Source: a virus. From it: a DNA stretch of 64,000 bases. Where the stretch lies: IMG/VR virus record IMGVR_UViG_3300045988_116708, positions 9,039 to 73,038 of that record, one strand, 5' to 3'. The translations under genes and the position numbers were made by a program. The notes under the pieces were generated by a model that saw only the letters and a list, made by a program, of their open reading frames with translations, did not search any database and was not told where the DNA came from. Shown piece after piece: positions 1 through 64,000 of the stretch; within the stretch, counting starts at the first letter, position 1; the number at the start of each line of letters is the position of its first letter.

Positions 1-1
1 T

Positions 2-280
2 CTGCATAATAAGCTTCATTTAAATTTAAAAGACAATTATCAAATATTCCCGGTTGATAATAGAGGAATTGACTTTGTTGGCTATGTTTTCTTTCACACT
101 CATATTTTAATGCGGAAAAGTATCAAGAAAAACTTCTGTAGAAAAGTAGCAGTGTTGAACAAAAAGAAAACTACATCCTGCAACTGCAAGATAGCACTTT
201 GTTCATGGATGGGATGGGCAAAACATTGTAATTCAAAGCACTTAATTAAAACTGTAATCAAAAATGAAAAGGTTTTCTGA
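2..280 (+). CDS. Reverse transcriptase, C-terminal fragment (N-terminus lies left of the window); DGR- or retron-type
   Basis: Open frame from window edge to TGA 278-280; absent from ORF track because it has no Met: ...VDNRGIDFVGYVFFHTHILMRKSIKKNF...KIALCSWMGWAKHCNSKHLIKTV. The xDFxGY block matches RT motif 7. The S-W-x-G-x-x-K-H tail resembles DGR RT C-termini. Its stop overlaps the next ORF start (264). Confidence 0.6.
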   Translation: MHNKLHLNLKDNYQIFPVDNRGIDFVGYVFFHTHILMRKSIKKNFCRKVAVLNKKKTTSCNCKIALCSWMGWAKHCNSKHLIKTVIKNEKVF

Positions 281-581
281 TTTTGGAATTGATATTGACG
301 CGGGACGTAATATTTTCCCTGTACAGCAAATATCAATAACCGATATACTCAACTGTGAGATAGAGGTACTTGACTATGAATCTGGAGTTAAAACTCAACA
401 TGGAGATAATCGTTGCGTAGTCAAGATTAGGCATGAAGGAGCTGAATATAAATTCTTTACTAACTCTTCTCCGATAAAAGAGGCACTTAGTAAAATTTCC
501 AAAGAAGATTTTCCATTTATAGCTACAGTACGTATCAAGAAAATAGGTACTGGTAATAATAAAATGTATTATTTCACTTAA
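264..581 (+). CDS. Hypothetical protein, translationally coupled to the RT
   Basis: ORF track; start overlaps RT stop by 17 nt; no motif recognised. Confidence 0.6.
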   Translation: MKRFSDFGIDIDAGRNIFPVQQISITDILNCEIEVLDYESGVKTQHGDNRCVVKIRHEGAEYKFFTNSSPIKEALSKISKEDFPFIATVRIKKIGTGNNKMYYFT

Positions 582-587
582 AAGATA

Positions 588-1079
588 TTGTATATGAAAA
601 TTACAATCAATAAACCAACTGAATTTGAGGCTGTCTACCTGAAAGTAGATGCAGGTGTTCGCTATTGGGAGGATGCAATAGTAAACGGAATAAGAGACAT
701 TGATTTATACGAGAGTAATGGTATAGGCAGCCCTCTTATTCCTTGCGCTGTACAAATAAAAGAAGAACCTGACTATAATATATATTCAGACCATTATCGT
801 TGGAGACCTATTATAACGATTGAAACTGGTCGAATAGTCAACTGGATGCAGGGAACAACTGCTAATGTTCACTACAAAGTGTGTGATGATTTTATATGTG
901 ATATTGTTGATGAAGATGATAGTGCTATTGTTTCTTATGACGGCTATGTGCCTAAGATCATGTGTCCGGCAGATAAAGGATATGGTGACTATATCATTAT
1001 GAATATTGACGAAAACGGATTTATTCAAGGATGGAATAAGGAACTAATTAAAGAACTTGTAAAACAAGAGGAGGATTAA
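588..1079 (+). CDS. Hypothetical protein
   Basis: ORF track; 6 nt after previous stop; no motif recognised. Confidence 0.6.
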   Translation: MYMKITINKPTEFEAVYLKVDAGVRYWEDAIVNGIRDIDLYESNGIGSPLIPCAVQIKEEPDYNIYSDHYRWRPIITIETGRIVNWMQGTTANVHYKVCDDFICDIVDEDDSAIVSYDGYVPKIMCPADKGYGDYIIMNIDENGFIQGWNKELIKELVKQEED

Positions 1080-1081
1080 TT

Positions 1082-1699
1082 ATGGCAATGCATACATGGT
1101 TTGAGTGCAAGATCCGTTACGAAAAGGTGATGGATAACGGAATGCAGAAGAAAGTGACGGAACCTTATTTGGTAGATGCACTTAGTTTTACAGAAGCAGA
1201 AGCACGTATTATCGAGGAGATGACTCCATTTATAACAGGAGAATTTACCGTTTCCGACATCAAACGAGCTAACTATAGTGAACTTTTCCCCAGTGACGAG
1301 GAAAGTGCTGACCGCTGGTTTAAGTGCAAACTGATCTTTATCACCCTTGACGAGAAAAGCGGTGCCGAGAAAAAGACTTCTACCCAAGTGATGGTTCAGG
1401 CTGCCGACTTGCGCGACGCAGTGAAGAAACTGGACGAGGGCATGAAAGGAACAATGGCTGATTATCAGATCGGTATGGTATCTGAAACTTCTATTGTAGA
1501 CGTATTCCCTTATGAAACTAAAGAAGGAAGTAATACTACAGAAGATAAAGAGGTAGTTCGCTTTATTGATAAGTTCCCTGAAGGGCAATGTACCGAAACT
1601 ACAGTAGGTGGAAAACCGGTTATCGTTGATAAGACTGGAGGTAAAACAAAAGTAATCCCTAACAATAAATCAGATACTAATGAAGGAGATCAACAGTGA
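1082..1699 (+). CDS. DUF4494-family protein (Bacteroidetes/phage)
   Basis: N-terminus MHTWFECKIRYEKVMDNGMQKKVTEPYLVDALSFTEAEARIIEEM...RWFKCKLIFITLDEKSGAEKK matches my memory of the DUF4494 signature. Confidence 0.7.
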   Translation: MAMHTWFECKIRYEKVMDNGMQKKVTEPYLVDALSFTEAEARIIEEMTPFITGEFTVSDIKRANYSELFPSDEESADRWFKCKLIFITLDEKSGAEKKTSTQVMVQAADLRDAVKKLDEGMKGTMADYQIGMVSETSIVDVFPYETKEGSNTTEDKEVVRFIDKFPEGQCTETTVGGKPVIVDKTGGKTKVIPNNKSDTNEGDQQ

Positions 1700-1830
1700 A
1701 GAATATTTGCCAGATTGGGCGATAATTGAAGACTAGTTTAAAAGCGAGGAACGATGAGTGTTATTTGTTCCTCTCTATGTGATAAGCTATCTACTACGAA
1801 TTTACTATAAAGAATAAATAAGTTATAATT

Positions 1831-2631
1831 ATGGCAGAATTTTATAATATGGGAGAACTTATTCCTATCAGAGAAAATAACGGTCAAAGAGCCGTTAACG
1901 CACGTGATTTACATGCTTTCCTAGAAAGTAAGCAACAATTTGCTGACTGGATCAAGAATCGTATTGACAAGTATGATTTCATTGAAAATCAGGATTATGT
2001 AGTTTTTCATAATTCTATGAATAACCCATCTGGCGGTCGCCCCCAAAAAGAATACGCCTTATCCATAAACATGGCGAAAGAACTTTCCATGATTGAGAAT
2101 AACGTACGTGGGAAGCAAGCAAGAAAGTATTTCATCAATTGTGAAGAATTTGCCACTCAAAAAATTGTAGAAGAAAAGAAAAGTACTAAACGTGAACCAT
2201 CACTAACAACTAAAGTCCGTGTTGGTCTTGAATGGGTAAAAGGCGTAAGTGAAGTGCTTAATCTAAATGATTCTTCTAAATTATCTTTAATTAGTAAAGT
2301 AGCTGCACCTCTTGGACTTCCGACACCTGATTATACTCCGTCACATGGGATACTTAAATCCGCTACTGAATTGCTCAAAGAAGCGGGTTTGTCTATCAGC
2401 GCACAGGCGTTTAATCAAAGAGCGATTCGGAAAGGTATCTTATGTGATATTAAAAGGAAATCATCAAAAGGTAAAGATAAGCATTTCAAATCAATAACCG
2501 AATCCGGGCTTCTATATGGTGAGAACCAAGTCAACCCTAATAATCCTAAAGAAACGCAGCCGCTTTGGTATAAAGATAAATTCAATGAATTATTGATGTT
2601 ACTTGATTTTAAACTTGTTGAAGCGTTATGA
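1831..2631 (+). CDS. Phage antirepressor-like protein (AntA/AntB N-terminal domain)
   Basis: NGQRAVNARDLHAFLESKQQFADWIKNRIDKYDFIENQDYVVF is the AntA-type signature. Confidence 0.7.
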   Translation: MAEFYNMGELIPIRENNGQRAVNARDLHAFLESKQQFADWIKNRIDKYDFIENQDYVVFHNSMNNPSGGRPQKEYALSINMAKELSMIENNVRGKQARKYFINCEEFATQKIVEEKKSTKREPSLTTKVRVGLEWVKGVSEVLNLNDSSKLSLISKVAAPLGLPTPDYTPSHGILKSATELLKEAGLSISAQAFNQRAIRKGILCDIKRKSSKGKDKHFKSITESGLLYGENQVNPNNPKETQPLWYKDKFNELLMLLDFKLVEAL

Positions 2632-3035
2632 CATACGAAGAAATGAAATCTAAATATTGTGGAACCAATATTCGCAGGAAGCCAAAAAGTGAAGAACATA
2701 AGATACAGGCGTCTTGTATCCGTTGGTTCCGTCTCCAATACCCCCAACTAAGGAATATACTGTTTGCCGTTCCTAACGCAGCAAGAAGAAGTGCTAGAAA
2801 CGGGGCATACATGAAAGAAGAAGGGATGCTTTCGGGAGTTGCAGATCTGATACTTCTTAAAAGTAATCGTTTCTACGGTGCTTTGTGTATAGAAATGAAA
2901 AAGCCTGGTAAATACCAAAGGGTAGTACAAAAAGAATGGCAAAAGGAATGTGAAGCGGCTGGAAATAAATATGTCGTTGTCCGTTCCCTTGACGAATTTA
3001 TCAAAGTGGTAACCGATTATTTGAATAACATGTAG
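2628..3035 (+). CDS. VRR-NUC domain nuclease
   Basis: EHKIQASCIRWF...GVADLILLK...ALCIEMKKPG...QKEWQ = PD-(D/E)xK core in VRR-NUC arrangement; start overlaps upstream stop. Confidence 0.75.
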   Translation: MTYEEMKSKYCGTNIRRKPKSEEHKIQASCIRWFRLQYPQLRNILFAVPNAARRSARNGAYMKEEGMLSGVADLILLKSNRFYGALCIEMKKPGKYQRVVQKEWQKECEAAGNKYVVVRSLDEFIKVVTDYLNNM

Positions 3036-3037
3036 TT

Positions 3038-3451
3038 ATGGCTGTTTCGCAAATTATAAAAGATATTCGTTGCCTAAAGAAACTGATAAAAAATGCTACT
3101 GGATTGAAAGTCTATGAGCAAGAAGCTATTTATCATCATGATTCCTATTGGAGCATTTCTAATGAATATAAAGACAAAAACAGTCCTCATATCACAGTTA
3201 CTAGAGGTAGCTATTGGACCTTGGATGATGGGGCAGAATACAAAATATCTATTTATGCTTCCTCTTTATCGATTGGCATACGTAGAAATTTCAACGCTCC
3301 ATTATTTCAATCTTATATTGACAGAATAGTTCAGGCATTAGATAGCTGTTTTGGAGAAAAGCAGTGGAATTACTGTAATGAAGAATGCATTACTTGGCGT
3401 CCAATGTCTCGATTTAGTTTTTATGTGCAGATTCCAAATTTTAAAGATTGA
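3038..3451 (+). CDS. Hypothetical protein
   Basis: ORF track; tight packing. Confidence 0.55.
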   Translation: MAVSQIIKDIRCLKKLIKNATGLKVYEQEAIYHHDSYWSISNEYKDKNSPHITVTRGSYWTLDDGAEYKISIYASSLSIGIRRNFNAPLFQSYIDRIVQALDSCFGEKQWNYCNEECITWRPMSRFSFYVQIPNFKD

Positions 3452-3456
3452 GACTT

Positions 3457-3609
3457 ATGAAACCGAATGAATTAGAAGAATGGCATAAGCTATCAAAGAG
3501 CCTTCTTGCATTTACTAATGATTGCAGTGAGGACATAAAGCCTTATATTCTTGGACAGCTGGAAGCTTTATGCGAGATACTGTCTGGACAAATTGATTTT
3601 GAGAAATAA
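3457..3609 (+). CDS. Small hypothetical protein (50 aa)
   Basis: ATG 3457 to TAA 3607-3609, below the track cutoff; MKPNELEEWHKLSKSLLAF...; last + gene before the terminator. Confidence 0.35.
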   Translation: MKPNELEEWHKLSKSLLAFTNDCSEDIKPYILGQLEALCEILSGQIDFEK

Positions 3610-3707
3610 AACTTGTGTCGATTGGTTCAACTCCTATTATCGGCAAATCGTTCTTTGACATTTTGTTTTCAGCTTTTAATCTGCCTTATTACTGCATTGG
3701 AATAAAT

Positions 3708-3732
3708 AAAGCCAGATATAATGTCTGGCTTT
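3708..3732. terminator. Bidirectional intrinsic terminator between convergent genes
   Basis: AAAGCCAGA-tataatg-TCTGGCTTT flanked by A/T runs, between + ORF end 3609 and - ORF end 3731. Confidence 0.6.
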
Positions 3733-4150
3733 ATTTATCAATTAGTCCGAACCTTTTTAATTCGGCTTTATTGATTCGAGAGTTACTCTTTATCTTATCA
3801 CAAACAAGGCTAATATCTTCCTCATCCAATGTGCCTAAACTAGTACTTTTAAGAAGTTTGTTCTTCTTTACTATTTTAATTGAAGAGCAATCTATGTAGC
3901 TATCATATGAAAGGAAATCATAACTTTCCCCTTTTATAAGATGTTGCATTGCTCGTACATTAAGTGGCAGATTCATATTAATAAAGGAGTTAAAGATGAC
4001 ACCACCATAAACGTTTCCATCGTTATCAAAGCCAAGTACTACAAAAAATTTATCACGACTGGTATCTCCGGGTTTGGGTACTACTCCATTGGCTTTGTTC
4101 ATCGTAACAAAAAATACATCCCCTATCTTAATTTCCGAAGGTTTCATCAA
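3731..4150 (-). CDS. Putative toxin partner of the Panacea antitoxin (possible PemK/MazF-like fold)
   Basis: Overlaps the upstream DUF4065 gene by 23 nt. IKIGDVFFV...SRDKFFVVLG...GGVIFNS loosely follows the MazF/PemK pattern. The fold call is weak. Confidence 0.5.
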   Translation of the reverse strand: MMKPSEIKIGDVFFVTMNKANGVVPKPGDTSRDKFFVVLGFDNDGNVYGGVIFNSFINMNLPLNVRAMQHLIKGESYDFLSYDSYIDCSSIKIVKKNKLLKSTSLGTLDEEDISLVCDKIKSNSRINKAELKRFGLIDK

Positions 4151-4676
4151 ATGCTATTGAATCATTAATATATTTTACAAGTTCATCATTAGCTCCTCCA
4201 TCAAGGGCAATATCCCCCGGATCAATAACATGATTCCCCTTTTTGTCTCTCGCTTTTTGCCAACAAGTTGTATGAGAAGTTTTTTCCAACTCCTTAAAAC
4301 TCATTTTCCCGTATTTGGAAATACATAAATCTAAAGTGTCTTTATCATATTGTGAAAGATAATCCATATTCGGTTCACGTTTAGATAATAGATAGTAATC
4401 TACAACATGAACATCATCTGTCATTTTTGAAAGAACGCTTTTTTGCCCCCGTATTGTACTATACAAAATTGTTGGTACTGGTCCATGGGGAAGAGCACAA
4501 AACTTATCTGCTATCATCAGTTGTCCCCAGTCAACCAAGCTGCGTTGATTGGCAAAATATAATATCTTGAACAAATGATAATAGTCCATACCCCCAGTTT
4601 TATTAAGGATATAAAGTACTATTTCTATGATTTTTTGTTGTTCAAATTTTGTCATTTTTTTAGGGTTCTTGGTCAC
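4128..4676 (-). CDS. Panacea/SocA-like antitoxin (DUF4065)
   Basis: KIIEIVLYILNK...YHLFKILYFANQRSLVDWGQLMIADKFCALPHGPVPTILY is the DUF4065 (Panacea) signature. Confidence 0.75.
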   Translation of the reverse strand: MTKNPKKMTKFEQQKIIEIVLYILNKTGGMDYYHLFKILYFANQRSLVDWGQLMIADKFCALPHGPVPTILYSTIRGQKSVLSKMTDDVHVVDYYLLSKREPNMDYLSQYDKDTLDLCISKYGKMSFKELEKTSHTTCWQKARDKKGNHVIDPGDIALDGGANDELVKYINDSIAFDETFGN

Positions 4677-4696
4677 TAATTATATAACTGCATATT

Positions 4697-4704
4697 CAAA
4701 TATA
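4697..4704 (-). promoter_or_regulatory. -7 promoter box for the TA operon
   Basis: Plus-strand CAAATATA = TATATTTG on the minus strand, about 20 nt upstream of ATG 4676. Direct repeats TTAATTAACAYG x2 lie further upstream (about 4760-4790). Confidence 0.5.
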
Positions 4705-4850
4705 TGCATTTTAATGCAAAGAAACAAACAATAATTCAATAAGCAAACGATTAACGGCTTAATTAACACGTTAATTAACATGTTTATAGCTAAAATATCG
4801 GTTTATTAGGGAGCTATATAAATAAAGAGATGCATTTCATCCCTTATTTG

Positions 4851-5117
4851 TTAGCCTTTCTCGATTGTTGTTTTGACTACTATCGGTTGTCCGCAGTGGG
4901 GGCAGATGTCAGACTTGGTTTGTTGGGCGACTTCTTCCGGGGACGCGAATAGCTGCCACATGGGGACGTTGAGGGCGGTGGCGATTTTTTCAAGTGTAGC
5001 AGTTGTCAATGATTCAGCAGCAACCATTTGTCTAACAGCAGATAGGCTTACATTCATTTTATCTGCCAATTCTTGTTGTGTGTAATGTTTCTCTTTTAAA
5101 AGTTCCTTTATTCTCAT
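4851..5117 (-). CDS. XRE-family HTH repressor (cI-like) with C-terminal CxxC
   Basis: MRIKELLKEKHYTQQELADKMNVSLSAVRQM...TLEKIATALNVPMWQLF; divergent from the early + genes. Confidence 0.85.
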   Translation of the reverse strand: MRIKELLKEKHYTQQELADKMNVSLSAVRQMVAAESLTTATLEKIATALNVPMWQLFASPEEVAQQTKSDICPHCGQPIVVKTTIEKG

Positions 5118-5135
5118 AATTATCTTTTTGATTTC

Positions 5136-5248
5136 AAAAATACAGATTATTTATGAAGAATACAGTATATACTATATTAATTTATGCAAAAGAAATAGTA
5201 TATTATAGTTGTTTTGTTTGGCGATATACAGTAAATACTGTATCTTTA
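5136..5248. promoter_or_regulatory. Divergent promoter/operator region of immunity module A
   Basis: Minus-strand -7 box at 5136-5143 (CAAAAATA). Plus-strand -7-like box TATCTTTA at 5241-5248. Perfect palindrome ATACAGTAAATACTGTAT at 5226-5243, near-palindrome ATACAGTATATACTATAT at 5160-5177, and a half-site ATACAGAT at 5141. Confidence 0.6.
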
Positions 5249-5288
5249 CATCAAATAAAAGAACTAATAACAATTAACTCCTAAATAT

Positions 5289-5600
5289 ATGAAACGCTAC
5301 AATTTATCAGAGATAATGAAAAACGCTCACAGATCGTATAAGTATTCAGGCAAGCAGCAAGGTAAGACTTTCGGTGAGGTGCTTAAAGCAACTTGGAAGC
5401 TTGCAAAACTTCAAGCTATCTTCACGCAGGAAGCAGTAAAAGCACGAACTGATAAATTCTTGACAGAAAGTAACGAAGCTATAAGAAGAGCGGCTAAGTC
5501 TACTCCTAGCAAAGCATACAATGATTTATCAATTCCTTCGTCGGCATATTACAATCCGAATAGCACCGGTAGATATGGGGCCCATTATGTAGGAGATTAA
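5289..5600 (+). CDS. Hypothetical early protein, paralog of 23344-23736
   Basis: MKRYNLSEIMKNAH... vs MKRYDLSKIMRRAH...; both end in Y-x-G-D and both are the first gene divergent from an XRE repressor. Confidence 0.6.
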   Translation: MKRYNLSEIMKNAHRSYKYSGKQQGKTFGEVLKATWKLAKLQAIFTQEAVKARTDKFLTESNEAIRRAAKSTPSKAYNDLSIPSSAYYNPNSTGRYGAHYVGD

Positions 5601-5623
5601 CTAACACTTTAAAATATAAAACA

Positions 5624-5776
5624 ATGAAATACGAAGTTTCTAAGAAAGGTTCAAGCGTAACATTTAAGTTCGAAACATACGAACAGGCGGCTGATTTCTG
5701 CTATATGTATGTCATGTCAATGCACGTGAAAGGTGATAGATTCCCTGAACTTTCAATTAGAGAGATAAGCGAGTAA
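5624..5776 (+). CDS. Small hypothetical protein (50 aa)
   Basis: ATG 5624 to TAA 5774-5776; fills an otherwise empty gap. Confidence 0.35.
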   Translation: MKYEVSKKGSSVTFKFETYEQAADFCYMYVMSMHVKGDRFPELSIREISE

Positions 5777-5799
5777 TCAGAACATTAAAATTTAGAGCA

Positions 5800-6204
5800 A
5801 TGGACAATATTTTGAACTCAACAGTTGAAATGAGCCAAGCAGAACTTATTCTTCAGTTGGCCAAGACGAATGTGGAACAAGAGAAAAGGCTTAAAACTAC
5901 AGAGCTAAGATTAAGCGCACTCGAAGAGGAAATAAAAAAGTTGTCTTCAAAGTGCATTGGTAACTATGGGTGCTCCACCATGTCATCATATATCCAGAGG
6001 TACAAATTACCGATTTATGTGAGTGACATTTCGAAGCTTAGTAATGATGCTGCACGATTATGCAGAAAAAGGGGGTATCCGGTCAATAAGGTAAATATTG
6101 AACGTTTCGGTGCAATCAATGTTTATCCGGACTTCATTCTTCATGAACTACTGGATGACTATATAAGGACCACACAGCGTCTTAATGGAAGTATAATAAG
6201 ATAA
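5800..6204 (+). CDS. Hypothetical protein (N-terminal coiled coil)
   Basis: ORF track; start context agagcaATG. Confidence 0.55.
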   Translation: MDNILNSTVEMSQAELILQLAKTNVEQEKRLKTTELRLSALEEEIKKLSSKCIGNYGCSTMSSYIQRYKLPIYVSDISKLSNDAARLCRKRGYPVNKVNIERFGAINVYPDFILHELLDDYIRTTQRLNGSIIR

Positions 6205-6223
6205 TAATACAAACTATAAAGCA

Positions 6224-6424
6224 ATGATTAAGGTAGAAATAAGCCAATACTTAGCAATGTTAAAGTCATTCACTGAATGCGCTCAATACAGAGCGGAGTG
6301 TTACCGGTTAAAAGCTGAAAACGAAAAGCTAAGATCTGAACTGTCGGATAGTTTAAAAGATTCTCGGTCTCCCCGTAACAAAATCGAATACTTCGATTAC
6401 GGTAGCCGGATAGGAACTAACTAA
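6224..6424 (+). CDS. Hypothetical coiled-coil protein
   Basis: ORF track; a truncated paralog of its N-terminus is at 42605-42676. Confidence 0.5.
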   Translation: MIKVEISQYLAMLKSFTECAQYRAECYRLKAENEKLRSELSDSLKDSRSPRNKIEYFDYGSRIGTN

Positions 6425-6434
6425 GATGAAAGTT

Positions 6435-6514
6435 GTGTTGGGGCTTCGGTCTGACACTTTAAGTTGATGCCAATCGACACAGTGACAATCTGAAAAATGG
6501 TTGTCACTGTTTTA
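6435..6514 (+). ncRNA. Candidate small RNA / structured 3' UTR, copy A
   Basis: GGC-UUCG-GUC hairpin, conserved 15-mer AAGTTGATGCCAATC (6461-6475), then terminator ACAGTGACAA...TTGTCACTGT+TTT (6479-6513). Confidence 0.35.
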
Positions 6515-6557
6515 CCGGTTTTAAGTGGTTCTAAGAGAATCATGTGATTTAAAATAA

Positions 6558-6645
6558 GGCACTTATATACGACCCTGCACTAAGTGTTTGGGTTATAACT
6601 AAAAGTTATTGCGACGGGCTGAGTGTTGAGTCGTATATAACTGCC
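6558..6645. repeat. 88-bp imperfect palindrome
   Basis: GGCACTTATATACGAC (6558-6573) pairs with GTCGTATATAACTGCC (6630-6645) with one mismatch. The interior holds ATAACT-aaa-AGTTAT and two AGTGTT direct repeats. Confidence 0.5.
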
Positions 6646-6740
6646 TAAAATAATAACTATCATCTTTGATTATTCAAAGTAATATAGAGTTGAAAATAGT
6701 ACATAAAACAATTTTATTAACAACATAAATAATTAGTATT

Positions 6741-6953
6741 ATGGAACAAGAATCAAGCGCAATCAATCCGTATAACGGAATATTTGGGCAACAAGGTTGG
6801 ATTTGTCCGAAGTGTGGAAGGGTATATTCACCATATACTCAAATGTGTTTGTATTGCAAACCTGATGATATAACTACTATTTCTAATCTTAGCGACCTTT
6901 CTAACAAGAATGTCAGCGAAGAAGAACTAAGAGAAAATCGTAAAACCAAATAA
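6741..6953 (+). CDS. Small zinc-ribbon protein
   Basis: CPKCG...CLYCK four-Cys ribbon. Confidence 0.6.
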   Translation: MEQESSAINPYNGIFGQQGWICPKCGRVYSPYTQMCLYCKPDDITTISNLSDLSNKNVSEEELRENRKTK

Positions 6954-6956
6954 GAT

Positions 6957-7301
6957 ATGAAACAGACATTAGAAGAAGCAGCAAAAGAAAATATCTTATT
7001 TAACCATAGAACGGTTGATCGTACTTTGTCAGGTGGCAACTTGGCGCAATTTGGGATAACGAATTTTATTCAAGGCGCCGAATGGCAAGCAAAGCAATTA
7101 TCTTGCGTAAGTGCATATGAAAAATTGCTGGAATCTAACAAAGATGATTTTTTAAGCCATCATATAGATAAGGTCAAAATGGAAATTATTCGCATTGTAG
7201 CTAATGATGCGCAAGCAGTGACTTTTCAAACACTTGGACAGTATAGAAGTTGGCTAATGAAAACTATTAACGAGTTAAGTTACCCAATACCTGAATTATG
7301 A
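6957..7301 (+). CDS. Hypothetical protein
   Basis: ORF track; N-terminus MKQTLEEAAKE... resembles that of 14878. Confidence 0.55.
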   Translation: MKQTLEEAAKENILFNHRTVDRTLSGGNLAQFGITNFIQGAEWQAKQLSCVSAYEKLLESNKDDFLSHHIDKVKMEIIRIVANDAQAVTFQTLGQYRSWLMKTINELSYPIPEL

Positions 7302-7732
7302 GTAGAACACCTAAAATAAATAGAGTTTGGAATAAACAGGAGAAACGGATAGTCCGGCTTCTCTATCGCAAAGGATTTGAGATAGATTTATCAACCTTGT
7401 ATTGGGCCTCCTATAAAGAGACAGGAAAGAAGTACAGACATAAAGGCTCTCCGTATAACTATCCGGGTTATCGTGATGAAGTCTATTTTTGTACTTGGGA
7501 CTATTGGGGAGAATGTGATGAACATCCTTTAGTTGACCGTTTTATAGAAAAAACGACATGGGAAAATATTCCTGATGACGTACTAAAGAACTGTGGTGAT
7601 ATGTGTGAAGTATATTCACGATCAAATTTCCAATATAAAGGTAGAAAGTGGCTGATTAAATATTTGTCAGCCCTTCCCACCGTTAGATGCGATTCGAAGA
7701 TAAATAAAATTCTGAGAATCAAACATTATTAA
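7298..7732 (+). CDS. Hypothetical protein
   Basis: ORF track; ATGA overlap with the upstream gene. Confidence 0.6.
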   Translation: MSRTPKINRVWNKQEKRIVRLLYRKGFEIDLSTLYWASYKETGKKYRHKGSPYNYPGYRDEVYFCTWDYWGECDEHPLVDRFIEKTTWENIPDDVLKNCGDMCEVYSRSNFQYKGRKWLIKYLSALPTVRCDSKINKILRIKHY

Positions 7733-7752
7733 AAACTATACAGAAATGAATT

Positions 7753-8004
7753 ATGGAAGAGATAGATTTGAATGATACTGTTACTGTGGAACTGACAGAA
7801 TGGGGAGCAGTATATCTTAATGCGATAAATATGTTTAAGAGACTAACCACTCTAAAAAACTGTTCTTATAATCACCATTATAAAACGGACTATAAAGAAG
7901 GTGATATTTATAGAAACCAACTTTATCAGTTAATAGCAGAGTTTAAAGACGGGATTAGGTTTGATAAACCGAAACCTTTTAATAAGTTGAAGAAAGCATG
8001 TTAA
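7753..8004 (+). CDS. Hypothetical protein
   Basis: ORF track. Confidence 0.55.
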   Translation: MEEIDLNDTVTVELTEWGAVYLNAINMFKRLTTLKNCSYNHHYKTDYKEGDIYRNQLYQLIAEFKDGIRFDKPKPFNKLKKAC

Positions 8005-8022
8005 ACCAAATAATAAAAAGTT

Positions 8023-8481
8023 ATGGGATTTACAACGTCTTGTTTTATTAGAAAAAATACGGAGGAACTTCGTAAAAAATTGGAAGAGCTGGGATATAAC
8101 CTACTTAATTCCGGTGATACGACTTTAGATGCACATAATTATGACGGTAAGGGAAGTCATAAAAATATCGAAGAAGGGAGAGCTATCATTACGTCTTATG
8201 GGAATCTCTATGGGGTGATATATAATGTAGATGCTGTCACCAAGAAAGGAAGGAGTGATTGCGGAACCAATGAGGAACTTTTCCTGGCTATAGCTGCATT
8301 AAGGGATGATAGTAACTACATGCAGTGGTTTATTTGTACTGAGGATTACATAGAATCCCCTGCTAAAGAATGGAAAGTCGGAGATTGGGATTTAAATACC
8401 TGTCCGGATGTTACGTATGAACAGCAATTACCACATTGGCGTAAGGCTACGGTAGAAGAACTTATTAATCATTTCAAATAA
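8023..8481 (+). CDS. Hypothetical protein
   Basis: ORF track. Confidence 0.6.
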   Translation: MGFTTSCFIRKNTEELRKKLEELGYNLLNSGDTTLDAHNYDGKGSHKNIEEGRAIITSYGNLYGVIYNVDAVTKKGRSDCGTNEELFLAIAALRDDSNYMQWFICTEDYIESPAKEWKVGDWDLNTCPDVTYEQQLPHWRKATVEELINHFK

Positions 8482-8496
8482 AAGCATAGTACTTGT

Positions 8497-8940
8497 ATGG
8501 AAATAAACTGTAAATACTGCCCTAAAAATGACGGTGCAGGGACGTGCAAAATAGATGACTGTCCTCTTCTTCCTATTATACAGGAAATAGAAAAAATGCA
8601 GTCATTCCTTGAAACAACCGCTAGTGATAACCCAAAAGAACTGATAGAACGTCTTACTGACATAAATGTCTACTTGGCCCGTTCAGGGAAACTCTTAGCT
8701 GATGCAAAAGCATATCAGGATCAAGTGACTGCAAATATATATTCGCAGCACATGGAGTTTATATCGCGGGTTCCGGCTACTGTTGCAATAAAGTTTGTTG
8801 CAGCCCAAAGTGTGACTGCTAATCAGTTGGTTGTATGGCTAGATCGCATAAATCGAACACTTGTTCATGCTGGAGATAATATACGTACGCAGATATCCTT
8901 TGCAAAGCAGGACATGGCATTGCAAAGAAAGGGATATTGA
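8497..8940 (+). CDS. Hypothetical protein with N-terminal Cys cluster
   Basis: CKYCPKNDGAGTCKIDDC then a helical region. Confidence 0.6.
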   Translation: MEINCKYCPKNDGAGTCKIDDCPLLPIIQEIEKMQSFLETTASDNPKELIERLTDINVYLARSGKLLADAKAYQDQVTANIYSQHMEFISRVPATVAIKFVAAQSVTANQLVVWLDRINRTLVHAGDNIRTQISFAKQDMALQRKGY

Positions 8941-8972
8941 AAAAACGTTAATCACGGAAAAATAACTGATTT

Positions 8973-9009
8973 AAAGTGATTGTTTTTACGTCACTTTTGT
9001 TTAGCTTTA
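8973..9009 (+). promoter_or_regulatory. Palindrome + promoter cassette 1
   Basis: AAAGTGA-N11-TCACTTT (8973-8997), then TTGT, then -7-like box TAGCTTTA (9002-9009), followed by CACCGTGAAAA. Confidence 0.55.
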
Positions 9010-9200
9010 CACCGTGAAAATAATGAATCATCTTAGTGGTGTTTGATGACAAAAGGATATTAAATAGGCTTTCTTGGAGTATATACCCTAAACACCACAT
9101 CAAGGGTATAGAAACTCGAAAGCCTTCGCTTTTTATAGATGAATACAATAGGCATACATGGCAAATCCATTGGTTAATTTCTAAAATACTAGATTTAATT

Positions 9201-10184
9201 ATGTCGAGACCTAATAAGACAGGTTTGAGTTATTTCCCAATGGATGTTGATTTATTCCAAGACATACGAATAAGGAAACTAATCAAGTATCAGAGTGGCA
9301 AGGCTATAACAGTATATGCTCTCCTGCTATGTCTTATCTACCAGCGTGGGTACTACATGAGGTGGGATGAAGAGTTGCCCTTCATTATATCGGAACAAAC
9401 CGGGTTTGAAGAGGCGTATATACTGGAGGTCATCAGAAGCTGCATGACACTAGGGTTATTCTCCAAGAAACTGTATGATGACGAACAAATCATTACGTCA
9501 AAAGGGATTCAAGAGCGATACCTGTATATATGTAAACTGCTCAAAAGAAGAGTGAGCATTACTGAATATTTGCTTATTGATGAAGAAAAGGAGCTTGTTA
9601 CTTCTCAAGAAACCGGGGTTATTTCCGGAAAAACCCCGGTTATTTCCGAAGAAACTGCTTTAAATTCGGTGAAAATGCAACAAAAGAAAAGAAAGGAAAA
9701 GGAAATAAAAGAAATCTCTCTATTGAGAGATAAAGAAAAGTTTCCCCCTCCCGAGGTTGTAGACAAAACATTAAGCGAATGCTATGATGAACTATCATGT
9801 GACAGAAGTTGGATTGAAATCGTAACGATGAATACACGTAATTCCGGTCATAAGGATTTTACGATAGACATGTTCGGAATGTATTTAAAACGTTTTTTCG
9901 AGAAGCTCCAAAACGAGGGAGAGGTAAGAAAGTCTCCCAAGGATGCAAAATCGCATTTCTCCCGTTGGTTGAATATTGAACTGAAAAAGAAAGGCAATTA
10001 TGAACCAAAACCAATTACCAACAACATCTACGAGCAGAAGCGAATTGATTCTGAGCGGAGAAAATCTAAACTCATGGCTGAGTTCGCAGAAGCGGACGCA
10101 AAATTCCTTGCAGAACAAGAAGCTAAACGAAAAGCAGTTGGCTTTATTGGAGAAATATCCGACACCTTCCCGGATGGCGGTTGA
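9201..10184 (+). CDS. Replisome-organizer-like protein (DUF4373 / Lin1244-type N-terminal domain)
   Basis: From ATG 9201: MSRPNKTGLSYFPMDVDLFQDIRIRKLIKYQSGKAITVYALLLCLIYQRGYY. The track start at 9036 is a GTG upstream of this conserved N-terminus. Confidence 0.65.
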   Translation: MSRPNKTGLSYFPMDVDLFQDIRIRKLIKYQSGKAITVYALLLCLIYQRGYYMRWDEELPFIISEQTGFEEAYILEVIRSCMTLGLFSKKLYDDEQIITSKGIQERYLYICKLLKRRVSITEYLLIDEEKELVTSQETGVISGKTPVISEETALNSVKMQQKKRKEKEIKEISLLRDKEKFPPPEVVDKTLSECYDELSCDRSWIEIVTMNTRNSGHKDFTIDMFGMYLKRFFEKLQNEGEVRKSPKDAKSHFSRWLNIELKKKGNYEPKPITNNIYEQKRIDSERRKSKLMAEFAEADAKFLAEQEAKRKAVGFIGEISDTFPDGG

Positions 10185-10740
10185 TTACAATCCTGACCTG
10201 CAAGGGAAACTTGCGAAGTCGAATCTTACACTTGCGGATATTGCAATGAATGACAACATACCTTCGTTGTCCATCATCCGCTCCGTGTACGGTGAAGACA
10301 ATGCACTCAGGTGGCTGAAAGTACAGTTTGACAGCCTAAACGATTATGCGGAGCAAGGGAAGGGTATAGCAGACTCACAACTGGATGAACTTTGTATTCT
10401 TGTCCTGGGTGAGTATTATTGGATGAATTTAGCTGAAATATGCAACTTCATATCCAGGCTCAAGTTGGGAAAATATGGGCAGTTTTATGGAGCCATTGGT
10501 CCGATGAAGATTACTTGTTCGCTCCTGGAGTATATTAAAGAGCGACGTATTGACATCGAACGTTATGAACGAGAGCAATACCGCATTCAACGCCAGAAGG
10601 AGATAGAAGAACGTGGGAACAACATGATTCCTTATGCTGAATATCTTGATCGAGAACGGAAACTTGTAGAAAGTGGGGATAAGGATGCTATTGAAAGAGC
10701 TTCGAAGCGTATTGGAAGCACTTGTTTGTCAACAGGTTAA
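10174..10740 (+). CDS. Hypothetical replication-module protein
   Basis: ATG 10174 (MAVDYNPDL...) overlaps the upstream stop by 11 nt. The track start at 10000 lies inside the previous gene. Confidence 0.55.
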   Translation: MAVDYNPDLQGKLAKSNLTLADIAMNDNIPSLSIIRSVYGEDNALRWLKVQFDSLNDYAEQGKGIADSQLDELCILVLGEYYWMNLAEICNFISRLKLGKYGQFYGAIGPMKITCSLLEYIKERRIDIERYEREQYRIQRQKEIEERGNNMIPYAEYLDRERKLVESGDKDAIERASKRIGSTCLSTG

Positions 10741-11112
10741 TTAAAGATAAAGCCTTGTGAATAAAACAGGTAACGTTTGTTTACAAGTGGAAAAATAAGT
10801 AACTTTATACCTGTAAATCAGAAATATATAAAATATAAGAGCAATGAAAACAATTAGAAAATTAACTGAAAGGGAAGTGGTACTCAACAGGCTCATACAA
10901 CCTATTCTTATGCCTGTTATTTACTCACTAAATTACAAAGTTAGTAACCAAACAGATGATAATTCAAGGTTATCCAGTAATTTGTAACGGCATTCATAAT
11001 GTCGGAAGGCATCTTAAGCCTATGTGCAAACAATGCCCGTTGTATACCAAAGGAAAGCAGCCATTTAGAAGTTCATGGCGTATAAGTGGAATTGAAAAAT
11101 GTATTATAAATC

Positions 11113-11505
11113 ATGTTAGTAGGAACAACAAATCTTAATACGACGCTCAATATGGCATACGTCCTGACCGACGTCGTGGAAACGCTTCTCTACGATTTGA
11201 GAAGTGAAATGGGAAAACAAGGTTATGAATTGCGTCATGATGCAAAACGCAACTTCAACACTGCGATTTCCTCCATCCGTAAATTGAAGCTTGACGTTGA
11301 CAAAACGCAGCTCTCTACACAGGAAAACTTCGGGAATGACTCCGATTGTCTTCTTGCCTTCATCCGGCTATTGGTAGATCGCTGCGGTGATGATGACAAG
11401 AAGATGTTTGAGTTCTATAATTATATCAAGCGGTATCCGTCTCAACTCGGCTTGAAACTGTCTGATGAAAAGTGTGTGTTTGCGCATGTTTTTGAGAATA
11501 AATAA
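11113..11505 (+). CDS. Hypothetical protein (start may be 11152)
   Basis: ORF track. Confidence 0.5.
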   Translation: MLVGTTNLNTTLNMAYVLTDVVETLLYDLRSEMGKQGYELRHDAKRNFNTAISSIRKLKLDVDKTQLSTQENFGNDSDCLLAFIRLLVDRCGDDDKKMFEFYNYIKRYPSQLGLKLSDEKCVFAHVFENK

Positions 11506-11534
11506 CTATCAAGACAAATAAGAAAGGAACTAAT

Positions 11535-11903
11535 ATGAAATTAACAAAAGAAGAAGATAAAGTAATCTGCAAGTTTTTAAAAAATGTATCGGACGAAGGA
11601 GGTAAAAGCCTGGTTAGATTAATGCAGTTTGTTCTTATAAAACTATCAGAAGATGCTATTCTGATGAACGCTGCCGAAGTAGTTTTAAGTCAAATTATGG
11701 CTTTCGAAGGCGAGAAATACAATACACGCATGGCCATCCAATACTCTAAAGTCGGTGAAAAAACTTTGGAAGAACGTGCATACGAAATAGCTGACTGGAT
11801 GCTTTCGTTAGGATCTGAAAACTGCGATCTTCGGGAAGAGTTGAAAAAGGCTATTTTAGCCGGATATAATTTGCATCATGAAGATTTCGATGACGAAGAA
11901 TAA
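11535..11903 (+). CDS. Hypothetical protein
   Basis: ORF track. Confidence 0.6.
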   Translation: MKLTKEEDKVICKFLKNVSDEGGKSLVRLMQFVLIKLSEDAILMNAAEVVLSQIMAFEGEKYNTRMAIQYSKVGEKTLEERAYEIADWMLSLGSENCDLREELKKAILAGYNLHHEDFDDEE

Positions 11904-11920
11904 TTCAAATTAAGATAAAA

Positions 11921-12142
11921 ATGAAAGCAGAATTATATAAAGAACTACGCCAGTCTGAGCAATACATGGAAATGCTGGAAGCTGGTATAAAAGCTCTTTC
12001 TGAGCTTTTGGAAACATTTGATATAGTGAATAAAATAAGAGAAAATACTATAGTAGAAGCTCACGGACACTTAACCATTGAGCTGAATGATGAAAAAGAA
12101 TATTATAAACGATTGATTAAACAATTAGATAATAAAAATTAG
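11921..12142 (+). CDS. Hypothetical coiled-coil protein
   Basis: ORF track. Confidence 0.55.
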   Translation: MKAELYKELRQSEQYMEMLEAGIKALSELLETFDIVNKIRENTIVEAHGHLTIELNDEKEYYKRLIKQLDNKN

Positions 12143-12155
12143 AAAGGAATAAATT

Positions 12156-12473
12156 ATGAAAAGTGGAATCGAAATTATAGCAGAAGAACGCAAGAGACAA
12201 ATTGAAGTTGAAGGATGGACACCGGAACATGATGATGAACATCGTTGTGGGGAATTGTCCGATGCAGCAGCTTGTTATGCCACCAGAGGTTACTGGCGTA
12301 ATTATCAACGTAATCCAGCTTATTCCATGATATGGCCTTTTAGCGTAGATTGGTGGAAACCAATGGCAGATGATTTATTAGGGGAGGAATACATTGATGG
12401 TCGTATAAAAGAGCTTGCAAAAGCTGGTGCACTCATTGCTGCCGAAATTGATAGATTGCAAAGATTGAAATAG
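12156..12473 (+). CDS. Conserved phage protein (EHDDEH ... KAGALIAAEIDRL type)
   Basis: GWTPEHDDEHRCGELSDAAACYA...WPF..WWKP...LAKAGALIAAEIDRL recurs in many phages as an uncharacterised family; this is from memory only. Confidence 0.6.
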   Translation: MKSGIEIIAEERKRQIEVEGWTPEHDDEHRCGELSDAAACYATRGYWRNYQRNPAYSMIWPFSVDWWKPMADDLLGEEYIDGRIKELAKAGALIAAEIDRLQRLK

Positions 12474-12649
12474 TCCTCAAAATAAAGATAGAAAGGAATA
12501 TTTATGAAGAGTAAAAAAATAACCGTAATCATGCTCGCTTATCTGCCAAATAGAGTTTCAAGAGATATTAGACCGACAGGTAGAACGAGTTTTGAAAGGA
12601 GAAATTAGTATTAACGATGTAGCCTGAAAAGGCTCAAAACAATTTAGAA

Positions 12650-12892
12650 ATGAATAGTGATGGTAATAAAATTCTGGATGCTATTAAGAGAATGGCAGCA
12701 GATGACAATAAAGGTTTGATAATGACCACTACGATAGTCGATGTTAAAGATGATCCGCGCGGCTCAATCGTTGGCTTTGGGACTGAAAAAGTTTGCGGAG
12801 ATGATGCATTCGCCCAGACAATGGGTTTACCAGGCAAGTATATGGCATGTGCCTTTTTTATAGATCGAGAAGAACTAAAGAAATACCTCTAA
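12650..12892 (+). CDS. Hypothetical protein
   Basis: ORF track. Confidence 0.5.
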   Translation: MNSDGNKILDAIKRMAADDNKGLIMTTTIVDVKDDPRGSIVGFGTEKVCGDDAFAQTMGLPGKYMACAFFIDREELKKYL

Positions 12893-12903
12893 ACGATACA
12901 GTA

Positions 12904-13065
12904 ATGAAGAAAATACTAATAATTCTCGCAGTCACCTCGCTGATAGGCTGCACTACCCCCAAAGCCTCACATACGACATTTAAGAGAGAATATAAAGAGA
13001 ACCGCTTTACAAAACAGTTTCAAGAAGCGGATTCAATGTTTAATCAAAAATATTTATTAAAATGA
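12904..13065 (+). CDS. Small lipoprotein (53 aa)
   Basis: MKKILIILAVTSLIGC: signal peptide plus lipobox Cys. The ATG at 12904 is preferred over the track start 12847. Confidence 0.5.
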   Translation: MKKILIILAVTSLIGCTTPKASHTTFKREYKENRFTKQFQEADSMFNQKYLLK

Positions 13066-13544
13066 AAACATTAGATGAAAAGGCTGCTGAATATGCAGCG
13101 AGTGTAGTATCGTGTAATAAAGAAGCAAAAGAGTGTGAGGGACTTATTCAAACAGCTTACATTCTTGGAGCAACAACGGAAGGAGAATTGTTGAGAGAAG
13201 AAACAGGAACCTTCGGGCAAGCACTTGAATCCCTCAAACGGGGGCATCTTGTTACTCGTAAAGGATGGAATGGCAAAGGTATGTTTATATTCATGCGTCC
13301 TGCTGATGAACTTCATATTGGCTTTGTAGCCAAAGATATTAAGTCTTTACCTCAAAAAGTGAAAGATTACTATTATCAGGATTGTGTTGACGAAAACGGT
13401 AATCCTATCGAACTGGAAAAGGATGACACAGTAAAATTCACAGCATACATTTGCATGAAAGCCGCTGATGGCTCTATCGTAAACGGTTGGCTTGCTTCCC
13501 AAACGGATATGCTTGCTAACGACTGGATGATATTTGAGTTTTAA
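13062..13544 (+). CDS. DUF2829-domain protein (Tad2-like candidate)
   Basis: FGQALESLKRGHLVTRKGWNGKGMFIF...ICMKAADGSIVNGWLASQTDMLANDWMIF is the DUF2829 N- and C-terminal signature. Confidence 0.7.
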   Translation: MKTLDEKAAEYAASVVSCNKEAKECEGLIQTAYILGATTEGELLREETGTFGQALESLKRGHLVTRKGWNGKGMFIFMRPADELHIGFVAKDIKSLPQKVKDYYYQDCVDENGNPIELEKDDTVKFTAYICMKAADGSIVNGWLASQTDMLANDWMIFEF

Positions 13545-13577
13545 CATACTGCCATACGGTGGCTGAACGTCCGCCGT

Positions 13578-13907
13578 ATGGCTCAAAACAGAATAGTAAT
13601 GAACAAAAATATAATCATAAAGAAAGAGAAGCCTATCTGTCAGTTAGATGGGCTTCCGGGAGTAAAAAGACGTAAGGTTGATGCGTATAGTATCAATAAT
13701 ACAAGTGACATTGAATCAACCATCGAACTGGGATATGCGTGTACTTCTGCCGGAGATAATGGAGCTATAAATGTTTGGAAGGATGATGCAGGAATTATTC
13801 GCGGTGAATTAATGCGGTACTGTGTAACTGTTGAAAAAAGAACGTTTACCAGCTATGCAGAAGTGGAAAAATGCGTTAGTGATTGGCTTGAAAGGATTAA
13901 CCCATAA
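13578..13907 (+). CDS. Hypothetical protein
   Basis: ORF track. The start codon lies in the 3' arm of the 9-bp hairpin GCCATACGG (13551-13559) / CCGTATGGC (13574-13582). Confidence 0.55.
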   Translation: MAQNRIVMNKNIIIKKEKPICQLDGLPGVKRRKVDAYSINNTSDIESTIELGYACTSAGDNGAINVWKDDAGIIRGELMRYCVTVEKRTFTSYAEVEKCVSDWLERINP

Positions 13908-13917
13908 CAGTACAGAA

Positions 13918-14151
13918 ATGAAAGATTCAGAAAAATATATTGCAAGTATAATAGATAAATTCCCCATCAATAGTTTGCCAAAGTTTACGATACATGAGTT
14001 ATCTCACATTATCAATTTGGTTCGCAATGAAGAACGTCAGAAAGCGACTGAAGCATTTCGTATTATGGGAGAAGAAACACGCTTTGATATTCCTATAGAC
14101 GTTTTAGGGAAAGCGAGAGAAATTTTTGAACGAGAGTTAAATTCAGATTAG
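13918..14151 (+). CDS. Hypothetical protein
   Basis: ATG 13918 follows the upstream stop. The track start 13831 overlaps the previous gene. Confidence 0.5.
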   Translation: MKDSEKYIASIIDKFPINSLPKFTIHELSHIINLVRNEERQKATEAFRIMGEETRFDIPIDVLGKAREIFERELNSD

Positions 14152-14158
14152 TTTAGAA

Positions 14159-14641
14159 ATGAACACAAGTTTTGAAAGAACGGCTGCTGCTACCGATGAA
14201 TGGTACACACCGAAAGAAATAATAGACAGTTTAGGCAGATTTGACCTCGACCCGTGCGCTCCCATAAATCCACTTTGGCAGACAGCTAAGATAATGTACA
14301 ATAAGAGCGATGACGGGTTATCTAAGAAGTGGAGGGGTCGTGTTTGGCTTAATCCTCCTTATTCCCGTCCTCTTATCGAGCAATTTGTTCGCAAGTTAGC
14401 GGAGCATGGTAACGGTATAGCATTGCTTTTTAATCGTTGTGATAGTAAGATGTTTCAAGATATCATCTTTGAGAAAGCTACGGCTATGAAGTTCCTCCGA
14501 AATCGTATTAGGTTCTATCTCCCAGACGGTACTCGTGGAGATTCGCCCGGTTGTGGTAGCATTTTAATCGCTTTCGGCGAAGAGAATGCAGAAGTATTAA
14601 GGACATGCGACATCGCAGGTAAATATGTACGAATCAATTAG
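14159..14641 (+). CDS. dam: Phage DNA N6-adenine methyltransferase (Dam family)
   Basis: DEWYTPKEIIDSLGRFDLDPCA...WRGRVWLNPPYS; NPPY catalytic motif. Confidence 0.8.
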   Translation: MNTSFERTAAATDEWYTPKEIIDSLGRFDLDPCAPINPLWQTAKIMYNKSDDGLSKKWRGRVWLNPPYSRPLIEQFVRKLAEHGNGIALLFNRCDSKMFQDIIFEKATAMKFLRNRIRFYLPDGTRGDSPGCGSILIAFGEENAEVLRTCDIAGKYVRIN

Positions 14642-14658
14642 AGTAAAACAAAGAAGAT

Positions 14659-14859
14659 ATGAAAGAATCACATACAGGCATTGGGATATGCCATTGTTAC
14701 CAATGTCGAATGGATAAAAAACATTGCAGTTCTAAAAAAAGAAAGTTTGAGAAACGGGCTATAAATAAGTTCCGTCGGAAACAATTGAAATTAGATGAAA
14801 TAATAAAATGCAATCGTTTTGGAAATATTGGGCTTGATCCCAATATTTTCCGATTTTAA
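14659..14859 (+). CDS. Small basic Cys-containing protein
   Basis: CHCYQC plus the Lys/Arg-rich tract SSKKRKFEKRAINKFRRKQLK. Confidence 0.45.
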   Translation: MKESHTGIGICHCYQCRMDKKHCSSKKRKFEKRAINKFRRKQLKLDEIIKCNRFGNIGLDPNIFRF

Positions 14860-14877
14860 AAAAGAAAGGATCTAATT

Positions 14878-15255
14878 ATGAAACAGACAGTAGAAAAAGC
14901 AGCAATATCATTTGCAAATAAATGCCGTGTTGCAAATATTAAAGGAGGTCTTGACTATCCTTATGATGAACTTGATATGAGAAATGCTTTTGAGGAAGGA
15001 GTAAATTGGCAGTCAAAGCAATCTCCTTGGATAAGCGTGGAGGAACGGTTGCCTGAATATCCGTGTTGGGTGCTTGTGACAGGTAAGGAGTATAAATATC
15101 GAATTTTGTTTTACTGTGGAGGTAAGTTTTATACAGATAAAAGTTTAACATCATATGATGGGAGCATTCTTTTCTGGATGCCCATTCCCACCTTCGATGA
15201 AATCCTTGAAGCGAACAAAGATGTGTTGAAACGAATTAAAGAGAAAGGAGATTAA
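14878..15255 (+). CDS. DUF551-like phage protein
   Basis: WISVEERLPEYPCWVLV... is the usual DUF551 pattern. Confidence 0.55.
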   Translation: MKQTVEKAAISFANKCRVANIKGGLDYPYDELDMRNAFEEGVNWQSKQSPWISVEERLPEYPCWVLVTGKEYKYRILFYCGGKFYTDKSLTSYDGSILFWMPIPTFDEILEANKDVLKRIKEKGD

Positions 15256-15257
15256 AT

Positions 15258-15578
15258 ATGAAAGCAAGAGTAAAATCAACCGGAGTTCTGATAGATGTAA
15301 TTCCGAAAATAAACACCAGTGCGCAACATAGCATAGATAATCTGTATGTATGCGATAATATGGTTTTCAGAGAGTGTGAACTTGACTTTTTAAATCTTGG
15401 AAATTCAGCTATTGATTGGGAACAGAGGCGTTATGAAATAGCGAAAGCCGCTATGCAAGGGATTTTATGCGCTCCTATTGTTGAGGGAGTAGATCCTAAT
15501 CCAACACCTTGGGAACTGGCAAGGATGGCAGTAAGAAACGCTGATGCTCTTATTAAAGAACTAAAGAAAGGGGAATAA
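15258..15578 (+). CDS. Hypothetical protein
   Basis: ORF track. Confidence 0.55.
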   Translation: MKARVKSTGVLIDVIPKINTSAQHSIDNLYVCDNMVFRECELDFLNLGNSAIDWEQRRYEIAKAAMQGILCAPIVEGVDPNPTPWELARMAVRNADALIKELKKGE

Positions 15579-15580
15579 CC

Positions 15581-15964
15581 ATGACCGAAGAGCTTGTAAC
15601 GTTTGAAACAGCAAAGTTTTTAAAAGAAAAAGGTTTTGACATAGCTTGTGAAAATGTTGTTAGAGAAGATAAAACGCGCATGAATACTTTATTTAGAATA
15701 AATAAGAATCTACCTAAAACATGTTATTCTCTACCTACCCAAGCTATTGCGGCTAAATGGTTAAGAGAAAGACACGAAATAAATGTGTCTGTACTTAGAA
15801 TGACAGAAAGATATGGTGGTGCGGTTGCTGAACATAATCTGCTGAAATACTTTTATCATATTCAAATCCCTAACAGACAATCTATAGTTGATGTAGGTAT
15901 ATATTATTTCACCTACGAAGAAGCACTTGAAGCAGGAATACAGGAAGCATTAAAACTTATGTGA
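15581..15964 (+). CDS. Hypothetical protein
   Basis: ORF track. Confidence 0.55.
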   Translation: MTEELVTFETAKFLKEKGFDIACENVVREDKTRMNTLFRINKNLPKTCYSLPTQAIAAKWLRERHEINVSVLRMTERYGGAVAEHNLLKYFYHIQIPNRQSIVDVGIYYFTYEEALEAGIQEALKLM

Positions 15965-15966
15965 TT

Positions 15967-16536
15967 ATGGACAATATTAATTTGAATAAATGGCGCGACC
16001 GTGCTTATAAGACCGCTTGTGAGCACGGTTTCCATGATAAGGAGCTGAGTAAAGAACACTGCCTTTGCCTTGTCATTTCTGAGCTTATGGAAGCTGTGGA
16101 AGCGGACCGAAAAGGTAGATTAGGAAAAAATTGTAAACGTCGTTTTGAAATGGAATACAATCGTTACCCTGCATTGGTGAAAGAAGAGATGCGATTCAAA
16201 TGCACGTTTGAAAAGCATATAAAAGATTCACTTTTTGATGAACTGAGCGATGCAGTTATACGCTTGCTTGACTTGTGCGGAATGTGTAAGATAGATTTAG
16301 AAAATGACTGCTTAGACAATGAAGTGCTTGAAGAATATTCGCGTATATTCATTGGCAAAACATTCACAGAGTCTATTTTCAATATTACTAAAAATCTTAT
16401 TGATGGAGATATATCCTACTCTCTAATTAAGATTTTCGGGCTTGCTAAGCATCTTGATATTGATTTGCTCTGGCATATTGAACAGAAACAAAGATATAAT
16501 GAATTAAGACCTATGTTGAACGGGAAAAGATATTAA
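15967..16536 (+). CDS. MazG-like nucleotide pyrophosphohydrolase
   Basis: LVISELMEAVEADRKG ... DELSDAVIRLLDLCG: paired EExxE/D helices typical of phage MazG. Confidence 0.6.
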   Translation: MDNINLNKWRDRAYKTACEHGFHDKELSKEHCLCLVISELMEAVEADRKGRLGKNCKRRFEMEYNRYPALVKEEMRFKCTFEKHIKDSLFDELSDAVIRLLDLCGMCKIDLENDCLDNEVLEEYSRIFIGKTFTESIFNITKNLIDGDISYSLIKIFGLAKHLDIDLLWHIEQKQRYNELRPMLNGKRY

Positions 16537-16538
16537 TC

Positions 16539-16982
16539 ATGAATCATACAATAAAATTCAGAGGGAAAACGGTTAATGGCAATAAATGGGTATATGGAGA
16601 TTTGCTTCATATTGCTGGAGGATATATTATATATCATGGCTCTCAAAAAGATTGTGAGATTACTACCGGCAAGCATGTTGCCGTTGAGTTGCTTCATGAT
16701 GAAATCTCTGTTGTTGTTCCAGAGACCGTCGGGCAATTTACTGGTTTATTCGACAAAAACGGAAAAGAAATATATGGAGGTGACATTGTACAACTTGACT
16801 ATATTACAACGATTGGAAAACATCGCATAGGACTTTCATTTGAAGTTAAATGGTGTACCCAAGAAGGATGTTGGGTTGGATGGGATGGCTTTGTAGAAAA
16901 TGCTCTTCAACAAACATGCAAAATGTTTGTAGTTAAAGGAAACATTTATGATAATCCGGAGTTGATGAAGGAGGAATTATGA
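16539..16982 (+). CDS. YopX-family protein
   Basis: KFRGK...WVYGDL...TVGQFTGLFDKNGKEIYGGDIV...GNIYDNPELM. Confidence 0.8.
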   Translation: MNHTIKFRGKTVNGNKWVYGDLLHIAGGYIIYHGSQKDCEITTGKHVAVELLHDEISVVVPETVGQFTGLFDKNGKEIYGGDIVQLDYITTIGKHRIGLSFEVKWCTQEGCWVGWDGFVENALQQTCKMFVVKGNIYDNPELMKEEL

Positions 16983-17593
16983 AAAAGATACTTTTTAATG
17001 ATAAATATGAACTTGCACAGGCTGTTCTTGACGGTCGGAAGACGATGACGAGAAGGGCAATAACTTGTCCGAGAACCTTTAGAGGTGAATGGGTTGCAGG
17101 ATTCAATGTGCATATCCAGCAATCTGACAGGAAAATAGTTGATTATCCTTGTATGTACGATGCAGACGAAAGGGAATTTGATGGGGGCCAAATACTTCCA
17201 AAATACAAAGTAGGCGAAGTGGTTGCTATTGCGCAATGCTATAGGGATATTGACCAGCTTCACCGAAATGGTAAAAATGCAGCTTATTTAGAACTGTTAC
17301 CTGGACTGAAATTATATCCAGGATGGGGTAACAAAATGTTTGTTAGATCTGATCTAATGCTACATCATATCCGTATTACTGATATCAAAGTCGAGCGCCT
17401 AAAGGGTATATCTGATACAGATTGCTTACGTGAGGGAATAGTGAAGGGGCAATGCGGCTCAAAAGAAACACATTTATCAAGTGTTGATACAAACATTTGT
17501 ACTTGGGAAACAGAATATTCTGTTGACTATCTAAAAAACGGTAAGACATGGACGATGATTGGGGTTCCTGCAAGAGCGATAGATTTAGCATAA
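16979..17593 (+). CDS. ASCH-like domain protein
   Basis: AVLDGRKTMTRRAI near the N-terminus; weak call. Confidence 0.45.
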   Translation: MKKILFNDKYELAQAVLDGRKTMTRRAITCPRTFRGEWVAGFNVHIQQSDRKIVDYPCMYDADEREFDGGQILPKYKVGEVVAIAQCYRDIDQLHRNGKNAAYLELLPGLKLYPGWGNKMFVRSDLMLHHIRITDIKVERLKGISDTDCLREGIVKGQCGSKETHLSSVDTNICTWETEYSVDYLKNGKTWTMIGVPARAIDLA

Positions 17594-17635
17594 GTTTAAC
17601 CGCAGGGCGAAAGCCCTATATAACACATAAGAGCA

Positions 17636-18052
17636 ATGAACACATATTACAAATTTGCGCCAAACGTATTTTTGGCAAAGTGCGAAGAAAAGCACGAAAG
17701 AGGTGAGGAAATTCTAGTTACCACTAGGTATGGCAAAGAAAACGAAAGCATAGTTTTCAATCTAATTTTTGAGAAAGACGGTTTTTACTATTACTCCATC
17801 GTCCGTGCTGACGGTTTTAACGTTCAGGAATGGGCGAAGCAAAAGGCAGAACGCAGACGTGAATGGGCTGTATCCGCAGAACGCAAGAGTACTGAATTTT
17901 ATAACAAGTCGAATAAGGATGCTGATTTCCTTTCACTTGGAGAACCTATCAAGGTCGGACATCATAGTGAAAGAAGACATAGAAAAGCAATAGATGATGC
18001 CTGGAACAATATGGGTAATTCAGTGACAAGGCTAATGAACATGAAAGAATAG
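17636..18052 (+). CDS. DUF3560-domain protein
   Basis: LSLGEPIKVGHHSERRHRKAIDDAWNNM matches the DUF3560 core. Confidence 0.65.
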   Translation: MNTYYKFAPNVFLAKCEEKHERGEEILVTTRYGKENESIVFNLIFEKDGFYYYSIVRADGFNVQEWAKQKAERRREWAVSAERKSTEFYNKSNKDADFLSLGEPIKVGHHSERRHRKAIDDAWNNMGNSVTRLMNMKE

Positions 18053-18171
18053 ATAACTCGATAATTCGTAACCTATTACTACAATAAATAGGTAATCACC
18101 ATTCATTACCAATCACTTATACTTTTTTAGTAACATCAGTGGACAAATATAAAATAATAAATTAAAATTAT

Positions 18172-18202
18172 TAACTTTGCATTACATGTCAAGTGGCATG
18201 TA
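18172..18202 (+). promoter_or_regulatory. Promoter (-7 box) plus 5' hairpin H0 of the terminase operon
   Basis: TAACTTTG at 18172-18179; hairpin TACATG-T-CAAGTG-G-CATGTA at 18183-18202, 19 nt before ATG 18222. Confidence 0.55.
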
Positions 18203-18221
18203 GCTAATCGGACGAAAAGAC

Positions 18222-18788
18222 ATGAGGTTATCAATAAAACAGGAAAATTTTTGTAATTACTACATTGAATGTGGGAACGCATCCGAATCTTATCGTCGTG
18301 CGTATTCTTGTAAGAATATGAAAGACAACACTGTTAATCGGAAAGCGATTGAACTGTTAAATAACGGCATGATTACGGCAAGGGTCAAAGAATTGCAATT
18401 AGAACAAAAGGAGAAGTCAGATATAACTAAAGAGCGTATCTTACAGGAATTATCCGGTATTGCATTTTCTACCATCGCCGATATGCATAATACTTGGATT
18501 GAACGTAAGGAATTTGACCGGCTTTCTAAGAAAGAAAAATCATCAATAAAAAGTATTTCTACAAAAGTGCTTAAAAAGAATATCGGCACAAGAGATGAGC
18601 CGGAAATAGTGGATGTTGAGTATGTGAAGATAGAGTTGTACGATAAAATAAAAGCTATTGAGCGTATCTGCAAGATGCTTGGTTTTGATTCACCAACAGA
18701 AGTGAATATCAACAAGGACAGTGAGGATATGTCCCGTGAAGATATGTTGGATGAATTAGAACGTCTGGAAAAATTGCGTGAGGAATAA
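18222..18788 (+). CDS. terS: Terminase small subunit
   Basis: LSIKQENFCNYYIECGNASESYRRAYS...NRKAIELLNNGMITARVKEL = Terminase_2 pattern; immediately upstream of terL. Confidence 0.75.
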   Translation: MRLSIKQENFCNYYIECGNASESYRRAYSCKNMKDNTVNRKAIELLNNGMITARVKELQLEQKEKSDITKERILQELSGIAFSTIADMHNTWIERKEFDRLSKKEKSSIKSISTKVLKKNIGTRDEPEIVDVEYVKIELYDKIKAIERICKMLGFDSPTEVNINKDSEDMSREDMLDELERLEKLREE

Positions 18789-20254
18789 TGAGATTAACTG
18801 ATGCACAGGTAAAAAGAAAGCTTGAGTTGGAGCGTCTGCTATTGAAAATGGATGCTCCCAATATGTTTTATAAATTTATTCCGTATATCAATGCGTCATA
18901 TACCAGTATGTGGTTCCACAAGGTTATTGCTGATCATTGCCAAATGCTTTTTGATGGTAAAATCAAGAATTTAATGGTATTCATGCCGCCACAAAATGGG
19001 AAATCTGAAATTGTATCTCGTAATTTCCCAGCGTTTGCTTTAGGCTGTAATCCTGATCTTAAAATTGTCGGTACATCGTATAGTGCTAATCTTGCAGAAC
19101 AATTCTCGCGTTCTATTCAGCGTATTATAGATAGCAAGGAGTATCAAGCTATATTCCCCAATACTTATCTTAATGGAAGTAATGTCAGGACGTGTGTAAA
19201 AGGTTATTTGCGCAATGTGGATATATTTGAGACGGTGGGGCATAAAGGTTTTTATAAGGCGGTTGGTGTCGGTGGTTCTTTGACGGGAACGCCAGTGGAT
19301 ATAGCCATTATTGATGACCCGGTAAAGGATGCAATGGAAGCCTATTCTGTTACTTACAGAGAGCGCGTGTGGGATTGGTATACTTCAGTGTTGCTTACAC
19401 GTCTTCATAATGAAAGCAAACAGCTTTTTATTATGACGAGATGGCATGACGATGACCTTGCCGGACGCATATTGAAGAAGGAACCTGACAAATGGACTGT
19501 ATTGTCTGTTCCTGCTATACGCGAGACACTTGAGGATGGGAATGATTTTGACCCTCGCAAGGTAGGCGAGGCATTGTGGCCGCAACGTCATTCTTTGGAA
19601 AGGCTTCTTGACGCACAAAAACGTTCGCCAAGATTCTTTTCTGCGTTATACCAGCAGCATCCCACCGTTGAAGGAGGTAATATTATCAAGGAAGCGTGGT
19701 TTGGTCATATTTCTGCTTTTGACTTTAAGAAAAAGCTTAAATATGAGCCTATAATCTTTTTTGTCGATACGGCTTATACGGAAAAAACGAGCAACGATCC
19801 GACTGGCATACTCGGTTCCTGCATGATTGGTAATGATATATATATTGTGTGTGGAAAGAAGGTGAATATGAAGTTCCCTGAATTGTGCCGTTTTCTTCCT
19901 TCCTATGTACGTGACAATGGATATGGAAGTGATAGTACGGTAAGGATTGAACCGAAAGCAAATGGTCTTTCCGTAATAGACCAATTACGCGAAACAACCA
20001 ACCTGAGTGTTGTTGCCACTTCTTCACCAAAAGACAGCAAAGAAACAAGGTTAAACGCTGCCTCTCCTTTTGTTGAGAGTGGACGTGTGTATCTTGTGGA
20101 TGGAGATTGGAATGAAATGTTTATTGATGAGGTGTGCGGTTTTCCTGCAAAACCTCATGATGAGTTTGTGGATTTGCTTTGCTACTCGATAGATTATCAT
20201 CACAGAAGCTTTAATGAATTGAGTGACGAGGAGATTCTAAGGGATTTTCTTTGA
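18788..20254 (+). CDS. terL: Terminase large subunit
   Basis: MPPQNGKSE (Walker A-like), IAIIDDP (Walker B), TRWHDDDLAGR, C-terminal nuclease region; ATGA overlap with terS. Confidence 0.9.
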   Translation: MRLTDAQVKRKLELERLLLKMDAPNMFYKFIPYINASYTSMWFHKVIADHCQMLFDGKIKNLMVFMPPQNGKSEIVSRNFPAFALGCNPDLKIVGTSYSANLAEQFSRSIQRIIDSKEYQAIFPNTYLNGSNVRTCVKGYLRNVDIFETVGHKGFYKAVGVGGSLTGTPVDIAIIDDPVKDAMEAYSVTYRERVWDWYTSVLLTRLHNESKQLFIMTRWHDDDLAGRILKKEPDKWTVLSVPAIRETLEDGNDFDPRKVGEALWPQRHSLERLLDAQKRSPRFFSALYQQHPTVEGGNIIKEAWFGHISAFDFKKKLKYEPIIFFVDTAYTEKTSNDPTGILGSCMIGNDIYIVCGKKVNMKFPELCRFLPSYVRDNGYGSDSTVRIEPKANGLSVIDQLRETTNLSVVATSSPKDSKETRLNAASPFVESGRVYLVDGDWNEMFIDEVCGFPAKPHDEFVDLLCYSIDYHHRSFNELSDEEILRDFL

Positions 20255-20263
20255 TTATATGAA

Positions 20264-20312
20264 AGAAGTGACTCTAAATACGTCACTTCTTTAAATTAAA
20301 TTCCTATATTTG
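20264..20312 (+). promoter_or_regulatory. Palindrome + promoter cassette 2
   Basis: AGAAGTGAC-N9-GTCACTTCT (20264-20290) then TATATTTG (20305-20312) followed by CATCGTGAAAA. Confidence 0.55.
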
Positions 20313-20438
20313 CATCGTGAAAACAATAAGACTGGTCGAGTGAAGCCCTCCGGAAACAAGATATTAATGTAAAGTGTCTATTTAATGCTACGGGGCTTCA
20401 CAATATGCGTGGCAAAGGATAGGCACTTTATTTTTTAT

Positions 20439-20456
20439 CTGCGTGAAGAGGCGCAG
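20439..20456 (+). promoter_or_regulatory. Leader hairpin H1
   Basis: CTGCG-T-GAAGAG-G-CGCAG, 6 nt upstream of ATG 20463. Confidence 0.5.
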
Positions 20457-20462
20457 TACATT

Positions 20463-20714
20463 ATGAAAAATAATCATTCATATGCGAGTATTCGCAATTT
20501 ACTGCCGAAAACATTTGCTGTTGTGAAAAGTATTAGTACCTTTGCGGTGCGACAACTTTATTTACATAACAGCTATGTGGATTTTTTATATCCATACGGC
20601 ATACTTTTTAATAATATATTGGAGAAGTTACACTCGTGTCTTTATTCGCCGCATAGCAGTAAAGAGGTTGTCGCAGACTTAGGGTGTACTTCTCCTTTTT
20701 TTGTAAACAAATAA
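20463..20714 (+). CDS. Possible small protein (83 aa)
   Basis: Internal ATG of track ORF 20385-20714. It is supported only because the H1 hairpin sits just upstream, as at other genes. Confidence 0.3.
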   Translation: MKNNHSYASIRNLLPKTFAVVKSISTFAVRQLYLHNSYVDFLYPYGILFNNILEKLHSCLYSPHSSKEVVADLGCTSPFFVNK

Positions 20715-20723
20715 TTTCATTTC

Positions 20724-21662
20724 ATGCGACAACCAAATGAAATCTATTTGAACGGGAATAATAGTACCGTACAAATTGCGTCAGCTCACGAGACGAGCAA
20801 GACTTTCTCCTATAATGGGAACGATGTCCTTTTTGACATCAAAGATGATGTTATGGTTAACGCCACACAGCTTGCTAAAATCTATGGAAAGCGCCCTGCT
20901 GAATATTTGAGATTGCCAGATACGGTAAAATTGATTAATGCAATTACAAGAAAATATGGTATTTCTGAAAATCAATTAGTTGTAACATCAAAAGGTGGGA
21001 ATATTAGCGATATGGGAAAATCCCACATCGTTGATAATCAACAAGGTACTTGGATGCACAGATTAATAGTAGTTGATTTCTGTCAATGGTTAGACATTGA
21101 TTTGAAACTATGGTGTACCGAGAAGCTTGACGAGTTAATGAGATACGGTATGACCGCCACGCAGCCAACGCTTGAGCAGATGATTAACAACCCTGACCTT
21201 GTTATAAGTCTTGCCACACAACTAAAGAGCGAACGTGAGGAGAAGCAACGATTGGCATTGGAAGTGCAGAAAAAGGAACAGGAGAAGCTGTCTATCATAG
21301 AGGGAACAAAGCCAGCCGTAGTATTCACGGAATGTGTAACAAGCTCGTCTACCAATATTCTCATAGGAGATCTTGCGAAACTTATCACTCAAAACGGATA
21401 TAAGATTGGAGAAATAAGGCTTTATGAATGGATGGTAGAGAACAAGTACCTTATCAGAAAGCAGCGATACAGCAAGTCGAAGAATAAATACGTAAATGAC
21501 TATATGCCCACACAGAGGACGTCAGAAATGGGATTGTTCTTTGTGAAAGAAAGACCGATAGTGTCGGGTGGAAGTCCCATTTTTATAAAACATACCTGTT
21601 ACGTTACAGGTAAAGGCCAGGTGTATTTTCTGAATAAGTTTAAATCTTTAATGGCTGCATGA
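20724..21662 (+). CDS. KilA-N / KilAC (ANT) antirepressor-like protein
   Basis: VMVNATQLAKIYGKRPAEYLRL...QQGTWMHRLIVVDFCQWLDIDLKLW (KilA-N); C-terminal LIGDLAKLITQNGYKIGEIRLYEWMVENKYLIRK (KilAC). Confidence 0.75.
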   Translation: MRQPNEIYLNGNNSTVQIASAHETSKTFSYNGNDVLFDIKDDVMVNATQLAKIYGKRPAEYLRLPDTVKLINAITRKYGISENQLVVTSKGGNISDMGKSHIVDNQQGTWMHRLIVVDFCQWLDIDLKLWCTEKLDELMRYGMTATQPTLEQMINNPDLVISLATQLKSEREEKQRLALEVQKKEQEKLSIIEGTKPAVVFTECVTSSSTNILIGDLAKLITQNGYKIGEIRLYEWMVENKYLIRKQRYSKSKNKYVNDYMPTQRTSEMGLFFVKERPIVSGGSPIFIKHTCYVTGKGQVYFLNKFKSLMAA

Positions 21663-21864
21663 TCATGGAAATAAAAATGAATAATAGCTTAACATTTGAT
21701 GAAGTAGCAGATAAGTTGGGATGTTCAGTGGAGGAACTTTAAAAATTGGCTTTAGAAAATGGCTTGATTGACGAGAATGGAAATCCTACCGAAATGGCCA
21801 ATAAGAGAGGGACTTCTTCTGATGGAAGTTGGCGAAAATACAGTGAGTTGACATATAAATGCGT

Positions 21865-21899
21865 AAGACGCTGTGATAAACTAGCACAGCGTCTTTTGT
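21865..21899. terminator. Intrinsic terminator between convergent units
   Basis: AAGACGCTGTG-ataaactag-CACAGCGTCTT then TTG. Confidence 0.65.
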
Positions 21900-21912
21900 A
21901 TGTCACATTAAT

Positions 21913-22875
21913 TTATAATTGCTTATTTATCAATTGTTCGACTTTCTTAAGCCTCTCGGCGTATTTTTTCTCTTTCGGGAATGTAGATATGGCTTTTTTA
22001 ATAATACGCAGTTCGTTCACGTAATCCTTTTGTTTTCTATATAATATCATAAGTCTGTCATAAGAATGTGTTGCGTCACAATCTTCGTAAGAAATGTTTT
22101 GCTCATATGTTTTGATAGCCTCTTGAATTTCTCCACGTTTTTCAAGTTCAATGCCCTTGTTGTTTAGCATCGCTATACGATGTATGGAACGTTCTTGTTT
22201 CATGTATGCAGAACGTCTTTCTTCCATGGCATCCAACTTGGATTTCTTTATGTCTATATATTCGTCTATACCATTATACTCCCCAAATAAATCACCCATA
22301 ACAGCCCCTTTGAAATATCGTTTATGTAGGTAGCTCCATTTCACACGTACATATCCATCCCCCAAGTCTATAATAGAGCCTTTCCCGTATTTGGATATAG
22401 TTTCCTCTTCTAACTCCTTAGCTTTTCGCTCCTTGTCTTTTATCTGTTGTATTGATGTATTTATGGGTATGTTGAAATCGTACCCATTTACTGTTGATTT
22501 ATATTCTCCTACAATATCTCCGTTATCATAAACATCTACGTCTATTCCTTTAACTGATACATGCTGTGGTTCCAGTTTATTTGTACGCTTCATGGCTTCT
22601 TCATACTCATTACGAATGACAGAACGTGCTTGCTTAAGCGTCATATTATTCAGTATTATTGTATCGGGAAGCTGATTTATGTAGCTTATTATTGCATTAT
22701 AACTTTTAATGACATCATTTTTGTTTGATGCGTTATCCATGTCACGCAGGCATTGATTGATTAATCGAACTTTATATTCGTAAAGATCGGATTTTGTATT
22801 GCTGTCTTTGCTGCTAATTCGGCATAAGGCTATTATCAATACTATCGTGGAAGCAATGATGATTATTATTGCCAT
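21913..22875 (-). CDS. Membrane-anchored protein with C-terminal TPR-like region
   Basis: N-terminal TM helix MAIIIIIASTIVLIIAL; C-terminal NNKGIELEKRGEIQEAIKTYEQ...YDRLMILYRKQKDYVNELRIIKKAI; 8 nt downstream of the XRE gene in the same operon. Confidence 0.65.
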   Translation of the reverse strand: MAIIIIIASTIVLIIALCRISSKDSNTKSDLYEYKVRLINQCLRDMDNASNKNDVIKSYNAIISYINQLPDTIILNNMTLKQARSVIRNEYEEAMKRTNKLEPQHVSVKGIDVDVYDNGDIVGEYKSTVNGYDFNIPINTSIQQIKDKERKAKELEEETISKYGKGSIIDLGDGYVRVKWSYLHKRYFKGAVMGDLFGEYNGIDEYIDIKKSKLDAMEERRSAYMKQERSIHRIAMLNNKGIELEKRGEIQEAIKTYEQNISYEDCDATHSYDRLMILYRKQKDYVNELRIIKKAISTFPKEKKYAERLKKVEQLINKQL

Positions 22876-22882
22876 ATTAGGT

Positions 22883-23176
22883 TCACAATTTATCAGCTAA
22901 CTTTTTAATATCTTCCTTACTCGTAACCTTGTGGATGGTTCCGTCTAATTCGATGTAGCCGTTTATACTGGTCGGTTCCTCGAATAACTCGGTTATTCTC
23001 ACATTTAAGGCACTGGCGATTTTTTCCAATGTCTCAAGTGATGGATTTACCTTTCCATTAATTATATTACTCGTGTTTGTCTGTGAAATACCTATCATTG
23101 TGGATAAATCCATAACTTTAACACCTTTCTCTTTACACACTTCTTTTATTCTCAATTCTGCCATAATGTAGTGCAT
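22883..23176 (-). CDS. XRE-family HTH regulator (second repressor-like gene); start may be 23164
   Basis: LRIKEVCKEKGVKVMDLSTMIGISQTNTSNIINGKVNPSLETLEKIASALNVRITELF. Confidence 0.8.
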   Translation of the reverse strand: MHYIMAELRIKEVCKEKGVKVMDLSTMIGISQTNTSNIINGKVNPSLETLEKIASALNVRITELFEEPTSINGYIELDGTIHKVTSKEDIKKLADKL

Positions 23177-23304
23177 TAATTAGTTATGATGCAAAAGTAC
23201 AATACTTATCCTTATATTTAATGTATTACATGATTAATTAATGTTAATATGATGTAGTATATTATTGTTTTGTTTTGATATATTAATCTACTACATTATA
23301 TTTG
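23166..23304. promoter_or_regulatory. Divergent promoter/operator region of module B
   Basis: Minus-strand -7 box at 23192-23199 (CAAAAGTA). Plus-strand -7 box TATATTTG at 23297-23304, followed by CATTGTGAAAT. Half-sites ATGTAGTG 23166-23173, ATGTAGTA 23252-23259, TACTACAT 23289-23296, and palindrome ATGTATTACAT 23221-23231. Confidence 0.55.
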
Positions 23305-23343
23305 CATTGTGAAATTGATGTATCACGTTAAAATGTATAACAT

Positions 23344-23736
23344 ATGAAACGTTACGATTTAAGCAAGATAATGAGAAGAGCACACCAGTTATTCATTAAC
23401 GCTCGTGCAAAGTACCCGACATTTTCTGATGCACTCCGTAAATCTTGGAACATGGTAAAGTTTGAGGTTAAGGTAGCTGAAACACGCCAAGCAATCGAAG
23501 CGGAAGAAAAAGCTCGTGAAGCGAAGGAATGCGAAGAAAGGGAACAGGCTGCTGTTAATTCAGTTCTTCTTCATGCACAACTGGAAGCCGACCGGATCAG
23601 ACGTGAAGCGGAAGCCAAAGCACAACGTATGAGAGAAGAAATGGCAGCACGTAAAGAAGGTATAGCTTATAACGAATATCAAGAATGTATCAGCCGTGCT
23701 ATGGGTTACGGAATTGGTGCTTATTGTGGAGATTAA
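23344..23736 (+). CDS. Hypothetical early protein, paralog of 5289-5600
   Basis: Shared N-terminus MKRYxLSxIMxxAH and C-terminal YxGD; central E/R/A-rich helix. Confidence 0.6.
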   Translation: MKRYDLSKIMRRAHQLFINARAKYPTFSDALRKSWNMVKFEVKVAETRQAIEAEEKAREAKECEEREQAAVNSVLLHAQLEADRIRREAEAKAQRMREEMAARKEGIAYNEYQECISRAMGYGIGAYCGD

Positions 23737-23740
23737 AATT

Positions 23741-23830
23741 ATGATAGAAATAATAATCATATTCGTTTGTCTCTTTTTAGGGTATTTTCTTTTTAAGAGA
23801 AAGGGAGACTCTCTTTTTTACAAAGACTAA
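23741..23830 (+). CDS. Possible 29-aa hydrophobic peptide
   Basis: MIEIIIIFVCLFLGYFLFKRKGDSLFYKD; below the track cutoff. Confidence 0.25.
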   Translation: MIEIIIIFVCLFLGYFLFKRKGDSLFYKD

Positions 23831-23892
23831 CTTAGGAGGATTATTAATCCGATGGATATAGATAATTTGTCCATCATAAAAGATATTACATT

Positions 23893-24153
23893 ATGAAACA
23901 GTTTCAGTTAACTATTAATGAAGAACTTGCAGGCTTATTACGGTCTGCTACAGAGTTGAATAGCCTGCTTAACAGCTATGTACAAGAGCATTTCAAAGGC
24001 TTGGATTATCAGGACTGGCAAGAATATCCAGCAAAGCAGTTTGCAGAAATGCAGAATAGTACTTTAGACATGATGTCGGACTTATCCGATATTATCGGCT
24101 ACGATATTGCGCAACAGGTAAACGCAGAAGTTAAGAAGGAGGCGAAAGTATGA
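23893..24153 (+). CDS. Hypothetical protein
   Basis: ORF track. Confidence 0.55.
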   Translation: MKQFQLTINEELAGLLRSATELNSLLNSYVQEHFKGLDYQDWQEYPAKQFAEMQNSTLDMMSDLSDIIGYDIAQQVNAEVKKEAKV

Positions 24154-24383
24154 AGACAATCAGAGTAACAGACGCCGCCGCTCAGTTTATCAAACAGTTA
24201 CGGGAAGAAGGAATAGAGGAAAGGAAAGTTTTCCTTTGTGATGCTTATTCAAAAGCAGTGGAACATGCGTTGGCCAATGCTGAATACAGTGAAGCGGATT
24301 TTTACCCGTTGACGGTGATACATGATTATCATAAACTGATTGAAGAACTTGCAGATAACGACGATACTAAAGGTAATGACTGA
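24150..24383 (+). CDS. Hypothetical protein
   Basis: ORF track; ATGA overlap. Confidence 0.55.
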   Translation: MKTIRVTDAAAQFIKQLREEGIEERKVFLCDAYSKAVEHALANAEYSEADFYPLTVIHDYHKLIEELADNDDTKGND

Positions 24384-24387
24384 AAGC

Positions 24388-24407
24388 GCACATAAGAGCA
24401 ATGAAAA
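24388..24407. repeat. Left arm of a perfect 20-bp inverted repeat
   Basis: GCACATAAGAGCAATGAAAA is the reverse complement of 24689-24708. Confidence 0.8.
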
Positions 24408-24417
24408 TACATAGGTA

Positions 24418-24500
24418 GTGTTAGGGGCTACGGTCCGACACATTTAAAGTTGACGCCAATCAGCAAAGCCACCCCGGCAGCAATACGGTTGCCGGGTTTT
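24418..24500 (+). ncRNA. Candidate small RNA / structured 3' UTR, copy B
   Basis: GGC-UACG-GUC hairpin, 15-mer AAGTTGACGCCAATC (24447-24461), terminator CCCGGCA...TGCCGGG+TTTT (24473-24500). Confidence 0.35.
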
Positions 24501-24502
24501 GT

Positions 24503-24569
24503 GTATGCAATAACCTCAGTTTCTTCGGAAATAATACGGTATTATTCCGTGATTAATCACTGATTATTC
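24503..24569. repeat. Dispersed repeat shared with 38270-38356
   Basis: A 12-nt block (GTATGCAATAAC) plus a 53-nt block (24517-24569) that is identical by eye to 38304-38356. It contains the TTC-TTCG-GAA hairpin and the palindrome GGAAATAATACGGTATTATTCC. Confidence 0.8.
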
Positions 24570-24589
24570 ACTGATTGATCACTAAACGA
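24557..24589. repeat. Three tandem 11-bp iteron-like repeats
   Basis: TCACTGATTAT / TCACTGATTGA / TCACTAAACGA. Confidence 0.6.
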
Positions 24590-24657
24590 TACGATAAGTA
24601 CTCTGTGAATATTCTCAATTTATGCAGAAAAGAATATGTGGTGATTTGGAAGTTTGC

Positions 24658-24665
24658 TACCTTTG
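24658..24665 (+). promoter_or_regulatory. -7 promoter box inside the IR-flanked segment
   Basis: TACCTTTG, followed by hairpin AAAACAC-ttctttt-GTGTTTT. Confidence 0.45.
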
Positions 24666-24688
24666 TAACCGAAAACACTTCTTTTGTG

Positions 24689-24708
24689 TTTTCATTGCTC
24701 TTATGTGC
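24689..24708. repeat. Right arm of the 20-bp inverted repeat
   Basis: TTTTCATTGCTCTTATGTGC. Confidence 0.8.
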
Positions 24709-24880
24709 ACTGGCTTGTGAAAGTCGGTGCCATTTTTGTTCTATGTCAAAAGTTAAATCTTTGATTTAGAGAGGTTTGTTGTAAAAATAAAAGTGTAAAT
24801 CTTTGGATAACTCGTTGATAATTATTATCTTTACAATACAAAAAGAAACCAATAATACTAACAATTAAAAGACAAGAGCA

Positions 24881-25063
24881 ATGAAATCAACAACAATCCA
24901 ACAGAGAATAATAGAAAAGTTCATCATGTCAGAGTTTGTACAAGGTAACTTAGATACAAAAGAACAAGTAAGCTGTATGCTTATCCTGATTCAAAAGAAG
25001 CTGAATATGTCAGTAGAGCAAGCAAGTGACTTTATGAGAAAATCAATTGGTATTAACGCTTAA
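24881..25063 (+). CDS. Hypothetical protein
   Basis: ORF track; start context aagagcaATGAA. Confidence 0.5.
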   Translation: MKSTTIQQRIIEKFIMSEFVQGNLDTKEQVSCMLILIQKKLNMSVEQASDFMRKSIGINA

Positions 25064-25074
25064 TACACACGATT

Positions 25075-25392
25075 ATGAAAGTATATGATATAAATGGCAA
25101 TGTAGTAGCAGAAGGCTATTTAGTTCCCAATCCCAATTTCATTCCTAAAGGTGAATACAAAGAAACTGAACTGGATTATCAAAAGAAGCAAGCTGATATG
25201 TTGATAACTTCAATTGATGGCAGTTTCTATGAAATCAGTTTGCCTAAAAATGCTACACTTCGCCAGAAGATAAGCAAAGATATAAAAGGATATGGCAGAA
25301 ACGTAAGAAGGTATAATGAAGATATAATTCATGTAACAGAAAAAGTCCTAAAGATTTTGCAAACTAAATATACTATAATGTGTGACTTTTAA
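25075..25392 (+). CDS. Hypothetical protein
   Basis: ORF track. Confidence 0.55.
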   Translation: MKVYDINGNVVAEGYLVPNPNFIPKGEYKETELDYQKKQADMLITSIDGSFYEISLPKNATLRQKISKDIKGYGRNVRRYNEDIIHVTEKVLKILQTKYTIMCDF

Positions 25393-25400
25393 AAATAGAT

Positions 25401-25670
25401 ATGACACAAGATCGACTTGATATATTTGAAAAAGTACTCCTTCTTTATGGAGAATACGTCTTACTCAATCTTTATTCTTCTGCTAAAGTTATGGAAAGGT
25501 ACGAAGATTGTGCCATTATGCGAGATTTGATGAAAAGGCACAATATTGATGAACGTAATGAAATCCAGGATTGGCAAGCTGAATTATGGCGTTGTGGATA
25601 TTCTGGTGAAATTGCTGGCATTAACTTTCCATATTATATGCATGAAGCTGTAAAAATGGTAGGTTATTAG
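25401..25670 (+). CDS. Hypothetical protein (weak UVR-like motif)
   Basis: MERYEDCAIMRDLMKRH resembles the UvrB/UvrC-type motif. Confidence 0.5.
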   Translation: MTQDRLDIFEKVLLLYGEYVLLNLYSSAKVMERYEDCAIMRDLMKRHNIDERNEIQDWQAELWRCGYSGEIAGINFPYYMHEAVKMVGY

Positions 25671-25696
25671 ATAAATATTATTATTTTTTTTGTTTA

Positions 25697-25732
25697 AAAG
25701 TGGCATAGTGAATGTCACTTTTGTTATATTTG
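25697..25732 (+). promoter_or_regulatory. Palindrome + promoter cassette 3
   Basis: AAAGTGGCA-N7-TGTCACTTT (one G-U wobble if read as RNA) then TATATTTG at 25725-25732. Confidence 0.55.
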
Positions 25733-25834
25733 CACCATAGCATCTGATGCTAACGTATCCTTTCACGTTCTCGGGTATACGTATTGTTTTATCCGGTCCC
25801 TTTTGGAAGGTATTTATTGTTGTTCAACTAATTA

Positions 25835-25852
25835 CCGTATGAAGATGTACGG
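25835..25852 (+). promoter_or_regulatory. Leader hairpin H2 (portal operon)
   Basis: CCGTA-T-GAAGAT-G-TACGG, 3 nt before ATG 25856. Confidence 0.55.
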
Positions 25853-25855
25853 AAC

Positions 25856-27262
25856 ATGCCCATGGATGAAATAACCGCTATATTAGACAGTACCCGACCT
25901 TTTGATAATATTATCAACGACTTAAAAGAGAAATCAGTCTGTGTCCCCTCATGGGATAAACTTATCAAAGACTATGAACCAACGATGCACGACATAGTTA
26001 CTGATACTGTTACTCGTCAAAACAAGGTAAGGTCTGATGGTACGGTAGAGCAAGCTTCACGTATCTATGTTGGTCTTGAAAAGCTTCTAACGAAGCGAAT
26101 AACAGAGTTCATGTATTCTATTCCGGTAAAACGTATATATCACAATATAGAGGGTAATCCTACCAGACAACAAATAGCAAAAGCGATCGAAGCAATATAC
26201 AAGTATGCTCGTATTGATAGTGAGAATATTAAGCGAGGTAATGCTTACTTTGCATCATGTGAAGTGTTCACTATTTGGTACACAGTTGAGAGCCCCAATA
26301 CTCTATATGGTTTTACAAGTAGATATAAACTAAAATGTAAGACCTACTCACCAATGGACGGTGTTAAGCTATATCCTTTACTTGATGAACTTGGTGATAT
26401 GATCGCAATGTCTTTTGAATACACAAAAAAGGTCAAAAATGAACAAATTACTTTTTTTGAGACATATACAGCAAACATGCATTATAAGTGGAAACAGGAG
26501 GGTAGCGGATGGGAATTAGTCAAATCAGAACCGGTTGCTATTCTAAAAATACCAGGAGTCTACGCCTATTGTTCGGTACCTATTTATCACGGGCTTTCCT
26601 ATATCAGAAAAGAAATAGAATATACCCTTTCACGCAATAGCGATGTAATCGCGTATAATTCCGCTCCTATACTAAAAATAGCTGGTGGGATAAAGGGTAG
26701 TGAGAATAAAGGAGAAAGTCGTAGAGTTTATCGCGTAGAACAAAATGGGGATGTAGCCTATGTTTCGTGGGCACAATCTATCGAGGCATTAAAATACCAT
26801 GTTGACACTTTAGTCAAATTGTTTTGGTCACAATCACAAATGCCAGATATTTCTTTTGAAAACATGAAATCTCTCGGTAATATCGGATTTGATGCAAGGC
26901 AGACTTTACTTACTGACGCTCATTTAAAGGTTGGAGACGAAAGCGGAGCGTGGATAGAAGCATTTGAACGCGAATGTAGTGTAATTAAGGCCTTCTTGAA
27001 AATGATGAATGTTACGTGGAAAGGTGAAGTAGATAATGTTGAAGTTGAGCATGTTATTACTCCGTTTATCCAAAATGATGAAAAGTCAGAAATAGAGAAG
27101 TGGGTTACAGCCAGTGGGGGGAAAGCGGTTGTCAGTCAATTAGAGGCCATCAAGAACTTGGGCATTTCTACCGATCCGCAAGAGACTCTCTCTCAAATTC
27201 AAAAAGAAGATGAAACTGCTTCTAGAATCAGAGTGAGCAACATATTTGAACAATCAGAATAA
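25856..27262 (+). CDS. Portal protein
   Basis: 468 aa; first large structural ORF after the terminase; followed by the MuF, scaffold and capsid genes. Called on position and size. Confidence 0.7.
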   Translation: MPMDEITAILDSTRPFDNIINDLKEKSVCVPSWDKLIKDYEPTMHDIVTDTVTRQNKVRSDGTVEQASRIYVGLEKLLTKRITEFMYSIPVKRIYHNIEGNPTRQQIAKAIEAIYKYARIDSENIKRGNAYFASCEVFTIWYTVESPNTLYGFTSRYKLKCKTYSPMDGVKLYPLLDELGDMIAMSFEYTKKVKNEQITFFETYTANMHYKWKQEGSGWELVKSEPVAILKIPGVYAYCSVPIYHGLSYIRKEIEYTLSRNSDVIAYNSAPILKIAGGIKGSENKGESRRVYRVEQNGDVAYVSWAQSIEALKYHVDTLVKLFWSQSQMPDISFENMKSLGNIGFDARQTLLTDAHLKVGDESGAWIEAFERECSVIKAFLKMMNVTWKGEVDNVEVEHVITPFIQNDEKSEIEKWVTASGGKAVVSQLEAIKNLGISTDPQETLSQIQKEDETASRIRVSNIFEQSE

Positions 27263-27282
27263 TAATCTAAAATATAAATATT

Positions 27283-27573
27283 ATGGCAAAAACGGATACT
27301 CTAGAATTTAATAAAGAAAAACAGGGATATTCCTGCGAATTTACCTCTGTTGGGAAATGTGTAATACAGATAGACAGAGAGAAAAGTGGCACACTTAGTA
27401 TATACGCAAAGTTGGAAGGAATGGATTATGCGCTATTGCATCAATATCCTGCCGCTCAATTCAATGACAATATGATTTTTGAGCTTGACGTACAACAAGG
27501 GCTTTCTATCAAGATACTAAGTTCGGTGGGTGTCATGAGTGCAAAGATGACTTATGAAGATGAAGAGTTGTAG
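27283..27573 (+). CDS. Hypothetical small beta-rich protein (paralog family with 27671 and 55833)
   Basis: [30 protein letters not shown] aligns with [30 protein letters not shown]. Confidence 0.55.
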   Translation: MAKTDTLEFNKEKQGYSCEFTSVGKCVIQIDREKSGTLSIYAKLEGMDYALLHQYPAAQFNDNMIFELDVQQGLSIKILSSVGVMSAKMTYEDEEL

Positions 27574-27670
27574 TAGTGTTACCTTTGTATAAATGCTATC
27601 TCGTATATAAAAATTTTGTAAAAGAATTGATTAAAAATATATATGTAAAAATAATTAAACATTTAATAGT

Positions 27671-28228
27671 GTGGAAAATATTGAATTTAATGAAAAAGAA
27701 GGTTTGTATGTAGCTGATTTTGAATCAAAAGGCAAGTGTGTGATTCAGATTGATAATAATACGGCAGATAATCTTGTTTTTTATCGTTACATGCCAGATA
27801 TGGAGCCAAGCTCATACGATAAGTTGGATTTTGATTGTAGAAAGAGGATATTTGATTTGGATATACCTATTGGAATGATGATACGTATTATTAGTAAGAC
27901 GGAAGTAAAAGCCGCCAAAATGATTGTCATACAACAACCAAACGGTAGCAGTTCTTCTATTACAGAAGTAGAAGCGACTATTGATAATAATACTGGTATT
28001 CCATCTGTGAACGTTTCTACAGAAGATGGTAAATTACAGTTTGACTTTAAAAATCTAAAAGGGACCAAGGGGGATAATGGGACAAATGGCAGTGATGGAG
28101 AAAAAGGTGCGACTGGCGCAAAAATTATGTCCATTGAATTGAGTATTACCGGAACGTCTATTTCAGGTACGGCGCATTTAGATGATGAAAGTACAGCGCC
28201 TATTTCTGGTACATATAATCCAGCATAA
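27671..28228 (+). CDS. Paralog of 27283 with C-terminal extension containing a short collagen-like tract
   Basis: GTG start; [22 protein letters not shown] run. Confidence 0.55.
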
Positions 28229-28253
28229 ACATATAATTTTAAATAATATAAAG

Positions 28254-28970
28254 ATGAAAAAGTACATTGGAACAAAACAAATTGAAGCGGAACCTATAAC
28301 AATGGGTGAAGCATTTGAAAAAGGTTTATTGCAAGTAGGCAGAGTACCCACCGAATCCGAAAAGGACAAAAATGGGTATCGTGTAAGGTACAAGGACGGT
28401 TACGAAAGCTGGTCTCCTGCCGAACCGTTTGAGGAAGCATATAAATGCGCTGACACTTTCCTTGACCGTTTGCAGATTGAGCATGATGATCTTGTAGAAA
28501 AGTATGACAAGTGCGAAAAGTTTGTAGATTCGGATAAGTTCCGTGAAATTGTACAAGAGGATTATCCGGCATTTCTGTTATCATTGCAACGAAATGTGAT
28601 GAATAGATATGGAAGTATTATTGAACAAAGAATGTCCATAGCTAAAGGAGAAACAAGCATTACAACACTTCCAAGAATGTCCTTTGGAGATGCAATCGAA
28701 GCGTTGAAGTTCGGTTTTGCCATCCGTAGAAAAGGCTGGAACGGTAAAGGTCTGATGGTATTCAAACAAATACCAGCGCATATCGAAAGTGATATTATCC
28801 CCAAGATGCAATCACTTCCGCAATCAGCAAAAGACCTTATTCTGAAAGGCAAGGGCTTCATAGACTATACAAGCCAGTGTCTTATCTACAACGAAAATAC
28901 TGGTCGTGCTGATTCATGGGTTCCGTCTATCAGTGATGTATTTGCCGAAGATTGGGAGATTGTACAATAA
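28254..28970 (+). CDS. Two-domain protein with C-terminal DUF2829 (Tad2-like candidate)
   Basis: C-terminus MSFGDAIEALKFGFAIRRKGWNGKGLMVF...SWVPSISDVFAEDWEIV. N-terminus KQIEAEPITMGEAF...GYRVRYKDGYESWSPAEPFEEAY. ATG 28254 is preferred over the track start 28182. Confidence 0.7.
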   Translation: MKKYIGTKQIEAEPITMGEAFEKGLLQVGRVPTESEKDKNGYRVRYKDGYESWSPAEPFEEAYKCADTFLDRLQIEHDDLVEKYDKCEKFVDSDKFREIVQEDYPAFLLSLQRNVMNRYGSIIEQRMSIAKGETSITTLPRMSFGDAIEALKFGFAIRRKGWNGKGLMVFKQIPAHIESDIIPKMQSLPQSAKDLILKGKGFIDYTSQCLIYNENTGRADSWVPSISDVFAEDWEIVQ

Positions 28971-29045
28971 CCTATCTGTCAAGTTGTAGAAAAGTTAAAG
29001 GCAGCGTAGGCATCTGTTTATGCTGCTGGCTTAAAACTTAAAATC

Positions 29046-29414
29046 ATGAAGAAAAAAATATCAAACTGGCTTATTAGATTAGCATCGAAGATCAACCCAC
29101 AAGAAAGACTGAGTAGTATTGAACGAGTTGATAACTACGAAGCAAAGAAGCTAGGCATATGTCTTGCACGGACCAAGAAAGAAATCAAGGACTATCGCAA
29201 AAAGATGAAATTAGATGAAGGTTGGTCTAATCGCAAAGCCGATGAAATGCTTATCAGAGAACTTAAGAACGAAGTGCGCCAGTCAATCAACAACTCTATC
29301 AACCAAAGAGGGTTGGTTGAATACTCCGTTGAAAAGGTTGGTGACGAACTTCATGTTACCGGTGAAATCAAAGTCTATATCAAAAAAGAATCACATGAAA
29401 GTTCCAATAGATGA
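29046..29414 (+). CDS. Hypothetical protein
   Basis: ORF track. Confidence 0.55.
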   Translation: MKKKISNWLIRLASKINPQERLSSIERVDNYEAKKLGICLARTKKEIKDYRKKMKLDEGWSNRKADEMLIRELKNEVRQSINNSINQRGLVEYSVEKVGDELHVTGEIKVYIKKESHESSNR

Positions 29415-29757
29415 AATGACGTTTGCCGAAAGCGAATATCATAGAGGTAACAAAATATGGAATGCCCAAACGTTATACGATTTTGCTAAGGCAAAAGAGT
29501 ATCCAGTTATGGATATGCAACTTTGGTGCATTGATTTGACTACTGAAGCATTTGAATGCAGCCAACTTCATAGTTTCATATTCCAATGCAAGCGGGTTCG
29601 TAACTGTTCGCTTGATTATCCTATCATATTAGATGAAGTTGGCCAAATTGCTGATGGCTATCATCGTTTATGCAAAGCTATATTAGAGGGTAAGGAGACA
29701 ATTAAAGCTATTCGGTTATTGGAAATGCCGGCACCTGATAGGATTGAGGAGGAATAA
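29395..29757 (+). CDS. ParB-like nuclease domain protein
   Basis: YPIILDEVGQIADGYHRLCKAILEGKETIKAIRL resembles the ParB/Srx-fold DGxHR motif. ATG 29395 is preferred over the track start 29215. Confidence 0.55.
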   Translation: MKVPIDEMTFAESEYHRGNKIWNAQTLYDFAKAKEYPVMDMQLWCIDLTTEAFECSQLHSFIFQCKRVRNCSLDYPIILDEVGQIADGYHRLCKAILEGKETIKAIRLLEMPAPDRIEEE

Positions 29758-29758
29758 T

Positions 29759-29899
29759 ATGAAGAAGCATACAAGAATTATTACGGTAGAATATGTTGTA
29801 CGAGATTGCCATATCTGCGGTAAAGTTATAGTGAAGCATCATTTGTATCCAGAAATTGATAAAAAGCAAGAAAAACTGCGTAGATGGCAAAGGAGGTAA
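29759..29899 (+). CDS. Small CxxC protein (46 aa)
   Basis: Below the track cutoff; MKKHTRIITVEYVVRDCHICGK...; SD-like GAGGAGG upstream. Confidence 0.4.
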   Translation: MKKHTRIITVEYVVRDCHICGKVIVKHHLYPEIDKKQEKLRRWQRR

Positions 29900-30057
29900 T
29901 GATTCAGTCTAAATATCATTGTCGAGATTGTGTACATAGCTACGATTGGCATGAGAAAAATAGTAAAGGTGAATTGTTTATGTGTCGATGTCGGCTATCT
30001 AAATGGACTAAATTTTTGAATCGTAATATATGTGATAAGTTTAAGAAGAAAGAATAG
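29899..30057 (+). CDS. Small zinc-finger-like protein (52 aa)
   Basis: TAATG overlap; CRDC...CRC...C. Confidence 0.4.
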   Translation: MIQSKYHCRDCVHSYDWHEKNSKGELFMCRCRLSKWTKFLNRNICDKFKKKE

Positions 30058-30141
30058 GATCTTAAAAATATGCCATAATTATTAGTCTAACCCCCGTGAT
30101 TTTTCTGACAACTTATAGCGTAATATTAAAAATAGGACAAT

Positions 30142-31758
30142 ATGGCAAAACCTAAAATTCCAAATCAGAAAAAGAAGTATCAAGAACTTAACAGTCGGAT
30201 AAATAGGTATGTCGTTCTTGTTGAGCAGATATACGACACACTGAATTTGGACGCCGCCAAAGCTGTTTCACGTACGGAATATTCCTCTGATAGCAATAAA
30301 CCGTTTAAATGGTCCGATTACCCTCAAACTAAAAAACAAATTGACGACATACAAAGGCATTTCGTAGAAGATATAAACGCAATTATCTATCGTGGTACGA
30401 CCGAAGAATGGAAAAATAGTAATGAAGCACAGGATTTGATAGCAAACAGAGTATTAAAAGCATATAACGCACAAGTTGATAGAGAGAAATATAAAGTTTT
30501 GTATCAAGTAAATTCTGATGCTCTGAAAGCATTTCAAAACCGGAAGGATAAAGGATTCAATATATCGGCAAAACTCTGGCAGCAATCTATGATCTACAAA
30601 GAGGAATTGGAGGCTGCGATCTCATGCGCTATTCAAAAAGGAACCAGCGCTGTTACGTTGAGTAAGCAAATATCTCAATACTTACTTGATTTTCCATCAC
30701 TGCAAAAAGATTATAAAGACAGATACGGAAGTGCTGAACATATACAAGATTGTGAATACAGATCTATCCGCCTAGCCCGTTCGGAGATAAACATGGCTTA
30801 TCGAACATCCGAAAATGAACGTTGGAAGCAAATGGATTTCGTAGTAGGATATGAAATTAAATTAAGTTCCTCTCATCACAACCGTATGCCACATGGAGAT
30901 ATTTGTGATACACTTGCCGGAAAATATCCTAAAGATTTCAGCTGGACAGGATGGCACCCGAACGACTTATGCTATAAAGTCCCTATCCTCAAAACAGAAG
31001 AAGAATTCTGGGAATGGGATGGACTGAGCGATGTTTCTACAGAAAGTATTAATGAAGTAAAGGATGTTCCTGACGAATTTAAAAAATGGGTACTTGACAA
31101 CCAACAAAAGATTGAGAAAGCGCGGGAAAGAAACACCTTACCTTATTTTTTGAGAGATAACAAATCAATTGTTCAGAATATAAATACTGAGAATTCAGCT
31201 AAAGAGCTTGTTAATCGTGCTTCTTTAGTTGGGAAGGAGGTACAAAGTTTAGCAGAATCCATCGCTAAAAATAATAAAGGATTTGTAACTCCAATCAATT
31301 ACAAAAGCATTTCATCAATAACAAGAAAAGCGACAACGGAGGGTATAACTCCATACGATATAAAAGACGCAGTTAGGACGACAATCATAGTTCCCAAATC
31401 ACAAATAGATCAAGTCTTGAACGAACTATCTGAAAACGATTCGTTTGTGCGACTGAAAAGACAAAAGCCGGAATCATTTATGGGATATAGTGGCAATATA
31501 GTTAATATTCAAACATCTAACGGATTAATTGCTGAGATTCAAGTTAATACAGACCGTATGATTTATGCCAAAGAAAAACCGGAAGACGCAAAACGAATTC
31601 TTGGAGAAAAACGTTGGAAGAATATACAAAATCAAACAGGTATGAAGGGGGGGCTGGGGCATAAATATTATGAAGAATGGCGAGTATTAGACAAAGCTGA
31701 TAAAAAGGCGCAAAAAATAGTTGAAAAATCAATCGAATATTATAGTCATTTCCAATAA
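30142..31758 (+). CDS. Minor head / head-morphogenesis protein (MuF, SPP1 gp7 family) fused to a C-terminal RelA/SpoT-like nucleotidyltransferase domain
   Basis: MuF core: RLARSEINMAYRTSENERWKQMDFVVGYEI...HGDICDTLAGKYP...WHPNDLCY. C-terminal domain: YKSISSITRK...DIKDAVRTTIIV...GYSGNIVNIQ...AEIQVNTDRMIYAKE...GHKYYEEW follows the order of RSH synthetase motifs. Confidence 0.75.
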   Translation: MAKPKIPNQKKKYQELNSRINRYVVLVEQIYDTLNLDAAKAVSRTEYSSDSNKPFKWSDYPQTKKQIDDIQRHFVEDINAIIYRGTTEEWKNSNEAQDLIANRVLKAYNAQVDREKYKVLYQVNSDALKAFQNRKDKGFNISAKLWQQSMIYKEELEAAISCAIQKGTSAVTLSKQISQYLLDFPSLQKDYKDRYGSAEHIQDCEYRSIRLARSEINMAYRTSENERWKQMDFVVGYEIKLSSSHHNRMPHGDICDTLAGKYPKDFSWTGWHPNDLCYKVPILKTEEEFWEWDGLSDVSTESINEVKDVPDEFKKWVLDNQQKIEKARERNTLPYFLRDNKSIVQNINTENSAKELVNRASLVGKEVQSLAESIAKNNKGFVTPINYKSISSITRKATTEGITPYDIKDAVRTTIIVPKSQIDQVLNELSENDSFVRLKRQKPESFMGYSGNIVNIQTSNGLIAEIQVNTDRMIYAKEKPEDAKRILGEKRWKNIQNQTGMKGGLGHKYYEEWRVLDKADKKAQKIVEKSIEYYSHFQ

Positions 31759-31782
31759 AAATCACTATCTTTACATATAAAA

Positions 31783-32010
31783 ATGAACCAGAAGGAATTA
31801 TATAATAAATTACAGTCAGGCGAAACGGTTTATTTACTTGACGATTTTGAAGAAGCTGTTATCCGTTTATATTTCGATAACGGCCAAACAAAATCATATA
31901 TAAAACATCATGGACGTAATGAAATAGAAATTCCGCAATCCGATGATACAGTGTGTGATATAATTCTTGGAGGAAAAGAGATTTCAAAATCAGAATATGA
32001 CAAATACTAG
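31783..32010 (+). CDS. Small hypothetical protein between the toxin-like domain and the hydrolase
   Basis: ORF track. Confidence 0.5.
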   Translation: MNQKELYNKLQSGETVYLLDDFEEAVIRLYFDNGQTKSYIKHHGRNEIEIPQSDDTVCDIILGGKEISKSEYDKY

Positions 32011-32428
32011 TACTTTATTAGAAAAAGCTCTTCAAATAGCAACTGATGCGCATCTTTATCAAGTTGACAAAGCTGGGGTACCTTATATTTTCCATCCTAT
32101 CCGTGTCTCAAACAGATGTTCTACTGATGACGAAAGGATTGTTGCTTTGCTGCACGATACAATAGAAGATACCGAAGTTACCGCTGAATATTTACTTATG
32201 GAAGGGTTTCCTCGTAATATAGTAGATGCTATACTTTCTGTCACTCGCAACGAGGATGAAAACTATGAAGATTTCATAAAACGCTCTAGGCTTAATCCTA
32301 TAGGAAGACAAGTAAAACTACATGATTTAGAAGACAACATGGATATAACACGTTTGAATGAACTTACAGAAAAGGATCTTTACAGATTGAACAAATACAT
32401 AAAAGCATATAAATATCTTAAAGAATAA
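31997..32428 (+). CDS. HD-domain small alarmone hydrolase (SpoT-hydrolase-like)
   Basis: LEKALQIATDAHLYQVDKAGVPYIFHPIRV...VALLHDTIEDTEVT. ATG 31997 is preferred; the track start 31967 is a TTG. Confidence 0.8.
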   Translation: MTNTSTLLEKALQIATDAHLYQVDKAGVPYIFHPIRVSNRCSTDDERIVALLHDTIEDTEVTAEYLLMEGFPRNIVDAILSVTRNEDENYEDFIKRSRLNPIGRQVKLHDLEDNMDITRLNELTEKDLYRLNKYIKAYKYLKE

Positions 32429-32455
32429 TCGCTGATGTACAATTACATTCAGTTT

Positions 32456-32498
32456 CACGGCACGAAGTACAAGATTACTCTCGTGCCGTGCGTTTATT
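32456..32498 (+). terminator. Intrinsic terminator after the hydrolase gene
   Basis: CACGGCACGA-N15-TCGTGCCGTG then CGTTTATT. Confidence 0.65.
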
Positions 32499-32515
32499 AT
32501 GATAGTTTAACATTG

Positions 32516-32551
32516 AAAGTGGCGTTTAAAACGTCACTTTTGCTACCTTTG
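32516..32551 (+). promoter_or_regulatory. Palindrome + promoter cassette 4
   Basis: AAAGTGGCG-N7-CGTCACTTT then TACCTTTG at 32544-32551. Confidence 0.55.
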
Positions 32552-32559
32552 TGTCAGAA

Positions 32560-32577
32560 GCGTATGAAGATGTACGC
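32560..32577 (+). promoter_or_regulatory. Leader hairpin H3 (scaffold/capsid operon)
   Basis: GCGTA-T-GAAGAT-G-TACGC; same loop as H2, with the outer pair swapped C-G to G-C. Confidence 0.55.
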
Positions 32578-32663
32578 CACAGAACTTGTCGTGTTGTGAT
32601 TTGCTTCAATTTAGCACGATTGAACGAAACTCATTGCTCTAATGTTTAGTAAAGTTCTAAGCG

Positions 32664-32702
32664 AATAGTCTGCTGGCATACGTGCTACGCAGACTATTTT
32701 TG
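32664..32702 (+). terminator. Intrinsic terminator inside the capsid-operon leader
   Basis: AATAGTCTGC-N15-GCAGACTATT then TTTTG, 19 nt before ATG 32721. Confidence 0.6.
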
Positions 32703-32720
32703 TAATTAAAACATTATACA

Positions 32721-33440
32721 ATGGACAGAAAACAACAAGTATTGTTGAGATTGAAACCGAAAGTGAAGGCATTCGGGTTCAATTCAAGGGAATTAAAGGG
32801 TATTGCTGCCAAGATTGCCGATAACCTTACTTCCGCAGATGATGCCTCAGATGAAGACGTAAATGCAGAAATTGACAAAGAGATTGACTCCGCATTACGT
32901 TACTTGCCTTTCGGCCAGTCACAAGCCAATCGCTTGCTTGATGAATGGAAGAAAAATCACCCTGAAACAGATGACGACGACAACGATGACGATGATGACG
33001 ACGACGGAGCTTCGGATAATCAAAGACGTCAAGCTGGTTCAAACACCAAAAATCCCAAAAACAAAGGAAAGAATGATGATGCTCCGGAATGGGCTAAAGG
33101 TTTGGTTCAGACAGTACAAACACTGAATGACGAAATCGCAGCATTGAAAGGTGAAAAAGTTACCACTACACGTAGAGAGAAACTTGAAACCCTTTTAAAA
33201 GATGCTGGTACATTCGGAACTCGCACATTGAAATCCTTCAATAAAATGAAGTTTGAAAATGATGAAGAGTTTGAAGAATTCTATTCCGAAGTTGAGGAAG
33301 ATTTAAAATCTTACAACCAAGAACGTGCCGACGCAGGACTATCTAGTTTGGGGAATCCTCCAGGTGCAGGAAGTAAGAAACAAGAAAAAAATGAAGTATT
33401 AACCGATGAAGAGGTTATAGCAATTGCTAAAGGCCTTTAA
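32721..33440 (+). CDS. Head scaffolding protein
   Basis: Acidic and helical, with the poly-Asp tract DDDNDDDDDDDG; sits upstream of the capsid gene. Confidence 0.65.
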   Translation: MDRKQQVLLRLKPKVKAFGFNSRELKGIAAKIADNLTSADDASDEDVNAEIDKEIDSALRYLPFGQSQANRLLDEWKKNHPETDDDDNDDDDDDDGASDNQRRQAGSNTKNPKNKGKNDDAPEWAKGLVQTVQTLNDEIAALKGEKVTTTRREKLETLLKDAGTFGTRTLKSFNKMKFENDEEFEEFYSEVEEDLKSYNQERADAGLSSLGNPPGAGSKKQEKNEVLTDEEVIAIAKGL

Positions 33441-33457
33441 TCAAAAGTAAAATTAAA

Positions 33458-33859
33458 ATGGGCGCAAAAGCTGATTTAGTAAACGAACAGGAGACGATTT
33501 TAACCGGAATGGATTCGATTGTTATTCGTAACTATTTGGGCGGAATTATGAATGGGCGGACATTAGACATGACTGGATTTAAGCAGTCTGTAATTAAAGC
33601 CGGTCATATTGTTATCCGCGATACAGAGAACGATACCTATAAGCCAATGCCTGTTAACTCAGCAGGCACAGCTTACGAATCATTGCCATCTAATCATGAA
33701 TACGTTGGTGTTGTTGTTTGTTCAAAACCTGCCGACAAGCCATTCGTTGGTATTATGTATGCTGGTGAAGTAAATGATGTGGCGAGTCCTTATCCTATTG
33801 ACAGCATTAAGGCTGCATTAAAAACGGCATTGCCGCAATTGGCTTTTTTACACGATTAA
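33458..33859 (+). CDS. Head-associated protein (decoration-like, positional call)
   Basis: 133 aa between the scaffold and capsid genes. Confidence 0.45.
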   Translation: MGAKADLVNEQETILTGMDSIVIRNYLGGIMNGRTLDMTGFKQSVIKAGHIVIRDTENDTYKPMPVNSAGTAYESLPSNHEYVGVVVCSKPADKPFVGIMYAGEVNDVASPYPIDSIKAALKTALPQLAFLHD

Positions 33860-33873
33860 AAAGGAGGTGAAAG

Positions 33874-35211
33874 ATGAATGAATCATTATTTATTGAATTT
33901 GTAAAAAAAATATGGCCCAAATTGAGCCTATATGTGAAAGAAAAGACCAATGGAACAAATAAGAATTTGACCTATCTTCACAAAACTATGCTTACCAGAG
34001 TATATTCTCCTGATCAAAAATGGGAAGGTACTTCTGCTAACACTACTTATGTAGCAGCGGATATGGTAGCTATGGATTCTCCTTTGTCTCCCAAGAAACG
34101 TGACTCTATTGCACGTTCTAGTGGTGAATTGCCTAAAGTTGGTATTAAAAAGATTCTGAGAGAAACTCAGATCAACGCTATTAATATCATGAAAGCACAT
34201 TTGTCTAATGCCACTACAGAGGAAGCGCAAAAATCTCTCAAAAACAGAATCTTTTCTCGATTAACTGATGACGGAACCGCATGTTCTGTTGGTATTGATG
34301 AAAGGAATGAAGCTAATTTCCTTACTGGGCTGTCTGATGGGGTTATTATTGTTGAAGGTGATGATGATAAAAATTCCGGTCTCGGACTTCGTGTAAATTA
34401 TGGTTATTTGCCAGAACATAGTTTTGGTGTTGTTACTACCGGAGAAGTAACAGGTGATGATATTGAAAGAGTTATAGGTAAAGCCAACGATGACGGGAAT
34501 AGCATTTCTGTTATCATGTTAGCGTTGTCTACCTATAACAAAATGCGTCAATCTCAATGGGCTAAGGAATTGGTGGCAAGTTATCGAGGGCAAACCTTTG
34601 ATAATGAAACAAAGTTGCCTGTTCCCACTTCTACGTTGTTTGATGAAGCATTTTCTGATCAATATAATGGCATTTCATTCTTTAAGATTGATCGTTCTGT
34701 CACTTATGAAAAGAATGGTAAAAGAGTTTCTTATAAGCCGTGGAATGCAAATAAACTTATATTCCTTCCTTCTGCTGACAATGTAGGTTCTTTTGTATGG
34801 GGAACTTTGGCTGAATCTACTAACCCTGTCAAGGGAGTAGAATATACCATTGTTGATGAATATAAGCTGATTAGCCGTTACTCCAAAACAGACCCGTTGC
34901 AGGAATTTACGAATGGGCAGGCTCTTTGTTTGCCGGTTATTGAGAATGTAGACCAGATTTATTCATTGGATATTCTGGAAGCTCAAACAGTAGATACAAC
35001 GAAAGAATCTGAGGATTCTACTGATGTAAAGATTACGATTTGGGGAGTAACTTACAAGAAGCCAGAATTTGTGACAGAATACAATAAAATCGCTGGTAAA
35101 AACTTGACTTCCACCGTTTCCGATGATAAACTTATCGCGGCAGTCAACAGATTGAGTGATGCAGACGAAGCATCGTTGAAAAAAGCGGTTGAATCCCATA
35201 AAGCAACATAA
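33874..35211 (+). CDS. Major capsid protein
   Basis: 445 aa; strong SD-like AAGGAGGTG upstream. Called on position and size. Confidence 0.7.
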   Translation: MNESLFIEFVKKIWPKLSLYVKEKTNGTNKNLTYLHKTMLTRVYSPDQKWEGTSANTTYVAADMVAMDSPLSPKKRDSIARSSGELPKVGIKKILRETQINAINIMKAHLSNATTEEAQKSLKNRIFSRLTDDGTACSVGIDERNEANFLTGLSDGVIIVEGDDDKNSGLGLRVNYGYLPEHSFGVVTTGEVTGDDIERVIGKANDDGNSISVIMLALSTYNKMRQSQWAKELVASYRGQTFDNETKLPVPTSTLFDEAFSDQYNGISFFKIDRSVTYEKNGKRVSYKPWNANKLIFLPSADNVGSFVWGTLAESTNPVKGVEYTIVDEYKLISRYSKTDPLQEFTNGQALCLPVIENVDQIYSLDILEAQTVDTTKESEDSTDVKITIWGVTYKKPEFVTEYNKIAGKNLTSTVSDDKLIAAVNRLSDADEASLKKAVESHKAT

Positions 35212-35214
35212 TCC

Positions 35215-35553
35215 ATGAAGACAATTCAGCAAGCCCTTATAGACGAAATACATTACCCGATTCCAGCTGGTTTTGTAGAGAATGTTATGATTAAACGTAA
35301 TCTCAAAGTTGATGAAGAGTTTGATTATGACGTTTCTCGTTCCAACGAATATCAGGGGGCATTAGCTGATTGTCTTTGGTCTTTAGTTCAGTCTATCAAT
35401 TTTTCTGAAGCAGATAAGTCTTTTGGATCTTTATCTGATAAAGACAAAGAGCGAATTTTGTTACGTGTCAACTCTATCTACAATACTATTGGTGAGCCTT
35501 CGGTAGAACTGGAGGCAAAGCCGATGGTATATGTAGGTGATTGCTTGTTATAG
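35215..35553 (+). CDS. Head-tail connector protein (positional)
   Basis: Synteny after the capsid gene. Confidence 0.45.
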   Translation: MKTIQQALIDEIHYPIPAGFVENVMIKRNLKVDEEFDYDVSRSNEYQGALADCLWSLVQSINFSEADKSFGSLSDKDKERILLRVNSIYNTIGEPSVELEAKPMVYVGDCLL

Positions 35554-35555
35554 TA

Positions 35556-35882
35556 ATGGCTGTATTGAATAGAAATCCACACCGTTTGCAATATCTTATA
35601 TCCACACAAGGATACGAAGATGAAAACGGCGACTATCATCCCGGGCTCTCTGAGTGGAGTGGTTCGATTCCTTGCGATGCAGTACCATCCGGTAGAGCAG
35701 AAGAAAGAGAGTTTGAGGACGGTGTTATAAGGAGCTATTCATATACGGTTTATCTACCGAGTAATTGTCGTACATTTACTATTGGAGATAGAGTTAAAAT
35801 AGGCCTGCTTGGAGGAATTGAAAGAGAATTTCAAGTCAAAGGTTTCCATCGTTATCAGCTTCAGTGTAAAATATGGGTTTAG
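35556..35882 (+). CDS. Head-closure/adaptor protein (positional)
   Basis: ATG 35556; synteny. Confidence 0.45.
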   Translation: MAVLNRNPHRLQYLISTQGYEDENGDYHPGLSEWSGSIPCDAVPSGRAEEREFEDGVIRSYSYTVYLPSNCRTFTIGDRVKIGLLGGIEREFQVKGFHRYQLQCKIWV

Positions 35883-35885
35883 TAT

Positions 35886-36347
35886 ATGGGCATAAAGATG
35901 ACTACTAAGCTGGATGAAGTTCATGACAAGCTTATGAAAGAGGCAGAGCGGGTTGAAAGATTGATAATACGGGCCTTATCGTATCTCGGTGAACAATGTG
36001 TCACTAGGGTACGTAATCGAGGCGGTGAGAAAAGCTGGTATGATCAATCTGGAAATTTACGTAGTTCAGTAGGGTATGTAATAGCACATAATGGCAGTAT
36101 TGTCCAATACTCAGACTTTAACCAAGTAAAGCAAGGTTCAGAAGGCGTAAAAGTGGGAAAAGATCTAGCTGAAGAAATCGTAAAAAGATATTTGAATGAT
36201 TATGTGCTGGTAATAGTTGCTGGAATGAATTATGCAGAAAAAGTAGAAGCGATGGATAACAAGGATGTGCTTGCGTCAACAGAACTATGGGCTACCGAAC
36301 AGGTTCCTAAGATGCTTGAAAAACTGAAAAAACAGATTGCTAGATGA
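35886..36347 (+). CDS. HK97 gp10-like neck protein
   Basis: SGNLRSSVGYVI...MNYAEKVE resembles the gp10-family pattern. Confidence 0.55.
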   Translation: MGIKMTTKLDEVHDKLMKEAERVERLIIRALSYLGEQCVTRVRNRGGEKSWYDQSGNLRSSVGYVIAHNGSIVQYSDFNQVKQGSEGVKVGKDLAEEIVKRYLNDYVLVIVAGMNYAEKVEAMDNKDVLASTELWATEQVPKMLEKLKKQIAR

Positions 36348-36766
36348 AATCGGACATTGAAATACAGAAGTTTGTCTATCACAAGATTAAAGGTACAGCT
36401 CTTGAACAAAGTGTTACTGGAAAATTGAGTGATAGAGGTAGACCTAACAAATCAGACAAGGAAGATATTGTCATATCAGTACTTGCTAATGAGGGTTGCG
36501 GGCAAATCCAACGGGCTTATGTGAATATCAATGTTTACGTTAGTGACCAATGGAATGAAGATACGAAACAATGGGAACGAAATACGGTCCGTGTAGGTAA
36601 ATTATGCGAATTGTGTAAGTTCCTTTTCTCCATACGAGAGGAAGAGTATCATACGGTACCTAAGCAATGTTCTCAAAAAACCATTCCAACAGGAGTGACC
36701 TTTGAAGATGGACATACTGAACATTTCATTAATAACAAACTGTATATTGAGATAAATAACGAATAA
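36344..36766 (+). CDS. Tail terminator/completion protein (positional)
   Basis: Synteny; ATGA overlap. Confidence 0.45.
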   Translation: MKSDIEIQKFVYHKIKGTALEQSVTGKLSDRGRPNKSDKEDIVISVLANEGCGQIQRAYVNINVYVSDQWNEDTKQWERNTVRVGKLCELCKFLFSIREEEYHTVPKQCSQKTIPTGVTFEDGHTEHFINNKLYIEINNE

Positions 36767-36773
36767 TTATTAA

Positions 36774-36791
36774 CTATATTAAGTGATATAG
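36774..36791 (+). promoter_or_regulatory. Hairpin H6 (variant) upstream of the major tail gene
   Basis: CTATA-T-TAAGTG-A-TATAG, 4 nt before ATG 36796; the loop resembles H0 (CAAGTG). Confidence 0.35.
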
Positions 36792-36795
36792 AGCT

Positions 36796-37344
36796 ATGGC
36801 AGTTATAGGGTGGGGGAAACCTCGTATATTTATTAAAGATTTGGATGCAAGTTCTCCAAAGTGGGAAGAGCTTCCGACTCCTGTAGAGGATTCTACACAA
36901 TTGACAACAACCAAAGGAGATAAACAGGAAGCCAAGATTGAAGGTGGGGAAAACGAAGACGTAAAGTATGGCAAAAATACTTATGCTCTTGCTCTCAACA
37001 TTCGTGCCGCAAAGGGACGCAAAAGACCTATTAGTGATAGTGATGGTGTAGTTGCTCACAATTACGCTATTGCGTTACAGCCGGAGGATCCGGAAGTTCA
37101 AGGTTTCTGTATGGAAAAGACTACTGTTTCTGTTGAAGATACATTTACTACGGCAGATGGTGGTGTTTGGGCGTATATGTTTGATGCATTAAAACCTGGT
37201 TCCGACAAAAAGCAAATTCAATGGGGTAAAATTATTGTCACTCCGAACACTGGTACACCAACTAAAATTGAATGTGATCCAGAAGATGAATCCGGAGATG
37301 GGGATAAGTTTGAAGTAGCTCCTAATCCGGGTGTAGGAGGTTAA
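36796..37344 (+). CDS. Major tail protein
   Basis: 182 aa; lies upstream of the chaperone-like gene and tape measure. Confidence 0.6.
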   Translation: MAVIGWGKPRIFIKDLDASSPKWEELPTPVEDSTQLTTTKGDKQEAKIEGGENEDVKYGKNTYALALNIRAAKGRKRPISDSDGVVAHNYAIALQPEDPEVQGFCMEKTTVSVEDTFTTADGGVWAYMFDALKPGSDKKQIQWGKIIVTPNTGTPTKIECDPEDESGDGDKFEVAPNPGVGG

Positions 37345-37365
37345 GTTTTGATAGGTAATGCCGAG

Positions 37366-37392
37366 CGTGGGGGCGTAATACCCACGTGTTTT
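37366..37392 (+). terminator. Intrinsic terminator after the major tail gene
   Basis: CGTGGG-N9-CCCACG then TGTTTT. Confidence 0.55.
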
Positions 37393-37463
37393 GCGGAGAT
37401 GGTGTAATGGTTGCATATATATCATCCAGATATCAGGTTACGGTTCAAATCCGTATCTCCGCT
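37393..37463 (+). tRNA. tRNA-like element with a non-canonical anticodon arm (Gly-UCC-like?)
   Basis: Acceptor GCGGAGA/TCTCCGC, D-arm GTGT-AATGGTT-GCAT, T-arm TACGG-TTCAAAT-CCGTA. The anticodon arm folds as ATATC-ATCCA-GATAT (5-nt loop), or as a 7-nt loop CAUCCAG with A at position 33. Confidence 0.5.
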
Positions 37464-37540
37464 CTGTTTTTTGAGAATCTGATTTGTTGTTCATAATTTA
37501 ATGTCGGTTGTCTGTGAAGATAGCCGATAAAAAATAATTG

Positions 37541-38257
37541 ATGATGAAAGAAACTATAAAAGATATAGACGCGGATATTGCTGATATAATAATGAGCGTT
37601 CCGAGAGGATTTAAAGTGGGTAAAAGAAAGTTCTATCTTTATCCTATTACTCTTGGTAAAACATATCTTATTTCACGCCTTATGTCTTCTTTGAATATAA
37701 ATCTAAAAATAGTACACGCTAATCCATACATGGAGGCTTTAAGGCTATGCCAAGACAAGAAAAATATTGTATGCCGTATATTATCCTATCACACAATTAA
37801 TAAGAAAAAAGATTTGTTTGATAATGATGTGATTCAGGAAAGATGTGATTTTTTTATTAAAGAACTTGATAATGAAAGTTTGGCACAACTGCTTGTGATG
37901 GTCCTTTCCGAAGGGGATATATCTCAATTTACTAAGCATTTAGGCATTGACAAAGAAAAAGAGTGGCAAGAAAAGGCGATGAAGGCTAAAAGAGACAATA
38001 ATTCTTTCGTTTTCGGTGGAAAAAGTATATATGGTACACTAATAAGTTCTGCTTGTGAACGTTATGGCTGGACTTTTGAATATGTTGTATGGGGAATAAG
38101 CTATGCCAATCTGCAACTACTTCTTGCCGATTCTATAACGTCTATCTATTTGTCTGACGAAGAACGTAAGCGAGTTAATATACCTAAAGACCGCAACGTG
38201 ATAAATGCTGATGATCCGGCAAATATGGCAAGGATTAAGGCAATGAAATGGGATTGA
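37541..38257 (+). CDS. Tail assembly chaperone-like protein (positional)
   Basis: Lies between the major tail and tape measure genes; no frameshift site recognised; hairpin 37504-37527 upstream. Confidence 0.4.
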   Translation: MMKETIKDIDADIADIIMSVPRGFKVGKRKFYLYPITLGKTYLISRLMSSLNINLKIVHANPYMEALRLCQDKKNIVCRILSYHTINKKKDLFDNDVIQERCDFFIKELDNESLAQLLVMVLSEGDISQFTKHLGIDKEKEWQEKAMKAKRDNNSFVFGGKSIYGTLISSACERYGWTFEYVVWGISYANLQLLLADSITSIYLSDEERKRVNIPKDRNVINADDPANMARIKAMKWD

Positions 38258-38269
38258 TTCAACATAAAT

Positions 38270-38356
38270 GTATGCAATAACTGGGTTTCTTCGGAAATAA
38301 CCCCAGTTTCTTCGGAAATAATACGGTATTATTCCGTGATTAATCACTGATTATTC
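38270..38356. repeat. Dispersed repeat shared with 24503-24569, with an internal duplication
   Basis: GTTTCTTCGGAAATAAC is duplicated here; the 53-nt block 38304-38356 is identical to 24517-24569. Confidence 0.8.
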
Positions 38357-38361
38357 CGTGA

Positions 38362-38405
38362 TCACTACGTGAACACTACGTAATCACTACGTCAACACTA
38401 CGTGA
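38362..38405. repeat. Four tandem 11-bp iterons
   Basis: TCACTACGTGA / ACACTACGTAA / TCACTACGTCA / ACACTACGTGA. Confidence 0.75.
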
Positions 38406-38460
38406 TTTTTAAAATATATTAATTCTTATCTGTTTTATATTGAATACAGATAAAAATATC

Positions 38461-38468
38461 TATATTTG
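38461..38468 (+). promoter_or_regulatory. -7 promoter box
   Basis: TATATTTG preceded by IR TATCTGT...ACAGATA; followed by hairpin GTAACA...TGTTAC. Confidence 0.5.
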
Positions 38469-38879
38469 CATCTGTAACAAGTACGAGATGTTACCAGACA
38501 TTGATTCAGTATTCTCCTGTACGGAGTTTATATATGAATAGCCTCGTAGTAGCTCGTACCTATTACGGGGCTTTCTATTTAAAGCCAGTTATACAATCGG
38601 TTCTATCAGTGCCAACCGTTCCGAACTTTGACAGCGGAGAGATAAAATGGCTCTTATGTTTTGCACTATATGTCTTTTATTGGAAAGTCCTGCTCTGTTC
38701 CTATCACCTAACAACAGGCGCCCAAGCGTTGTATTACGATAACCAATAAGGGATGAATCAAAGATATTGGAGAAGTATTGAGTGTTAAAGCAACAAAATG
38801 GATAATTGAAGTTTAATAAAGTCCATCCACCTCCTAATAATTATCTTGGGAGAAAGGGTGAGGTATAAAATTAGTCAAC

Positions 38880-39365
38880 ATGGAAGAGATATATTCGTTT
38901 GAAGAAATTGCAGATTATATCAATAAGCGTAATTTAGCCGTATCTCCTGAGTACGTTGTTAGTTATTGGACAAAGAAAAAATGGATAACTAAGAAAGGGA
39001 CTCCTGTAAAAACATTAGCTGCTGTTGTTGATGTTGCTAATAGCATATTTCTCACTAAAAAGAGAAGAGAGAAAGGAGAGCCAACTTCTAATTTAAAATC
39101 TCTTCGGAAAATGAAGAGAGAAAAAGAAAAATTAGAATATACTAAATTTACCACTTATAATAACCAACTTCAAGATGATAGATGGATAGCGTTTAGAAAC
39201 TTTGTTCTTACAGCAAGAGGGAAACGTTGTGAAAAATGTGGGAGTGACAAACATATTCAAATACATCATCCATATTATATTAAAGGAAGAGCTGCATGGG
39301 AATACAACTGCTTAGATGTTATCGTATTATGTAGTTGTTGTCATGAAAAAGAGCATCACATTTAA
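38880..39365 (+). CDS. HNH endonuclease
   Basis: CEKCGSDKHIQIHHPYY...LCSCCHEKEHH. Confidence 0.75.
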   Translation: MEEIYSFEEIADYINKRNLAVSPEYVVSYWTKKKWITKKGTPVKTLAAVVDVANSIFLTKKRREKGEPTSNLKSLRKMKREKEKLEYTKFTTYNNQLQDDRWIAFRNFVLTARGKRCEKCGSDKHIQIHHPYYIKGRAAWEYNCLDVIVLCSCCHEKEHHI

Positions 39366-39394
39366 AAGAACAATATAACTTTAAATTATAGTTT

Positions 39395-39781
39395 ATGAAT
39401 GAACTTGTTTTCAAAGGTCAGAATGACCAAGTTTTAACAAGCAGCCTTTTGGTGGCTGAGAAGTTCGGGAAAGAACATAGTAACGTATTAAAAGCTATTG
39501 ATGCTTTAGCTTCTAAAATGCCTGAAAATCAATGTAAAGTATATTTTGACGATACATCAATAGAAATGCAGCAGCCTAATGGTGGTATACGTTATTCTCG
39601 AGTTGTTGTTATGAACAGGGATGGATTTAGTTTACTTGTAATGGGATTTACTGGCAAAAAGGCTTTTGATTTTAAATCTGATTTTTACGATGCTTTTGAA
39701 GCGATGGAAAAAGCGCTAAAAGAGCAAAGGAAGCCATTGTCTCAACTTGATTTTGGAATTTGTTTACGCAAGACCTTTTAG
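39395..39781 (+). CDS. Rha-family phage regulatory protein
   Basis: VLTSSLLVAEKFGKEHSNVLKAIDAL. Confidence 0.7.
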   Translation: MNELVFKGQNDQVLTSSLLVAEKFGKEHSNVLKAIDALASKMPENQCKVYFDDTSIEMQQPNGGIRYSRVVVMNRDGFSLLVMGFTGKKAFDFKSDFYDAFEAMEKALKEQRKPLSQLDFGICLRKTF

Positions 39782-39844
39782 AGAAATATTCAAGGTGTCA
39801 AATTTAGTTTTTACTGCTTTTTATCAGTTACTTAGATAATATGT

Positions 39845-39870
39845 AAAAAAGGCCAGGAGTAATCCCAGCC
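39845..39870 (-). terminator. Terminator of the BIG2 lipoprotein gene
   Basis: Minus strand: GGCTGGGATTACTCCTGGCC hairpin followed by TTTTTT. Confidence 0.55.
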
Positions 39871-39889
39871 TAAAAAAAGAAAAAGGATA

Positions 39890-41284
39890 TTAGTATTGTT
39901 TGTATTGCTTAGATACCTTATATTCTTTTCCTGCATAATTAAATGTCCAAATAAATATAGGCAAATAAACATATCTCATTTGACCGCCTAAATTTGTTGT
40001 TTGTCCGGCTGCTAAAGCGCCCAATTTTGATGCATCATCTGTATATAATACAATATTTTCACTCAATCCATCTTTTACCTCAAACTTAGTAAGAGATATC
40101 TCTTTAGAACTTGTGTTGGTTATGTAACAATACACAGACCCTGTTATATAACCATTAATGGATACAATAGATGAAGAGCTTATACCCAGATTCATAAAAT
40201 CGGAAATCTCAGCTGATACAACTTCGCAAGTGGCAGTATGGGCACCATCTTCTGTAGTTATTGTTATTGTAGAAGTACCTTCCTTCAATGCTGTAACCTT
40301 TCCATTATTGTCTACAGAAACAGTGTTGGGTGCAGAACTGCTAAATTTTACATTTTTATTCTCTGCATTTTCAGGTAAAATAGAATATGTCAATGTATAG
40401 CTTTCTCCATTCAGAATCTTAACTGAAGATTCTGTAAACTGAACTCCTTTTACCGAAAAAGGCAAAACATTCACAGTACACTGCGCTTTAAAATTCCCAT
40501 CATTAGTAGTGGCAATTATGTTACATGTACCTTTTGCCAATGCAGTCACCAATCCGTCTTCTACCTTTGCAATATTAGGATCGCTGGAAGACCATTTGAT
40601 ACTTTTGTCCTTTGCATTTTCAGGAGATACAGTAGCTGTTAGAGTAAATGACTTGCCGGCTTCAATAGATTTAGTTGTTTCATTCAATGTAACTCCTGTA
40701 ACCTTAATAGGATTCACTTTAACAACACATTTGGCGTAGGTATCACTTCCTTTGACTTTGACTGTAATAGTACATTCACCATCGGAAACGGCTGTAACCT
40801 CGCCATCTGCATTAACCGTTGCTATAGTTTTATCCGAAGACTCCCACTCCACTTCTTTGTTGGTAGTATTTTCAGGTTCTATCGTATACTCCAAACGGAA
40901 TGATTCACCGGTAGTCATCGTCTTCTCACTCTCAGATAGTTTGATATCAGTTGCTTCAATTGGAGTTACAGTGACCTTACATATATCTTTCAATTTTAGA
41001 TTAAAAGAAGAAACTGATATAGTAACCTCTCCAACAGACTTTCCATAAACAATACCGTTTTCAACAGTTGCAATTGTTTCATCAGAAGAATTCCATTCAT
41101 ATTCGGGAGCGGGTAAATCTGCTGGCGAATGGCTGACAGTGAGAGTTATTTTCTCACCAACCTTTACTGAAGCTTCACTTTTAGAAATTTCGATAGATTG
41201 TACAACAGGTTTGTCATCATCGCCACAAGAAGATAATGATAGAATAGAAACAATAGATAGTAACAATAAAATAGTTCGTTTCAT
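39890..41284 (-). CDS. Surface lipoprotein with about five tandem BIG2 (bacterial Ig-like) domains and a distinct C-terminal domain
   Basis: MKRTILLLLSIVSILSLSSCGDD lipobox; repeated units such as ...VGEKITLTVSHSP...WNSSDETIATVENGIVYGKSVGEVTISV. Confidence 0.85.
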   Translation of the reverse strand: MKRTILLLLSIVSILSLSSCGDDDKPVVQSIEISKSEASVKVGEKITLTVSHSPADLPAPEYEWNSSDETIATVENGIVYGKSVGEVTISVSSFNLKLKDICKVTVTPIEATDIKLSESEKTMTTGESFRLEYTIEPENTTNKEVEWESSDKTIATVNADGEVTAVSDGECTITVKVKGSDTYAKCVVKVNPIKVTGVTLNETTKSIEAGKSFTLTATVSPENAKDKSIKWSSSDPNIAKVEDGLVTALAKGTCNIIATTNDGNFKAQCTVNVLPFSVKGVQFTESSVKILNGESYTLTYSILPENAENKNVKFSSSAPNTVSVDNNGKVTALKEGTSTITITTEDGAHTATCEVVSAEISDFMNLGISSSSIVSINGYITGSVYCYITNTSSKEISLTKFEVKDGLSENIVLYTDDASKLGALAAGQTTNLGGQMRYVYLPIFIWTFNYAGKEYKVSKQYKQY

Positions 41285-41316
41285 GAATATAACACTTTAA
41301 TATTAAAAATATTTTG

Positions 41317-41324
41317 CAAATATA
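41317..41324 (-). promoter_or_regulatory. -7 promoter box of the lipoprotein gene
   Basis: Plus-strand CAAATATA = TATATTTG on the minus strand, 33 nt upstream of ATG 41284. Confidence 0.55.
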
Positions 41325-41407
41325 ATTTATATATACAATTCATCCTTTTCTTATATTATATTAAATAGTCCTACAAGGTTAATAAAATAAAATACTGTCT
41401 GCTAACT

Positions 41408-41690
41408 ACGTCACTTTTGCGATTATGCCATAATTTTGTAGATGATTTTTTAAGCGCAGATTAGATATAATTTGTATCTTTGTGGTGCTAACAACTTATA
41501 GGAGCGGCAAACTCCTATGGCTTCATCATTGGAGCTATTTTTTTGCCAGTACATATAACAAGTAGTATCATAATTTAAGATATTGCGCACGAACGGTGGG
41601 GTAACAGAAATGTCCCCAAACTAAATTCCTATGAGTTTGTTAGCAGCCGTGAACGTGCGCATTTTTTTGTTATGCTAACAAACTCGATTC
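41408..41690 (+). promoter_or_regulatory. Half cassette, promoter and about 230-nt structured leader of the Bro-N gene
   Basis: ACGTCACTTTTG 41408-41419; TAATTTTG 41431-41438; a terminator-like GCGCACG...CGTGCGC+T7; and the 13-bp pairing GAGTTTGTTAGCA / TGCTAACAAACTC that covers ATG 41672. Confidence 0.5.
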
Positions 41691-42532
41691 AAGTTCTAAA
41701 ACAAACAGAATTGTGTGGACGGCAATTCACAGTTTACGGAACGGCAGAAAATCCATTGTTCTTAGCCAAAGAAGTAGCAGAGTGTATTGAACACAGTAAC
41801 ATCACCGTAATGCTTCAAACAATAGATGAAGAAGAAAAGGTGAAAATCACCCCTAAACAATCCTTAGGGGACTTAGTTAACTACAAAGAATACAACTTCT
41901 TAACTGAAGATGGCTTATACGAAGTCCTCATGCAATCCCGCAAACCTATCGCAAAGCAATTCAAGAAGGGAGTTAAACAAATCCTTCACGAAGTACGAAC
42001 TATTGGCGGTTACATCGCCACCAAGCAAGACGACACCCCCGAAGAAATCATGGCACGTGCGCTAACCATCGCACAAGCTACCCTTGCCAAAAGAGAGGAA
42101 CGGTTAAAGCAGCTTGAAGCTCAAGCCGAACAACAGCAAGTCACCATCGAGATTCAGACAGAGGAAATCAAGAAAGCAGCACCGAAAGTCAGCTACTACG
42201 ACAACCACTTGCAGAGTGTGAACACGCAGACAAGCACCCAAGTAGCCAAGCAGATTGGCTTGGATGCGGAGAAGCTTCACAAGAAACTGAAAGAAATCGG
42301 AATCATCTACAAGCAATCGGGGCAATGGCTCCTTCATGCTCCTTATTCCACTTGGGAGCTGCATTCCACCCGTACACAGACGTACACACGTTCGGACGGT
42401 TCGACAGGAACAAGTGTATATACGGTATGGACTACCAAGGGCGTGCGTTTCATCATCGCATTGTACGAGAATGATTGGAATGTGAAGAAATCCATTAAGC
42501 AGATAAAGGGCGAGATGAATCCGGCCGCATAA
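41672..42532 (+). CDS. Bro-N / KilAC antirepressor-like protein
   Basis: FTVYGTAENPLFLAKEVAECI...EDGLYEVLMQSRKPIAKQFKKGVKQILHEVRTIGGY (Bro-N); C-terminal KilAC-like region. Confidence 0.75.
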   Translation: MLTNSIQVLKQTELCGRQFTVYGTAENPLFLAKEVAECIEHSNITVMLQTIDEEEKVKITPKQSLGDLVNYKEYNFLTEDGLYEVLMQSRKPIAKQFKKGVKQILHEVRTIGGYIATKQDDTPEEIMARALTIAQATLAKREERLKQLEAQAEQQQVTIEIQTEEIKKAAPKVSYYDNHLQSVNTQTSTQVAKQIGLDAEKLHKKLKEIGIIYKQSGQWLLHAPYSTWELHSTRTQTYTRSDGSTGTSVYTVWTTKGVRFIIALYENDWNVKKSIKQIKGEMNPAA

Positions 42533-42604
42533 CACTATTGCATAATTATCAGCGGTCCTTTTCAATGCAGGACAGCCTAAGTTGTACACAATAAAATATT
42601 ACCT

Positions 42605-42676
42605 ATGAAAGTTGAATTAGATGTTAATCAATATATGGAAATGCTCAAAGCATTTACGGAATATTCAGACAAATAG
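42605..42676 (+). pseudogene. 23-codon remnant homologous to the N-terminus of 6224-6424
   Basis: MKVELDVNQYMEMLKAFTEYSDK* vs MIKVEISQYLAMLKSFTECAQY... Confidence 0.45.
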
Positions 42677-42701
42677 AACAATTTTAAAAAATAAACGTTT
42701 T

Positions 42702-43115
42702 TTATTCCCTTATTGCCATTTTAAGTGATTCTTCTAGTTTTCCTGCATATTTAAATATATCGTCTATACTGTCAATCTGAAGCCATTCGCAACTCTTGTA
42801 GTTATCTAATGGTATTCCTATCTGCTTCTTTCTTGCGCCAATAGAGATACGGCATATCCAAAACCACTGGCTGTTATCAAGGTTTACGACGAAGTAGCTC
42901 TTGTAGTCTCTATAGGTTATACGTGCCACATCCACGCTTTTTCTTAAAATACTTCTTACGATATTGTAAGCATCCAATTCTTCTTGCGTCGTTACAACAC
43001 CGGATTCTTTATCCATGTATACAACTCCGTCCGGGAGTTGCTCTTCTGTAGCTATACTATCCTTTTGCTTTTGGATACGTTCTGCAAGTTGTAAGATTTG
43101 ATCTTTAAAGTCCAT
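42702..43115 (-). CDS. Small protein resembling the termini of HsdR_N-family (restriction-endonuclease-like) proteins
   Basis: MDFKDQILQLAERIQKQKDSIATEE then TTQEELDAYNIVRSILRKSVDVARITYRDYKSYFVV...IDDIFKYAGKLEESL. The -7 box (CAAATATA, 43145-43152) overlaps the track start, so ATG 43115 is preferred. The family call is from memory. Confidence 0.5.
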   Translation of the reverse strand: MDFKDQILQLAERIQKQKDSIATEEQLPDGVVYMDKESGVVTTQEELDAYNIVRSILRKSVDVARITYRDYKSYFVVNLDNSQWFWICRISIGARKKQIGIPLDNYKSCEWLQIDSIDDIFKYAGKLEESLKMAIRE

Positions 43116-43221
43116 GCTTTTATTGTTGTATAATAATATATGCACAAATATATTTTATATAACAATATAAACAAAATTAAAGATAAAAAAATAATCTATT
43201 AAATATGTTTTTGCTATGTAT

Positions 43222-43254
43222 GTGGCATTTAATACGTCACTTTTATTATCTTTG
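43222..43254 (+). promoter_or_regulatory. Palindrome + promoter cassette 6
   Basis: GTGGC-N9-GTCAC, TTTT, then TATCTTTG at 43247-43254. Confidence 0.5.
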
Positions 43255-43259
43255 CAATG

Positions 43260-43277
43260 CCGTGTGATGTTGCACGG
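43260..43277 (+). promoter_or_regulatory. Leader hairpin H4 (tape measure)
   Basis: CCGTG-T-GATGTT-G-CACGG, 23 nt before ATG 43301. Confidence 0.55.
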
Positions 43278-43300
43278 AACTATTTCTATCGAAAAGACTT

Positions 43301-46300
43301 ATGGCTGGATTACACTTCGACATAACCGGTGACAACTCCAACTTTATACGTAAACTTCATGAGTGTGAAAATGGAGTAAAAAACACATCCCGACAAATAG
43401 AACAAAGTGGGTTAGGTATAGAAGATTTATTTAACCGTATGACTAAAGCTGCTGCCGCATTCGGAGTTGGTTTCACTGCGAAAGAATTAATTTCAAATAT
43501 AGCACATGTTCGCGGCGAGTTTCAACAATTGGAAGTTGCATTTAAGACAATGCTTGGTAGCGAAGATAAAGCTAATGCTCTTATGCAACAGTTGGTCAAA
43601 ACAGCTGCTACTACACCATTTGATTTGCAAGGAGTTGCAAATGGAGCCAAACAGCTTCTTGCTTACGGAGAAAACGTTGAGAATGTCAATGATGATTTGA
43701 TACGTCTTGGGAATATAGCAGCAGGTCTTTCTCAGCCGCTTGGTGATATTGTGTATTTGTACGGTACTACCATGACGCAAGGACGGTTATACACGGCGGA
43801 TTTAAACCAATTTACTGGCCGTGGTATCCCTATGATTCGCGAATTAGCAAAAGTATTTGGTGTCGCTGAAGGGAAAGTAAAAGGTTTGGTTGAAGCAGGG
43901 AAGGTTGGTTTTCCTGAAGTGCAGAAAGTTATCCAGAATCTTACAAATGAAGGTGGAATGTTTTTCAACTTGATGCAGGAACAATCTAAAACGATTGCTG
44001 GTCAGATTTCAAATATTGAAGATGCAATTGCTACTATGTTCAATGAAATTGGTAAAGCCAATGAAGGTATTATCAATGATGCTTTGTCTGGGGTTTCTTA
44101 TCTGGTTGAAAACTACGAAAAGGTAGGAGCTCTTTTATTAGAAATAGTAGGAACTTATGGAGTATACCGTACAGCCCTTATGGCTACGACTGCATTGCAG
44201 GCTTTGCAAGCTTCCGGTATAACTGCTTTAACGGCGAAAGAAGCTATTCATTATGGGTGGTTAGTGCTTACGAAGAAAGCTCAAGATGCCTTAAATTTAT
44301 CCATGCTTAAAAATCCTTATATATTGGTTGCTGCATCTATTGCAGGATTGGTTTATGGTATATATAAATTTGCTACAGCAGAAAGTGATACGGAACAAGC
44401 AATTCGTAAAACGAACGATGCACTTGAGGCACAAAATAATCATTATGAAGAGTTGAAAAATAAGGCAAGTCAACTCTCTAATATTTTAAGTGATGAATCT
44501 AAATCTATAGAAGAGCGTTTCATTGCATATCGTAAACTTCAGCGTTTAATGCCAGAAGTTTTTAAAGATATGGATTGGGAAGCAGCTAAACGGAAAACAA
44601 ATGCTGAGCTTACAAAACTTGAGAATGATGAACTTTTAAGACAGCAACGTATTGGGCTAAAAACAAAGGTTGTAATGTCTCAACAAAAAATACAGGGGCT
44701 AAGGAGTAGCTTAATAAAAACTCAAAATGCTGGTGGGTATACTGGGGCATTAAAGGAAGATTTAGCTGCTGCTGAAAAAGAATTGGAAATATATCAAGAG
44801 GCCCTTAAGGCTTTTGAGGAAGCCAAAGAAGAATCGAAAAAAGCTAAAAATGCTCCAACTGTACAAGACAAAGAATATTGGGAGAATCAAAAAAAAGAAG
44901 CTGAAAATGCCTTAGAATCTATTGCATCTTCTCAAAAGAGATTGTTGGACGCTGGTAACTTTAAAGGTATAGATACTGCTGTTGTAAAGAGTTACAAGGA
45001 TAATGTTAAAAAGCTAAAGGAGGCTGAAAAAGAACTGAAGGTTTATGACACCTCTTCCAAACAGGAATCTGCTGCTGAAAAACTTCGCAAACAGCAAGAA
45101 GGCATTCGTTCCCAGAATGATAAGATCTCTGAAATAGAACGCAAACAGGCAATCCAGCGTAAAAGGCAGGCTGAAGATATGGAAATGGAAATCTCACAGT
45201 CTGAGATCAATGCCATGGCTGATGGATCTGAGAAAAAACGTATGCAGAGGGAATTGGATAACCGGAAAGAGATCCAATCACTGGAAAGGCAAAAAGAAGA
45301 TATGATCCAGGCTGTAATTCAAGCTGAGAAAGAGATTTTTGATGCTCAGGAAGAGTTGAAGGTTAAAGAGAATAACAAATATCAGAAAAAGACTTTTGAT
45401 TCTTCTAAGGTGGATACAGAGAAGATTAGCTCTATCTGGGATACCATTATAGGGAACACGTCTAGAAAGCAACTTGATGATAAAATACGCGAACAAGAGG
45501 CGTCTTGGAACGAATATCTTATCAAGTTTGGCAACTATCAACAGAAAAGGCTGGCCATTATTGAGAAATATGATAGGGCCATAAAGGAGGCCGAAACGGC
45601 GGGTGATGTAGCTATCTTGATGAAAGAGAAAGCTAATGCGCTTGATGATTTTGACAACTCCGTAAAGAATAGTACAACCTTAATGGGGCAGCTCTTTGCT
45701 GATGCTTCCCAAAAGAGTGTGAACGAGATTCAGTCCATCATTGCAAAAGCCGAATTATTGATGCAATACCTTGGTGCCGTTAAGGATGAACAGGGAAATG
45801 CTCAAATCGGTGGAAAGACAGTTTCAAAGAAGGATATTTTAGGTCTTGGGATAAGTGACAATACCCTTCAAAATTTAGAACTTTCAACCGAGCAAACAGA
45901 GGCACTAAGAAATGCTATTGGTCGTTTAAAAGAGGAATTGGGAGCAAAGAGTCCTTTTGCGCTTTTCAAAAAGCAAGTAAAAGAAGCGGCAGGTGAAATA
46001 GCGAAAGGAGGTCAGGAAAATATTGCTCGAGGGATTGCAGGGATCGGAAGTGCTATTGTTCAATTTACTCCTGCTATATCTCAGTTTGGTCAGGATCTTG
46101 GTACAATATTTGGCAACGACGATCTTGGTAATAAAATAGCTGGTATTTCTGATGCGTTAGGTGGAGTTGGCCAAACAGCCATGGGAGTTGGCCAGATAAT
46201 GTCTGGTGATATTGTAGGTGGTGCTATGAGTGCTGTTTCCGGTATTTCATCAGTTGTAAAGGCCTTGGATGGTTTGTTTGGTGCTGATTATTCCCGATAC

Positions 46301-47383
46301 AATGAAATGAAGTCACAATATGAAGCTCTTAATTCTGTGTGGGATGAACTTATCAATAAGAAGAAAGAGTATATTGATATGTCTTATGGGGATGAAGCGT
46401 ATAAAGTTGGGAAAGAGGCCGAAAGCCTGATAAAGCAACAAACCCAAAGATATTATGAACTTCTGAATGAATTAAGAAAAAGTGGGTCCAGTATCGGGTC
46501 AAGTTCTTTAGGCAAACGAATAGAAAAAAGACTTAATAAAGAAGATTGGGCCAGAATATCCAGTGCTGTTGGTGAATCTGTAACAAATGCAGAAACTTTA
46601 TTAAATCTTTCAGCAGAACAGCTAGAAGAAGTGCTTGCCGACCCTAAGCTAGTCTCTGTCCTCAATACTGTCAACGAAGACTTTATAAAGTATATACAAG
46701 ATATTGTGAATGGTTCCGAAAAATTAGAGGATATACAGAATCAAGTCAAAGAACAGCTTACTCAAGTATCGTTTGATAGCGTGTTTGACAGTTTTGTAGA
46801 CACTTTGATGAATATGGATAGTTCGGCTAAGGATTTCGCTGATGATTTCACTTCTTATATGCAAAAAGCTATCCTTTCTACTATGTTAGGAAAGACATAT
46901 GAAAAACGGTTGCAAGAATGGTATGATGCTTTTGCTTCGGCTAATGAAGATAAAGGCGGTATCTCTAGTGATGAATATAAGAATCTGCAAGAACAGTGGA
47001 ATAGCATTGTTAATGATGCCATTAAAGAACGTGATGAATTAAAGGATTTGCTTGGTTGGGGTTCCGATACTTCCGCTTCGCAAGATTCTACAAAACGAGG
47101 GTTTGAAGGAATGTCCCAGGATACAGCAGAAGAACTGAACGGACGTTTCACAGCTTTGCAAATGGCAGGGGAAGAGATTAAGAATCAAATGATAAATGTT
47201 GTTGTTGGAGTTAACTCTTTAATTTCAATCTCAACAGAAGAGAATGTTACCTTGAGTAATATCCTTAGCCAACATGTAATTACGAATGGCTATTTAGAAG
47301 ATATTGTAAAACACACAAAGCTGATGCTTGGTTTTGGAGATAAATTTGATAGGATGATTACTGTTTTTAATGATAGACTATAA
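43301..47383 (+). CDS. Tail tape measure protein
   Basis: 1360 aa, helical and coiled coil; N-terminal TMP core GVANGAKQLLAYG...LIRLGNIAAG. Confidence 0.9.
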   Translation: MAGLHFDITGDNSNFIRKLHECENGVKNTSRQIEQSGLGIEDLFNRMTKAAAAFGVGFTAKELISNIAHVRGEFQQLEVAFKTMLGSEDKANALMQQLVKTAATTPFDLQGVANGAKQLLAYGENVENVNDDLIRLGNIAAGLSQPLGDIVYLYGTTMTQGRLYTADLNQFTGRGIPMIRELAKVFGVAEGKVKGLVEAGKVGFPEVQKVIQNLTNEGGMFFNLMQEQSKTIAGQISNIEDAIATMFNEIGKANEGIINDALSGVSYLVENYEKVGALLLEIVGTYGVYRTALMATTALQALQASGITALTAKEAIHYGWLVLTKKAQDALNLSMLKNPYILVAASIAGLVYGIYKFATAESDTEQAIRKTNDALEAQNNHYEELKNKASQLSNILSDESKSIEERFIAYRKLQRLMPEVFKDMDWEAAKRKTNAELTKLENDELLRQQRIGLKTKVVMSQQKIQGLRSSLIKTQNAGGYTGALKEDLAAAEKELEIYQEALKAFEEAKEESKKAKNAPTVQDKEYWENQKKEAENALESIASSQKRLLDAGNFKGIDTAVVKSYKDNVKKLKEAEKELKVYDTSSKQESAAEKLRKQQEGIRSQNDKISEIERKQAIQRKRQAEDMEMEISQSEINAMADGSEKKRMQRELDNRKEIQSLERQKEDMIQAVIQAEKEIFDAQEELKVKENNKYQKKTFDSSKVDTEKISSIWDTIIGNTSRKQLDDKIREQEASWNEYLIKFGNYQQKRLAIIEKYDRAIKEAETAGDVAILMKEKANALDDFDNSVKNSTTLMGQLFADASQKSVNEIQSIIAKAELLMQYLGAVKDEQGNAQIGGKTVSKKDILGLGISDNTLQNLELSTEQTEALRNAIGRLKEELGAKSPFALFKKQVKEAAGEIAKGGQENIARGIAGIGSAIVQFTPAISQFGQDLGTIFGNDDLGNKIAGISDALGGVGQTAMGVGQIMSGDIVGGAMSAVSGISSVVKALDGLFGADYSRYNEMKSQYEALNSVWDELINKKKEYIDMSYGDEAYKVGKEAESLIKQQTQRYYELLNELRKSGSSIGSSSLGKRIEKRLNKEDWARISSAVGESVTNAETLLNLSAEQLEEVLADPKLVSVLNTVNEDFIKYIQDIVNGSEKLEDIQNQVKEQLTQVSFDSVFDSFVDTLMNMDSSAKDFADDFTSYMQKAILSTMLGKTYEKRLQEWYDAFASANEDKGGISSDEYKNLQEQWNSIVNDAIKERDELKDLLGWGSDTSASQDSTKRGFEGMSQDTAEELNGRFTALQMAGEEIKNQMINVVVGVNSLISISTEENVTLSNILSQHVITNGYLEDIVKHTKLMLGFGDKFDRMITVFNDRL

Positions 47384-47807
47384 TATGGCAGCGGGAGAAT
47401 TTTATATAAATAATAAAGACACTTATACTACATGGGGTATAAGTATGGATACTTCTTCTTTATCATCATTGATGACGCCACCTCCAATGAAAGATTTTAT
47501 AGAAAACAAATCTCGTTTGGAGCACGGTAAGAGAGTCATAACATCAAATCCTAAGATTGATGAACGGAATATTACATTGACATTTAATCTTACAGCTAAA
47601 AATGAAGAGCAATTTTTTTCACGGTACAACTCTTTTTGTGAAGAATTGGCTACTGGGGTATTGCATATCAAAAGCAAATATCAACCCAGTATTGTATATA
47701 AAACTATTTATTTGTCATGTAATCAGTTCACACAGTTTATGAGAGGAATCGCTAAATTTTCGTTGAAATTAGTAGAACCTAATCCGACAGATAGGGCTAT
47801 AACATAA
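47370..47807 (+). CDS. Distal tail protein-like (positional)
   Basis: Overlaps the TMP stop; 145 aa. Confidence 0.5.
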   Translation: MIDYNMAAGEFYINNKDTYTTWGISMDTSSLSSLMTPPPMKDFIENKSRLEHGKRVITSNPKIDERNITLTFNLTAKNEEQFFSRYNSFCEELATGVLHIKSKYQPSIVYKTIYLSCNQFTQFMRGIAKFSLKLVEPNPTDRAIT

Positions 47808-47817
47808 TTTTAATTAT

Positions 47818-47853
47818 AAAGTGATTGTTTCAATGTCACTTTTGTTATATTTG
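47818..47853 (+). promoter_or_regulatory. Palindrome + promoter cassette 7
   Basis: AAAGTGA-N11-TCACTTT then TATATTTG at 47846-47853; near-identical to cassette 1. Confidence 0.55.
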
Positions 47854-47868
47854 CATTCAATAAAAGCA

Positions 47869-47886
47869 TTGTGTGAAGGCGCACAA
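47869..47886 (+). promoter_or_regulatory. Leader hairpin H5 (giant tail protein)
   Basis: TTGTG-T-GAAGGC-G-CACAA, 8 nt before ATG 47895. Confidence 0.55.
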
Positions 47887-47894
47887 AAACCAAT

Positions 47895-50800
47895 ATGATT
47901 AGCATTAAAGACATAACTGGCAAAATACGTTTCTCTTTCGTAGAGAATACCGGTTCTGTATACCGTAAGACTTTGATGAAAGAAGATTATATCCTTCTTC
48001 ATTTCAATGTCGACCAACCGGTTCTTTTTGAGAAGGGAGATTATTGTGAAACAGAATTCGGACGATTTGAGATCGTTGATCTTGTATTTCCGAAGTATAA
48101 CACTTCAACAGGCGGCTATGATTATGAACTCCGGCTTGACGCAGAATACTATAAGTGGAAGAATAAGATATTGTTCTATGATCGTCAAGGTGGTAACCGC
48201 GAGGCTTCATGGAATCTTACCCGTACTCCGGATGCGCATCTATCGATAGTAGTCTCTAACTTAAAATCTTTAGGTTACACATACAACTCAGGAGTAGAAT
48301 ATACTTTCTCTATTGACAGCACAGTAGAGAAGTCTGCTAAGTTGATACAGTACGATAATACGAATATCATTGATGCGTTGACCAAAATAGCGGAAACATG
48401 GGACGCTGAATGGTGGATCGTTGATCATGTGATCCATCTGGGCAGATGTGAGTATAACACAGCGGTAGACTTTGAACTGAATGGGCTTGTTTCCGAAATG
48501 TCTCGTTCGGAAAGCAACGATAATTATGCTACCCGTGTTTACGCTTTCGGTTCTACCCGTAACCTTCCTACTAATTATCGTCCGGATATAACCGGTGTTG
48601 TGGTCGACGGAGTAGTCCAAAGAAGATTGATGCTTCCCGAGGGTACTCCTTATGTTGACGCTTTTCCGGATATGTCTACGGAAGAAGCTGTTGAAGAAGT
48701 CGTTGTATTTGAGGACGTGTACCCCAAACGTATAGGTACCATGTCAGACGTGACCACTAAGGAATACACAGACAAGATTGAGAATGAAGATGGTACCACA
48801 ACAGAAGTCAAATGGAATGCCTACCGTTTCAGGGATTCCGGCATAACTTTTTCAAAAGAGTATATTATCCCCGGTCAGGAGTTAAGAATTGTATTTCAGT
48901 CAGGTCCTTTAAACGGTATGGACTTTGCTGTTACCTTTAATCCGGGTGCTGCGGATGAAAAGAACAGTGATGGATCATGGAACTCCGCTGCCCAGTTATG
49001 GGAGATCGTAAGGAATGAAGATTACGGCCGCGAGCTTCCGTCTGCCCCGTTAATCCCTGAGAATGGGAACACTTATGTCTTGTATGGATATGATACAAAA
49101 TTTGTTTCTGTGTCCATGATTCCTGATGCCGAAAAGGAATTGCTTGAAAAGACAAAAAGCTACGTAGAGAAGAGTAAAATAGACCCGTCTGTCTATACAT
49201 GCGTCATGGACCCGATAAAAGTGGGTGGATTCGATGGAGGACGCGTTATCGATTTGGAGATAGGGGATCGTGTCAATATTATCAATCCGGCTTATGCAAT
49301 AAAGAGCCGGCAATCTCGTATATATGGCTTTGAAAAGGCACTGGATAAGAAGTATGAAGTGACTTATACGGTGGGACAATCGACTAAATATTCTCGTATC
49401 GGAGAGATTGAAAGTAAAGTCGAAGCATTGACATATAAAGGAGAGGCTTTTACTGGTTCCAGTACCGGAAGTGTTTATATTGTCGGACGATACGATAAAA
49501 CGAGGCTTACTGACCGTAATGCTTTATCTTCCCTTCGGTCTTTGGAAACATTTTTTAGGAAAGACCAAGAGGATGTTACCTTTTACAAACAGGCCTTTCG
49601 TAAAGGTATAGAAATCGGTTGGAATGAATCCGAAGGAAAGCCTACTGCTTCTCTCTCTGAGGATGGTATATTAAACGCTGCCGCAGCTATATTGAAAGAA
49701 TACATCTCTTCTCCGAAGTTTGTTCCGGGATTCACAGGCGAAGGCTTTAAAATATATAAAGACGAGTATGGCAACTGGCATATAGAATGTGATATTCTAG
49801 ATGTGAGGAAAGTTATGAATGTATTTGAGTTGCTTATACAGAAAGTACGTTCAATAAATGGTGCTCTTGTTATAAGCCAAGCGAACGGTAAAGTCAGTGC
49901 AGTTACTGAGACTTCTGATTTGCAATCTTGGATTCTTGAATTTGAGGATGAAGATGAAACATTCCAGGCGCACGACTTAGTGAGGTGTCAAGTATTTGAT
50001 AGAAGAATAATCCAGTCACCGGCTTTTGATTTCACAAAATTTACAGCCTATTTATATGATGGTTCAGCCATAGATGATAGCGTAAGGATAACGAACACGA
50101 GCATTGAGTTTAGCATGAATAATTCAGCAAATTCAGGCTTTCAACTTTACATGTATCCAGAGGGACATGTAGCAGATGCTCCTATAACGACTAAAGAATG
50201 CAAATTAGAAATATCTGGTTTGTATGATGGTGCTATGGCTGTATGGAGTGGTTTATCAAAGGATGGAATCGGTTCTGATACTGTAGGAGGGCTTTTGACA
50301 AATGGCGAGAATGTAATTCGTGCCATCAATGTATCCGAAGAGATATACAACCTTGGTATAATGATTGTATTAGATTCCGGACATGGTAACGGAAAGGTTA
50401 CTGTTACTCAAAAAATGGAGGATACATCATCTAAAAAAGGTAAATACTATTGGTGCGAAGTTGCGAGTGTAAATGGTAATCTTGTAACTATTCCTAAGTC
50501 TGAATTTGAGGGTATTACGCCAACTGACGGTGATGAAGTTGTACAGATGGGTAATACTGAGAATCCTCTTCGTCAGAGCTTGATATATATGTCGGCTGCC
50601 GAGGATGGCAAGCCTAAGATTGAGATATTAGGTGGAGTCAAGACTAAGTCATTTGCCGGAGCGTCTCGCTCTGTATTTGGGAATTTAGATCATATAACGG
50701 ACCCGGATTTTCCGGATAATATGCAGCCGCACGATAATGGTGTATATACAAATAACGGTTATTTCAAAGGCATCTTCATCCTTCGCAACGGAAAGACCAT

Positions 50801-53800
50801 CGAACAGGAGTTTGAGTCAACCAACAAGGAAATAGACATCGCCAAAACCGATGCGAAAGCTGCTCAGGACAGATTAAACACTTGGGCTTCTGATGGCTTT
50901 ATTTCTCCAACTGAAAAGACCGCGTTAAAGCAGGAAATGGAGGCATTAAAGGCAGAAAGAGATTCTATCCTTGCTAACGCGTCCCGGTATGGCATTGATA
51001 CCGTTGCTTATCGGAATGCTTTCAACGATTACTATCATGTGCTTGAGACCCATTCTGCAAGTGAGCCTGAAAATATACCGGTCAGTGCTTCATTCAAGAC
51101 TCTTCAACAGGCTTATTATGATCAGCAGAGGGTAATTATAGACGCTATCAATTCTGCTTCATATTCGTATGTTGGGGAGAAGGTTAAGATTGAGACTGAT
51201 ACTATTATGGAGGCTTTGCCCGGACAGATTACGTTGGCTGTGAAGGGTGAGGTTAGTAAGGTGAAAGTTGCTGATGTCAATTTATTAAAGGGTGCCTATA
51301 CAGAGAAAGCAAATACATCATACGGATTTGGAGAATATGGGTATGATGTTCCAGCAGTTAATGGCAAGAAGTATACGTTGACATTATGCTATACACTGGG
51401 AAATGATAATAACGAAATTAGAGCTTATTCTAACAATGGCTATAATATAATTGCTTATTTTACAACCAAAGGTGATAGAATTGTAGAAAGCAAAGAAATT
51501 ACAATGAGCGGTTATACAGAAGGCTATGGAATGTCACTATATCAATTCCCTAATGGAATCTACGGTTCAAAAGTGCATTGGGCTGTTCTTACTGATGGTA
51601 ACATAGGGGTAACACAGTGGATTCCTGCTGCAAGCGAGCGAGTTGCAGGTATTAAGAACTTATGCTCTTTTAAACGTATTGTTGATGCGGGATTTACATA
51701 CGCTTCAAAATATACTAATGAAGGAGAGTTGTTAATACTACCATCTTTGTTGCATAAAGAATCACTTGTAGCTAACAAGGACATGTTTGGCTTGACATAT
51801 AACTCACAAAAAAGGTATTATGTGTTTATAGATCATTTTGTTCCATCGTCTACAATCCCGAGTAGTTCAAGAAGTGTCTTTTTTCGGATCGTTTACACTG
51901 ATGGCGCGTATGAAGAAATAGCGGTAACTAATGATAGCATAGTAAACAACTTCGTTCTTACATCAAAACCTATTAAGCATATATTAGGTTCTTATGGTAC
52001 TTCTATATCTACTTATTTGCGTATTGGCGTATTTGAAACCAACACTCCTGTAACCTGGAGCCCAGCCCCCGAAGATCTTAACTACATTGCCAAGACCTAC
52101 ACCGACTCAGAGATAAAAGTAACGAAAGGGTTAATTGAAAGCAAAGTCTCCCAAACCGACTTTGACGCTCTCGGACAGGTTGTATCCAATCAGGGCACTG
52201 AGATCTCTCAGACCAAGACGGATATTAACCTTGTATCAACGGTATCGGGTAATGCACGTTTGATAGCCCTTGCTATGAGTAAGGGGAAGATGCTTTATCG
52301 TGATCCGGAGTTTAGGAGCGGGATGAACCACATATCGGTTTACAATAATAGTGGTGGGGGAACTGTGACAGTTGAAAGAACAACAGATGTTAATTTGCCT
52401 AATCAATCCGGATATAAAATTAAAATTACCACTGTACAAGGAAGTGTATCCCCCGGCTTAGGTGGGTTTACTTTTAACACTCAAACACGCGCTAATGCCG
52501 TATTTATAACTCGGTTTATTGCATGGATTCCCGCAGGACGTGCAATTGAGTGGGCTTCAAATGCTACGGGTACTGGCAGTACAGCAAAATGGCTTACTAA
52601 CAATGTCGGGACTGGCGATTGGGAGGAATATGCGTATTATGTCAAGTGCGGTACTGGCGGGACATTTAATGGAACTAATTATTTCTATTTGGTTTCTGGT
52701 GGGGCTCCCGTCACCTGGTACCTTGCCTTTGCCACAGTCTACGATGCCGGTTCTATTGATGACACTCCTACAAAGGATGAATTAAAAACGGGAATCACTA
52801 TTAAGCCGGGTGCTATCAATATATTCGGGCAGGATATCAGTATTGCAGGCATGGTTACTTTTTCCGGCTTGTCGGCATCCGAGCAGCAAAATTTCAAGGG
52901 TAATACAGGACCACAAGGCCCGCAGGGGCCTAAAGGAGATACCGGCGCTACAGGTCCTCAGGGATTGCAAGGACCCGCCGGTGCTACTGGTGCTACCGGA
53001 TCTATTGGTCCTATTGGTCCCCAGGGACCACGGGGATCTCAGGGGCCTAAAGGAGATACCGGTGCTAAAGGTCCGCAAGGAGATAGAGGTCCGCAAGGGC
53101 TTCCAGGGCCACAGGGTGCAACTGGTCCACAAGGACCTCAAGGACCGCAGGGATTCTTGGACGCTACCGCTATGCGTAACTTGCAGAATGATTTCGCAAC
53201 GAAACTCGGATACTCTTCGTATGACCAAATGGCTTCGTATGCTACTCAGGGTAAAACAATTATCAATGGTGGATTGATTCGAACGAACTTGATAGATGCA
53301 ACCGCAATCGTTACCAATGCCTTAGCGGCTGGTCGAATTACAACAGGAAACATTACGGTAACGAATGGTGCTCAAATTGGGTATTTTACGATTCAAGATA
53401 ACGGATTGTATTCAGATGGACTATCTACTGTGATTACAATGAAAAATTCTTCCGGTCAGGTTATTATAATACCTCAGATGATTACTATAACTCGTAATGA
53501 CGGTGGAGCATCTATATCTACATCAGGTAATAGTTATGTGGATTTGAACGGTACAAATATAAATCTTGCAGGCACCGTAGCAGTCAATATCAATAGTAAG
53601 TTGATTACAAATGGTATCGTCAAGATGACTCAGGGGTTAATATTTAGAACTCGGGTTATATCATCATCTATCGCTTTGGATAGTAGTGATTGCTTTGTTG
53701 TATGTACTAATTCTGGTAGTATAAATGTGACCCTTCCAGGATATCCAGAGGTTGGGCGATTTATCTATGTTCGTAGAAGGAATGGAAATGTAACTATTTA

Positions 53801-53924
53801 TGGTGGAACAAATAGTATTTACTCAAACAAAGTATTATCGTCAGCTACTTTAGGTAATAACTCAGACCTATTTATGTTTGTCTTTGATGGGACATACTGG
53901 ATTTTAAATTATTGTGGAGTTTAA
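47895..53924 (+). CDS. Giant tail-associated / host-recognition protein with a collagen-like tract
   Basis: 2009 aa directly after the TMP and Dit-like genes; a coiled-coil segment; 28 G-X-Y triplets; a distinct C-terminal domain. Confidence 0.8.
52899..53153 (+). repeat. Collagen-like G-X-Y repeat coding tract (85 aa)
   Basis: [28 protein letters not shown]...[10 protein letters not shown] counted directly. Confidence 0.9.
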
Positions 53925-53940
53925 TATAAATATATAGAGT

Positions 53941-54279
53941 ATGAAAATAGATTTTAGAAAGATCGTGGTTAACGATATCGAAGGCAACGTCTTGATGAAA
54001 GAGGTTGAGAAGAGAGACTCTGAGGGCAACATTGTCGGGACGGAGAGAGTGATTGATTACAAAGATGTAAGCAAGGACTTAGGTAATGCTATTTACTTTA
54101 ATGTGAGTGACATCAAAGATCAGGAGATCGGCAGAAAGTTATATCTTGAAGGTGAGATTGAAGTCGATGGTCCCACTGCTGCTCTGATTAAGAAATTTGC
54201 AGATCAGATTTTCTATGCTTATGTAAAGTCCGCCCTCTTCAAATTGCTGGATTCAGCTTTGAATCAAAACAAAGAATAA
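53941..54279 (+). CDS. Hypothetical protein
   Basis: ORF track. Confidence 0.55.
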   Translation: MKIDFRKIVVNDIEGNVLMKEVEKRDSEGNIVGTERVIDYKDVSKDLGNAIYFNVSDIKDQEIGRKLYLEGEIEVDGPTAALIKKFADQIFYAYVKSALFKLLDSALNQNKE

Positions 54280-54308
54280 ACTTATTATAAACTTAAAATT
54301 AAAATGTT

Positions 54309-54659
54309 ATGAACGAAGAGATTAAAATTGTAGCTACTGGTACAACAGAAGTAAATAGCTTTGAAGGAACTTCTTTAAGTATTCCGACCGTTAAATATTC
54401 GATCAGATATACTTCAATCAATGGTAACAAACAGTCGATATTTGTCGGTGTAACCGATAATGCAACAGAAACGGTACCGAACGCCGACGGAGATGGCACA
54501 CATGAAGAGATCAGAGAGATGAAGTTGGGAGAGGTCCGATTTGACCCTGTTCCAACTCCGCAGATAACTACTATTAGTTTTATCTACACGAATGACTTTG
54601 AATGTTATATGTCTGATATTCGTAAGATCATTGACCAGATCACTAGTGATAAGTCATAG
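54309..54659 (+). CDS. Hypothetical protein
   Basis: ORF track. Confidence 0.55.
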   Translation: MNEEIKIVATGTTEVNSFEGTSLSIPTVKYSIRYTSINGNKQSIFVGVTDNATETVPNADGDGTHEEIREMKLGEVRFDPVPTPQITTISFIYTNDFECYMSDIRKIIDQITSDKS

Positions 54660-54773
54660 CATAAAAAAGCCCACCTCACCTTCACAGGCAAGATAGGCTC
54701 ACGCATTTATCTAGTTTTAATTTAATTATGTAATCTGATTACAAATGTAGTATTATTATTTAAAAAGACAAAT

Positions 54774-55241
54774 ATGCAAGACAAATCAATACATCAATTC
54801 TCTTCTGGTCTGTTTGCTCCTGTAGCCGGAAGTTTCGTAATGGAAGCTATAGAGCACATGATCCCATGGTTGATCACTATGTTCTTTGTAATACTGTGTG
54901 ATTTGGCTACGGGATGCAGGAAGAGCTTGTTGATGGGTGAGCGCGTTAGGTTTAGTAGGGCTTGGCGGGCTACAATGGGTAAGATGGTTACCTATTTTAG
55001 CTTTGTAATCATGGTGGTGATGATAAACGAGGCCAGTGGTGGAAGATATAACATTGATATATTCGCTTGCTTATCTGTCTGCTTTATCGAGGGATGTTCT
55101 ATTATATCGAATATTCTTAAGCCCAAGGGCTATGATTTTAATCTGATAGTAGCTATTGGGTTATTTGCTAAAAAGGTATTCAAGATAGAGAAAGAAGATT
55201 TAAAAGAGGTGATAACTAAAAAGGAGGAGGACAAAGAATGA
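54774..55241 (+). CDS. Holin (phage holin family, multi-TM)
   Basis: TM segments WLITMFFVILCDLATG, MVTYFSFVIMVVMI, FACLSVCFIEGCSIISNI; overlaps the amidase start. Confidence 0.7.
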   Translation: MQDKSIHQFSSGLFAPVAGSFVMEAIEHMIPWLITMFFVILCDLATGCRKSLLMGERVRFSRAWRATMGKMVTYFSFVIMVVMINEASGGRYNIDIFACLSVCFIEGCSIISNILKPKGYDFNLIVAIGLFAKKVFKIEKEDLKEVITKKEEDKE

Positions 55242-55831
55242 ATGATATGAAAGTTCTAATTGACAATGGACATGGCGAGAATACACTGGGAAAGTGTTCA
55301 CCGGACGGAAGGTTGCGTGAGTGGGCTTATTCCAGAGAGATAGCGGATATGGTCGTTTTCGGGCTGAGAAAGCATGGTGTTGACGCGGAACGCATTGTGA
55401 AGGAGGACGTGGATGTTCCATTGTCTGAGCGTTGCAAACGTGCTAATAATATTTATCGCGATTCTCAAAAGAACGCTATTCTGGTATCCGTTCACTGCAA
55501 TGCAGCCGGTAATGGGACAAGTTGGATGAATGCTCGGGGATGGGGTGTATATGTCAGTGATAATGCTTCTTTTAATAGCAAAAGGTTAGCTTCTTCCCTG
55601 GCACAAGCAGCAATAAGTAAATGTGTGACAGTACGCAAACAGACTCCGGATATGGACTATTGGGTGCAGAACTTGGCTATTTGCCGGGATACGAACTGCC
55701 CCGCTGTACTGACGGAGAACTTCTTCCAGGACAACAAGGAAGACGTGGAGTTCTTATTGTCGGCTGAGGGCAAGCGGACTGTGGCAAATATTCACATAGA
55801 AGGTATTATTAACTATTTAAATTCAAAGTAA
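55238..55831 (+). CDS. N-acetylmuramoyl-L-alanine amidase (endolysin)
   Basis: VLIDNGHGENTLGKCSPDGRLREWAYSREIA...LSERCKRAN...LVSVHCNAAGNG. Confidence 0.85.
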   Translation: MNDMKVLIDNGHGENTLGKCSPDGRLREWAYSREIADMVVFGLRKHGVDAERIVKEDVDVPLSERCKRANNIYRDSQKNAILVSVHCNAAGNGTSWMNARGWGVYVSDNASFNSKRLASSLAQAAISKCVTVRKQTPDMDYWVQNLAICRDTNCPAVLTENFFQDNKEDVEFLLSAEGKRTVANIHIEGIINYLNSK

Positions 55832-55832
55832 C

Positions 55833-56120
55833 ATGGCTCTAACAAATTTAACTTTCAGCAAACATGGTGAAGCTTATGTATCGGACCCTGTGCAACTTCA
55901 ATCGGATGCAGGCCTTCATCTTGAATTTACAAGTGAAGATAAGAATAACCGTTGCGCTCTGTTTCAGAGTATGACAAATGTGAATTATGTTCCTTTCGGA
56001 TCATACAACAATGTGGGTAGCACAATAGATGTTGCTATTACAGGAGTGATCCCGGGCATGTATATCAAAGTGCAGTCTATTTCACAGCCTACTTTGGCTA
56101 AAATTCTTGTATCGGAATGA
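55833..56120 (+). CDS. Small beta-rich protein, third member of the 27283/27671 family
   Basis: LTFSKHGEAYVSDPVQLQSDAGLHLEF...IDVAITGVIPGMYIKVQS has the same pattern as the other two. Confidence 0.5.
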   Translation: MALTNLTFSKHGEAYVSDPVQLQSDAGLHLEFTSEDKNNRCALFQSMTNVNYVPFGSYNNVGSTIDVAITGVIPGMYIKVQSISQPTLAKILVSE

Positions 56121-57640
56121 AAGTTTCAATCAATCAGGTAAAGATTAACCGCGTTGGCATTAACACGGCTCAGGTTAGGGGGATACGTTTGTCTTCTGCT
56201 GTTGCAAATCGTGGTCATAAGGTTGATTTTCCTTTCTCTGATTCCCTTGTGGATTATTGGAATTTTAGAGGGAAGAATAATCTCGATATAGACAGAAATG
56301 TTATCAAAGGAGTAAATGGAAATATACTAACAGCCTACAATTTTAACTGGAGTTTAATGTCAGGGTATGGAGGGTATAATGAAAACTATAATAATTTCAG
56401 ACAATCATCCGGAACTACTGGCGTATTTACTAATACAGATCATAGTATTCAAATTAGTAATGTTAATGCAGTAAATATTCCTGTAACTGAAATTCCGTAT
56501 AAAGCAGGGGAAATTTCTCCTGAATATCAAATTAAAGTAACTGGCTTACTTGAAGGACAATATTGCGATATAGGTTACTTTTATAATTATGCTGACAATA
56601 TAAAACCACCAGTACAAGAAAATTTAATTCATATTCTTAAAGATGGTATTTATACTATACCTTCATTTACTTTTCCATCAGACATTAAATCTGGTACAGG
56701 TACAAGAATAGTTTTTAATTTTGCTGGAGATACAGATATTACTATTGAGCAAATTCCTCTATATGAAGGAGCTATTGTTACGGATGGTGTTGACGATTAT
56801 CTAAAGCTTGATAAAACAGGATATAAAGTAGGAACTATTATTATTAAATATATACCTATTCCTACTGTAGGAGTATGGCAATACGTCTTAGAGACTAAAA
56901 CAGAAAGAATTGCTCTTGGTTATTATGGTATAACAGCTATAGAAAATGATAGTTATAGTACTAATTTCGATAATGTAAGAAATATTGAAGGATATAAAGT
57001 TTGTAAATTTAATGATGGAAATATAAAAAATATAAGTACTCCATTATTTATAGGTTCTAATGCTTATATTAAGGAACAAATATCCATGGCTCTTTATAGT
57101 ATTGCTATCTACGACAAAGTCCTATCTGATCAAGAAGTACAAGAAGTTATCAACTTCATCAATTACGGTACCACCAATCCGATATTTGCGCTGAACTTTG
57201 ATAATTTCGCCTATAAAGCAGTTGATTATCCAGATTTTGCTACTGGCAAAGTTACAACAAATAAAATTGTTGTAGATAGCACAACTGAAACCTTTAATGG
57301 TGCTATTGCGGTAGCTATGAATCCCGAAGCAGATACCGGAGAGCCGATTGAAGTACCGTCTTACAAAATAAAAGTCACAGGACTTAATCAGTATAGCGTT
57401 GGTGAAGGTAATTGGGCAGTTGGATTAATGGGAATGATGATTGATTCAACTAAAGACCCTTGGACTTATCCTATATCTAAAGATGGAGTTTACGATATAC
57501 CGGCAATTTCACTGAGTGATGGGATTTATAATTTAGTAATAATGGCTCAAATCGCAATCGACAAGCCTATTGAGATAGAAATCCTCTACGATAAGAATGT
57601 CACAAAGAGCTTCCCGGAGACAAAACAAATATTCCCTTAA
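56117..57640 (+). CDS. LamG/concanavalin-like domain protein
   Basis: GAIVTDGVDDYLKLDKTG is typical of LamG-type jelly rolls; two similar halves (EYQIKVTGLLEG / SYKIKVTGLNQ). Confidence 0.5.
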   Translation: MKVSINQVKINRVGINTAQVRGIRLSSAVANRGHKVDFPFSDSLVDYWNFRGKNNLDIDRNVIKGVNGNILTAYNFNWSLMSGYGGYNENYNNFRQSSGTTGVFTNTDHSIQISNVNAVNIPVTEIPYKAGEISPEYQIKVTGLLEGQYCDIGYFYNYADNIKPPVQENLIHILKDGIYTIPSFTFPSDIKSGTGTRIVFNFAGDTDITIEQIPLYEGAIVTDGVDDYLKLDKTGYKVGTIIIKYIPIPTVGVWQYVLETKTERIALGYYGITAIENDSYSTNFDNVRNIEGYKVCKFNDGNIKNISTPLFIGSNAYIKEQISMALYSIAIYDKVLSDQEVQEVINFINYGTTNPIFALNFDNFAYKAVDYPDFATGKVTTNKIVVDSTTETFNGAIAVAMNPEADTGEPIEVPSYKIKVTGLNQYSVGEGNWAVGLMGMMIDSTKDPWTYPISKDGVYDIPAISLSDGIYNLVIMAQIAIDKPIEIEILYDKNVTKSFPETKQIFP

Positions 57641-57656
57641 AGTTAATAAGAAAATT

Positions 57657-57884
57657 ATGAAATACGTAATTGTAACAGTAGAATGGTGCCTGAATCACGG
57701 TGTTGTGGTACCGGCACAAGCAAGAAGATCTGTTGACGGATTGAAAGTTATCCTGCATGAAGATTATATCGATCCCGTCTTGAGAGAAGAGGATGACATG
57801 ACCGCGTACCGGCATGATTCGTCCGAGTTAAGGAATATATTGAGTGGTCCGGAATGGACGGTTCCGCAAGAGGGGGTATTATGA
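57657..57884 (+). CDS. Hypothetical protein
   Basis: ATG 57657 is preferred over the track start 57597. Confidence 0.5.
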   Translation: MKYVIVTVEWCLNHGVVVPAQARRSVDGLKVILHEDYIDPVLREEDDMTAYRHDSSELRNILSGPEWTVPQEGVL

Positions 57885-58267
57885 AACGGTTGACATGTAT
57901 CGTCTTGCTGGTGTCGGCAATATGTTTCACCGGATGTAGGACCACTCAATACGTACCGGTTGAAACTATTAAGACTGAGTATAAGACAAGAGATAGTATT
58001 CGTCATGATAGTATATATCAGCGTGACAGTATTTATGTAATAGACAGGGGTGATACAGTGTATACGTACAAGGATCGGTATCTCTATAAGTATTTATATC
58101 TTAATCGCATTGATACTGTGATTAGGACGGACAGTATCCAGATACCTTATCCGGTTGAAAAGGCGTTGACCAGATGGCAGAAAGCAAAGATAGAACTTGG
58201 CGGATGGGCATTTGGCGTACTTATAATGTTAGCTATTGTGTTAATAATTAGATTACTCAAGAATTAA
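57881..58267 (+). CDS. Unimolecular spanin (u-spanin) candidate
   Basis: N-terminal lipobox MKRLTCIVLLVSAICFTGC plus a single C-terminal TM GGWAFGVLIMLAIVLIIRLL, the architecture of T1 gp11-type u-spanins. Confidence 0.6.
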   Translation: MKRLTCIVLLVSAICFTGCRTTQYVPVETIKTEYKTRDSIRHDSIYQRDSIYVIDRGDTVYTYKDRYLYKYLYLNRIDTVIRTDSIQIPYPVEKALTRWQKAKIELGGWAFGVLIMLAIVLIIRLLKN

Positions 58268-58434
58268 CCGGCTAATATCTTCACAGACCTCACCGGTATG
58301 AAAAGTTTAAGTGTAACAATAACAAAAAAAGTATATAAGATGTTCAATAAAGGGAGGAAAAATATGGTATAAATAGAATCTAATTTGTACACCGGTAAAG
58401 TAGAAGGCCGGTTATCTTACAAACGTGCTCTTTT

Positions 58435-58565
58435 GGGGGAAGAGTTAAAAGAACCCCCGACACTGAAAGTTGACGCCAATCAAACTTTTAAACATACAAA
58501 AGCATGCATAGATAGTGCCAGGGGTATAATATCCTTAACATTTCTATACATGCTTTTGTTCTTTC
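58435..58565 (+). ncRNA. Candidate small RNA / structured 3' UTR, copy C
   Basis: GGGGG...CCCCC hairpin, 15-mer AAGTTGACGCCAATC (58467-58481), long hairpin ACAAAAGCATG...CATGCTTTTGT (58496-58559). GCCAATCAAAC can also pair with GTTTGATTGGC at 58578-58588. Confidence 0.3.
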
Positions 58566-58620
58566 AATAACCGTAAGTTTGATTGGCAAGGGCAAAAGTA
58601 CAACAAAAAATTAAATTACT

Positions 58621-58917
58621 ATGTGTAAGTCAGAGATTTTTGCCGAGATTCTAAATATTGTTGGAAAAGAAACTGAAGTTTCTACTGAATTGATCCTTTC
58701 ATCAAGTAAAGTTACTGAAGTTGTTGACGCCCGTTCTATTGTAGTATTCTTCCTCACTGAATACGGGCTATACCCTGAACAAATAGCGACTTTTCTTCAC
58801 AAGACATCCGCTAGTATCCGTTACCTTATATCTACTTTCGAAAGCCGTAAACTGGCAAACAAAATGATTGCAATATATCTGCAAAATATTCGCAAATCCC
58901 TTGAAAATGAGCTCTGA
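58621..58917 (+). CDS. DnaA-C-terminal-like HTH protein
   Basis: ILSSSKVTEVVDARSIVVFFLTEYGLYPEQIATFLHKTSASIRY follows the Bac_DnaA_C pattern; weak call. Confidence 0.45.
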   Translation: MCKSEIFAEILNIVGKETEVSTELILSSSKVTEVVDARSIVVFFLTEYGLYPEQIATFLHKTSASIRYLISTFESRKLANKMIAIYLQNIRKSLENEL

Positions 58918-58986
58918 TTTACGCAGTTTCTATTATATACTTTTGTGATGCGGTTGATATTGACCGTGTTATAATTGTATATTAAT

Positions 58987-59970
58987 ATGAGTGAAACAAA
59001 GACTTACGTTTTCCCGGAGTCAGGCGGGAACGGTGGTGGTAGTGGAATGATGGCTATGCTTGCTCCACTATTGCAACAGAAAGGTATTGATCCGAACTTG
59101 TTGGTTGCTATGCAAGGAAAGAACAACAGCGGATTTGGCGGAGATGGATCATGGTTCATGTGGATAATCTTCCTGTTCTTCCTGTTCCCATTGTTTGGAC
59201 GCAATGGCTGGGGAAATAATGGAGATGGCGGAAACGGTGGCGGATTTGCTGGAGCCGGTATCCCTAACTTAATTAACAACGATGCAGGAAGGGAGTTACT
59301 TATGAGTGCAATTCAGGGGAACGGACAGGCAATCAACAATCTGGCTACTAATTTAAACTGTTCAATCGGTCAGGTTCAGAATGCTATCAATGGAGTGATG
59401 TCACAGGTGCAACAGGTAGGAAATCAGGTTGGTCAAAGCTCAATGCAGATTATCAATGCTATCCAGCAAGGTAACTGTCAGATCGCTCAACAGATTGCTT
59501 CATGCTGTTGCGAAAACCGTCTGGCGATCTGTCAGCAAACGAACACATTGCAAAATGCCATTAACGGTGTTGCGACTGGTCAGGAAAGAGGCTTTGCTTC
59601 TGTTGCATATGAAACTCAACGTCAGACTTGTGATCTGCAAAATTCCATCAAGGATAGCACACAACAGATTCTTGCCGGTCAGCGTGCGGCTGAAATGCGC
59701 GAAATGCAGAACAAGATTGATAAACTTCGTGAGGAGAATAGCACATTTAAGAGTTCTGCTATGACCTCTCAGATCGTCGGACAGGCAACGGCTCCTCTTG
59801 GTGCAGCTTTAAATGATTTGAGTGCTCGTCTTGCAAAAATCGAGTGTAACCAGCCGGAAGTAGCAAAGGTGCCTTATAGTCCGGTTGTTGGAATTCCTTC
59901 TTGCGTTGCAGCTCAGTATGGTCTTTACAATGGTATTGGAGCATGGGGCAATTTTAATGGTTGGGGATAA
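58987..59970 (+). CDS. Gly/Asn-rich membrane protein with a Cys-containing Gln/Asn-rich coiled region
   Basis: GGNGGGSG...WFMWIIFLFFLFPLFG (TM)...GNNGDGGNGGG...repeated QNAINGV...ASCCCENRLAIC; no family recognised. Confidence 0.6.
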   Translation: MSETKTYVFPESGGNGGGSGMMAMLAPLLQQKGIDPNLLVAMQGKNNSGFGGDGSWFMWIIFLFFLFPLFGRNGWGNNGDGGNGGGFAGAGIPNLINNDAGRELLMSAIQGNGQAINNLATNLNCSIGQVQNAINGVMSQVQQVGNQVGQSSMQIINAIQQGNCQIAQQIASCCCENRLAICQQTNTLQNAINGVATGQERGFASVAYETQRQTCDLQNSIKDSTQQILAGQRAAEMREMQNKIDKLREENSTFKSSAMTSQIVGQATAPLGAALNDLSARLAKIECNQPEVAKVPYSPVVGIPSCVAAQYGLYNGIGAWGNFNGWG

Positions 59971-59987
59971 AAGGAAGGAGGCATTAT

Positions 59988-60332
59988 ATGGCATTCATTA
60001 GTCCTTTTATCATGGCAAATAAGAATGGAATTCCAAGATTGGAAAGTACAGGTGTTACCGTAGGTACTACCAACGTACGTTTCTCTTTCCGGAATCATCC
60101 GTTCCTTTCTGCTCCATTTAGCGGATTGATTCTGTTCCGTTTGGCACAGCCGATCCCTTCCGGTACTACCGGTACATTACCGGTAGTTTTTGATACCAAC
60201 GGTGCTACTCAGGCACTGACTACGATCGCCGGTGCAGATGTTACTGCTTCGGATATTACCGGTACCGGAATTTATCTGTGCTACTACGAATCAGGTAGCA
60301 ACACATTGCAAATTCTTACCGGGGTAGTTTAA
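59988..60332 (+). CDS. Hypothetical beta-rich protein (114 aa) with a strong SD
   Basis: AAGGAAGGAGG lies 8 nt upstream of ATG 59988, which is unusual for this genome. Confidence 0.6.
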   Translation: MAFISPFIMANKNGIPRLESTGVTVGTTNVRFSFRNHPFLSAPFSGLILFRLAQPIPSGTTGTLPVVFDTNGATQALTTIAGADVTASDITGTGIYLCYYESGSNTLQILTGVV

Positions 60333-60377
60333 AACAATGGGCGGGAGTAATCCCGCTCCTTAAAGAGTTTATTGATT

Positions 60378-60911
60378 ATGCCTTTTCAGAATCTAAGAGT
60401 AAATAGTGAGTTTTTCATTTTGCATAGGGATGGTACTCCATATATAGAGGTCGGCTCTGTTTCCGGAGTATCTAATCCTGTTCCTGAGTTTATGCAGCAA
60501 CCCCTTCCTTATGGACAACCTCCTAAGATGGTGGTTGATATAACTATCAAGGTAGGTGAACAGACTGTTACCTTTCAAAAAATACCTGCCATGTCTGATA
60601 TTGCTGATGCAAATTTTCCAGGTGGAGGTAATATGGTAATATCCGGTTCAAGAGAATCTATGAATGCGGAAGTGGCGGCTATGCGAAATCGTTCTTCTGA
60701 GATATTAGGAAGTGTCGAGCATCATAAGTCTGTGATGGAATCATGTGATAAAATGCTCCAGGTACTTAATCCCGAATTTGCAGAAAGACAGAAGCAGGAA
60801 GCGGAGAACAAAGCGCTTCGGCAAGAACTTAGCGAATTGAAAGCTATGATGGCTGATTTCTTTAAGTCCTCTGAGAAGGCTGCAAGTAGTAACAATTCTA
60901 AAAAACAATAA
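60378..60911 (+). CDS. Hypothetical protein with C-terminal coiled coil
   Basis: ORF track; ATG 60378. Confidence 0.6.
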   Translation: MPFQNLRVNSEFFILHRDGTPYIEVGSVSGVSNPVPEFMQQPLPYGQPPKMVVDITIKVGEQTVTFQKIPAMSDIADANFPGGGNMVISGSRESMNAEVAAMRNRSSEILGSVEHHKSVMESCDKMLQVLNPEFAERQKQEAENKALRQELSELKAMMADFFKSSEKAASSNNSKKQ

Positions 60912-60913
60912 GT

Positions 60914-61201
60914 ATGATGATGATTGAAATTTCCGAAAGCAAGGTCGAGAAAATGTCCGACTACGCTGAAAAGATGCTTCGCTACGGTGGTAAGCTCATG
61001 CAATGCATAGAAGAGCTTTCCGAGGGTGAGGGCATGGGTGAACGCTGGGATGAAGATCGTAGATATGATGACGATCGCTATTTTGACGAAGAAACCATGG
61101 GTGAACGCGGTGGTTATGGCCGAGGTGGTAATTCTAATCGTGGTGGTATGGGTGAAAGACGTGGTGTACGGGGTACCGGACGCTATTCACGCTATCGCTA
61201 A
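60914..61201 (+). CDS. Acidic/RGG protein with three MGER repeats
   Basis: EGMGERWDED...ETMGERGGYGRGG...GGMGERRGVRGTGRYSRYR. Confidence 0.55.
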   Translation: MMMIEISESKVEKMSDYAEKMLRYGGKLMQCIEELSEGEGMGERWDEDRRYDDDRYFDEETMGERGGYGRGGNSNRGGMGERRGVRGTGRYSRYR

Positions 61202-61249
61202 TGTTTAATTAGGGAGTAGTTTATCTGCTCCCTATAACCTTATTAAGTC

Positions 61250-61669
61250 ATGAAAAGAGAACCTCTGGATATAAGAGATAGAAGACCGGAAGAAATGGAA
61301 GTATATCTTTCGCATTTTGGATGGCATTTCAACAAGAAAATGTGTGAATTTGCTGTTTCTTTAATGGAATGGAAGGGTCAGAACGGAGAAAAAGAAAAAC
61401 TGCCTGCGATGTCTAAGGACGAGGTGGACGCACTGTTAACTAAATACGGTGTAACTCTTAAAAATAAGATCGGTTATGACTACGTATATGTAGCTAATAT
61501 GTGCAAAGCCGATTTTCTTAAATCATCTGTTCCGAACGAACAGTATCAAGCATTGTATGTAAAAGACACGATTGATGATCCTGACGCACCTGATGGAACA
61601 ACGATGCGAAGATGGTATGTTACAATGATTGCGGCTGGAATACCTATAGAGTGGGACGAAATGCTTTGA
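61250..61669 (+). CDS. Conserved hypothetical protein
   Basis: YLSHFGWHFNKKMCEFAVSLM...YVYVANMCKADFLKSSVP; seen in mobile elements of gut bacteria, from memory only. Confidence 0.6.
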   Translation: MKREPLDIRDRRPEEMEVYLSHFGWHFNKKMCEFAVSLMEWKGQNGEKEKLPAMSKDEVDALLTKYGVTLKNKIGYDYVYVANMCKADFLKSSVPNEQYQALYVKDTIDDPDAPDGTTMRRWYVTMIAAGIPIEWDEML

Positions 61670-61672
61670 TAA

Positions 61673-62107
61673 ATGATAAGGCAACGGTTTATACTATCCA
61701 AATATGACTGGAACTGCATGGTGTATTACGCAGTAGATACGTATTACACGGAAGAAATATTGGATTATATGCACTCTATCGGCTGCGACGGTAATATGCT
61801 CCGTACTGCGTACGATAACATAAACTCCGGCAACCTGAATACCGGAGTTACTTACTCTAATTTCGGCACCCGGGAAACAGTAATGGTTATTGCCCTTACT
61901 TCGTCCCCAAAGGAGTTTGCTAAATCATGGAGGCACGAATGTGGACACATGGCTACCCATATATGTCAGGCCATCGGCATAGATCCGTACGGTGAAGAAA
62001 TACAGTATATCGGTGATGATATTGTTGAAAAGACGTGGGAATATGCAAAGTCATTATTATGTGAGTGTGATTGCTGTAAAAACAAGGTCAAACATTTAAT
62101 ACGTTAA
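61673..62107 (+). CDS. HExxH metallopeptidase-like protein
   Basis: WRHECGHMATH contains HExxH; C-terminal CECDCC cluster. Confidence 0.5.
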   Translation: MIRQRFILSKYDWNCMVYYAVDTYYTEEILDYMHSIGCDGNMLRTAYDNINSGNLNTGVTYSNFGTRETVMVIALTSSPKEFAKSWRHECGHMATHICQAIGIDPYGEEIQYIGDDIVEKTWEYAKSLLCECDCCKNKVKHLIR

Positions 62108-62110
62108 TTC

Positions 62111-62275
62111 ATGAAAAATAAAGAAATTAAGAAAGCATTGAAGAGCGATACTCCTATTAATAGTATGTATGCTCTTATTCCGGGTGGCAGGATGGGCGCT
62201 TTCAAAAAGTTTGCTGCCCGTTTTGGTTTTACTGAAGAACGGATAAAATCAGTTCTTGACAATGAAAAACGATAA
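62111..62275 (+). CDS. Small hypothetical protein (54 aa)
   Basis: Below the track cutoff; MKNKEIKKALKSDTPINSMYALIPGG... Confidence 0.4.
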   Translation: MKNKEIKKALKSDTPINSMYALIPGGRMGAFKKFAARFGFTEERIKSVLDNEKR

Positions 62276-62526
62276 GCTGGACATATTGTTGGAACAAGTC
62301 GATGATCGGTACCATTCCGATTTTTGTAGACTTCTGTTGGTTATGTTATGGAACGCATAGAAAGGTGGTTATATTGGTTGATTCCTCTTGCGATTATTGT
62401 AAGGGTTGTATCTCTATGTTTGTCTCTGGTTATGTAACTGGGGATTTTTTATATTTTGAGTCACTAAGTATAAAATTGCTTTTCGTAGCAGGTAAATTCG
62501 TGTTTGATTTATCCGATTAGGTGTAA

Positions 62527-62551
62527 AAAGGCGGCTTTTTAGGCTGCCTTT
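62527..62551. terminator. Bidirectional terminator at the integrase 3' end
   Basis: AAAGGCGGC-tttttag-GCTGCCTTT with flanking A/T runs. Confidence 0.55.
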
Positions 62552-63800
62552 ATGTTTTCATCAACATTATATCCGCTTTCATCTCGATATACTCTTTATA
62601 TTTGCTTGGATTGTTAATATAATCAATAACCCTATTTATTGCTATTTCTGCTTGTTTAAACCTGGTTTTTGTATAATATCTAACGACACCTCTTCCTTTG
62701 TCTGAATGAGCTAAACAGTAATCTATTATACTGTCCGGTATTCCAAGATCAAAAGCGTATTGAGCAAACGACTTTCTGGCAGAATAAAAGACTACCTTTT
62801 CCTTTATTCCTAGATCCTTTGCTAATGCAGCAAGAGAACGGCATGTGTACCTTGAAAAATTGTGATATGAAAATTTATATCCAAAATCCAGTTTTCTTGT
62901 CTTTTTATCTATCCATCTATCTATTATTATCTTTGCTGGTTCTGTGATTGGAAGCAGACAATGTTGTTCAGTTTCTGTTTTGAGTCTTGTTTTAATTCTG
63001 ACATAATCCACTTTGTCATTAATAAAACGAGTATTCATTATATCTATCAAGTTCATTCCCCCAAGATAGAAAGAAAGCATAAATACATCTCTTGCTACAA
63101 TGTATTTTTTCTCTTTGGGGGTACTTTCCCTTATCATGTTAAGACTTTCCAAAGAAATATCAACTTCTCGAACTGGAGATTTAGGAATTTTCTTGTTCAC
63201 AAATGGATGTATATCATACCTTAAATAACCAGAATTAATGTTTCTGTTAATAACAGCTTTTATTTGGGACATCATCATTCCAATTGTTGTGTTTCCGATG
63301 TTTCTTTTAGTCTTCAAATATCGTGAAAACCCTTCAATCATATTAGGGGTTATATCTGACATAGGTATTTCCCCTCTAGTAAACTCCGTAAAGTATCGAC
63401 AGCTCCTTTCGATTAATACAGCATAGCTTTCTCTCCCTTCTGATTTCAGGTCAGTAATGAAATCGCTACAAGCTTTCTGATAAGTAATATTTTGTTTTCC
63501 TTGTGAATCCAATTCAGACACAAGCATGTCTTTGATTTGCTTACAAGAATAAAGTGATTGATGGTTTATTTCATCTAATTTATTTTGTAAATCATTCATC
63601 ATGCTTCTTAGTTTGGTGTTTATGATTGAAGCGTCAGCTCGTTTGACTACTTGCCCATCTTTGAACTGGGATAGATTGTCTATAATGAAACGTGTTACAA
63701 TGTAACATGTTTCTTGCTTATGACAGACAGCTATTCTTATTTTATGTCTTCCGTCCTTTAAAACCTTTGCCTTGAAAATAGTTAATTTAAGAGTTGCCAT
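62550..63800 (-). CDS. int: Tyrosine recombinase / phage integrase
   Basis: N-terminal arm-binding-type MATLKLTIFKAKVLKDGRHKIRIAV; C-terminal ARKSFAQYAFDLG...CLAHSDKG...RYY; adjacent to a tRNA. Confidence 0.9.
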   Translation of the reverse strand: MATLKLTIFKAKVLKDGRHKIRIAVCHKQETCYIVTRFIIDNLSQFKDGQVVKRADASIINTKLRSMMNDLQNKLDEINHQSLYSCKQIKDMLVSELDSQGKQNITYQKACSDFITDLKSEGRESYAVLIERSCRYFTEFTRGEIPMSDITPNMIEGFSRYLKTKRNIGNTTIGMMMSQIKAVINRNINSGYLRYDIHPFVNKKIPKSPVREVDISLESLNMIRESTPKEKKYIVARDVFMLSFYLGGMNLIDIMNTRFINDKVDYVRIKTRLKTETEQHCLLPITEPAKIIIDRWIDKKTRKLDFGYKFSYHNFSRYTCRSLAALAKDLGIKEKVVFYSARKSFAQYAFDLGIPDSIIDYCLAHSDKGRGVVRYYTKTRFKQAEIAINRVIDYINNPSKYKEYIEMKADIMLMKT

Positions 63801-63818
63801 AATAGATTAAAATTTGAA

Positions 63819-63839
63819 GGATAAGTTTGGGATAAGTTT
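63819..63839. repeat. Tandem direct repeats upstream of int (possible arm-type sites)
   Basis: GGATAAGTTT-G-GGATAAGTTT at 11-bp spacing. Confidence 0.45.
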
Positions 63840-63902
63840 TTCTGTCCATCGGTGGACAATTCCCTCTTTTTTTTAACCTATAAATTGAAGAACTTGTAAA
63901 CG

Positions 63903-63954
63903 AAAGCAGAAACCTAATAGTCTAATTTATATGACTATAAACTGTTTCTGCTTT
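63903..63954. repeat. 11-bp inverted repeat abutting the tRNA 3' end
   Basis: AAAGCAGAAAC ... GTTTCTGCTTT; either the tRNA terminator or part of the att region. Confidence 0.5.
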
Positions 63955-63956
63955 TG

Positions 63957-64000
63957 AGCCGCTAGCCAGACTTGAACTGGCGACCTACGCGTTACGAATG
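63957..64000 (-). tRNA. 3' portion of a tRNA gene (possibly Thr-CGU); likely prophage attachment target
   Basis: Minus strand reads ...TTCGTAACGCGTAGGTC-GCCAG-TTCAAGT-CTGGC-TAGCGGC-T: T-arm and 3' acceptor strand. The rest lies beyond the window. Reading the anticodon as CGT requires one A-C mismatch in the stem. Confidence 0.6.

Follow-up and report, generated by a model that had tools for sequence, protein, structure and literature searches.

The boxB hairpin of the phage λ nut sites is a GNRA-like pentaloop (G-N-R-N-A) on a 5 bp stem and serves early operons, which have terminators to read through. LoaP, a specialised NusG paralogue, gives long operons processive resistance to termination by way of a small conserved leader hairpin, and the Bacteroides UpxY antiterminators are NusG-like factors on long operon leaders. 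The T7 gene 10 leader and E. coli ompA carry 5'-terminal stabilising stem-loops whose action does not depend on a particular loop sequence. For ANTAR, one hexaloop is now given as the minimal site (PMC8934654), and the SAS of cluster K mycobacteriophages is a linear 13 nt sequence with a Shine-Dalgarno (SD) core that lies 3–7 bp from the ATG of non-structural genes, one per gene, in 11–19 copies (PMC3203893).

The window analysed here, a stretch of 64,000 nucleotides from a Bacteroides fragilis prophage, contains one + strand family of seven short hairpins. The motif, a phage cis-regulatory RNA, has no earlier description: a literature search found its sequences printed in no paper, cultured or annotated relatives in INPHARED gave only tiny matches or none, a scan of the whole window against Rfam 15 at gathering thresholds returned only c4-2, and permissive Rfam 15 scans of the H2 and H3 leaders gave no match on the hairpins. 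The hairpin is probably a handle for joint control of all late messages by one putative RNA-binding factor; we infer both that this factor exists and that termination, not mRNA decay or translation, is the step at which it acts.

A relationship to boxB had been suggested in a preliminary description of this DNA, and there are real likenesses. The stem is short (~5 bp), the loop begins U-GAAGA, the same letters as in λ nutL boxB, and both elements are plus-strand RNA in the untranslated leader of a phage operon, one per unit and at a flexible distance from the promoter. The identification with boxB nevertheless fails. The loop here has six nucleotides, or four on a seventh pair, with positions 5 and 6 free and positions 1 and 6 usually paired; the upper stem and a 3' N-A-C are additionally conserved; and the seven copies belong to late operons, with a terminator past the hairpin only in the head leader. 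No boxA (CGCUCUUA-like) sequence is found in the flanks of the seven hairpins. Among the ~85 ORFs of the window that were compared with Pfam or PHROGs, no N-like, Q-like, NusG/KOW or ANTAR domain was detected, and arginine-rich N-like proteins, which when short are hard to detect by sequence, gave no Pfam, PHROG or PDB match.

The likeness to LoaP and UpxY is one of function alone. The window yielded no NusG or KOW protein. As in T7 gene 10 and ompA, late phage transcripts that are strongly expressed begin with a hairpin at their extreme 5' end, but here conservation extends to the loop core, upper stem and 3' flank, and some copies lie away from the 5' terminus. The ANTAR hexaloops (EutV, AmiR, NasR/NasT; PMC8934654) are also small stem-loops in 5' leaders with a six-base loop and an invariant G4; however, they have A at position 1, where most members of our family have G and only a few A, and the ANTAR target RNAs are tandem hairpins of which the second overlaps a terminator stem, whereas ours are single and none overlaps a terminator. 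ANTAR itself (PF03861) had no match in the ~80 window ORFs scanned against Pfam. Like the SAS (PMC3203893), the hairpin is a short repeated motif in one orientation before the start codons of some phage genes, and recurs in related phages even ahead of unrelated genes; unlike the SAS, it contains no linear GGGATAGGAGCCC-like 13-mer and is a covarying stem-loop with an ATG spacing of 3–144 nt.

The hairpin family in the window

Six hairpins, H0 to H5, had been picked out in the preliminary description; their coordinates and sequences were all correct, and the distances given there to TAnnTTTG boxes and start codons were right to within 1–2 nt (Table 1). An exact scan of both strands for Watson-Crick stems of at least 5 bp with a fixed loop pattern found four hairpins with the loop TGAAGNNG on the + strand and none on the - strand (0.03 in dinucleotide shuffles), and five and none, respectively, with the loop TGANGNNG (0.09 in shuffles). 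From 43 distinct members of the family we derived covariance model R1. Its matches in the window with E <=1 number exactly seven, each of them on the + strand, and the next one scores 14.2 bits (E>1). The seventh site is one of two that had been called looser relatives and is in fact a full member; the other, which folds with a GUGA loop and a G·U-rich stem, does not belong to the family. The strand preference extends to the relatives, where covariance-model matches with E <=1 lie on the + strand in 16 of 16 cases in distant phages and in all 300 listed of the 316 in close ones.

Table 1. Hairpins, promoter modules and terminator of the late region (distances in nt from the hairpin)
Feature	Position	Strand	Sequence or content	R1 score (bits)	-7 box (distance upstream)	Start codon (distance downstream)	Context
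H0	18183..18202	+	TACATGT-CAAGTG-GCATGTA	20.7	18172-18179 (3)	18222 (19)	terS
H1	20439..20456	+	CTGCGT-GAAGAG-GCGCAG	26.5	20305-20312 (126)	20463 (6)	83-aa gene, then Ant-like gene 20724-21662
H2	25835..25852	+	CCGTAT-GAAGAT-GTACGG	35.6	25725-25732 (102)	first ATG (3); conserved start ATGGAYGAAAT (9)	portal
H3	32560..32577	+	GCGTAT-GAAGAT-GTACGC	34.2	32544-32551 (8)	32721 (143)	first head-operon gene
Seventh member	36774..36791	+	CTATAT-TAAGTG-ATATAG	24.4		36796 (4)	mid-operon, 7 nt past upstream stop codon; major tail
H4	43260..43277	+	CCGTGT-GATGTT-GCACGG	31.1	43247-43254 (5)	43301 (23)	tape measure
H5	47869..47886	+	TTGTGT-GAAGGC-GCACAA	23.6	47846-47853 (15)	47895 (8)	2009-aa tail fibre
Non-member hairpin	37504..37527	+		no match at E <=10			follows tRNA-Gly
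Late-type promoter module	32519..32551	+	palindrome GTGGCGT-N5-ACGTCAC, then TTTTGC, then TACCTTTG				
Equivalent promoter modules	25699-25732, 43222-43254, 47821-47853						
Looser promoter module	20268-20312						
Intrinsic terminator, H3 leader	32665..32703	+	ATAGTCTGC...GCAGACTAT + U-run; -17.6 kcal/mol				between H3 and first head-operon gene

Each late (virion) transcription unit carries one copy between its promoter and its first gene, with an extra copy before the major tail gene, and R1 finds no member among the early genes (window 1–18000); the late-leader placement proposed earlier is borne out both in the window and in relatives. The late promoters have a module of ~40 nt in common, and each such promoter is followed by one hairpin. 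Over 70 distinct contexts the hairpin lies 4–126 nt from the -7 box and 3–144 nt from the ATG. In 32 of them it starts 4–11 nt past the -7 box, which corresponds to RNA positions of about +1 to +5 (for H3, about +1 to +3 in the head-operon leader); some copies begin 14–18 nt after the box, and in 47 contexts the hairpin ends 3–24 nt upstream of the ATG. Such a flexible position, with one copy per late leader, agrees with a site for loading during transcription.

The head-operon leader has the order promoter, hairpin, ~100 nt, strong intrinsic terminator and ATG. This layout and the terminator are conserved with compensatory changes down to 64% portal identity, and no conserved promoter was found past the terminator in the head leaders of relatives. 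The head operon is the only one of six late units with an intrinsic terminator after the hairpin, before or within the genes; further terminator-like hairpins divide the late units. The terminator after the major tail gene occurs in relatives with and without the major-tail hairpin, and a link between the two was rejected for want of any association. The H3 leader shares a 14 nt seed with an independent sRNA candidate, so the head-leader terminator may simply make a small RNA. A 14-mer containing UGCUCU is present only in the H3 leader, ~55 nt downstream of the hairpin, and is better explained as an antisense seed than as boxA.

Conservation, covariation and the conserved face

In ~100 related Bacteroidales prophages the hairpin is found at orthologous sites with unrelated, compensating stems, so that the conservation and covariation expected of it are indeed observed. 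When sites are anchored by the downstream protein the hairpin is retained although the stems are unrelated, for example GAATAT/ATATTC, GGTGT/ACACT, CGGTAT/ATACCG and TCGTAT/GTACGA at sites orthologous to H2. Compensatory changes are likewise seen in H3 orthologues (GCATGT-GAAGTT-ACATGC and GCGTGT-GAAGAT-GCACGT); those of H5 include TCGTAT-GAAGGT-ATACGA and TTGTAT-GAAGCT-ATACAA, and L045 carries a hairpin identical to H0. The major-tail hairpin is present in 138 of 147 relatives, with the loop TAAGTG, TAAGCA, TAAGCG or TAAATG, and is missing in L081–L085 and L088, where the junction is just 5–10 nt. The orthologous genes of hairpin-free relatives have short, A-rich, unstructured leaders instead, and the region upstream of portal is highly mosaic among relatives.

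Double compensatory changes occur in five of the six stem pairs, with 72 compensatory cells observed against 21.9 in shuffles. Loop positions 1 and 6 can pair in 84% of members compared with 57% in shuffles, using six pair types; this seventh pair played no part in choosing members, and is hence un-ascertained, and it too covaries. The closing pair is U·G in 22 of the 43 members of alignment A3, and the outer stem contains further wobble pairs. All single-base stem changes in relatives of H4, and the one-sided changes in the tape measure and head leader orthologues generally, keep the pairing by a G·U wobble or by a change from U·G to U-A, which points to the + strand RNA, where alone such wobble pairing works. 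These observations support the family as a selected RNA structure of the transcribed strand, with covarying stems and a conserved loop.

The stem has 6 bp, its upper part is mostly G-U-R-U / R-Y-A-C, its closing pair is U·G or U-A, and its 3' flank is almost always N-A-C. The stems had been described as differing while staying complementary; they do covary, but the upper stem is not free. Similarly, the loop core is conserved as had been thought but is not strictly GAAG, the consensus being N-A-(A/U)-G-N-N. G4 is invariant (43/43 aligned members), with the exception of an unaligned major-tail variant, loop UAAAUG, at 12 loci; A2 is present in >90% of aligned members, position 1 can be any of G, U, C and A, and positions 5 and 6 are unconstrained. 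About half of the members contain a perfect inner palindrome, GTAT..ATAC, and several are very weakly folded (-2.4 to -2.9 kcal/mol). The conserved face is made up of the upper G-U-R-U, the U·G/U-A pair, A2, G4 and the 3' N-A-C, and it looks like a binding surface for one sequence-specific putative RNA-binding factor; that the loop core is kept while positions 5 and 6 drift among orthologues indicates sequence-specific recognition.

The partner first proposed, a basic 66 aa protein with Cys/His residues (14659–14859), finds no support. It matches nothing among known families or in the PDB, and it is patchily distributed: close homologues occur in 65 viral contigs, only ~7 of which are among the 80 hairpin-bearing portal relatives. 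Phylogenetic profiling of the 10 kb on either side of portal, mosaic on its upstream side, yielded no gene that all hairpin-bearing loci share and hairpin-free ones lack, and no trans-acting factor emerged.

Possible roles of the hairpin

As our favoured but tentative reading, we propose that the hairpin is a leader docking site for a putative factor under whose influence RNA polymerase would resist termination. The seven hairpins are copies of one transcribed leader tag, by means of which the putative factor would load onto transcribing RNA polymerase as the hairpin emerges in the nascent RNA. The loaded polymerase would then resist termination in the manner of λ N/nut or of the NusG paralogue LoaP, and would read past the head-operon leader terminator and through the long late operons. 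Antitermination is viable, with direct support from one transcription unit, the head-operon leader; stabilisation of the mRNA and control of translation account for the data roughly as well. The mid-operon position of the major-tail copy and the independence of the terminator after that gene from the hairpin speak against antitermination, as do the lack of boxA and the placement of 32 of 70 hairpins at the extreme 5' end, as a 5' stabiliser would need. The restriction of such a terminator to one of six late units, the small RNA that the head-leader terminator may make and the negative scan of the ~85 ORFs for N, Q, NusG/KOW, ANTAR or similar domains count against it as well.

With similar reserve we entertain a regulon-style control of late genes in the Bacteroidales, in which a ~20 nt RNA tag in every late leader, made up of a stem with a U·G/G·U top, an A-A-G core and a 3' N-A-C, might be recognised by one reader, either a new RNA-binding family or a hijacked host NusG-type paralogue, that switches on or protects all virion operons; this would be an independently evolved counterpart of N/nut. 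Temperate Bacteroides phages are very common in the human gut, and to our knowledge almost nothing has been learned about the timing of their late genes. If the regulon reading is true, these phages have a late-gene counterpart of N/nut in a phylum whose signals for transcription and translation are unusual. If the factor is host-encoded, the motif would reveal a host RNA-binding activity in that phylum, in which we know of no Hfq or ProQ. A compact, portable and easily mutated element on every late operon gives a direct experimental handle and a pull-down bait for the factor. Strong Bacteroides phage promoters also serve as expression parts (the B. fragilis phage promoter PBfP1E6, reportedly from work by Whitaker in 2017, is said to be widely used), and such leader hairpins could alter the behaviour of these parts.

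Only slightly less probable is a role as a 5' stabiliser or roadblock, in which the hairpin, probably protein-bound and placed at or close to the 5' end of a late transcript or processed cistron, would shield the RNA from decay that depends on this end, whether by RNase E entry or scanning or by a 5'-3' exonuclease, and so give late mRNAs, and a leader-derived small RNA, a longer life. This agrees with the many contexts that begin directly after the -7 box, with an H3 leader bounded like a stable sRNA by a 5' hairpin and a 3' terminator, and with the mid-operon copy before the highly expressed major tail gene, itself trailed by a terminator hairpin; a stabiliser has no need of a downstream terminator, which fits five of the six units. 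A generic stabiliser, however, would require no conserved loop, upper stem or 3' N-A-C, and the 5' hairpin of the neighbouring sRNA candidate indeed has a non-conserved loop. The very low stability of several members, the distance of H1 and H2 from their -7 boxes and the 14–18 nt that separate other copies from theirs also argue against it.

The host phylum largely does without Shine-Dalgarno pairing, and Com-mom of phage Mu offers an analogous case for a translational operator or enhancer, at which a factor or the ribosome would bind near the start codon and set the initiation rate. We consider this somewhat unlikely, though still a close rival. The hairpin is close to the ATG in the 47 contexts mentioned above, the mid-operon copy sits exactly between stop and start codons, the hairpin-free relatives have A-rich unstructured leaders before the orthologous genes, and the SAS of cluster K is analogous (PMC3203893); but closeness to the ATG is nearly unavoidable in phage intergenic regions as short as these. 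The H3 type, the most widely conserved, is 62–144 nt from the start codon with a terminator between, and elsewhere too the ATG spacing is variable, with one copy per transcription unit and not per gene. The genes concerned need very different expression (portal and tape measure as against major tail), and the capsid gene has a strong SD.

It is highly improbable that the hairpin is the target of a trans-acting RNA, its AAG loop kissing a small RNA of phage or host through a loop that contains CUU. The phage does use antisense RNAs, c4-2 adjoining its complementary target, and the conserved sRNA candidate has a seed against early gene starts and, in most relatives, CUUC or UUCU in the loop of its 5' hairpin. 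The complementarity spans just 3–4 nt, however, the sRNA loop varies among relatives (UUCUUUU, UUCUAAUUU, UCCUUGUUU; quite different in L083), c4-2 has no CUUC, and the conservation of the upper stem and 3' N-A-C would go unexplained.

Slightly less credible still is a functionless passenger of a promoter-leader cassette spread by recombination between late operons, a notion that the shared promoter module and the mosaic region upstream of portal might recommend: hairpins also exist apart from that module (the major-tail copy, and H1 and H2 at >=100 nt), and their stems diverge while pairing and the A-A/U-G core stay, the opposite of neutral drift. The least probable reading is a DNA-level element, the inverted repeat (GTAT-N6-ATAC core) being the operator of a dimeric regulator or an N4-type hairpin promoter, for although the core palindrome is perfect in about half of the members and many lie right at promoters, the U·G closing pairs and outer wobbles would break the pairing on the other strand or the symmetry of the duplex, the outer stem covaries rather than being conserved, the loop is conserved but lacks symmetry, the hairpins are always oriented with transcription, one copy is mid-operon, no RNA polymerase of the phage was found, and the 2009 aa protein is a tail fibre.

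Several narrower candidates were also rejected. An N4-type DNA hairpin promoter was set aside with the missing polymerase. A kissing interaction with the loop of the sRNA candidate at 24.7 kb was discarded, that loop not being conserved, and c4-2 has no complementarity to the hairpin loops; its pairing partner is the start of the antirepressor gene downstream of it. An SD sequence in the loop was discounted, only the GAAGGA, AAAGGA and GGAGAU variants being SD-like, and the genes that use an SD have the canonical AAAGGAGGUG. A mini-ORF starting from (A/G)UG-AAG in the loop was rejected on the UAAGUR and CAAGUG loops, which have no start codon there. We note that a 1 nt deletion in L083 shifts the frame of the apparently conserved 'ATELVV' peptide, which places the conservation at the nucleotide level.

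Hairpins in the late leaders

The window is a Bacteroides fragilis prophage with a portal protein identical to B. fragilis proteins, and PHROGs agree with the earlier placement of the small and large terminase, portal, capsid, tape measure and tail fibre genes. The six hairpins of the preliminary description, H0 (terminase), H1 (20439-20456), H2 (portal), H3 (head-operon leader), H4 (tape measure) and H5 (tail fibre), were all found where it had put them, and its distances to TAnnTTTG boxes and start codons are correct. An exact scan of the window for Watson-Crick stems of at least 5 bp with a TGAAGNNG loop gave four hairpins on the + strand against zero on the - strand; the chance expectation for these four is 0.03 (dinucleotide-preserving shuffles).

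The motif was refined on an alignment of 43 distinct members, which were chosen for pairing, so that their 100% pairing figure is circular. Loop position 4 is G in all 43 (a major-tail variant with loop UAAAUG, from 12 loci outside the alignment, has no G there), position 2 is A in more than 90%, and positions 5 and 6 are unconstrained. The base 5' of the loop is U in every member and its partner is G in 22 and A in 21. The upper stem usually reads G-U-R-U, the three bases 3' of the stem are N-A-C in nearly every member, and double compensatory changes occur in five of the six stem pairs. Loop positions 1 and 6, whose pairing played no part in member selection, form six types of pair and do so in 84% of members versus 57% in shuffles, so the hairpin may have a stem of 7 bp under an A-A/U-G-N tetraloop, and tandem U.G/G.U pairs often cap the stem. 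Folding energies are modest (-2.4 to -8.2 kcal/mol).

Relatives were sampled as 80 IMG/VR contigs with portals 75-100% identical (set 1), 80 contigs surrounding the tape-measure gene (set 2), and 19 prophages of other Bacteroidales genera with portal identities of 48-74% (set 3). A covariance model derived from the alignment, where the preliminary description had proposed one from the six hairpins, finds exactly seven sites in the window, all on the + strand and well clear of noise: H0 to H5 and 36774-36791. The last, before the major tail gene, was one of two "looser relatives" suggested earlier, and it scores as a member; the other, 37504-37527, gives no covariance-model score. The search found no member among the approximately 40 early genes of the window. 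The 80 close relatives gave 316 matches at E <=1, with the + strand for all 300 among the matches listed, and set 3 gave 16, all on the + strand, in loci L081-L084, L088, L090 and L093, and none in the remaining twelve. Likewise, TGANGNNG-loop hairpins in the 80 portal contigs of set 1 number 103 on the gene strand and 0 on the opposite strand.

Homologous prophages keep the hairpins, with compensating stems, in the portal, head, tape-measure and tail-fibre leaders. A hairpin lies directly upstream of the conserved portal start in every relative of the clade with portal identity of at least about 69%, and its stems are unrelated in sequence (CCGTAT/GTACGG, GAATAT/ATATTC, GGTGT/ACACT, CGGTAT/ATACCG, TCGTAT/GTACGA). 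The other three leaders show the same pattern, for example GCGTAT..GTACGC versus GCATGT..ACATGC in the head leader and TTGTGT..GCACAA versus TCGTAT..ATACGA versus TTGTAT..ATACAA in the tail-fibre leader. Single-base stem changes in the tape-measure and head leaders preserve pairing via G.U wobble or a change of U.G to U-A, and such wobble pairing makes sense only for + strand RNA. The motif is widespread among gut Bacteroidales prophages.

Placement and the head-operon leader

One hairpin lies downstream of each late-type promoter. These promoters carry the palindrome GTGRC-N7-9-GTCAC and then TTTTG immediately 5' of TAnnTTTG, in place of a normal -33 TTTG; a late activator or phage sigma factor probably binds the palindrome. 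Read as RNA it would also resemble a weak terminator, and distant relatives have TTTG-N4-6-CAAA palindromes instead. Among 70 distinct contexts, the hairpin starts 4-11 nt downstream of the -7 box in 32 and farther in 20, with no -7 box within 160 nt in the other 18. The next ATG follows the hairpin by 3-24 nt in 47 contexts and by 62-144 nt in 17, all 17 of them head-operon leaders. The major-tail copy, confined to the window clade, consists of about 25 nt inserted into a stop-start junction that is otherwise 5-10 nt.

The head leader has the order promoter, hairpin, conserved GAACUUGUCGU, conserved CAUUGCUCU, strong intrinsic terminator and ATG. Its hairpin and terminator helices both covary, as far as a phage with 64% portal identity, and no conserved promoter was found downstream of the terminator in the relatives compared.

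We note that window-type phages alone carry an insertion of about 32 nt, GTTGTGATTTGCTTCAATTTAGCACGATTGAAC(GAAAC), in this leader (32593-32630, + strand), between the strong promoter and the intrinsic terminator; 13 IMG/VR contigs have it, each in one copy. Its alignment to the Rfam CRISPR-DR49 repeat covers positions 1 to 34 and scores 28.6 bits (E 0.002), short of the gathering score of 41. The insertion looks like a solitary CRISPR-repeat unit, which makes it a candidate RNA anti-CRISPR that would act on a type II-C system of Bacteroides. Where relatives have another module 5' of portal, a family hairpin precedes a Mom-like DNA-modification operon (DAM-like-phage1, GNAT-phage-like and amidoligase genes), an arrangement reminiscent of phage Mu, in which Com controls the mom gene.

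Coordinates of the leader elements and accompanying features (window positions unless a related locus, L001 or L011, is named)
Feature	Position	Strand	Remarks
Late promoter modules	25699-25732, 32519-32551, 43222-43254, 47821-47853 (looser: 20268-20312, 41409-41438)	+	shared palindrome
Head-leader intrinsic terminator	32665-32703	+	-17.6 kcal/mol
Hairpin before Mom-like operon	L001 2345-2362, L011 2731-2748 and equivalents		GTATAT-GAAGTT-ATATAC or GTGTAT-GAAGTC-ATACAT, 3' of GC-rich hairpin
Small-RNA candidate, conserved	~24666-24740	+	promoter, 5' hairpin, terminator layout
c4-2 RNA (RF02944)	41581-41666	+	53.9 bits
Bro-N/KilAC antirepressor gene	41672-42532	+	adjoins c4-2 downstream
-7 box with hairpin CUGUAAC-AAGUACGAGAU-GUUACCAG	38461-38500	+	hairpin immediately 3' of -7 box (TATATTTG)
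Protein with Tad2-like (anti-Thoeris) and crAss001_48-related domains	28182-28970	+	head-region operon
tRNA-Gly(UCC)	37393-37464	+	between terminator 3' of major tail gene and next tail genes

Possible modes of action

In kind the motif is a regulatory leader hairpin and, judging from Rfam, INPHARED and the searchable literature, it has not been described before; Rfam scans of the window and leaders gave no family that matches it. The sequence data point to a specific trans-acting factor that recognises the motif, because the A-A/U-G core, upper stem and 3' N-A-C are under purifying selection while adjacent loop positions drift, because several members have very weak stems, and because the 5' hairpin of the neighbouring small-RNA candidate has an unconstrained loop. 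Scanning the window ORFs against families gave no candidate for this factor. The 66-aa basic protein (14659-14859) proposed earlier as a speculative partner has no detectable family, and only a minority of hairpin-bearing relatives carry it.

Three mechanisms agree with most of the positional data, and the probabilities attached to them are soft. Processive antitermination is ranked first, tentatively and with modest probability, because each late leader has a single element whose position is flexible and because, in the operon that encodes the most abundant virion proteins, the conserved terminator stands between hairpin and gene and is followed by no conserved promoter. Also counted in its favour is that the leader-hairpin regulons known from bacteria mostly act on termination. 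A stabiliser or roadblock against 5'-end-dependent decay ranks close behind: many copies start at the extreme 5' end of the RNA, the downstream terminator occurs in one unit only, and that terminator could serve simply to release a small RNA. Translational control is less likely, as the long distance of the head-leader copies from a start codon weakens it. Remaining alternatives are minor. The boxB likeness drawn in the preliminary description fails on loop length and variability, the lack of boxA and the late operons; no N-like gene was found among the window ORFs scanned, although short N-like proteins are difficult to recognise from sequence. The hairpins are no standard ANTAR targets either: these share G4 with the family, but position 1 here is mostly G, with A in a few members, tandem hairpins and terminator overlap are missing, and no ANTAR protein occurs among the window ORFs scanned. 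Wobble pairs, the covarying outer stem, the asymmetric loop and the fixed orientation speak against a double-stranded DNA operator and, together with the lack of any phage RNA polymerase found, against an N4-type promoter; upstream mini-ORF and Shine-Dalgarno-element readings were also rejected. The motif is simple to test and could reveal how gut Bacteroidales prophages run their late programme.

Small RNAs and other features

The small-RNA candidate comprises a promoter TACCTTTG (24658), a 5' hairpin whose stem changes are compensatory in the related locus L088, single-stranded CAUUGCUCUUAUGUG and a terminator (24704-24733). The same 14-mer, CAUUGCUCUUAUGUG, lies in the head leader at 32632-32645. 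Early genes (ATGs 5800, 6224, 10844, 17636, 24401 and 24881) have its reverse complement, ACAUAAGAGCAAUG, as their start context, with 11 matches observed versus 2.75 expected, which suggests that the RNA regulates the translation of early genes by an antisense mechanism. The loop of the c4-2 RNA, GAGUUUGUUAGCA, shows complementarity to the opening bases of the antirepressor gene that follows, and RNA and gene make up a c4/ant immunity module like that of P1, here in a Bacteroides prophage.

A long canonical Shine-Dalgarno sequence, AAAAAGGAGGUGAAAG-AUG (33858-33873), precedes the capsid gene and is conserved in several relatives; Bacteroidetes generally make no use of such pairing, so it is unusual. 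Canonical Shine-Dalgarno sequences also lie upstream of 24150 and 55238. The hairpin within 38461-38500 has in its loop the nine bases AGUACGAGA, which the universal sarcin-ricin loop of 23S rRNA also has, an identity that may well be due to chance.

Follow-up and report, generated by a model that had tools for sequence, protein, structure and literature searches.

The locus at 30142-32428 is very probably a tripartite module of toxin and immunity genes, Apk2-Tis1(IapK)-Aph1, belonging to a temperate Bacteroides phage that has integrated into a genome of the B. fragilis type. In the window, by which we mean the whole 64,000-nt stretch of DNA analysed here, three successive genes encode a 538-aa head protein whose C-terminal third is a synthetase domain, a 75-aa Tis1-like protein and a 143-aa HD-domain protein (Table 1). 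The B. caccae cluster BACCAC_01148/01147/01146 (Apk2-BcTis1-Aph1), the function of which was shown by experiment (Ahmad et al. 2023, PMC10083569), consists of these three genes in identical order, encodes proteins of identical lengths (538, 75 and 143 aa) and occupies the equivalent site in the head module. Protein identity between the two sets is 92% for Apk2 (41 substitutions), 89% for the Tis1-like protein (8) and 93% for Aph1 (10), and nucleotide identity is approximately 90.6% across 30142-32592. The initial annotation had proposed a MuF head protein joined to an RSH toxin, with an immunity ORF and a hydrolase antidote behind it. This idea was right but, given the roughly 90% identity to a characterised system, it is a rediscovery of a module already known. 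The toxicity, the (p)ppApp product and the partial or complete protection predicted for the window module are carried over from published experiments on orthologues (PMC10083569, PMC12226406, PMC11699363).

According to the proposed mechanism, the MuF-type minor head domain of Apk2 would act as a carrier. The toxin would move pyrophosphate from ATP to the 3'-OH of ATP, ADP or AMP, yielding pppApp, ppApp and pApp, draining the adenylate pool and stopping growth. The Tis1-like and Aph1 genes, probably cotranscribed, would protect the producing cell, the Tis1-like protein by binding the toxin and occluding its active site and Aph1 by hydrolysing (p)ppApp back into ATP, ADP or AMP.

Table 1. Features of the module and its surroundings (positions in the window)
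Feature	Position	Strand	Basis
apk2: 538-aa fusion of MuF domain and predicted (p)ppApp synthetase toxin	30142..31758	+	ORF list; identity to B. fragilis and B. caccae proteins; phrog_7625
MuF-type minor head (carrier) domain, aa 1-~348	30142..31185	+	PHROG profiles; Foldseek vs BFVD
Apk2tox: Tas1-like, predicted adenosine 3'-pyrophosphokinase domain, aa ~349-538	31186..31755	+	phmmer; Foldseek; identity to B. caccae Apk2
tis1-like / iapK: 75-aa predicted non-enzymatic immunity protein	31783..32010	+	Pfam PF24154; AF2 fold; B. caccae neighbour gene
aph1: 143-aa HD-domain predicted (p)ppApp hydrolase (enzymatic immunity protein)	31997..32428	+	phmmer vs 7SMG; residues; phrog_990
Possible terminator hairpin and U-rich tract directly after aph1	32456..32490	+	RNA fold; inferred
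Portal protein, head module 5' of apk2	25856..27262	+	Pfam SPP1_portal E 9.2e-31; phrog_64 E 1.2e-46
Major head protein, head module 3' of apk2	33874..35211	+	phrog_29 'major head protein' E 3.8e-31
Terminase	18788-20254		head-module context
Integrase	62550-63800		temperate-phage context

Gene order and neighbourhood

The three reading frames lie where the initial annotation had placed them and all the motifs it quoted are present. Those of the MuF part are RLARSEINMAYRT (aa 210-222), HGDICDTLAGKYP (aa 251-263) and WHPNDLCY (aa 271-278), whilst the synthetase motifs are YKSISSITRK (aa 387-396), DIKDAVRTTIIV (aa 406-417), GYSGNIVNIQ (aa 448-457), AEIQVNTDRMIYAKE (aa 464-478) and GHKYYEEW (aa 506-513). 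The apk2 gene is part of a temperate-phage head-morphogenesis module, with the portal gene upstream and the major head gene downstream, and Pfam and PHROG annotation of the window also placed a tape measure protein among the head-module genes. The tis1-like ORF starts 24 nt past apk2, and the start of aph1 overlaps the end of the tis1-like gene by 14 nt. The HD reading frame spans 31967-32428, and the ATG at 31997, which gives the 143-aa product, encodes the Met with which the crystallised homologue 7SMG begins. A tblastn search of the 64-kb window with the three proteins returned no further copies, orphan or otherwise.

The strong hairpin after aph1 may close the three-gene unit as a terminator. 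The segment 32420-32725 folds with an MFE of -94.1 kcal/mol (z -4.8), and the hairpin was not called by a simple terminator scan. Over 29700-32800, scans for sigma-70 promoters and terminators gave counts not above shuffled expectation. The Bacteroides-type TTTG/TAnnTTTG pattern matched 5 times against 3.7 expected, and none of these matches lay close to the three-gene cluster. These scans give no grounds for assigning the immunity genes a promoter of their own.

Compared with the B. caccae locus, the window differs in host background (B. fragilis-type and not B. caccae) and in its accessory genes, having an extra block at 27567-28966 and extra small ORFs at 29758-30141. The block contains a Tad2-like gene, about 1.2 kb upstream of apk2. 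When 25800-35300 was compared by megablast with 50,697 phage records, the only match was one of approximately 250 nt, in this Tad2-like/DUF2829 gene, and at 85% identity or more the module is absent from the isolated phages in that collection.

The N-terminal MuF-type domain

Proteins of B. fragilis that bear the annotation 'hypothetical' match the 538-aa fusion at 100% identity, and the B. caccae protein P0086 matches it at 92%. The fusion was matched over aa 17-526 by the profile phrog_7625 ('head morphogenesis'; E 2e-86), and its AF2 model had a pLDDT of 88. The N-terminal domain itself matched phrog_1657 (E 2.7e-25), phrog_115 ('minor head protein'; E 5.3e-14) and phrog_16625 (E 5e-68). 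Searches with the standard MuF models were negative. Pfam Phage_Mu_F (PF04233, called 'MuF1' by Jamet et al. 2017) matched neither the full protein nor aa 1-350 at E<=10, nor any of 73 family representatives scanned, and NCBIfam TIGR01641 (phageSPP1_gp7) gave a non-significant 11.4 bits (E 0.31). An HMM built from 150 N-domain representatives scored SPP1 gp7 at only 0.2 bits, and hhalign of the same alignment against gp7 was likewise not significant (E 0.16), albeit colinear over 264 columns. The MuF assignment was therefore tested via PHROG cross-matches and a fold search. SPP1 gp7 found phrog_115 as its best family and also phrog_7625 (E 1.7e-5), and Foldseek against BFVD returned many 'Minor capsid protein' and 'MuF-like' matches (E 1e-7 to 1e-3). 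The MuF character that the initial annotation had given this part of the protein is supported by these profiles and folds; the domain is a member of the MuF superfamily at large, though not of the PF04233 model as such.

Representatives of 2912 clusters (50% identity) share the N-terminal domain, with variable C-termini. Apk2tox is found in only 15 of the 150 top-ranking N-domain representatives, whilst the C-termini of the 73 scanned representatives lacking it include Gln_amidase (13), ADPrib_exo_Tox (6), CdiA_C (3), Zeta_toxin and PIN_8. The domain thereby appears to behave as a polymorphic-toxin carrier. Relatives of 877 aa were considered as C-terminal toxin swaps but this was ruled out, as they represent this same protein, enlarged by an insertion of about 339 aa in its interior. 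Intein-carrying alleles of apk2 exist among relatives.

Possible delivery with the DNA

The chances appear about even that the fusion enters the capsid through its MuF domain and then a new host with the DNA. Such delivery is a hypothesis in the literature also; the papers cited here show no MuF toxin in virions or injected (PMC10083569, discussion; PMC11699363). That state of affairs is compatible with a module that is neither packaged nor injected, in which the MuF part would serve head assembly only and the module would act in prophage addiction or abortive infection, as a toxin released at lysis, or as a gut-colonisation factor like the MuF-ART Bxa. We hold this to be possible, if on the doubtful side. 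Bxa, which shares the N-domain family phrog_16625, reportedly acts on epithelial cells of the host and promotes colonisation (PMC11699363), and the toxicity of B. caccae Apk2 was lower for the full-length protein than for the toxin domain on its own (PMC10083569). By contrast, the location of apk2 between the portal and major head genes and the resemblance of its N-domain to SPP1 gp7-type minor capsid proteins, which bind portal and DNA (PMC10083569), argue for a role in the virion. The ATP pool is moreover a cytoplasmic target, so that entry into a cell would be needed.

If the fusion does travel with the DNA, a more elaborate role can be imagined, which we consider unlikely. Apk2 would be loaded via its MuF domain and co-injected, and in the Bacteroides cell just infected it would transiently collapse the adenylate pool, serving as an effector of counter-defence or takeover beside the Tad2-like anti-Thoeris gene. 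Expressed early, the Tis1-like protein and Aph1 would then return the cell to its former state. The stretch from portal to MuF would in that case be an anti-defence island in the head module, and the intein alleles would add a conditional maturation step.

The predicted toxin domain and hydrolase

The C-terminal domain is a clear relative of Tas1. In a phmmer comparison it matched Tas1 (6OX6_A) at E 4.2e-26, over Tas1 residues 254-431 with 33% identity, and Tas1 was also the best PDB match of its model in Foldseek (E 5.3e-11, TM 0.85, rmsd 2.3 Å). The next fold matches were SAS1, Rel and CapRel, all with E of at least 5e-4. The similarity to RSH-type enzymes on which the initial annotation had relied is thus significant. 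The domain is furthermore 94% identical (179/190, 11 substitutions) to that of B. caccae Apk2, the product of which was measured as (p)ppApp (PMC10083569).

The HD protein matched the '(p)ppApp hydrolase' Aph1 of Bacteroides caccae (7SMG) from end to end (1-143 vs 1-143, E 7.8e-85), with 93% identity (133/143, 10 substitutions), and phrog_990 at E 1.7e-48. Its catalytic residues H33 (HP..RV) and H53-D54 (LLHDTIEDT) are kept. All six Aph signature residues, as listed in PMC10083569, occur at the same positions (D24, R96, D116, R119, K133 and Y134). Two of them, D24 and R119, set adenine specificity in Aph enzymes, and B. caccae Aph1 does not hydrolyse ppGpp (PMC10083569). The earlier reading of this protein as an alarmone hydrolase holds, and by comparison with its orthologue it is predicted to hydrolyse pApp, ppApp and pppApp but not ppGpp.

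The initial annotation had considered the product of the toxin undeterminable from sequence. Homology allows more: the product is probably (p)ppApp because the domain is 94% identical to a measured (p)ppApp-making enzyme, because Tas1, and neither the (p)ppGpp synthetases nor CapRel, is its closest relative, and because the hydrolase has Aph-type residues. The window toxin would likewise be toxic, as expected for a protein 92-94% identical to the one assayed in PMC10083569. A (p)ppGpp-producing or dual-specificity FaRel-like synthetase, paired with a general small alarmone hydrolase, is very improbable. The weak Pfam RelA_SpoT match (PF04607; 16-19 bits, under the gathering score) favours that reading, as do SAS1 and Rel as next fold matches and the syn2 motif DAVRT, which has the AVR typical of RSH enzymes (motif description in PMC12226406). 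It is opposed by the near-identity to a shown (p)ppApp maker, by Tas1 being by far the best match in both sequence and fold, and by a hydrolase that resembles an enzyme inactive on ppGpp and keeps both specificity residues. A CapRel/FaRel2/PhRel2-type tRNA 3'-pyrophosphokinase that blocks translation, for which CapRel (7ZTB) is among the fold matches (E 1.3e-3) and which the initial annotation had left open, is hardly credible given that CapRel ranks only ninth (TM 0.29 vs 0.85 for Tas1), that an adjacent (p)ppApp-specific, product-hydrolysing enzyme makes sense only with a nucleotide product, and that (p)ppApp was measured for the orthologue.

The profile checks suggested with the initial annotation fared unevenly. 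RelA_SpoT did match the toxin domain, if weakly, whereas Phage_Mu_F did not match the N-terminal part; HD_4 found the HD protein but with 21.5 bits, again under the gathering score. With scores below threshold and no PF04233 match, the PF04607/Phage_Mu_F check taken alone looks weak or negative.

The Tis1-like, predicted immunity protein

Sequence comparison of the 75-aa protein with Tis1 (6OX6_B) reached only E 0.44, and a profile of 18 close homologues searched against PDB sequences did not recover Tis1 because the alignment was too shallow. Pfam Tis1_ImmP (PF24154) gave E 9.5e-5 and 22.9 bits, short of its gathering score of 27, and several relatives 63-91% identical to the protein have a precomputed PF24154 match. 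Its AF2 model (pLDDT 83) has the Tis1 fold. The top Foldseek match was 6OX6_B (E 1e-2, probability 1.0, TM 0.55, 24% identity) and the next had E 0.38. The protein is 89% identical, with 8 substitutions, to BcTis1, encoded by the neighbour gene in B. caccae, and on this similarity it may bind the toxin and occlude its active site.

In B. caccae, BcTis1 alone or Aph1 alone gave partial protection and both together gave complete protection (PMC10083569). Of the two candidates that the initial annotation had named, the hydrolase and/or the 75-aa ORF, both would thus be protective, as judged from these orthologues.

Comparison with known systems

In Pseudomonas aeruginosa, Tas1 and Tis1 (Apk1; 6OX6) form an effector-immunity pair of type VI secretion. 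Its toxin is homologous and likewise C-terminal, and its immunity protein has the same fold and is encoded immediately 3'. The carrier differs, however, being PAAR (T6SS delivery) and not MuF, and the pair has no hydrolase immunity gene. BcTis1 gives no protection against Tas1 (PMC10083569).

The Apk2-IapK-Aph1 prophages of Streptococcus pneumoniae, Mannheimia haemolytica and Pasteurella multocida follow the same tripartite logic of MuF, synthetase, binder and hydrolase (PMC12226406). Their sequences are distant, with 35-57% identity among themselves, and the syn2 motif reported for them is RYT whereas the window has AVR. In these three species the hydrolases are interchangeable whilst the binders are cognate-specific (PMC12226406).

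Bxa-Bsi-BAH of a Bacteroides stercoris phage (PMC11699363) has an N-domain of the same Bacteroidales MuF-type family (phrog_16625) and similarly combines two immunity proteins, one for enzymatic reversal and one binder. Its toxin and enzymatic immunity protein, unlike those of the window module, are an ADP-ribosyltransferase and an ADP-ribosylhydrolase, respectively. The ADPrib_exo_Tox C-termini on N-domain relatives parallel Bxa.

FaRel-ATfaRel and other toxSAS also pair an RSH synthetase toxin with a small alarmone hydrolase, which neutralises it by degrading its product. Unlike the window module they are stand-alone two-gene TA modules with no virion carrier or Tis1-like occluding protein; FaRel makes ppGpp and ppApp, and other toxSAS modify tRNA. 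We rejected a stand-alone toxSAS of the FaRel/CapRel type for the window, where the synthetase is fused to a head protein and CapRel is a distant fold match only.

RelA-like MuF toxins were already listed in 2017 (PMC5576092) and were characterised in 2023-2025. Publications already cover how the module is built, what it makes, how both immunity proteins work and the polymorphic MuF toxin family found across Bacteroidales (PMC10083569, PMC12226406, PMC11699363). All four domain models of the module nevertheless stay under their Pfam gathering scores, so annotation at these thresholds misses all four domains of the Apk2-Tis1-Aph1 system. The B. fragilis prophage is a candidate setting for testing the packaging, injection and purpose of a MuF toxin. 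The set is widespread, and 'hypothetical proteins' of B. fragilis, B. ovatus, P. vulgatus and B. thetaiotaomicron can be re-annotated as Apk2, Tis1-like (IapK) and Aph1.

The module matches the published Apk2 system of Bacteroides caccae

The window is a prophage in which the three-gene module sits in the head block, with variable small accessory genes between portal and module (Table). The initial annotation, a MuF-RSH fusion followed by a small ORF and an HD alarmone hydrolase, was exact in its coordinates for all three ORFs, and the motifs it quoted were all found where it had placed them. The fusion gene lies 24 nt from the 75-aa gene, which overlaps the HD gene by 14 nt. The HD gene's ATG encodes the Met with which the crystallised homologue 7SMG begins. 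Each of the three genes occurs only once in the window, and promoter scans of the module found no separate promoter for the immunity genes.

Table. Coordinates of the module and of prophage landmark genes in the window
Feature	Coordinates	Strand	Remarks
Terminase	18788-20254		
Portal	25856-27262		
MuF-Apk2 fusion	30142-31758	+	538-aa ORF
Tis1-like ORF	31783-32010	+	75 aa
HD protein ORF (Aph1)	31997-32428	+	143 aa from ATG 31997; possible TTG start at 31967
Major head protein	33874-35211		
Tape measure protein	43301-47383		
Integrase	62550-63800	-	

Identity is complete (100%) between the fusion and B. fragilis entries labelled 'hypothetical protein', and is 90-94% for its counterparts in B. 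ovatus, B. caccae, P. vulgatus and B. thetaiotaomicron; 497 of 538 residues are shared with the B. caccae protein. Contig L001, which encodes that B. caccae-type protein, continues downstream with the 75-aa and 143-aa genes, at 89% and 93% identity to those of the window. The head modules of L001 and the window are syntenic; their nucleotide identity is 80-90% and peaks in the toxin-immunity stretch, the best conserved block (90.6%). In B. caccae the genes are BACCAC_01148/47/46; the toxin domain makes (p)ppApp and inhibits E. coli growth, whilst BcTis1 and Aph1 protect partially singly and completely in combination (PMC10083569). The Apk2-IapK-Aph1 system has since been extended to three further bacteria (PMC12226406). 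The interpretation first placed on these genes is supported, and the module is a rediscovery of a published system, at about 90% identity to its founding member. Its value is that many 'hypothetical' Bacteroidales proteins can be annotated, that Pfam thresholds are shown to miss every domain of the module, and that the B. fragilis prophage could serve to test packaging.

Toxin and immunity proteins

In direct comparison with solved structures, residues 358-535 of the fusion matched Tas1 (E 4.2e-26), a type VI toxin of P. aeruginosa that synthesises (p)ppApp. The AlphaFold2 model of the full-length protein (pLDDT 88) likewise had Tas1 as its best PDB match (6OX6_A; E 5.3e-11, TM 0.85, rmsd 2.3 Å, 33% identity). 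The Pfam RelA_SpoT match proposed as a check was seen, but at 16-19 bits it fell under the gathering score. Against its B. caccae counterpart, the toxin domain is identical at 179 of 190 positions.

The HD protein matched PDB 7SMG, '(p)ppApp hydrolase', at E 7.8e-85 with 133 of 143 residues identical. This is Aph1 of B. caccae, which cleaves pApp, ppApp and pppApp but not ppGpp, and six residues mark such (p)ppApp hydrolases: D24, R96, D116, R119, K133 and Y134 (Ahmad et al. 2023, PMC10083569). All six are kept in the window protein, together with H33 and H53-D54.

For the 75-aa protein, Tis1_ImmP (PF24154) scored 22.9 bits (E 9.5e-5), below the cut-off of 27, and precomputed matches to this family exist on several relatives (63-91% identical). 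Sequence comparison with Tis1 was weak (E 0.44), and the match was lost with a shallow family profile. The AlphaFold2 model (pLDDT 83) had Tis1 (6OX6_B) as its top PDB fold match (prob 1.0, TM 0.55, 24% identity); the runner-up was at E 0.38.

Proposed mechanism and alternatives

It is highly probable that Apk2 would act as a (p)ppApp synthetase carried by the MuF domain, depleting ATP and ADP, that the Tis1-like protein would block its active site and that Aph1 would recycle its product; the roles of Apk2 and the Tis1-like protein are predicted from near-identity to tested proteins. Gene position and the account of SPP1 gp7 in PMC10083569 lead us to infer, with evenly balanced confidence, that the MuF domain may bring the toxin into the capsid and then into the next host. 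The main alternative to delivery is a role within the lysogen or post-lysis. It is very improbable that the toxin domain has (p)ppGpp activity, and modification of tRNA is more improbable still: the (p)ppGpp synthetases SAS1 and Rel and the tRNA pyrophosphokinase CapRel matched the model at E of 5e-4 or above, with TM scores far below that of Tas1.

The N-terminal domain belongs to a broad MuF-type family

Curated models failed to recover the MuF signature reported initially: PF04233 gave no match to the N-terminal domain even at E<=10, TIGR01641 scored 11.4 bits against the fusion, and SPP1 gp7 was significant neither against the family HMM nor by hhalign. The MuF assignment nevertheless holds, on PHROG matches, PHROGs shared with SPP1 gp7 and fold. 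The fusion matched phrog_1657 'head morphogenesis' (E 2.7e-25) and phrog_115 'minor head protein' (E 5.3e-14); the latter is the best family of SPP1 gp7 (E 1.5e-66), and gp7 further matches phrog_7625 (E 1.7e-5), to which the window protein itself belongs. The N-terminal ~310 residues of the model had dozens of BFVD fold matches, with names including 'Minor capsid protein', 'Phage head morphogenesis domain' and 'MuF-like minor capsid protein'. The MuF superfamily, as defined by Jamet et al. 2017 (PMC5576092), is broader than PF04233.

A Bacteroidales family with this N-domain carries ADP-ribosyltransferase, glutamine deamidase and Apk2-like C-termini; one member, an Apk2 homologue from P. vulgatus, has an Aph1-like gene next to it (PMC11699363). 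Our survey, in which the N-domain was common to 2912 representative clusters, reproduces this picture. Just 15 of the 150 best representatives had the Apk2 toxin domain, and the C-termini of 73 non-Apk2 representatives included Gln_amidase (13), ADPrib_exo_Tox (6), CdiA_C (3), Zeta_toxin and PIN_8.

Intein-like insertions in related alleles

Outside the window, 877-aa relatives of the fusion from B. fragilis and metagenomes (P0029-P0035 and P0071) are 95-98% identical to MuF-Apk2 flanking a ~339-aa insert. This interrupts the conserved WHPN..CY motif at about window aa 274/277 (about nt 30963-30972). Cys is the first residue of the insert; another Cys follows its ..GSN end, and two LAGLIDADG-like motifs lie inside. 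Its matches to Pfam LAGLIDADG_3 (E 0.0012) and Intein_splicing (E 0.023) and to V-ATPase and NrdHF inteins in the PDB (E 0.006-0.04) give weak but consistent support for a putative intein. One N-domain relative matched Intein_splicing at E 4e-6, the BFVD matches of the fusion model include an 'Intein splicing domain', and many N-domain representatives gave two-piece matches, the first piece mostly ending at aa 279-303. Together with the insert, these matches suggest that inteins in MuF genes are common across this N-domain family. The window allele is free of the intein.

Spacer and accessory genes

The 290-nt spacer from aph1 to the next head gene (32429-32720) has an MFE of -94.1 kcal/mol (z -4.8 against shuffled sequences) and several long hairpins. 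At its start, a long hairpin followed by a U-rich tail is a possible terminator of the three-gene unit; a simple scan for terminators did not report it. An Rfam search of the spacer gave no family at gathering score. The spacer could combine a terminator with a regulatory leader of the scaffold/capsid genes.

Right after the portal gene, paralogous small ORFs at 27283-27573 and 27671-28228 (both +) have similar N-termini (~35 residues); a collagen-like GxxGxxG run occurs in the second, and only the first is common to L001. Between portal and apk2, block 27567-28966 is absent from the syntenic B. caccae-type prophage L001; isolated Bacteroides phages gave megablast matches only to parts of this block (a DUF2829 gene and a hypothetical protein). 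In it, 28182-28970 (+) encodes 262 aa in which a crAss001_48-related domain (E 5.9e-12) is combined with one resembling the Thoeris anti-defence protein Tad2 (PF11195, E 1.7e-18). The small protein 29395-29757 (+, inside ORF 29215-29757), encoded just ahead of apk2 and kept in L001, matched phrog_17560 (E 2.6e-16), a family with no assigned function, and had no match in Pfam. Its DGYHRL motif presumably resembles ParB/sulfiredoxin-type DGHHR sites.

A c4-2 antisense RNA (41581-41666, +; RF02944, 53.9 bits, E 4.7e-9) lies directly upstream of a Bro-N/ANT antirepressor gene (41672-42532), a pairing which, in this Bacteroides prophage, resembles the P1/P7-style c4-ant immunity arrangement. A further KilA-N/ANT gene is at 20724-21662. 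The stretch 37327-43035 is not common to L001. A tRNA-Gly (anticodon TCC; 37393-37464, +) lies amid the structural genes. On the opposite strand amid tail genes, 39890-41284 (-) looks like a moron; its 464-aa product starts with a lipoprotein-like signal sequence and contains four Big_2 domains (E 2e-62).
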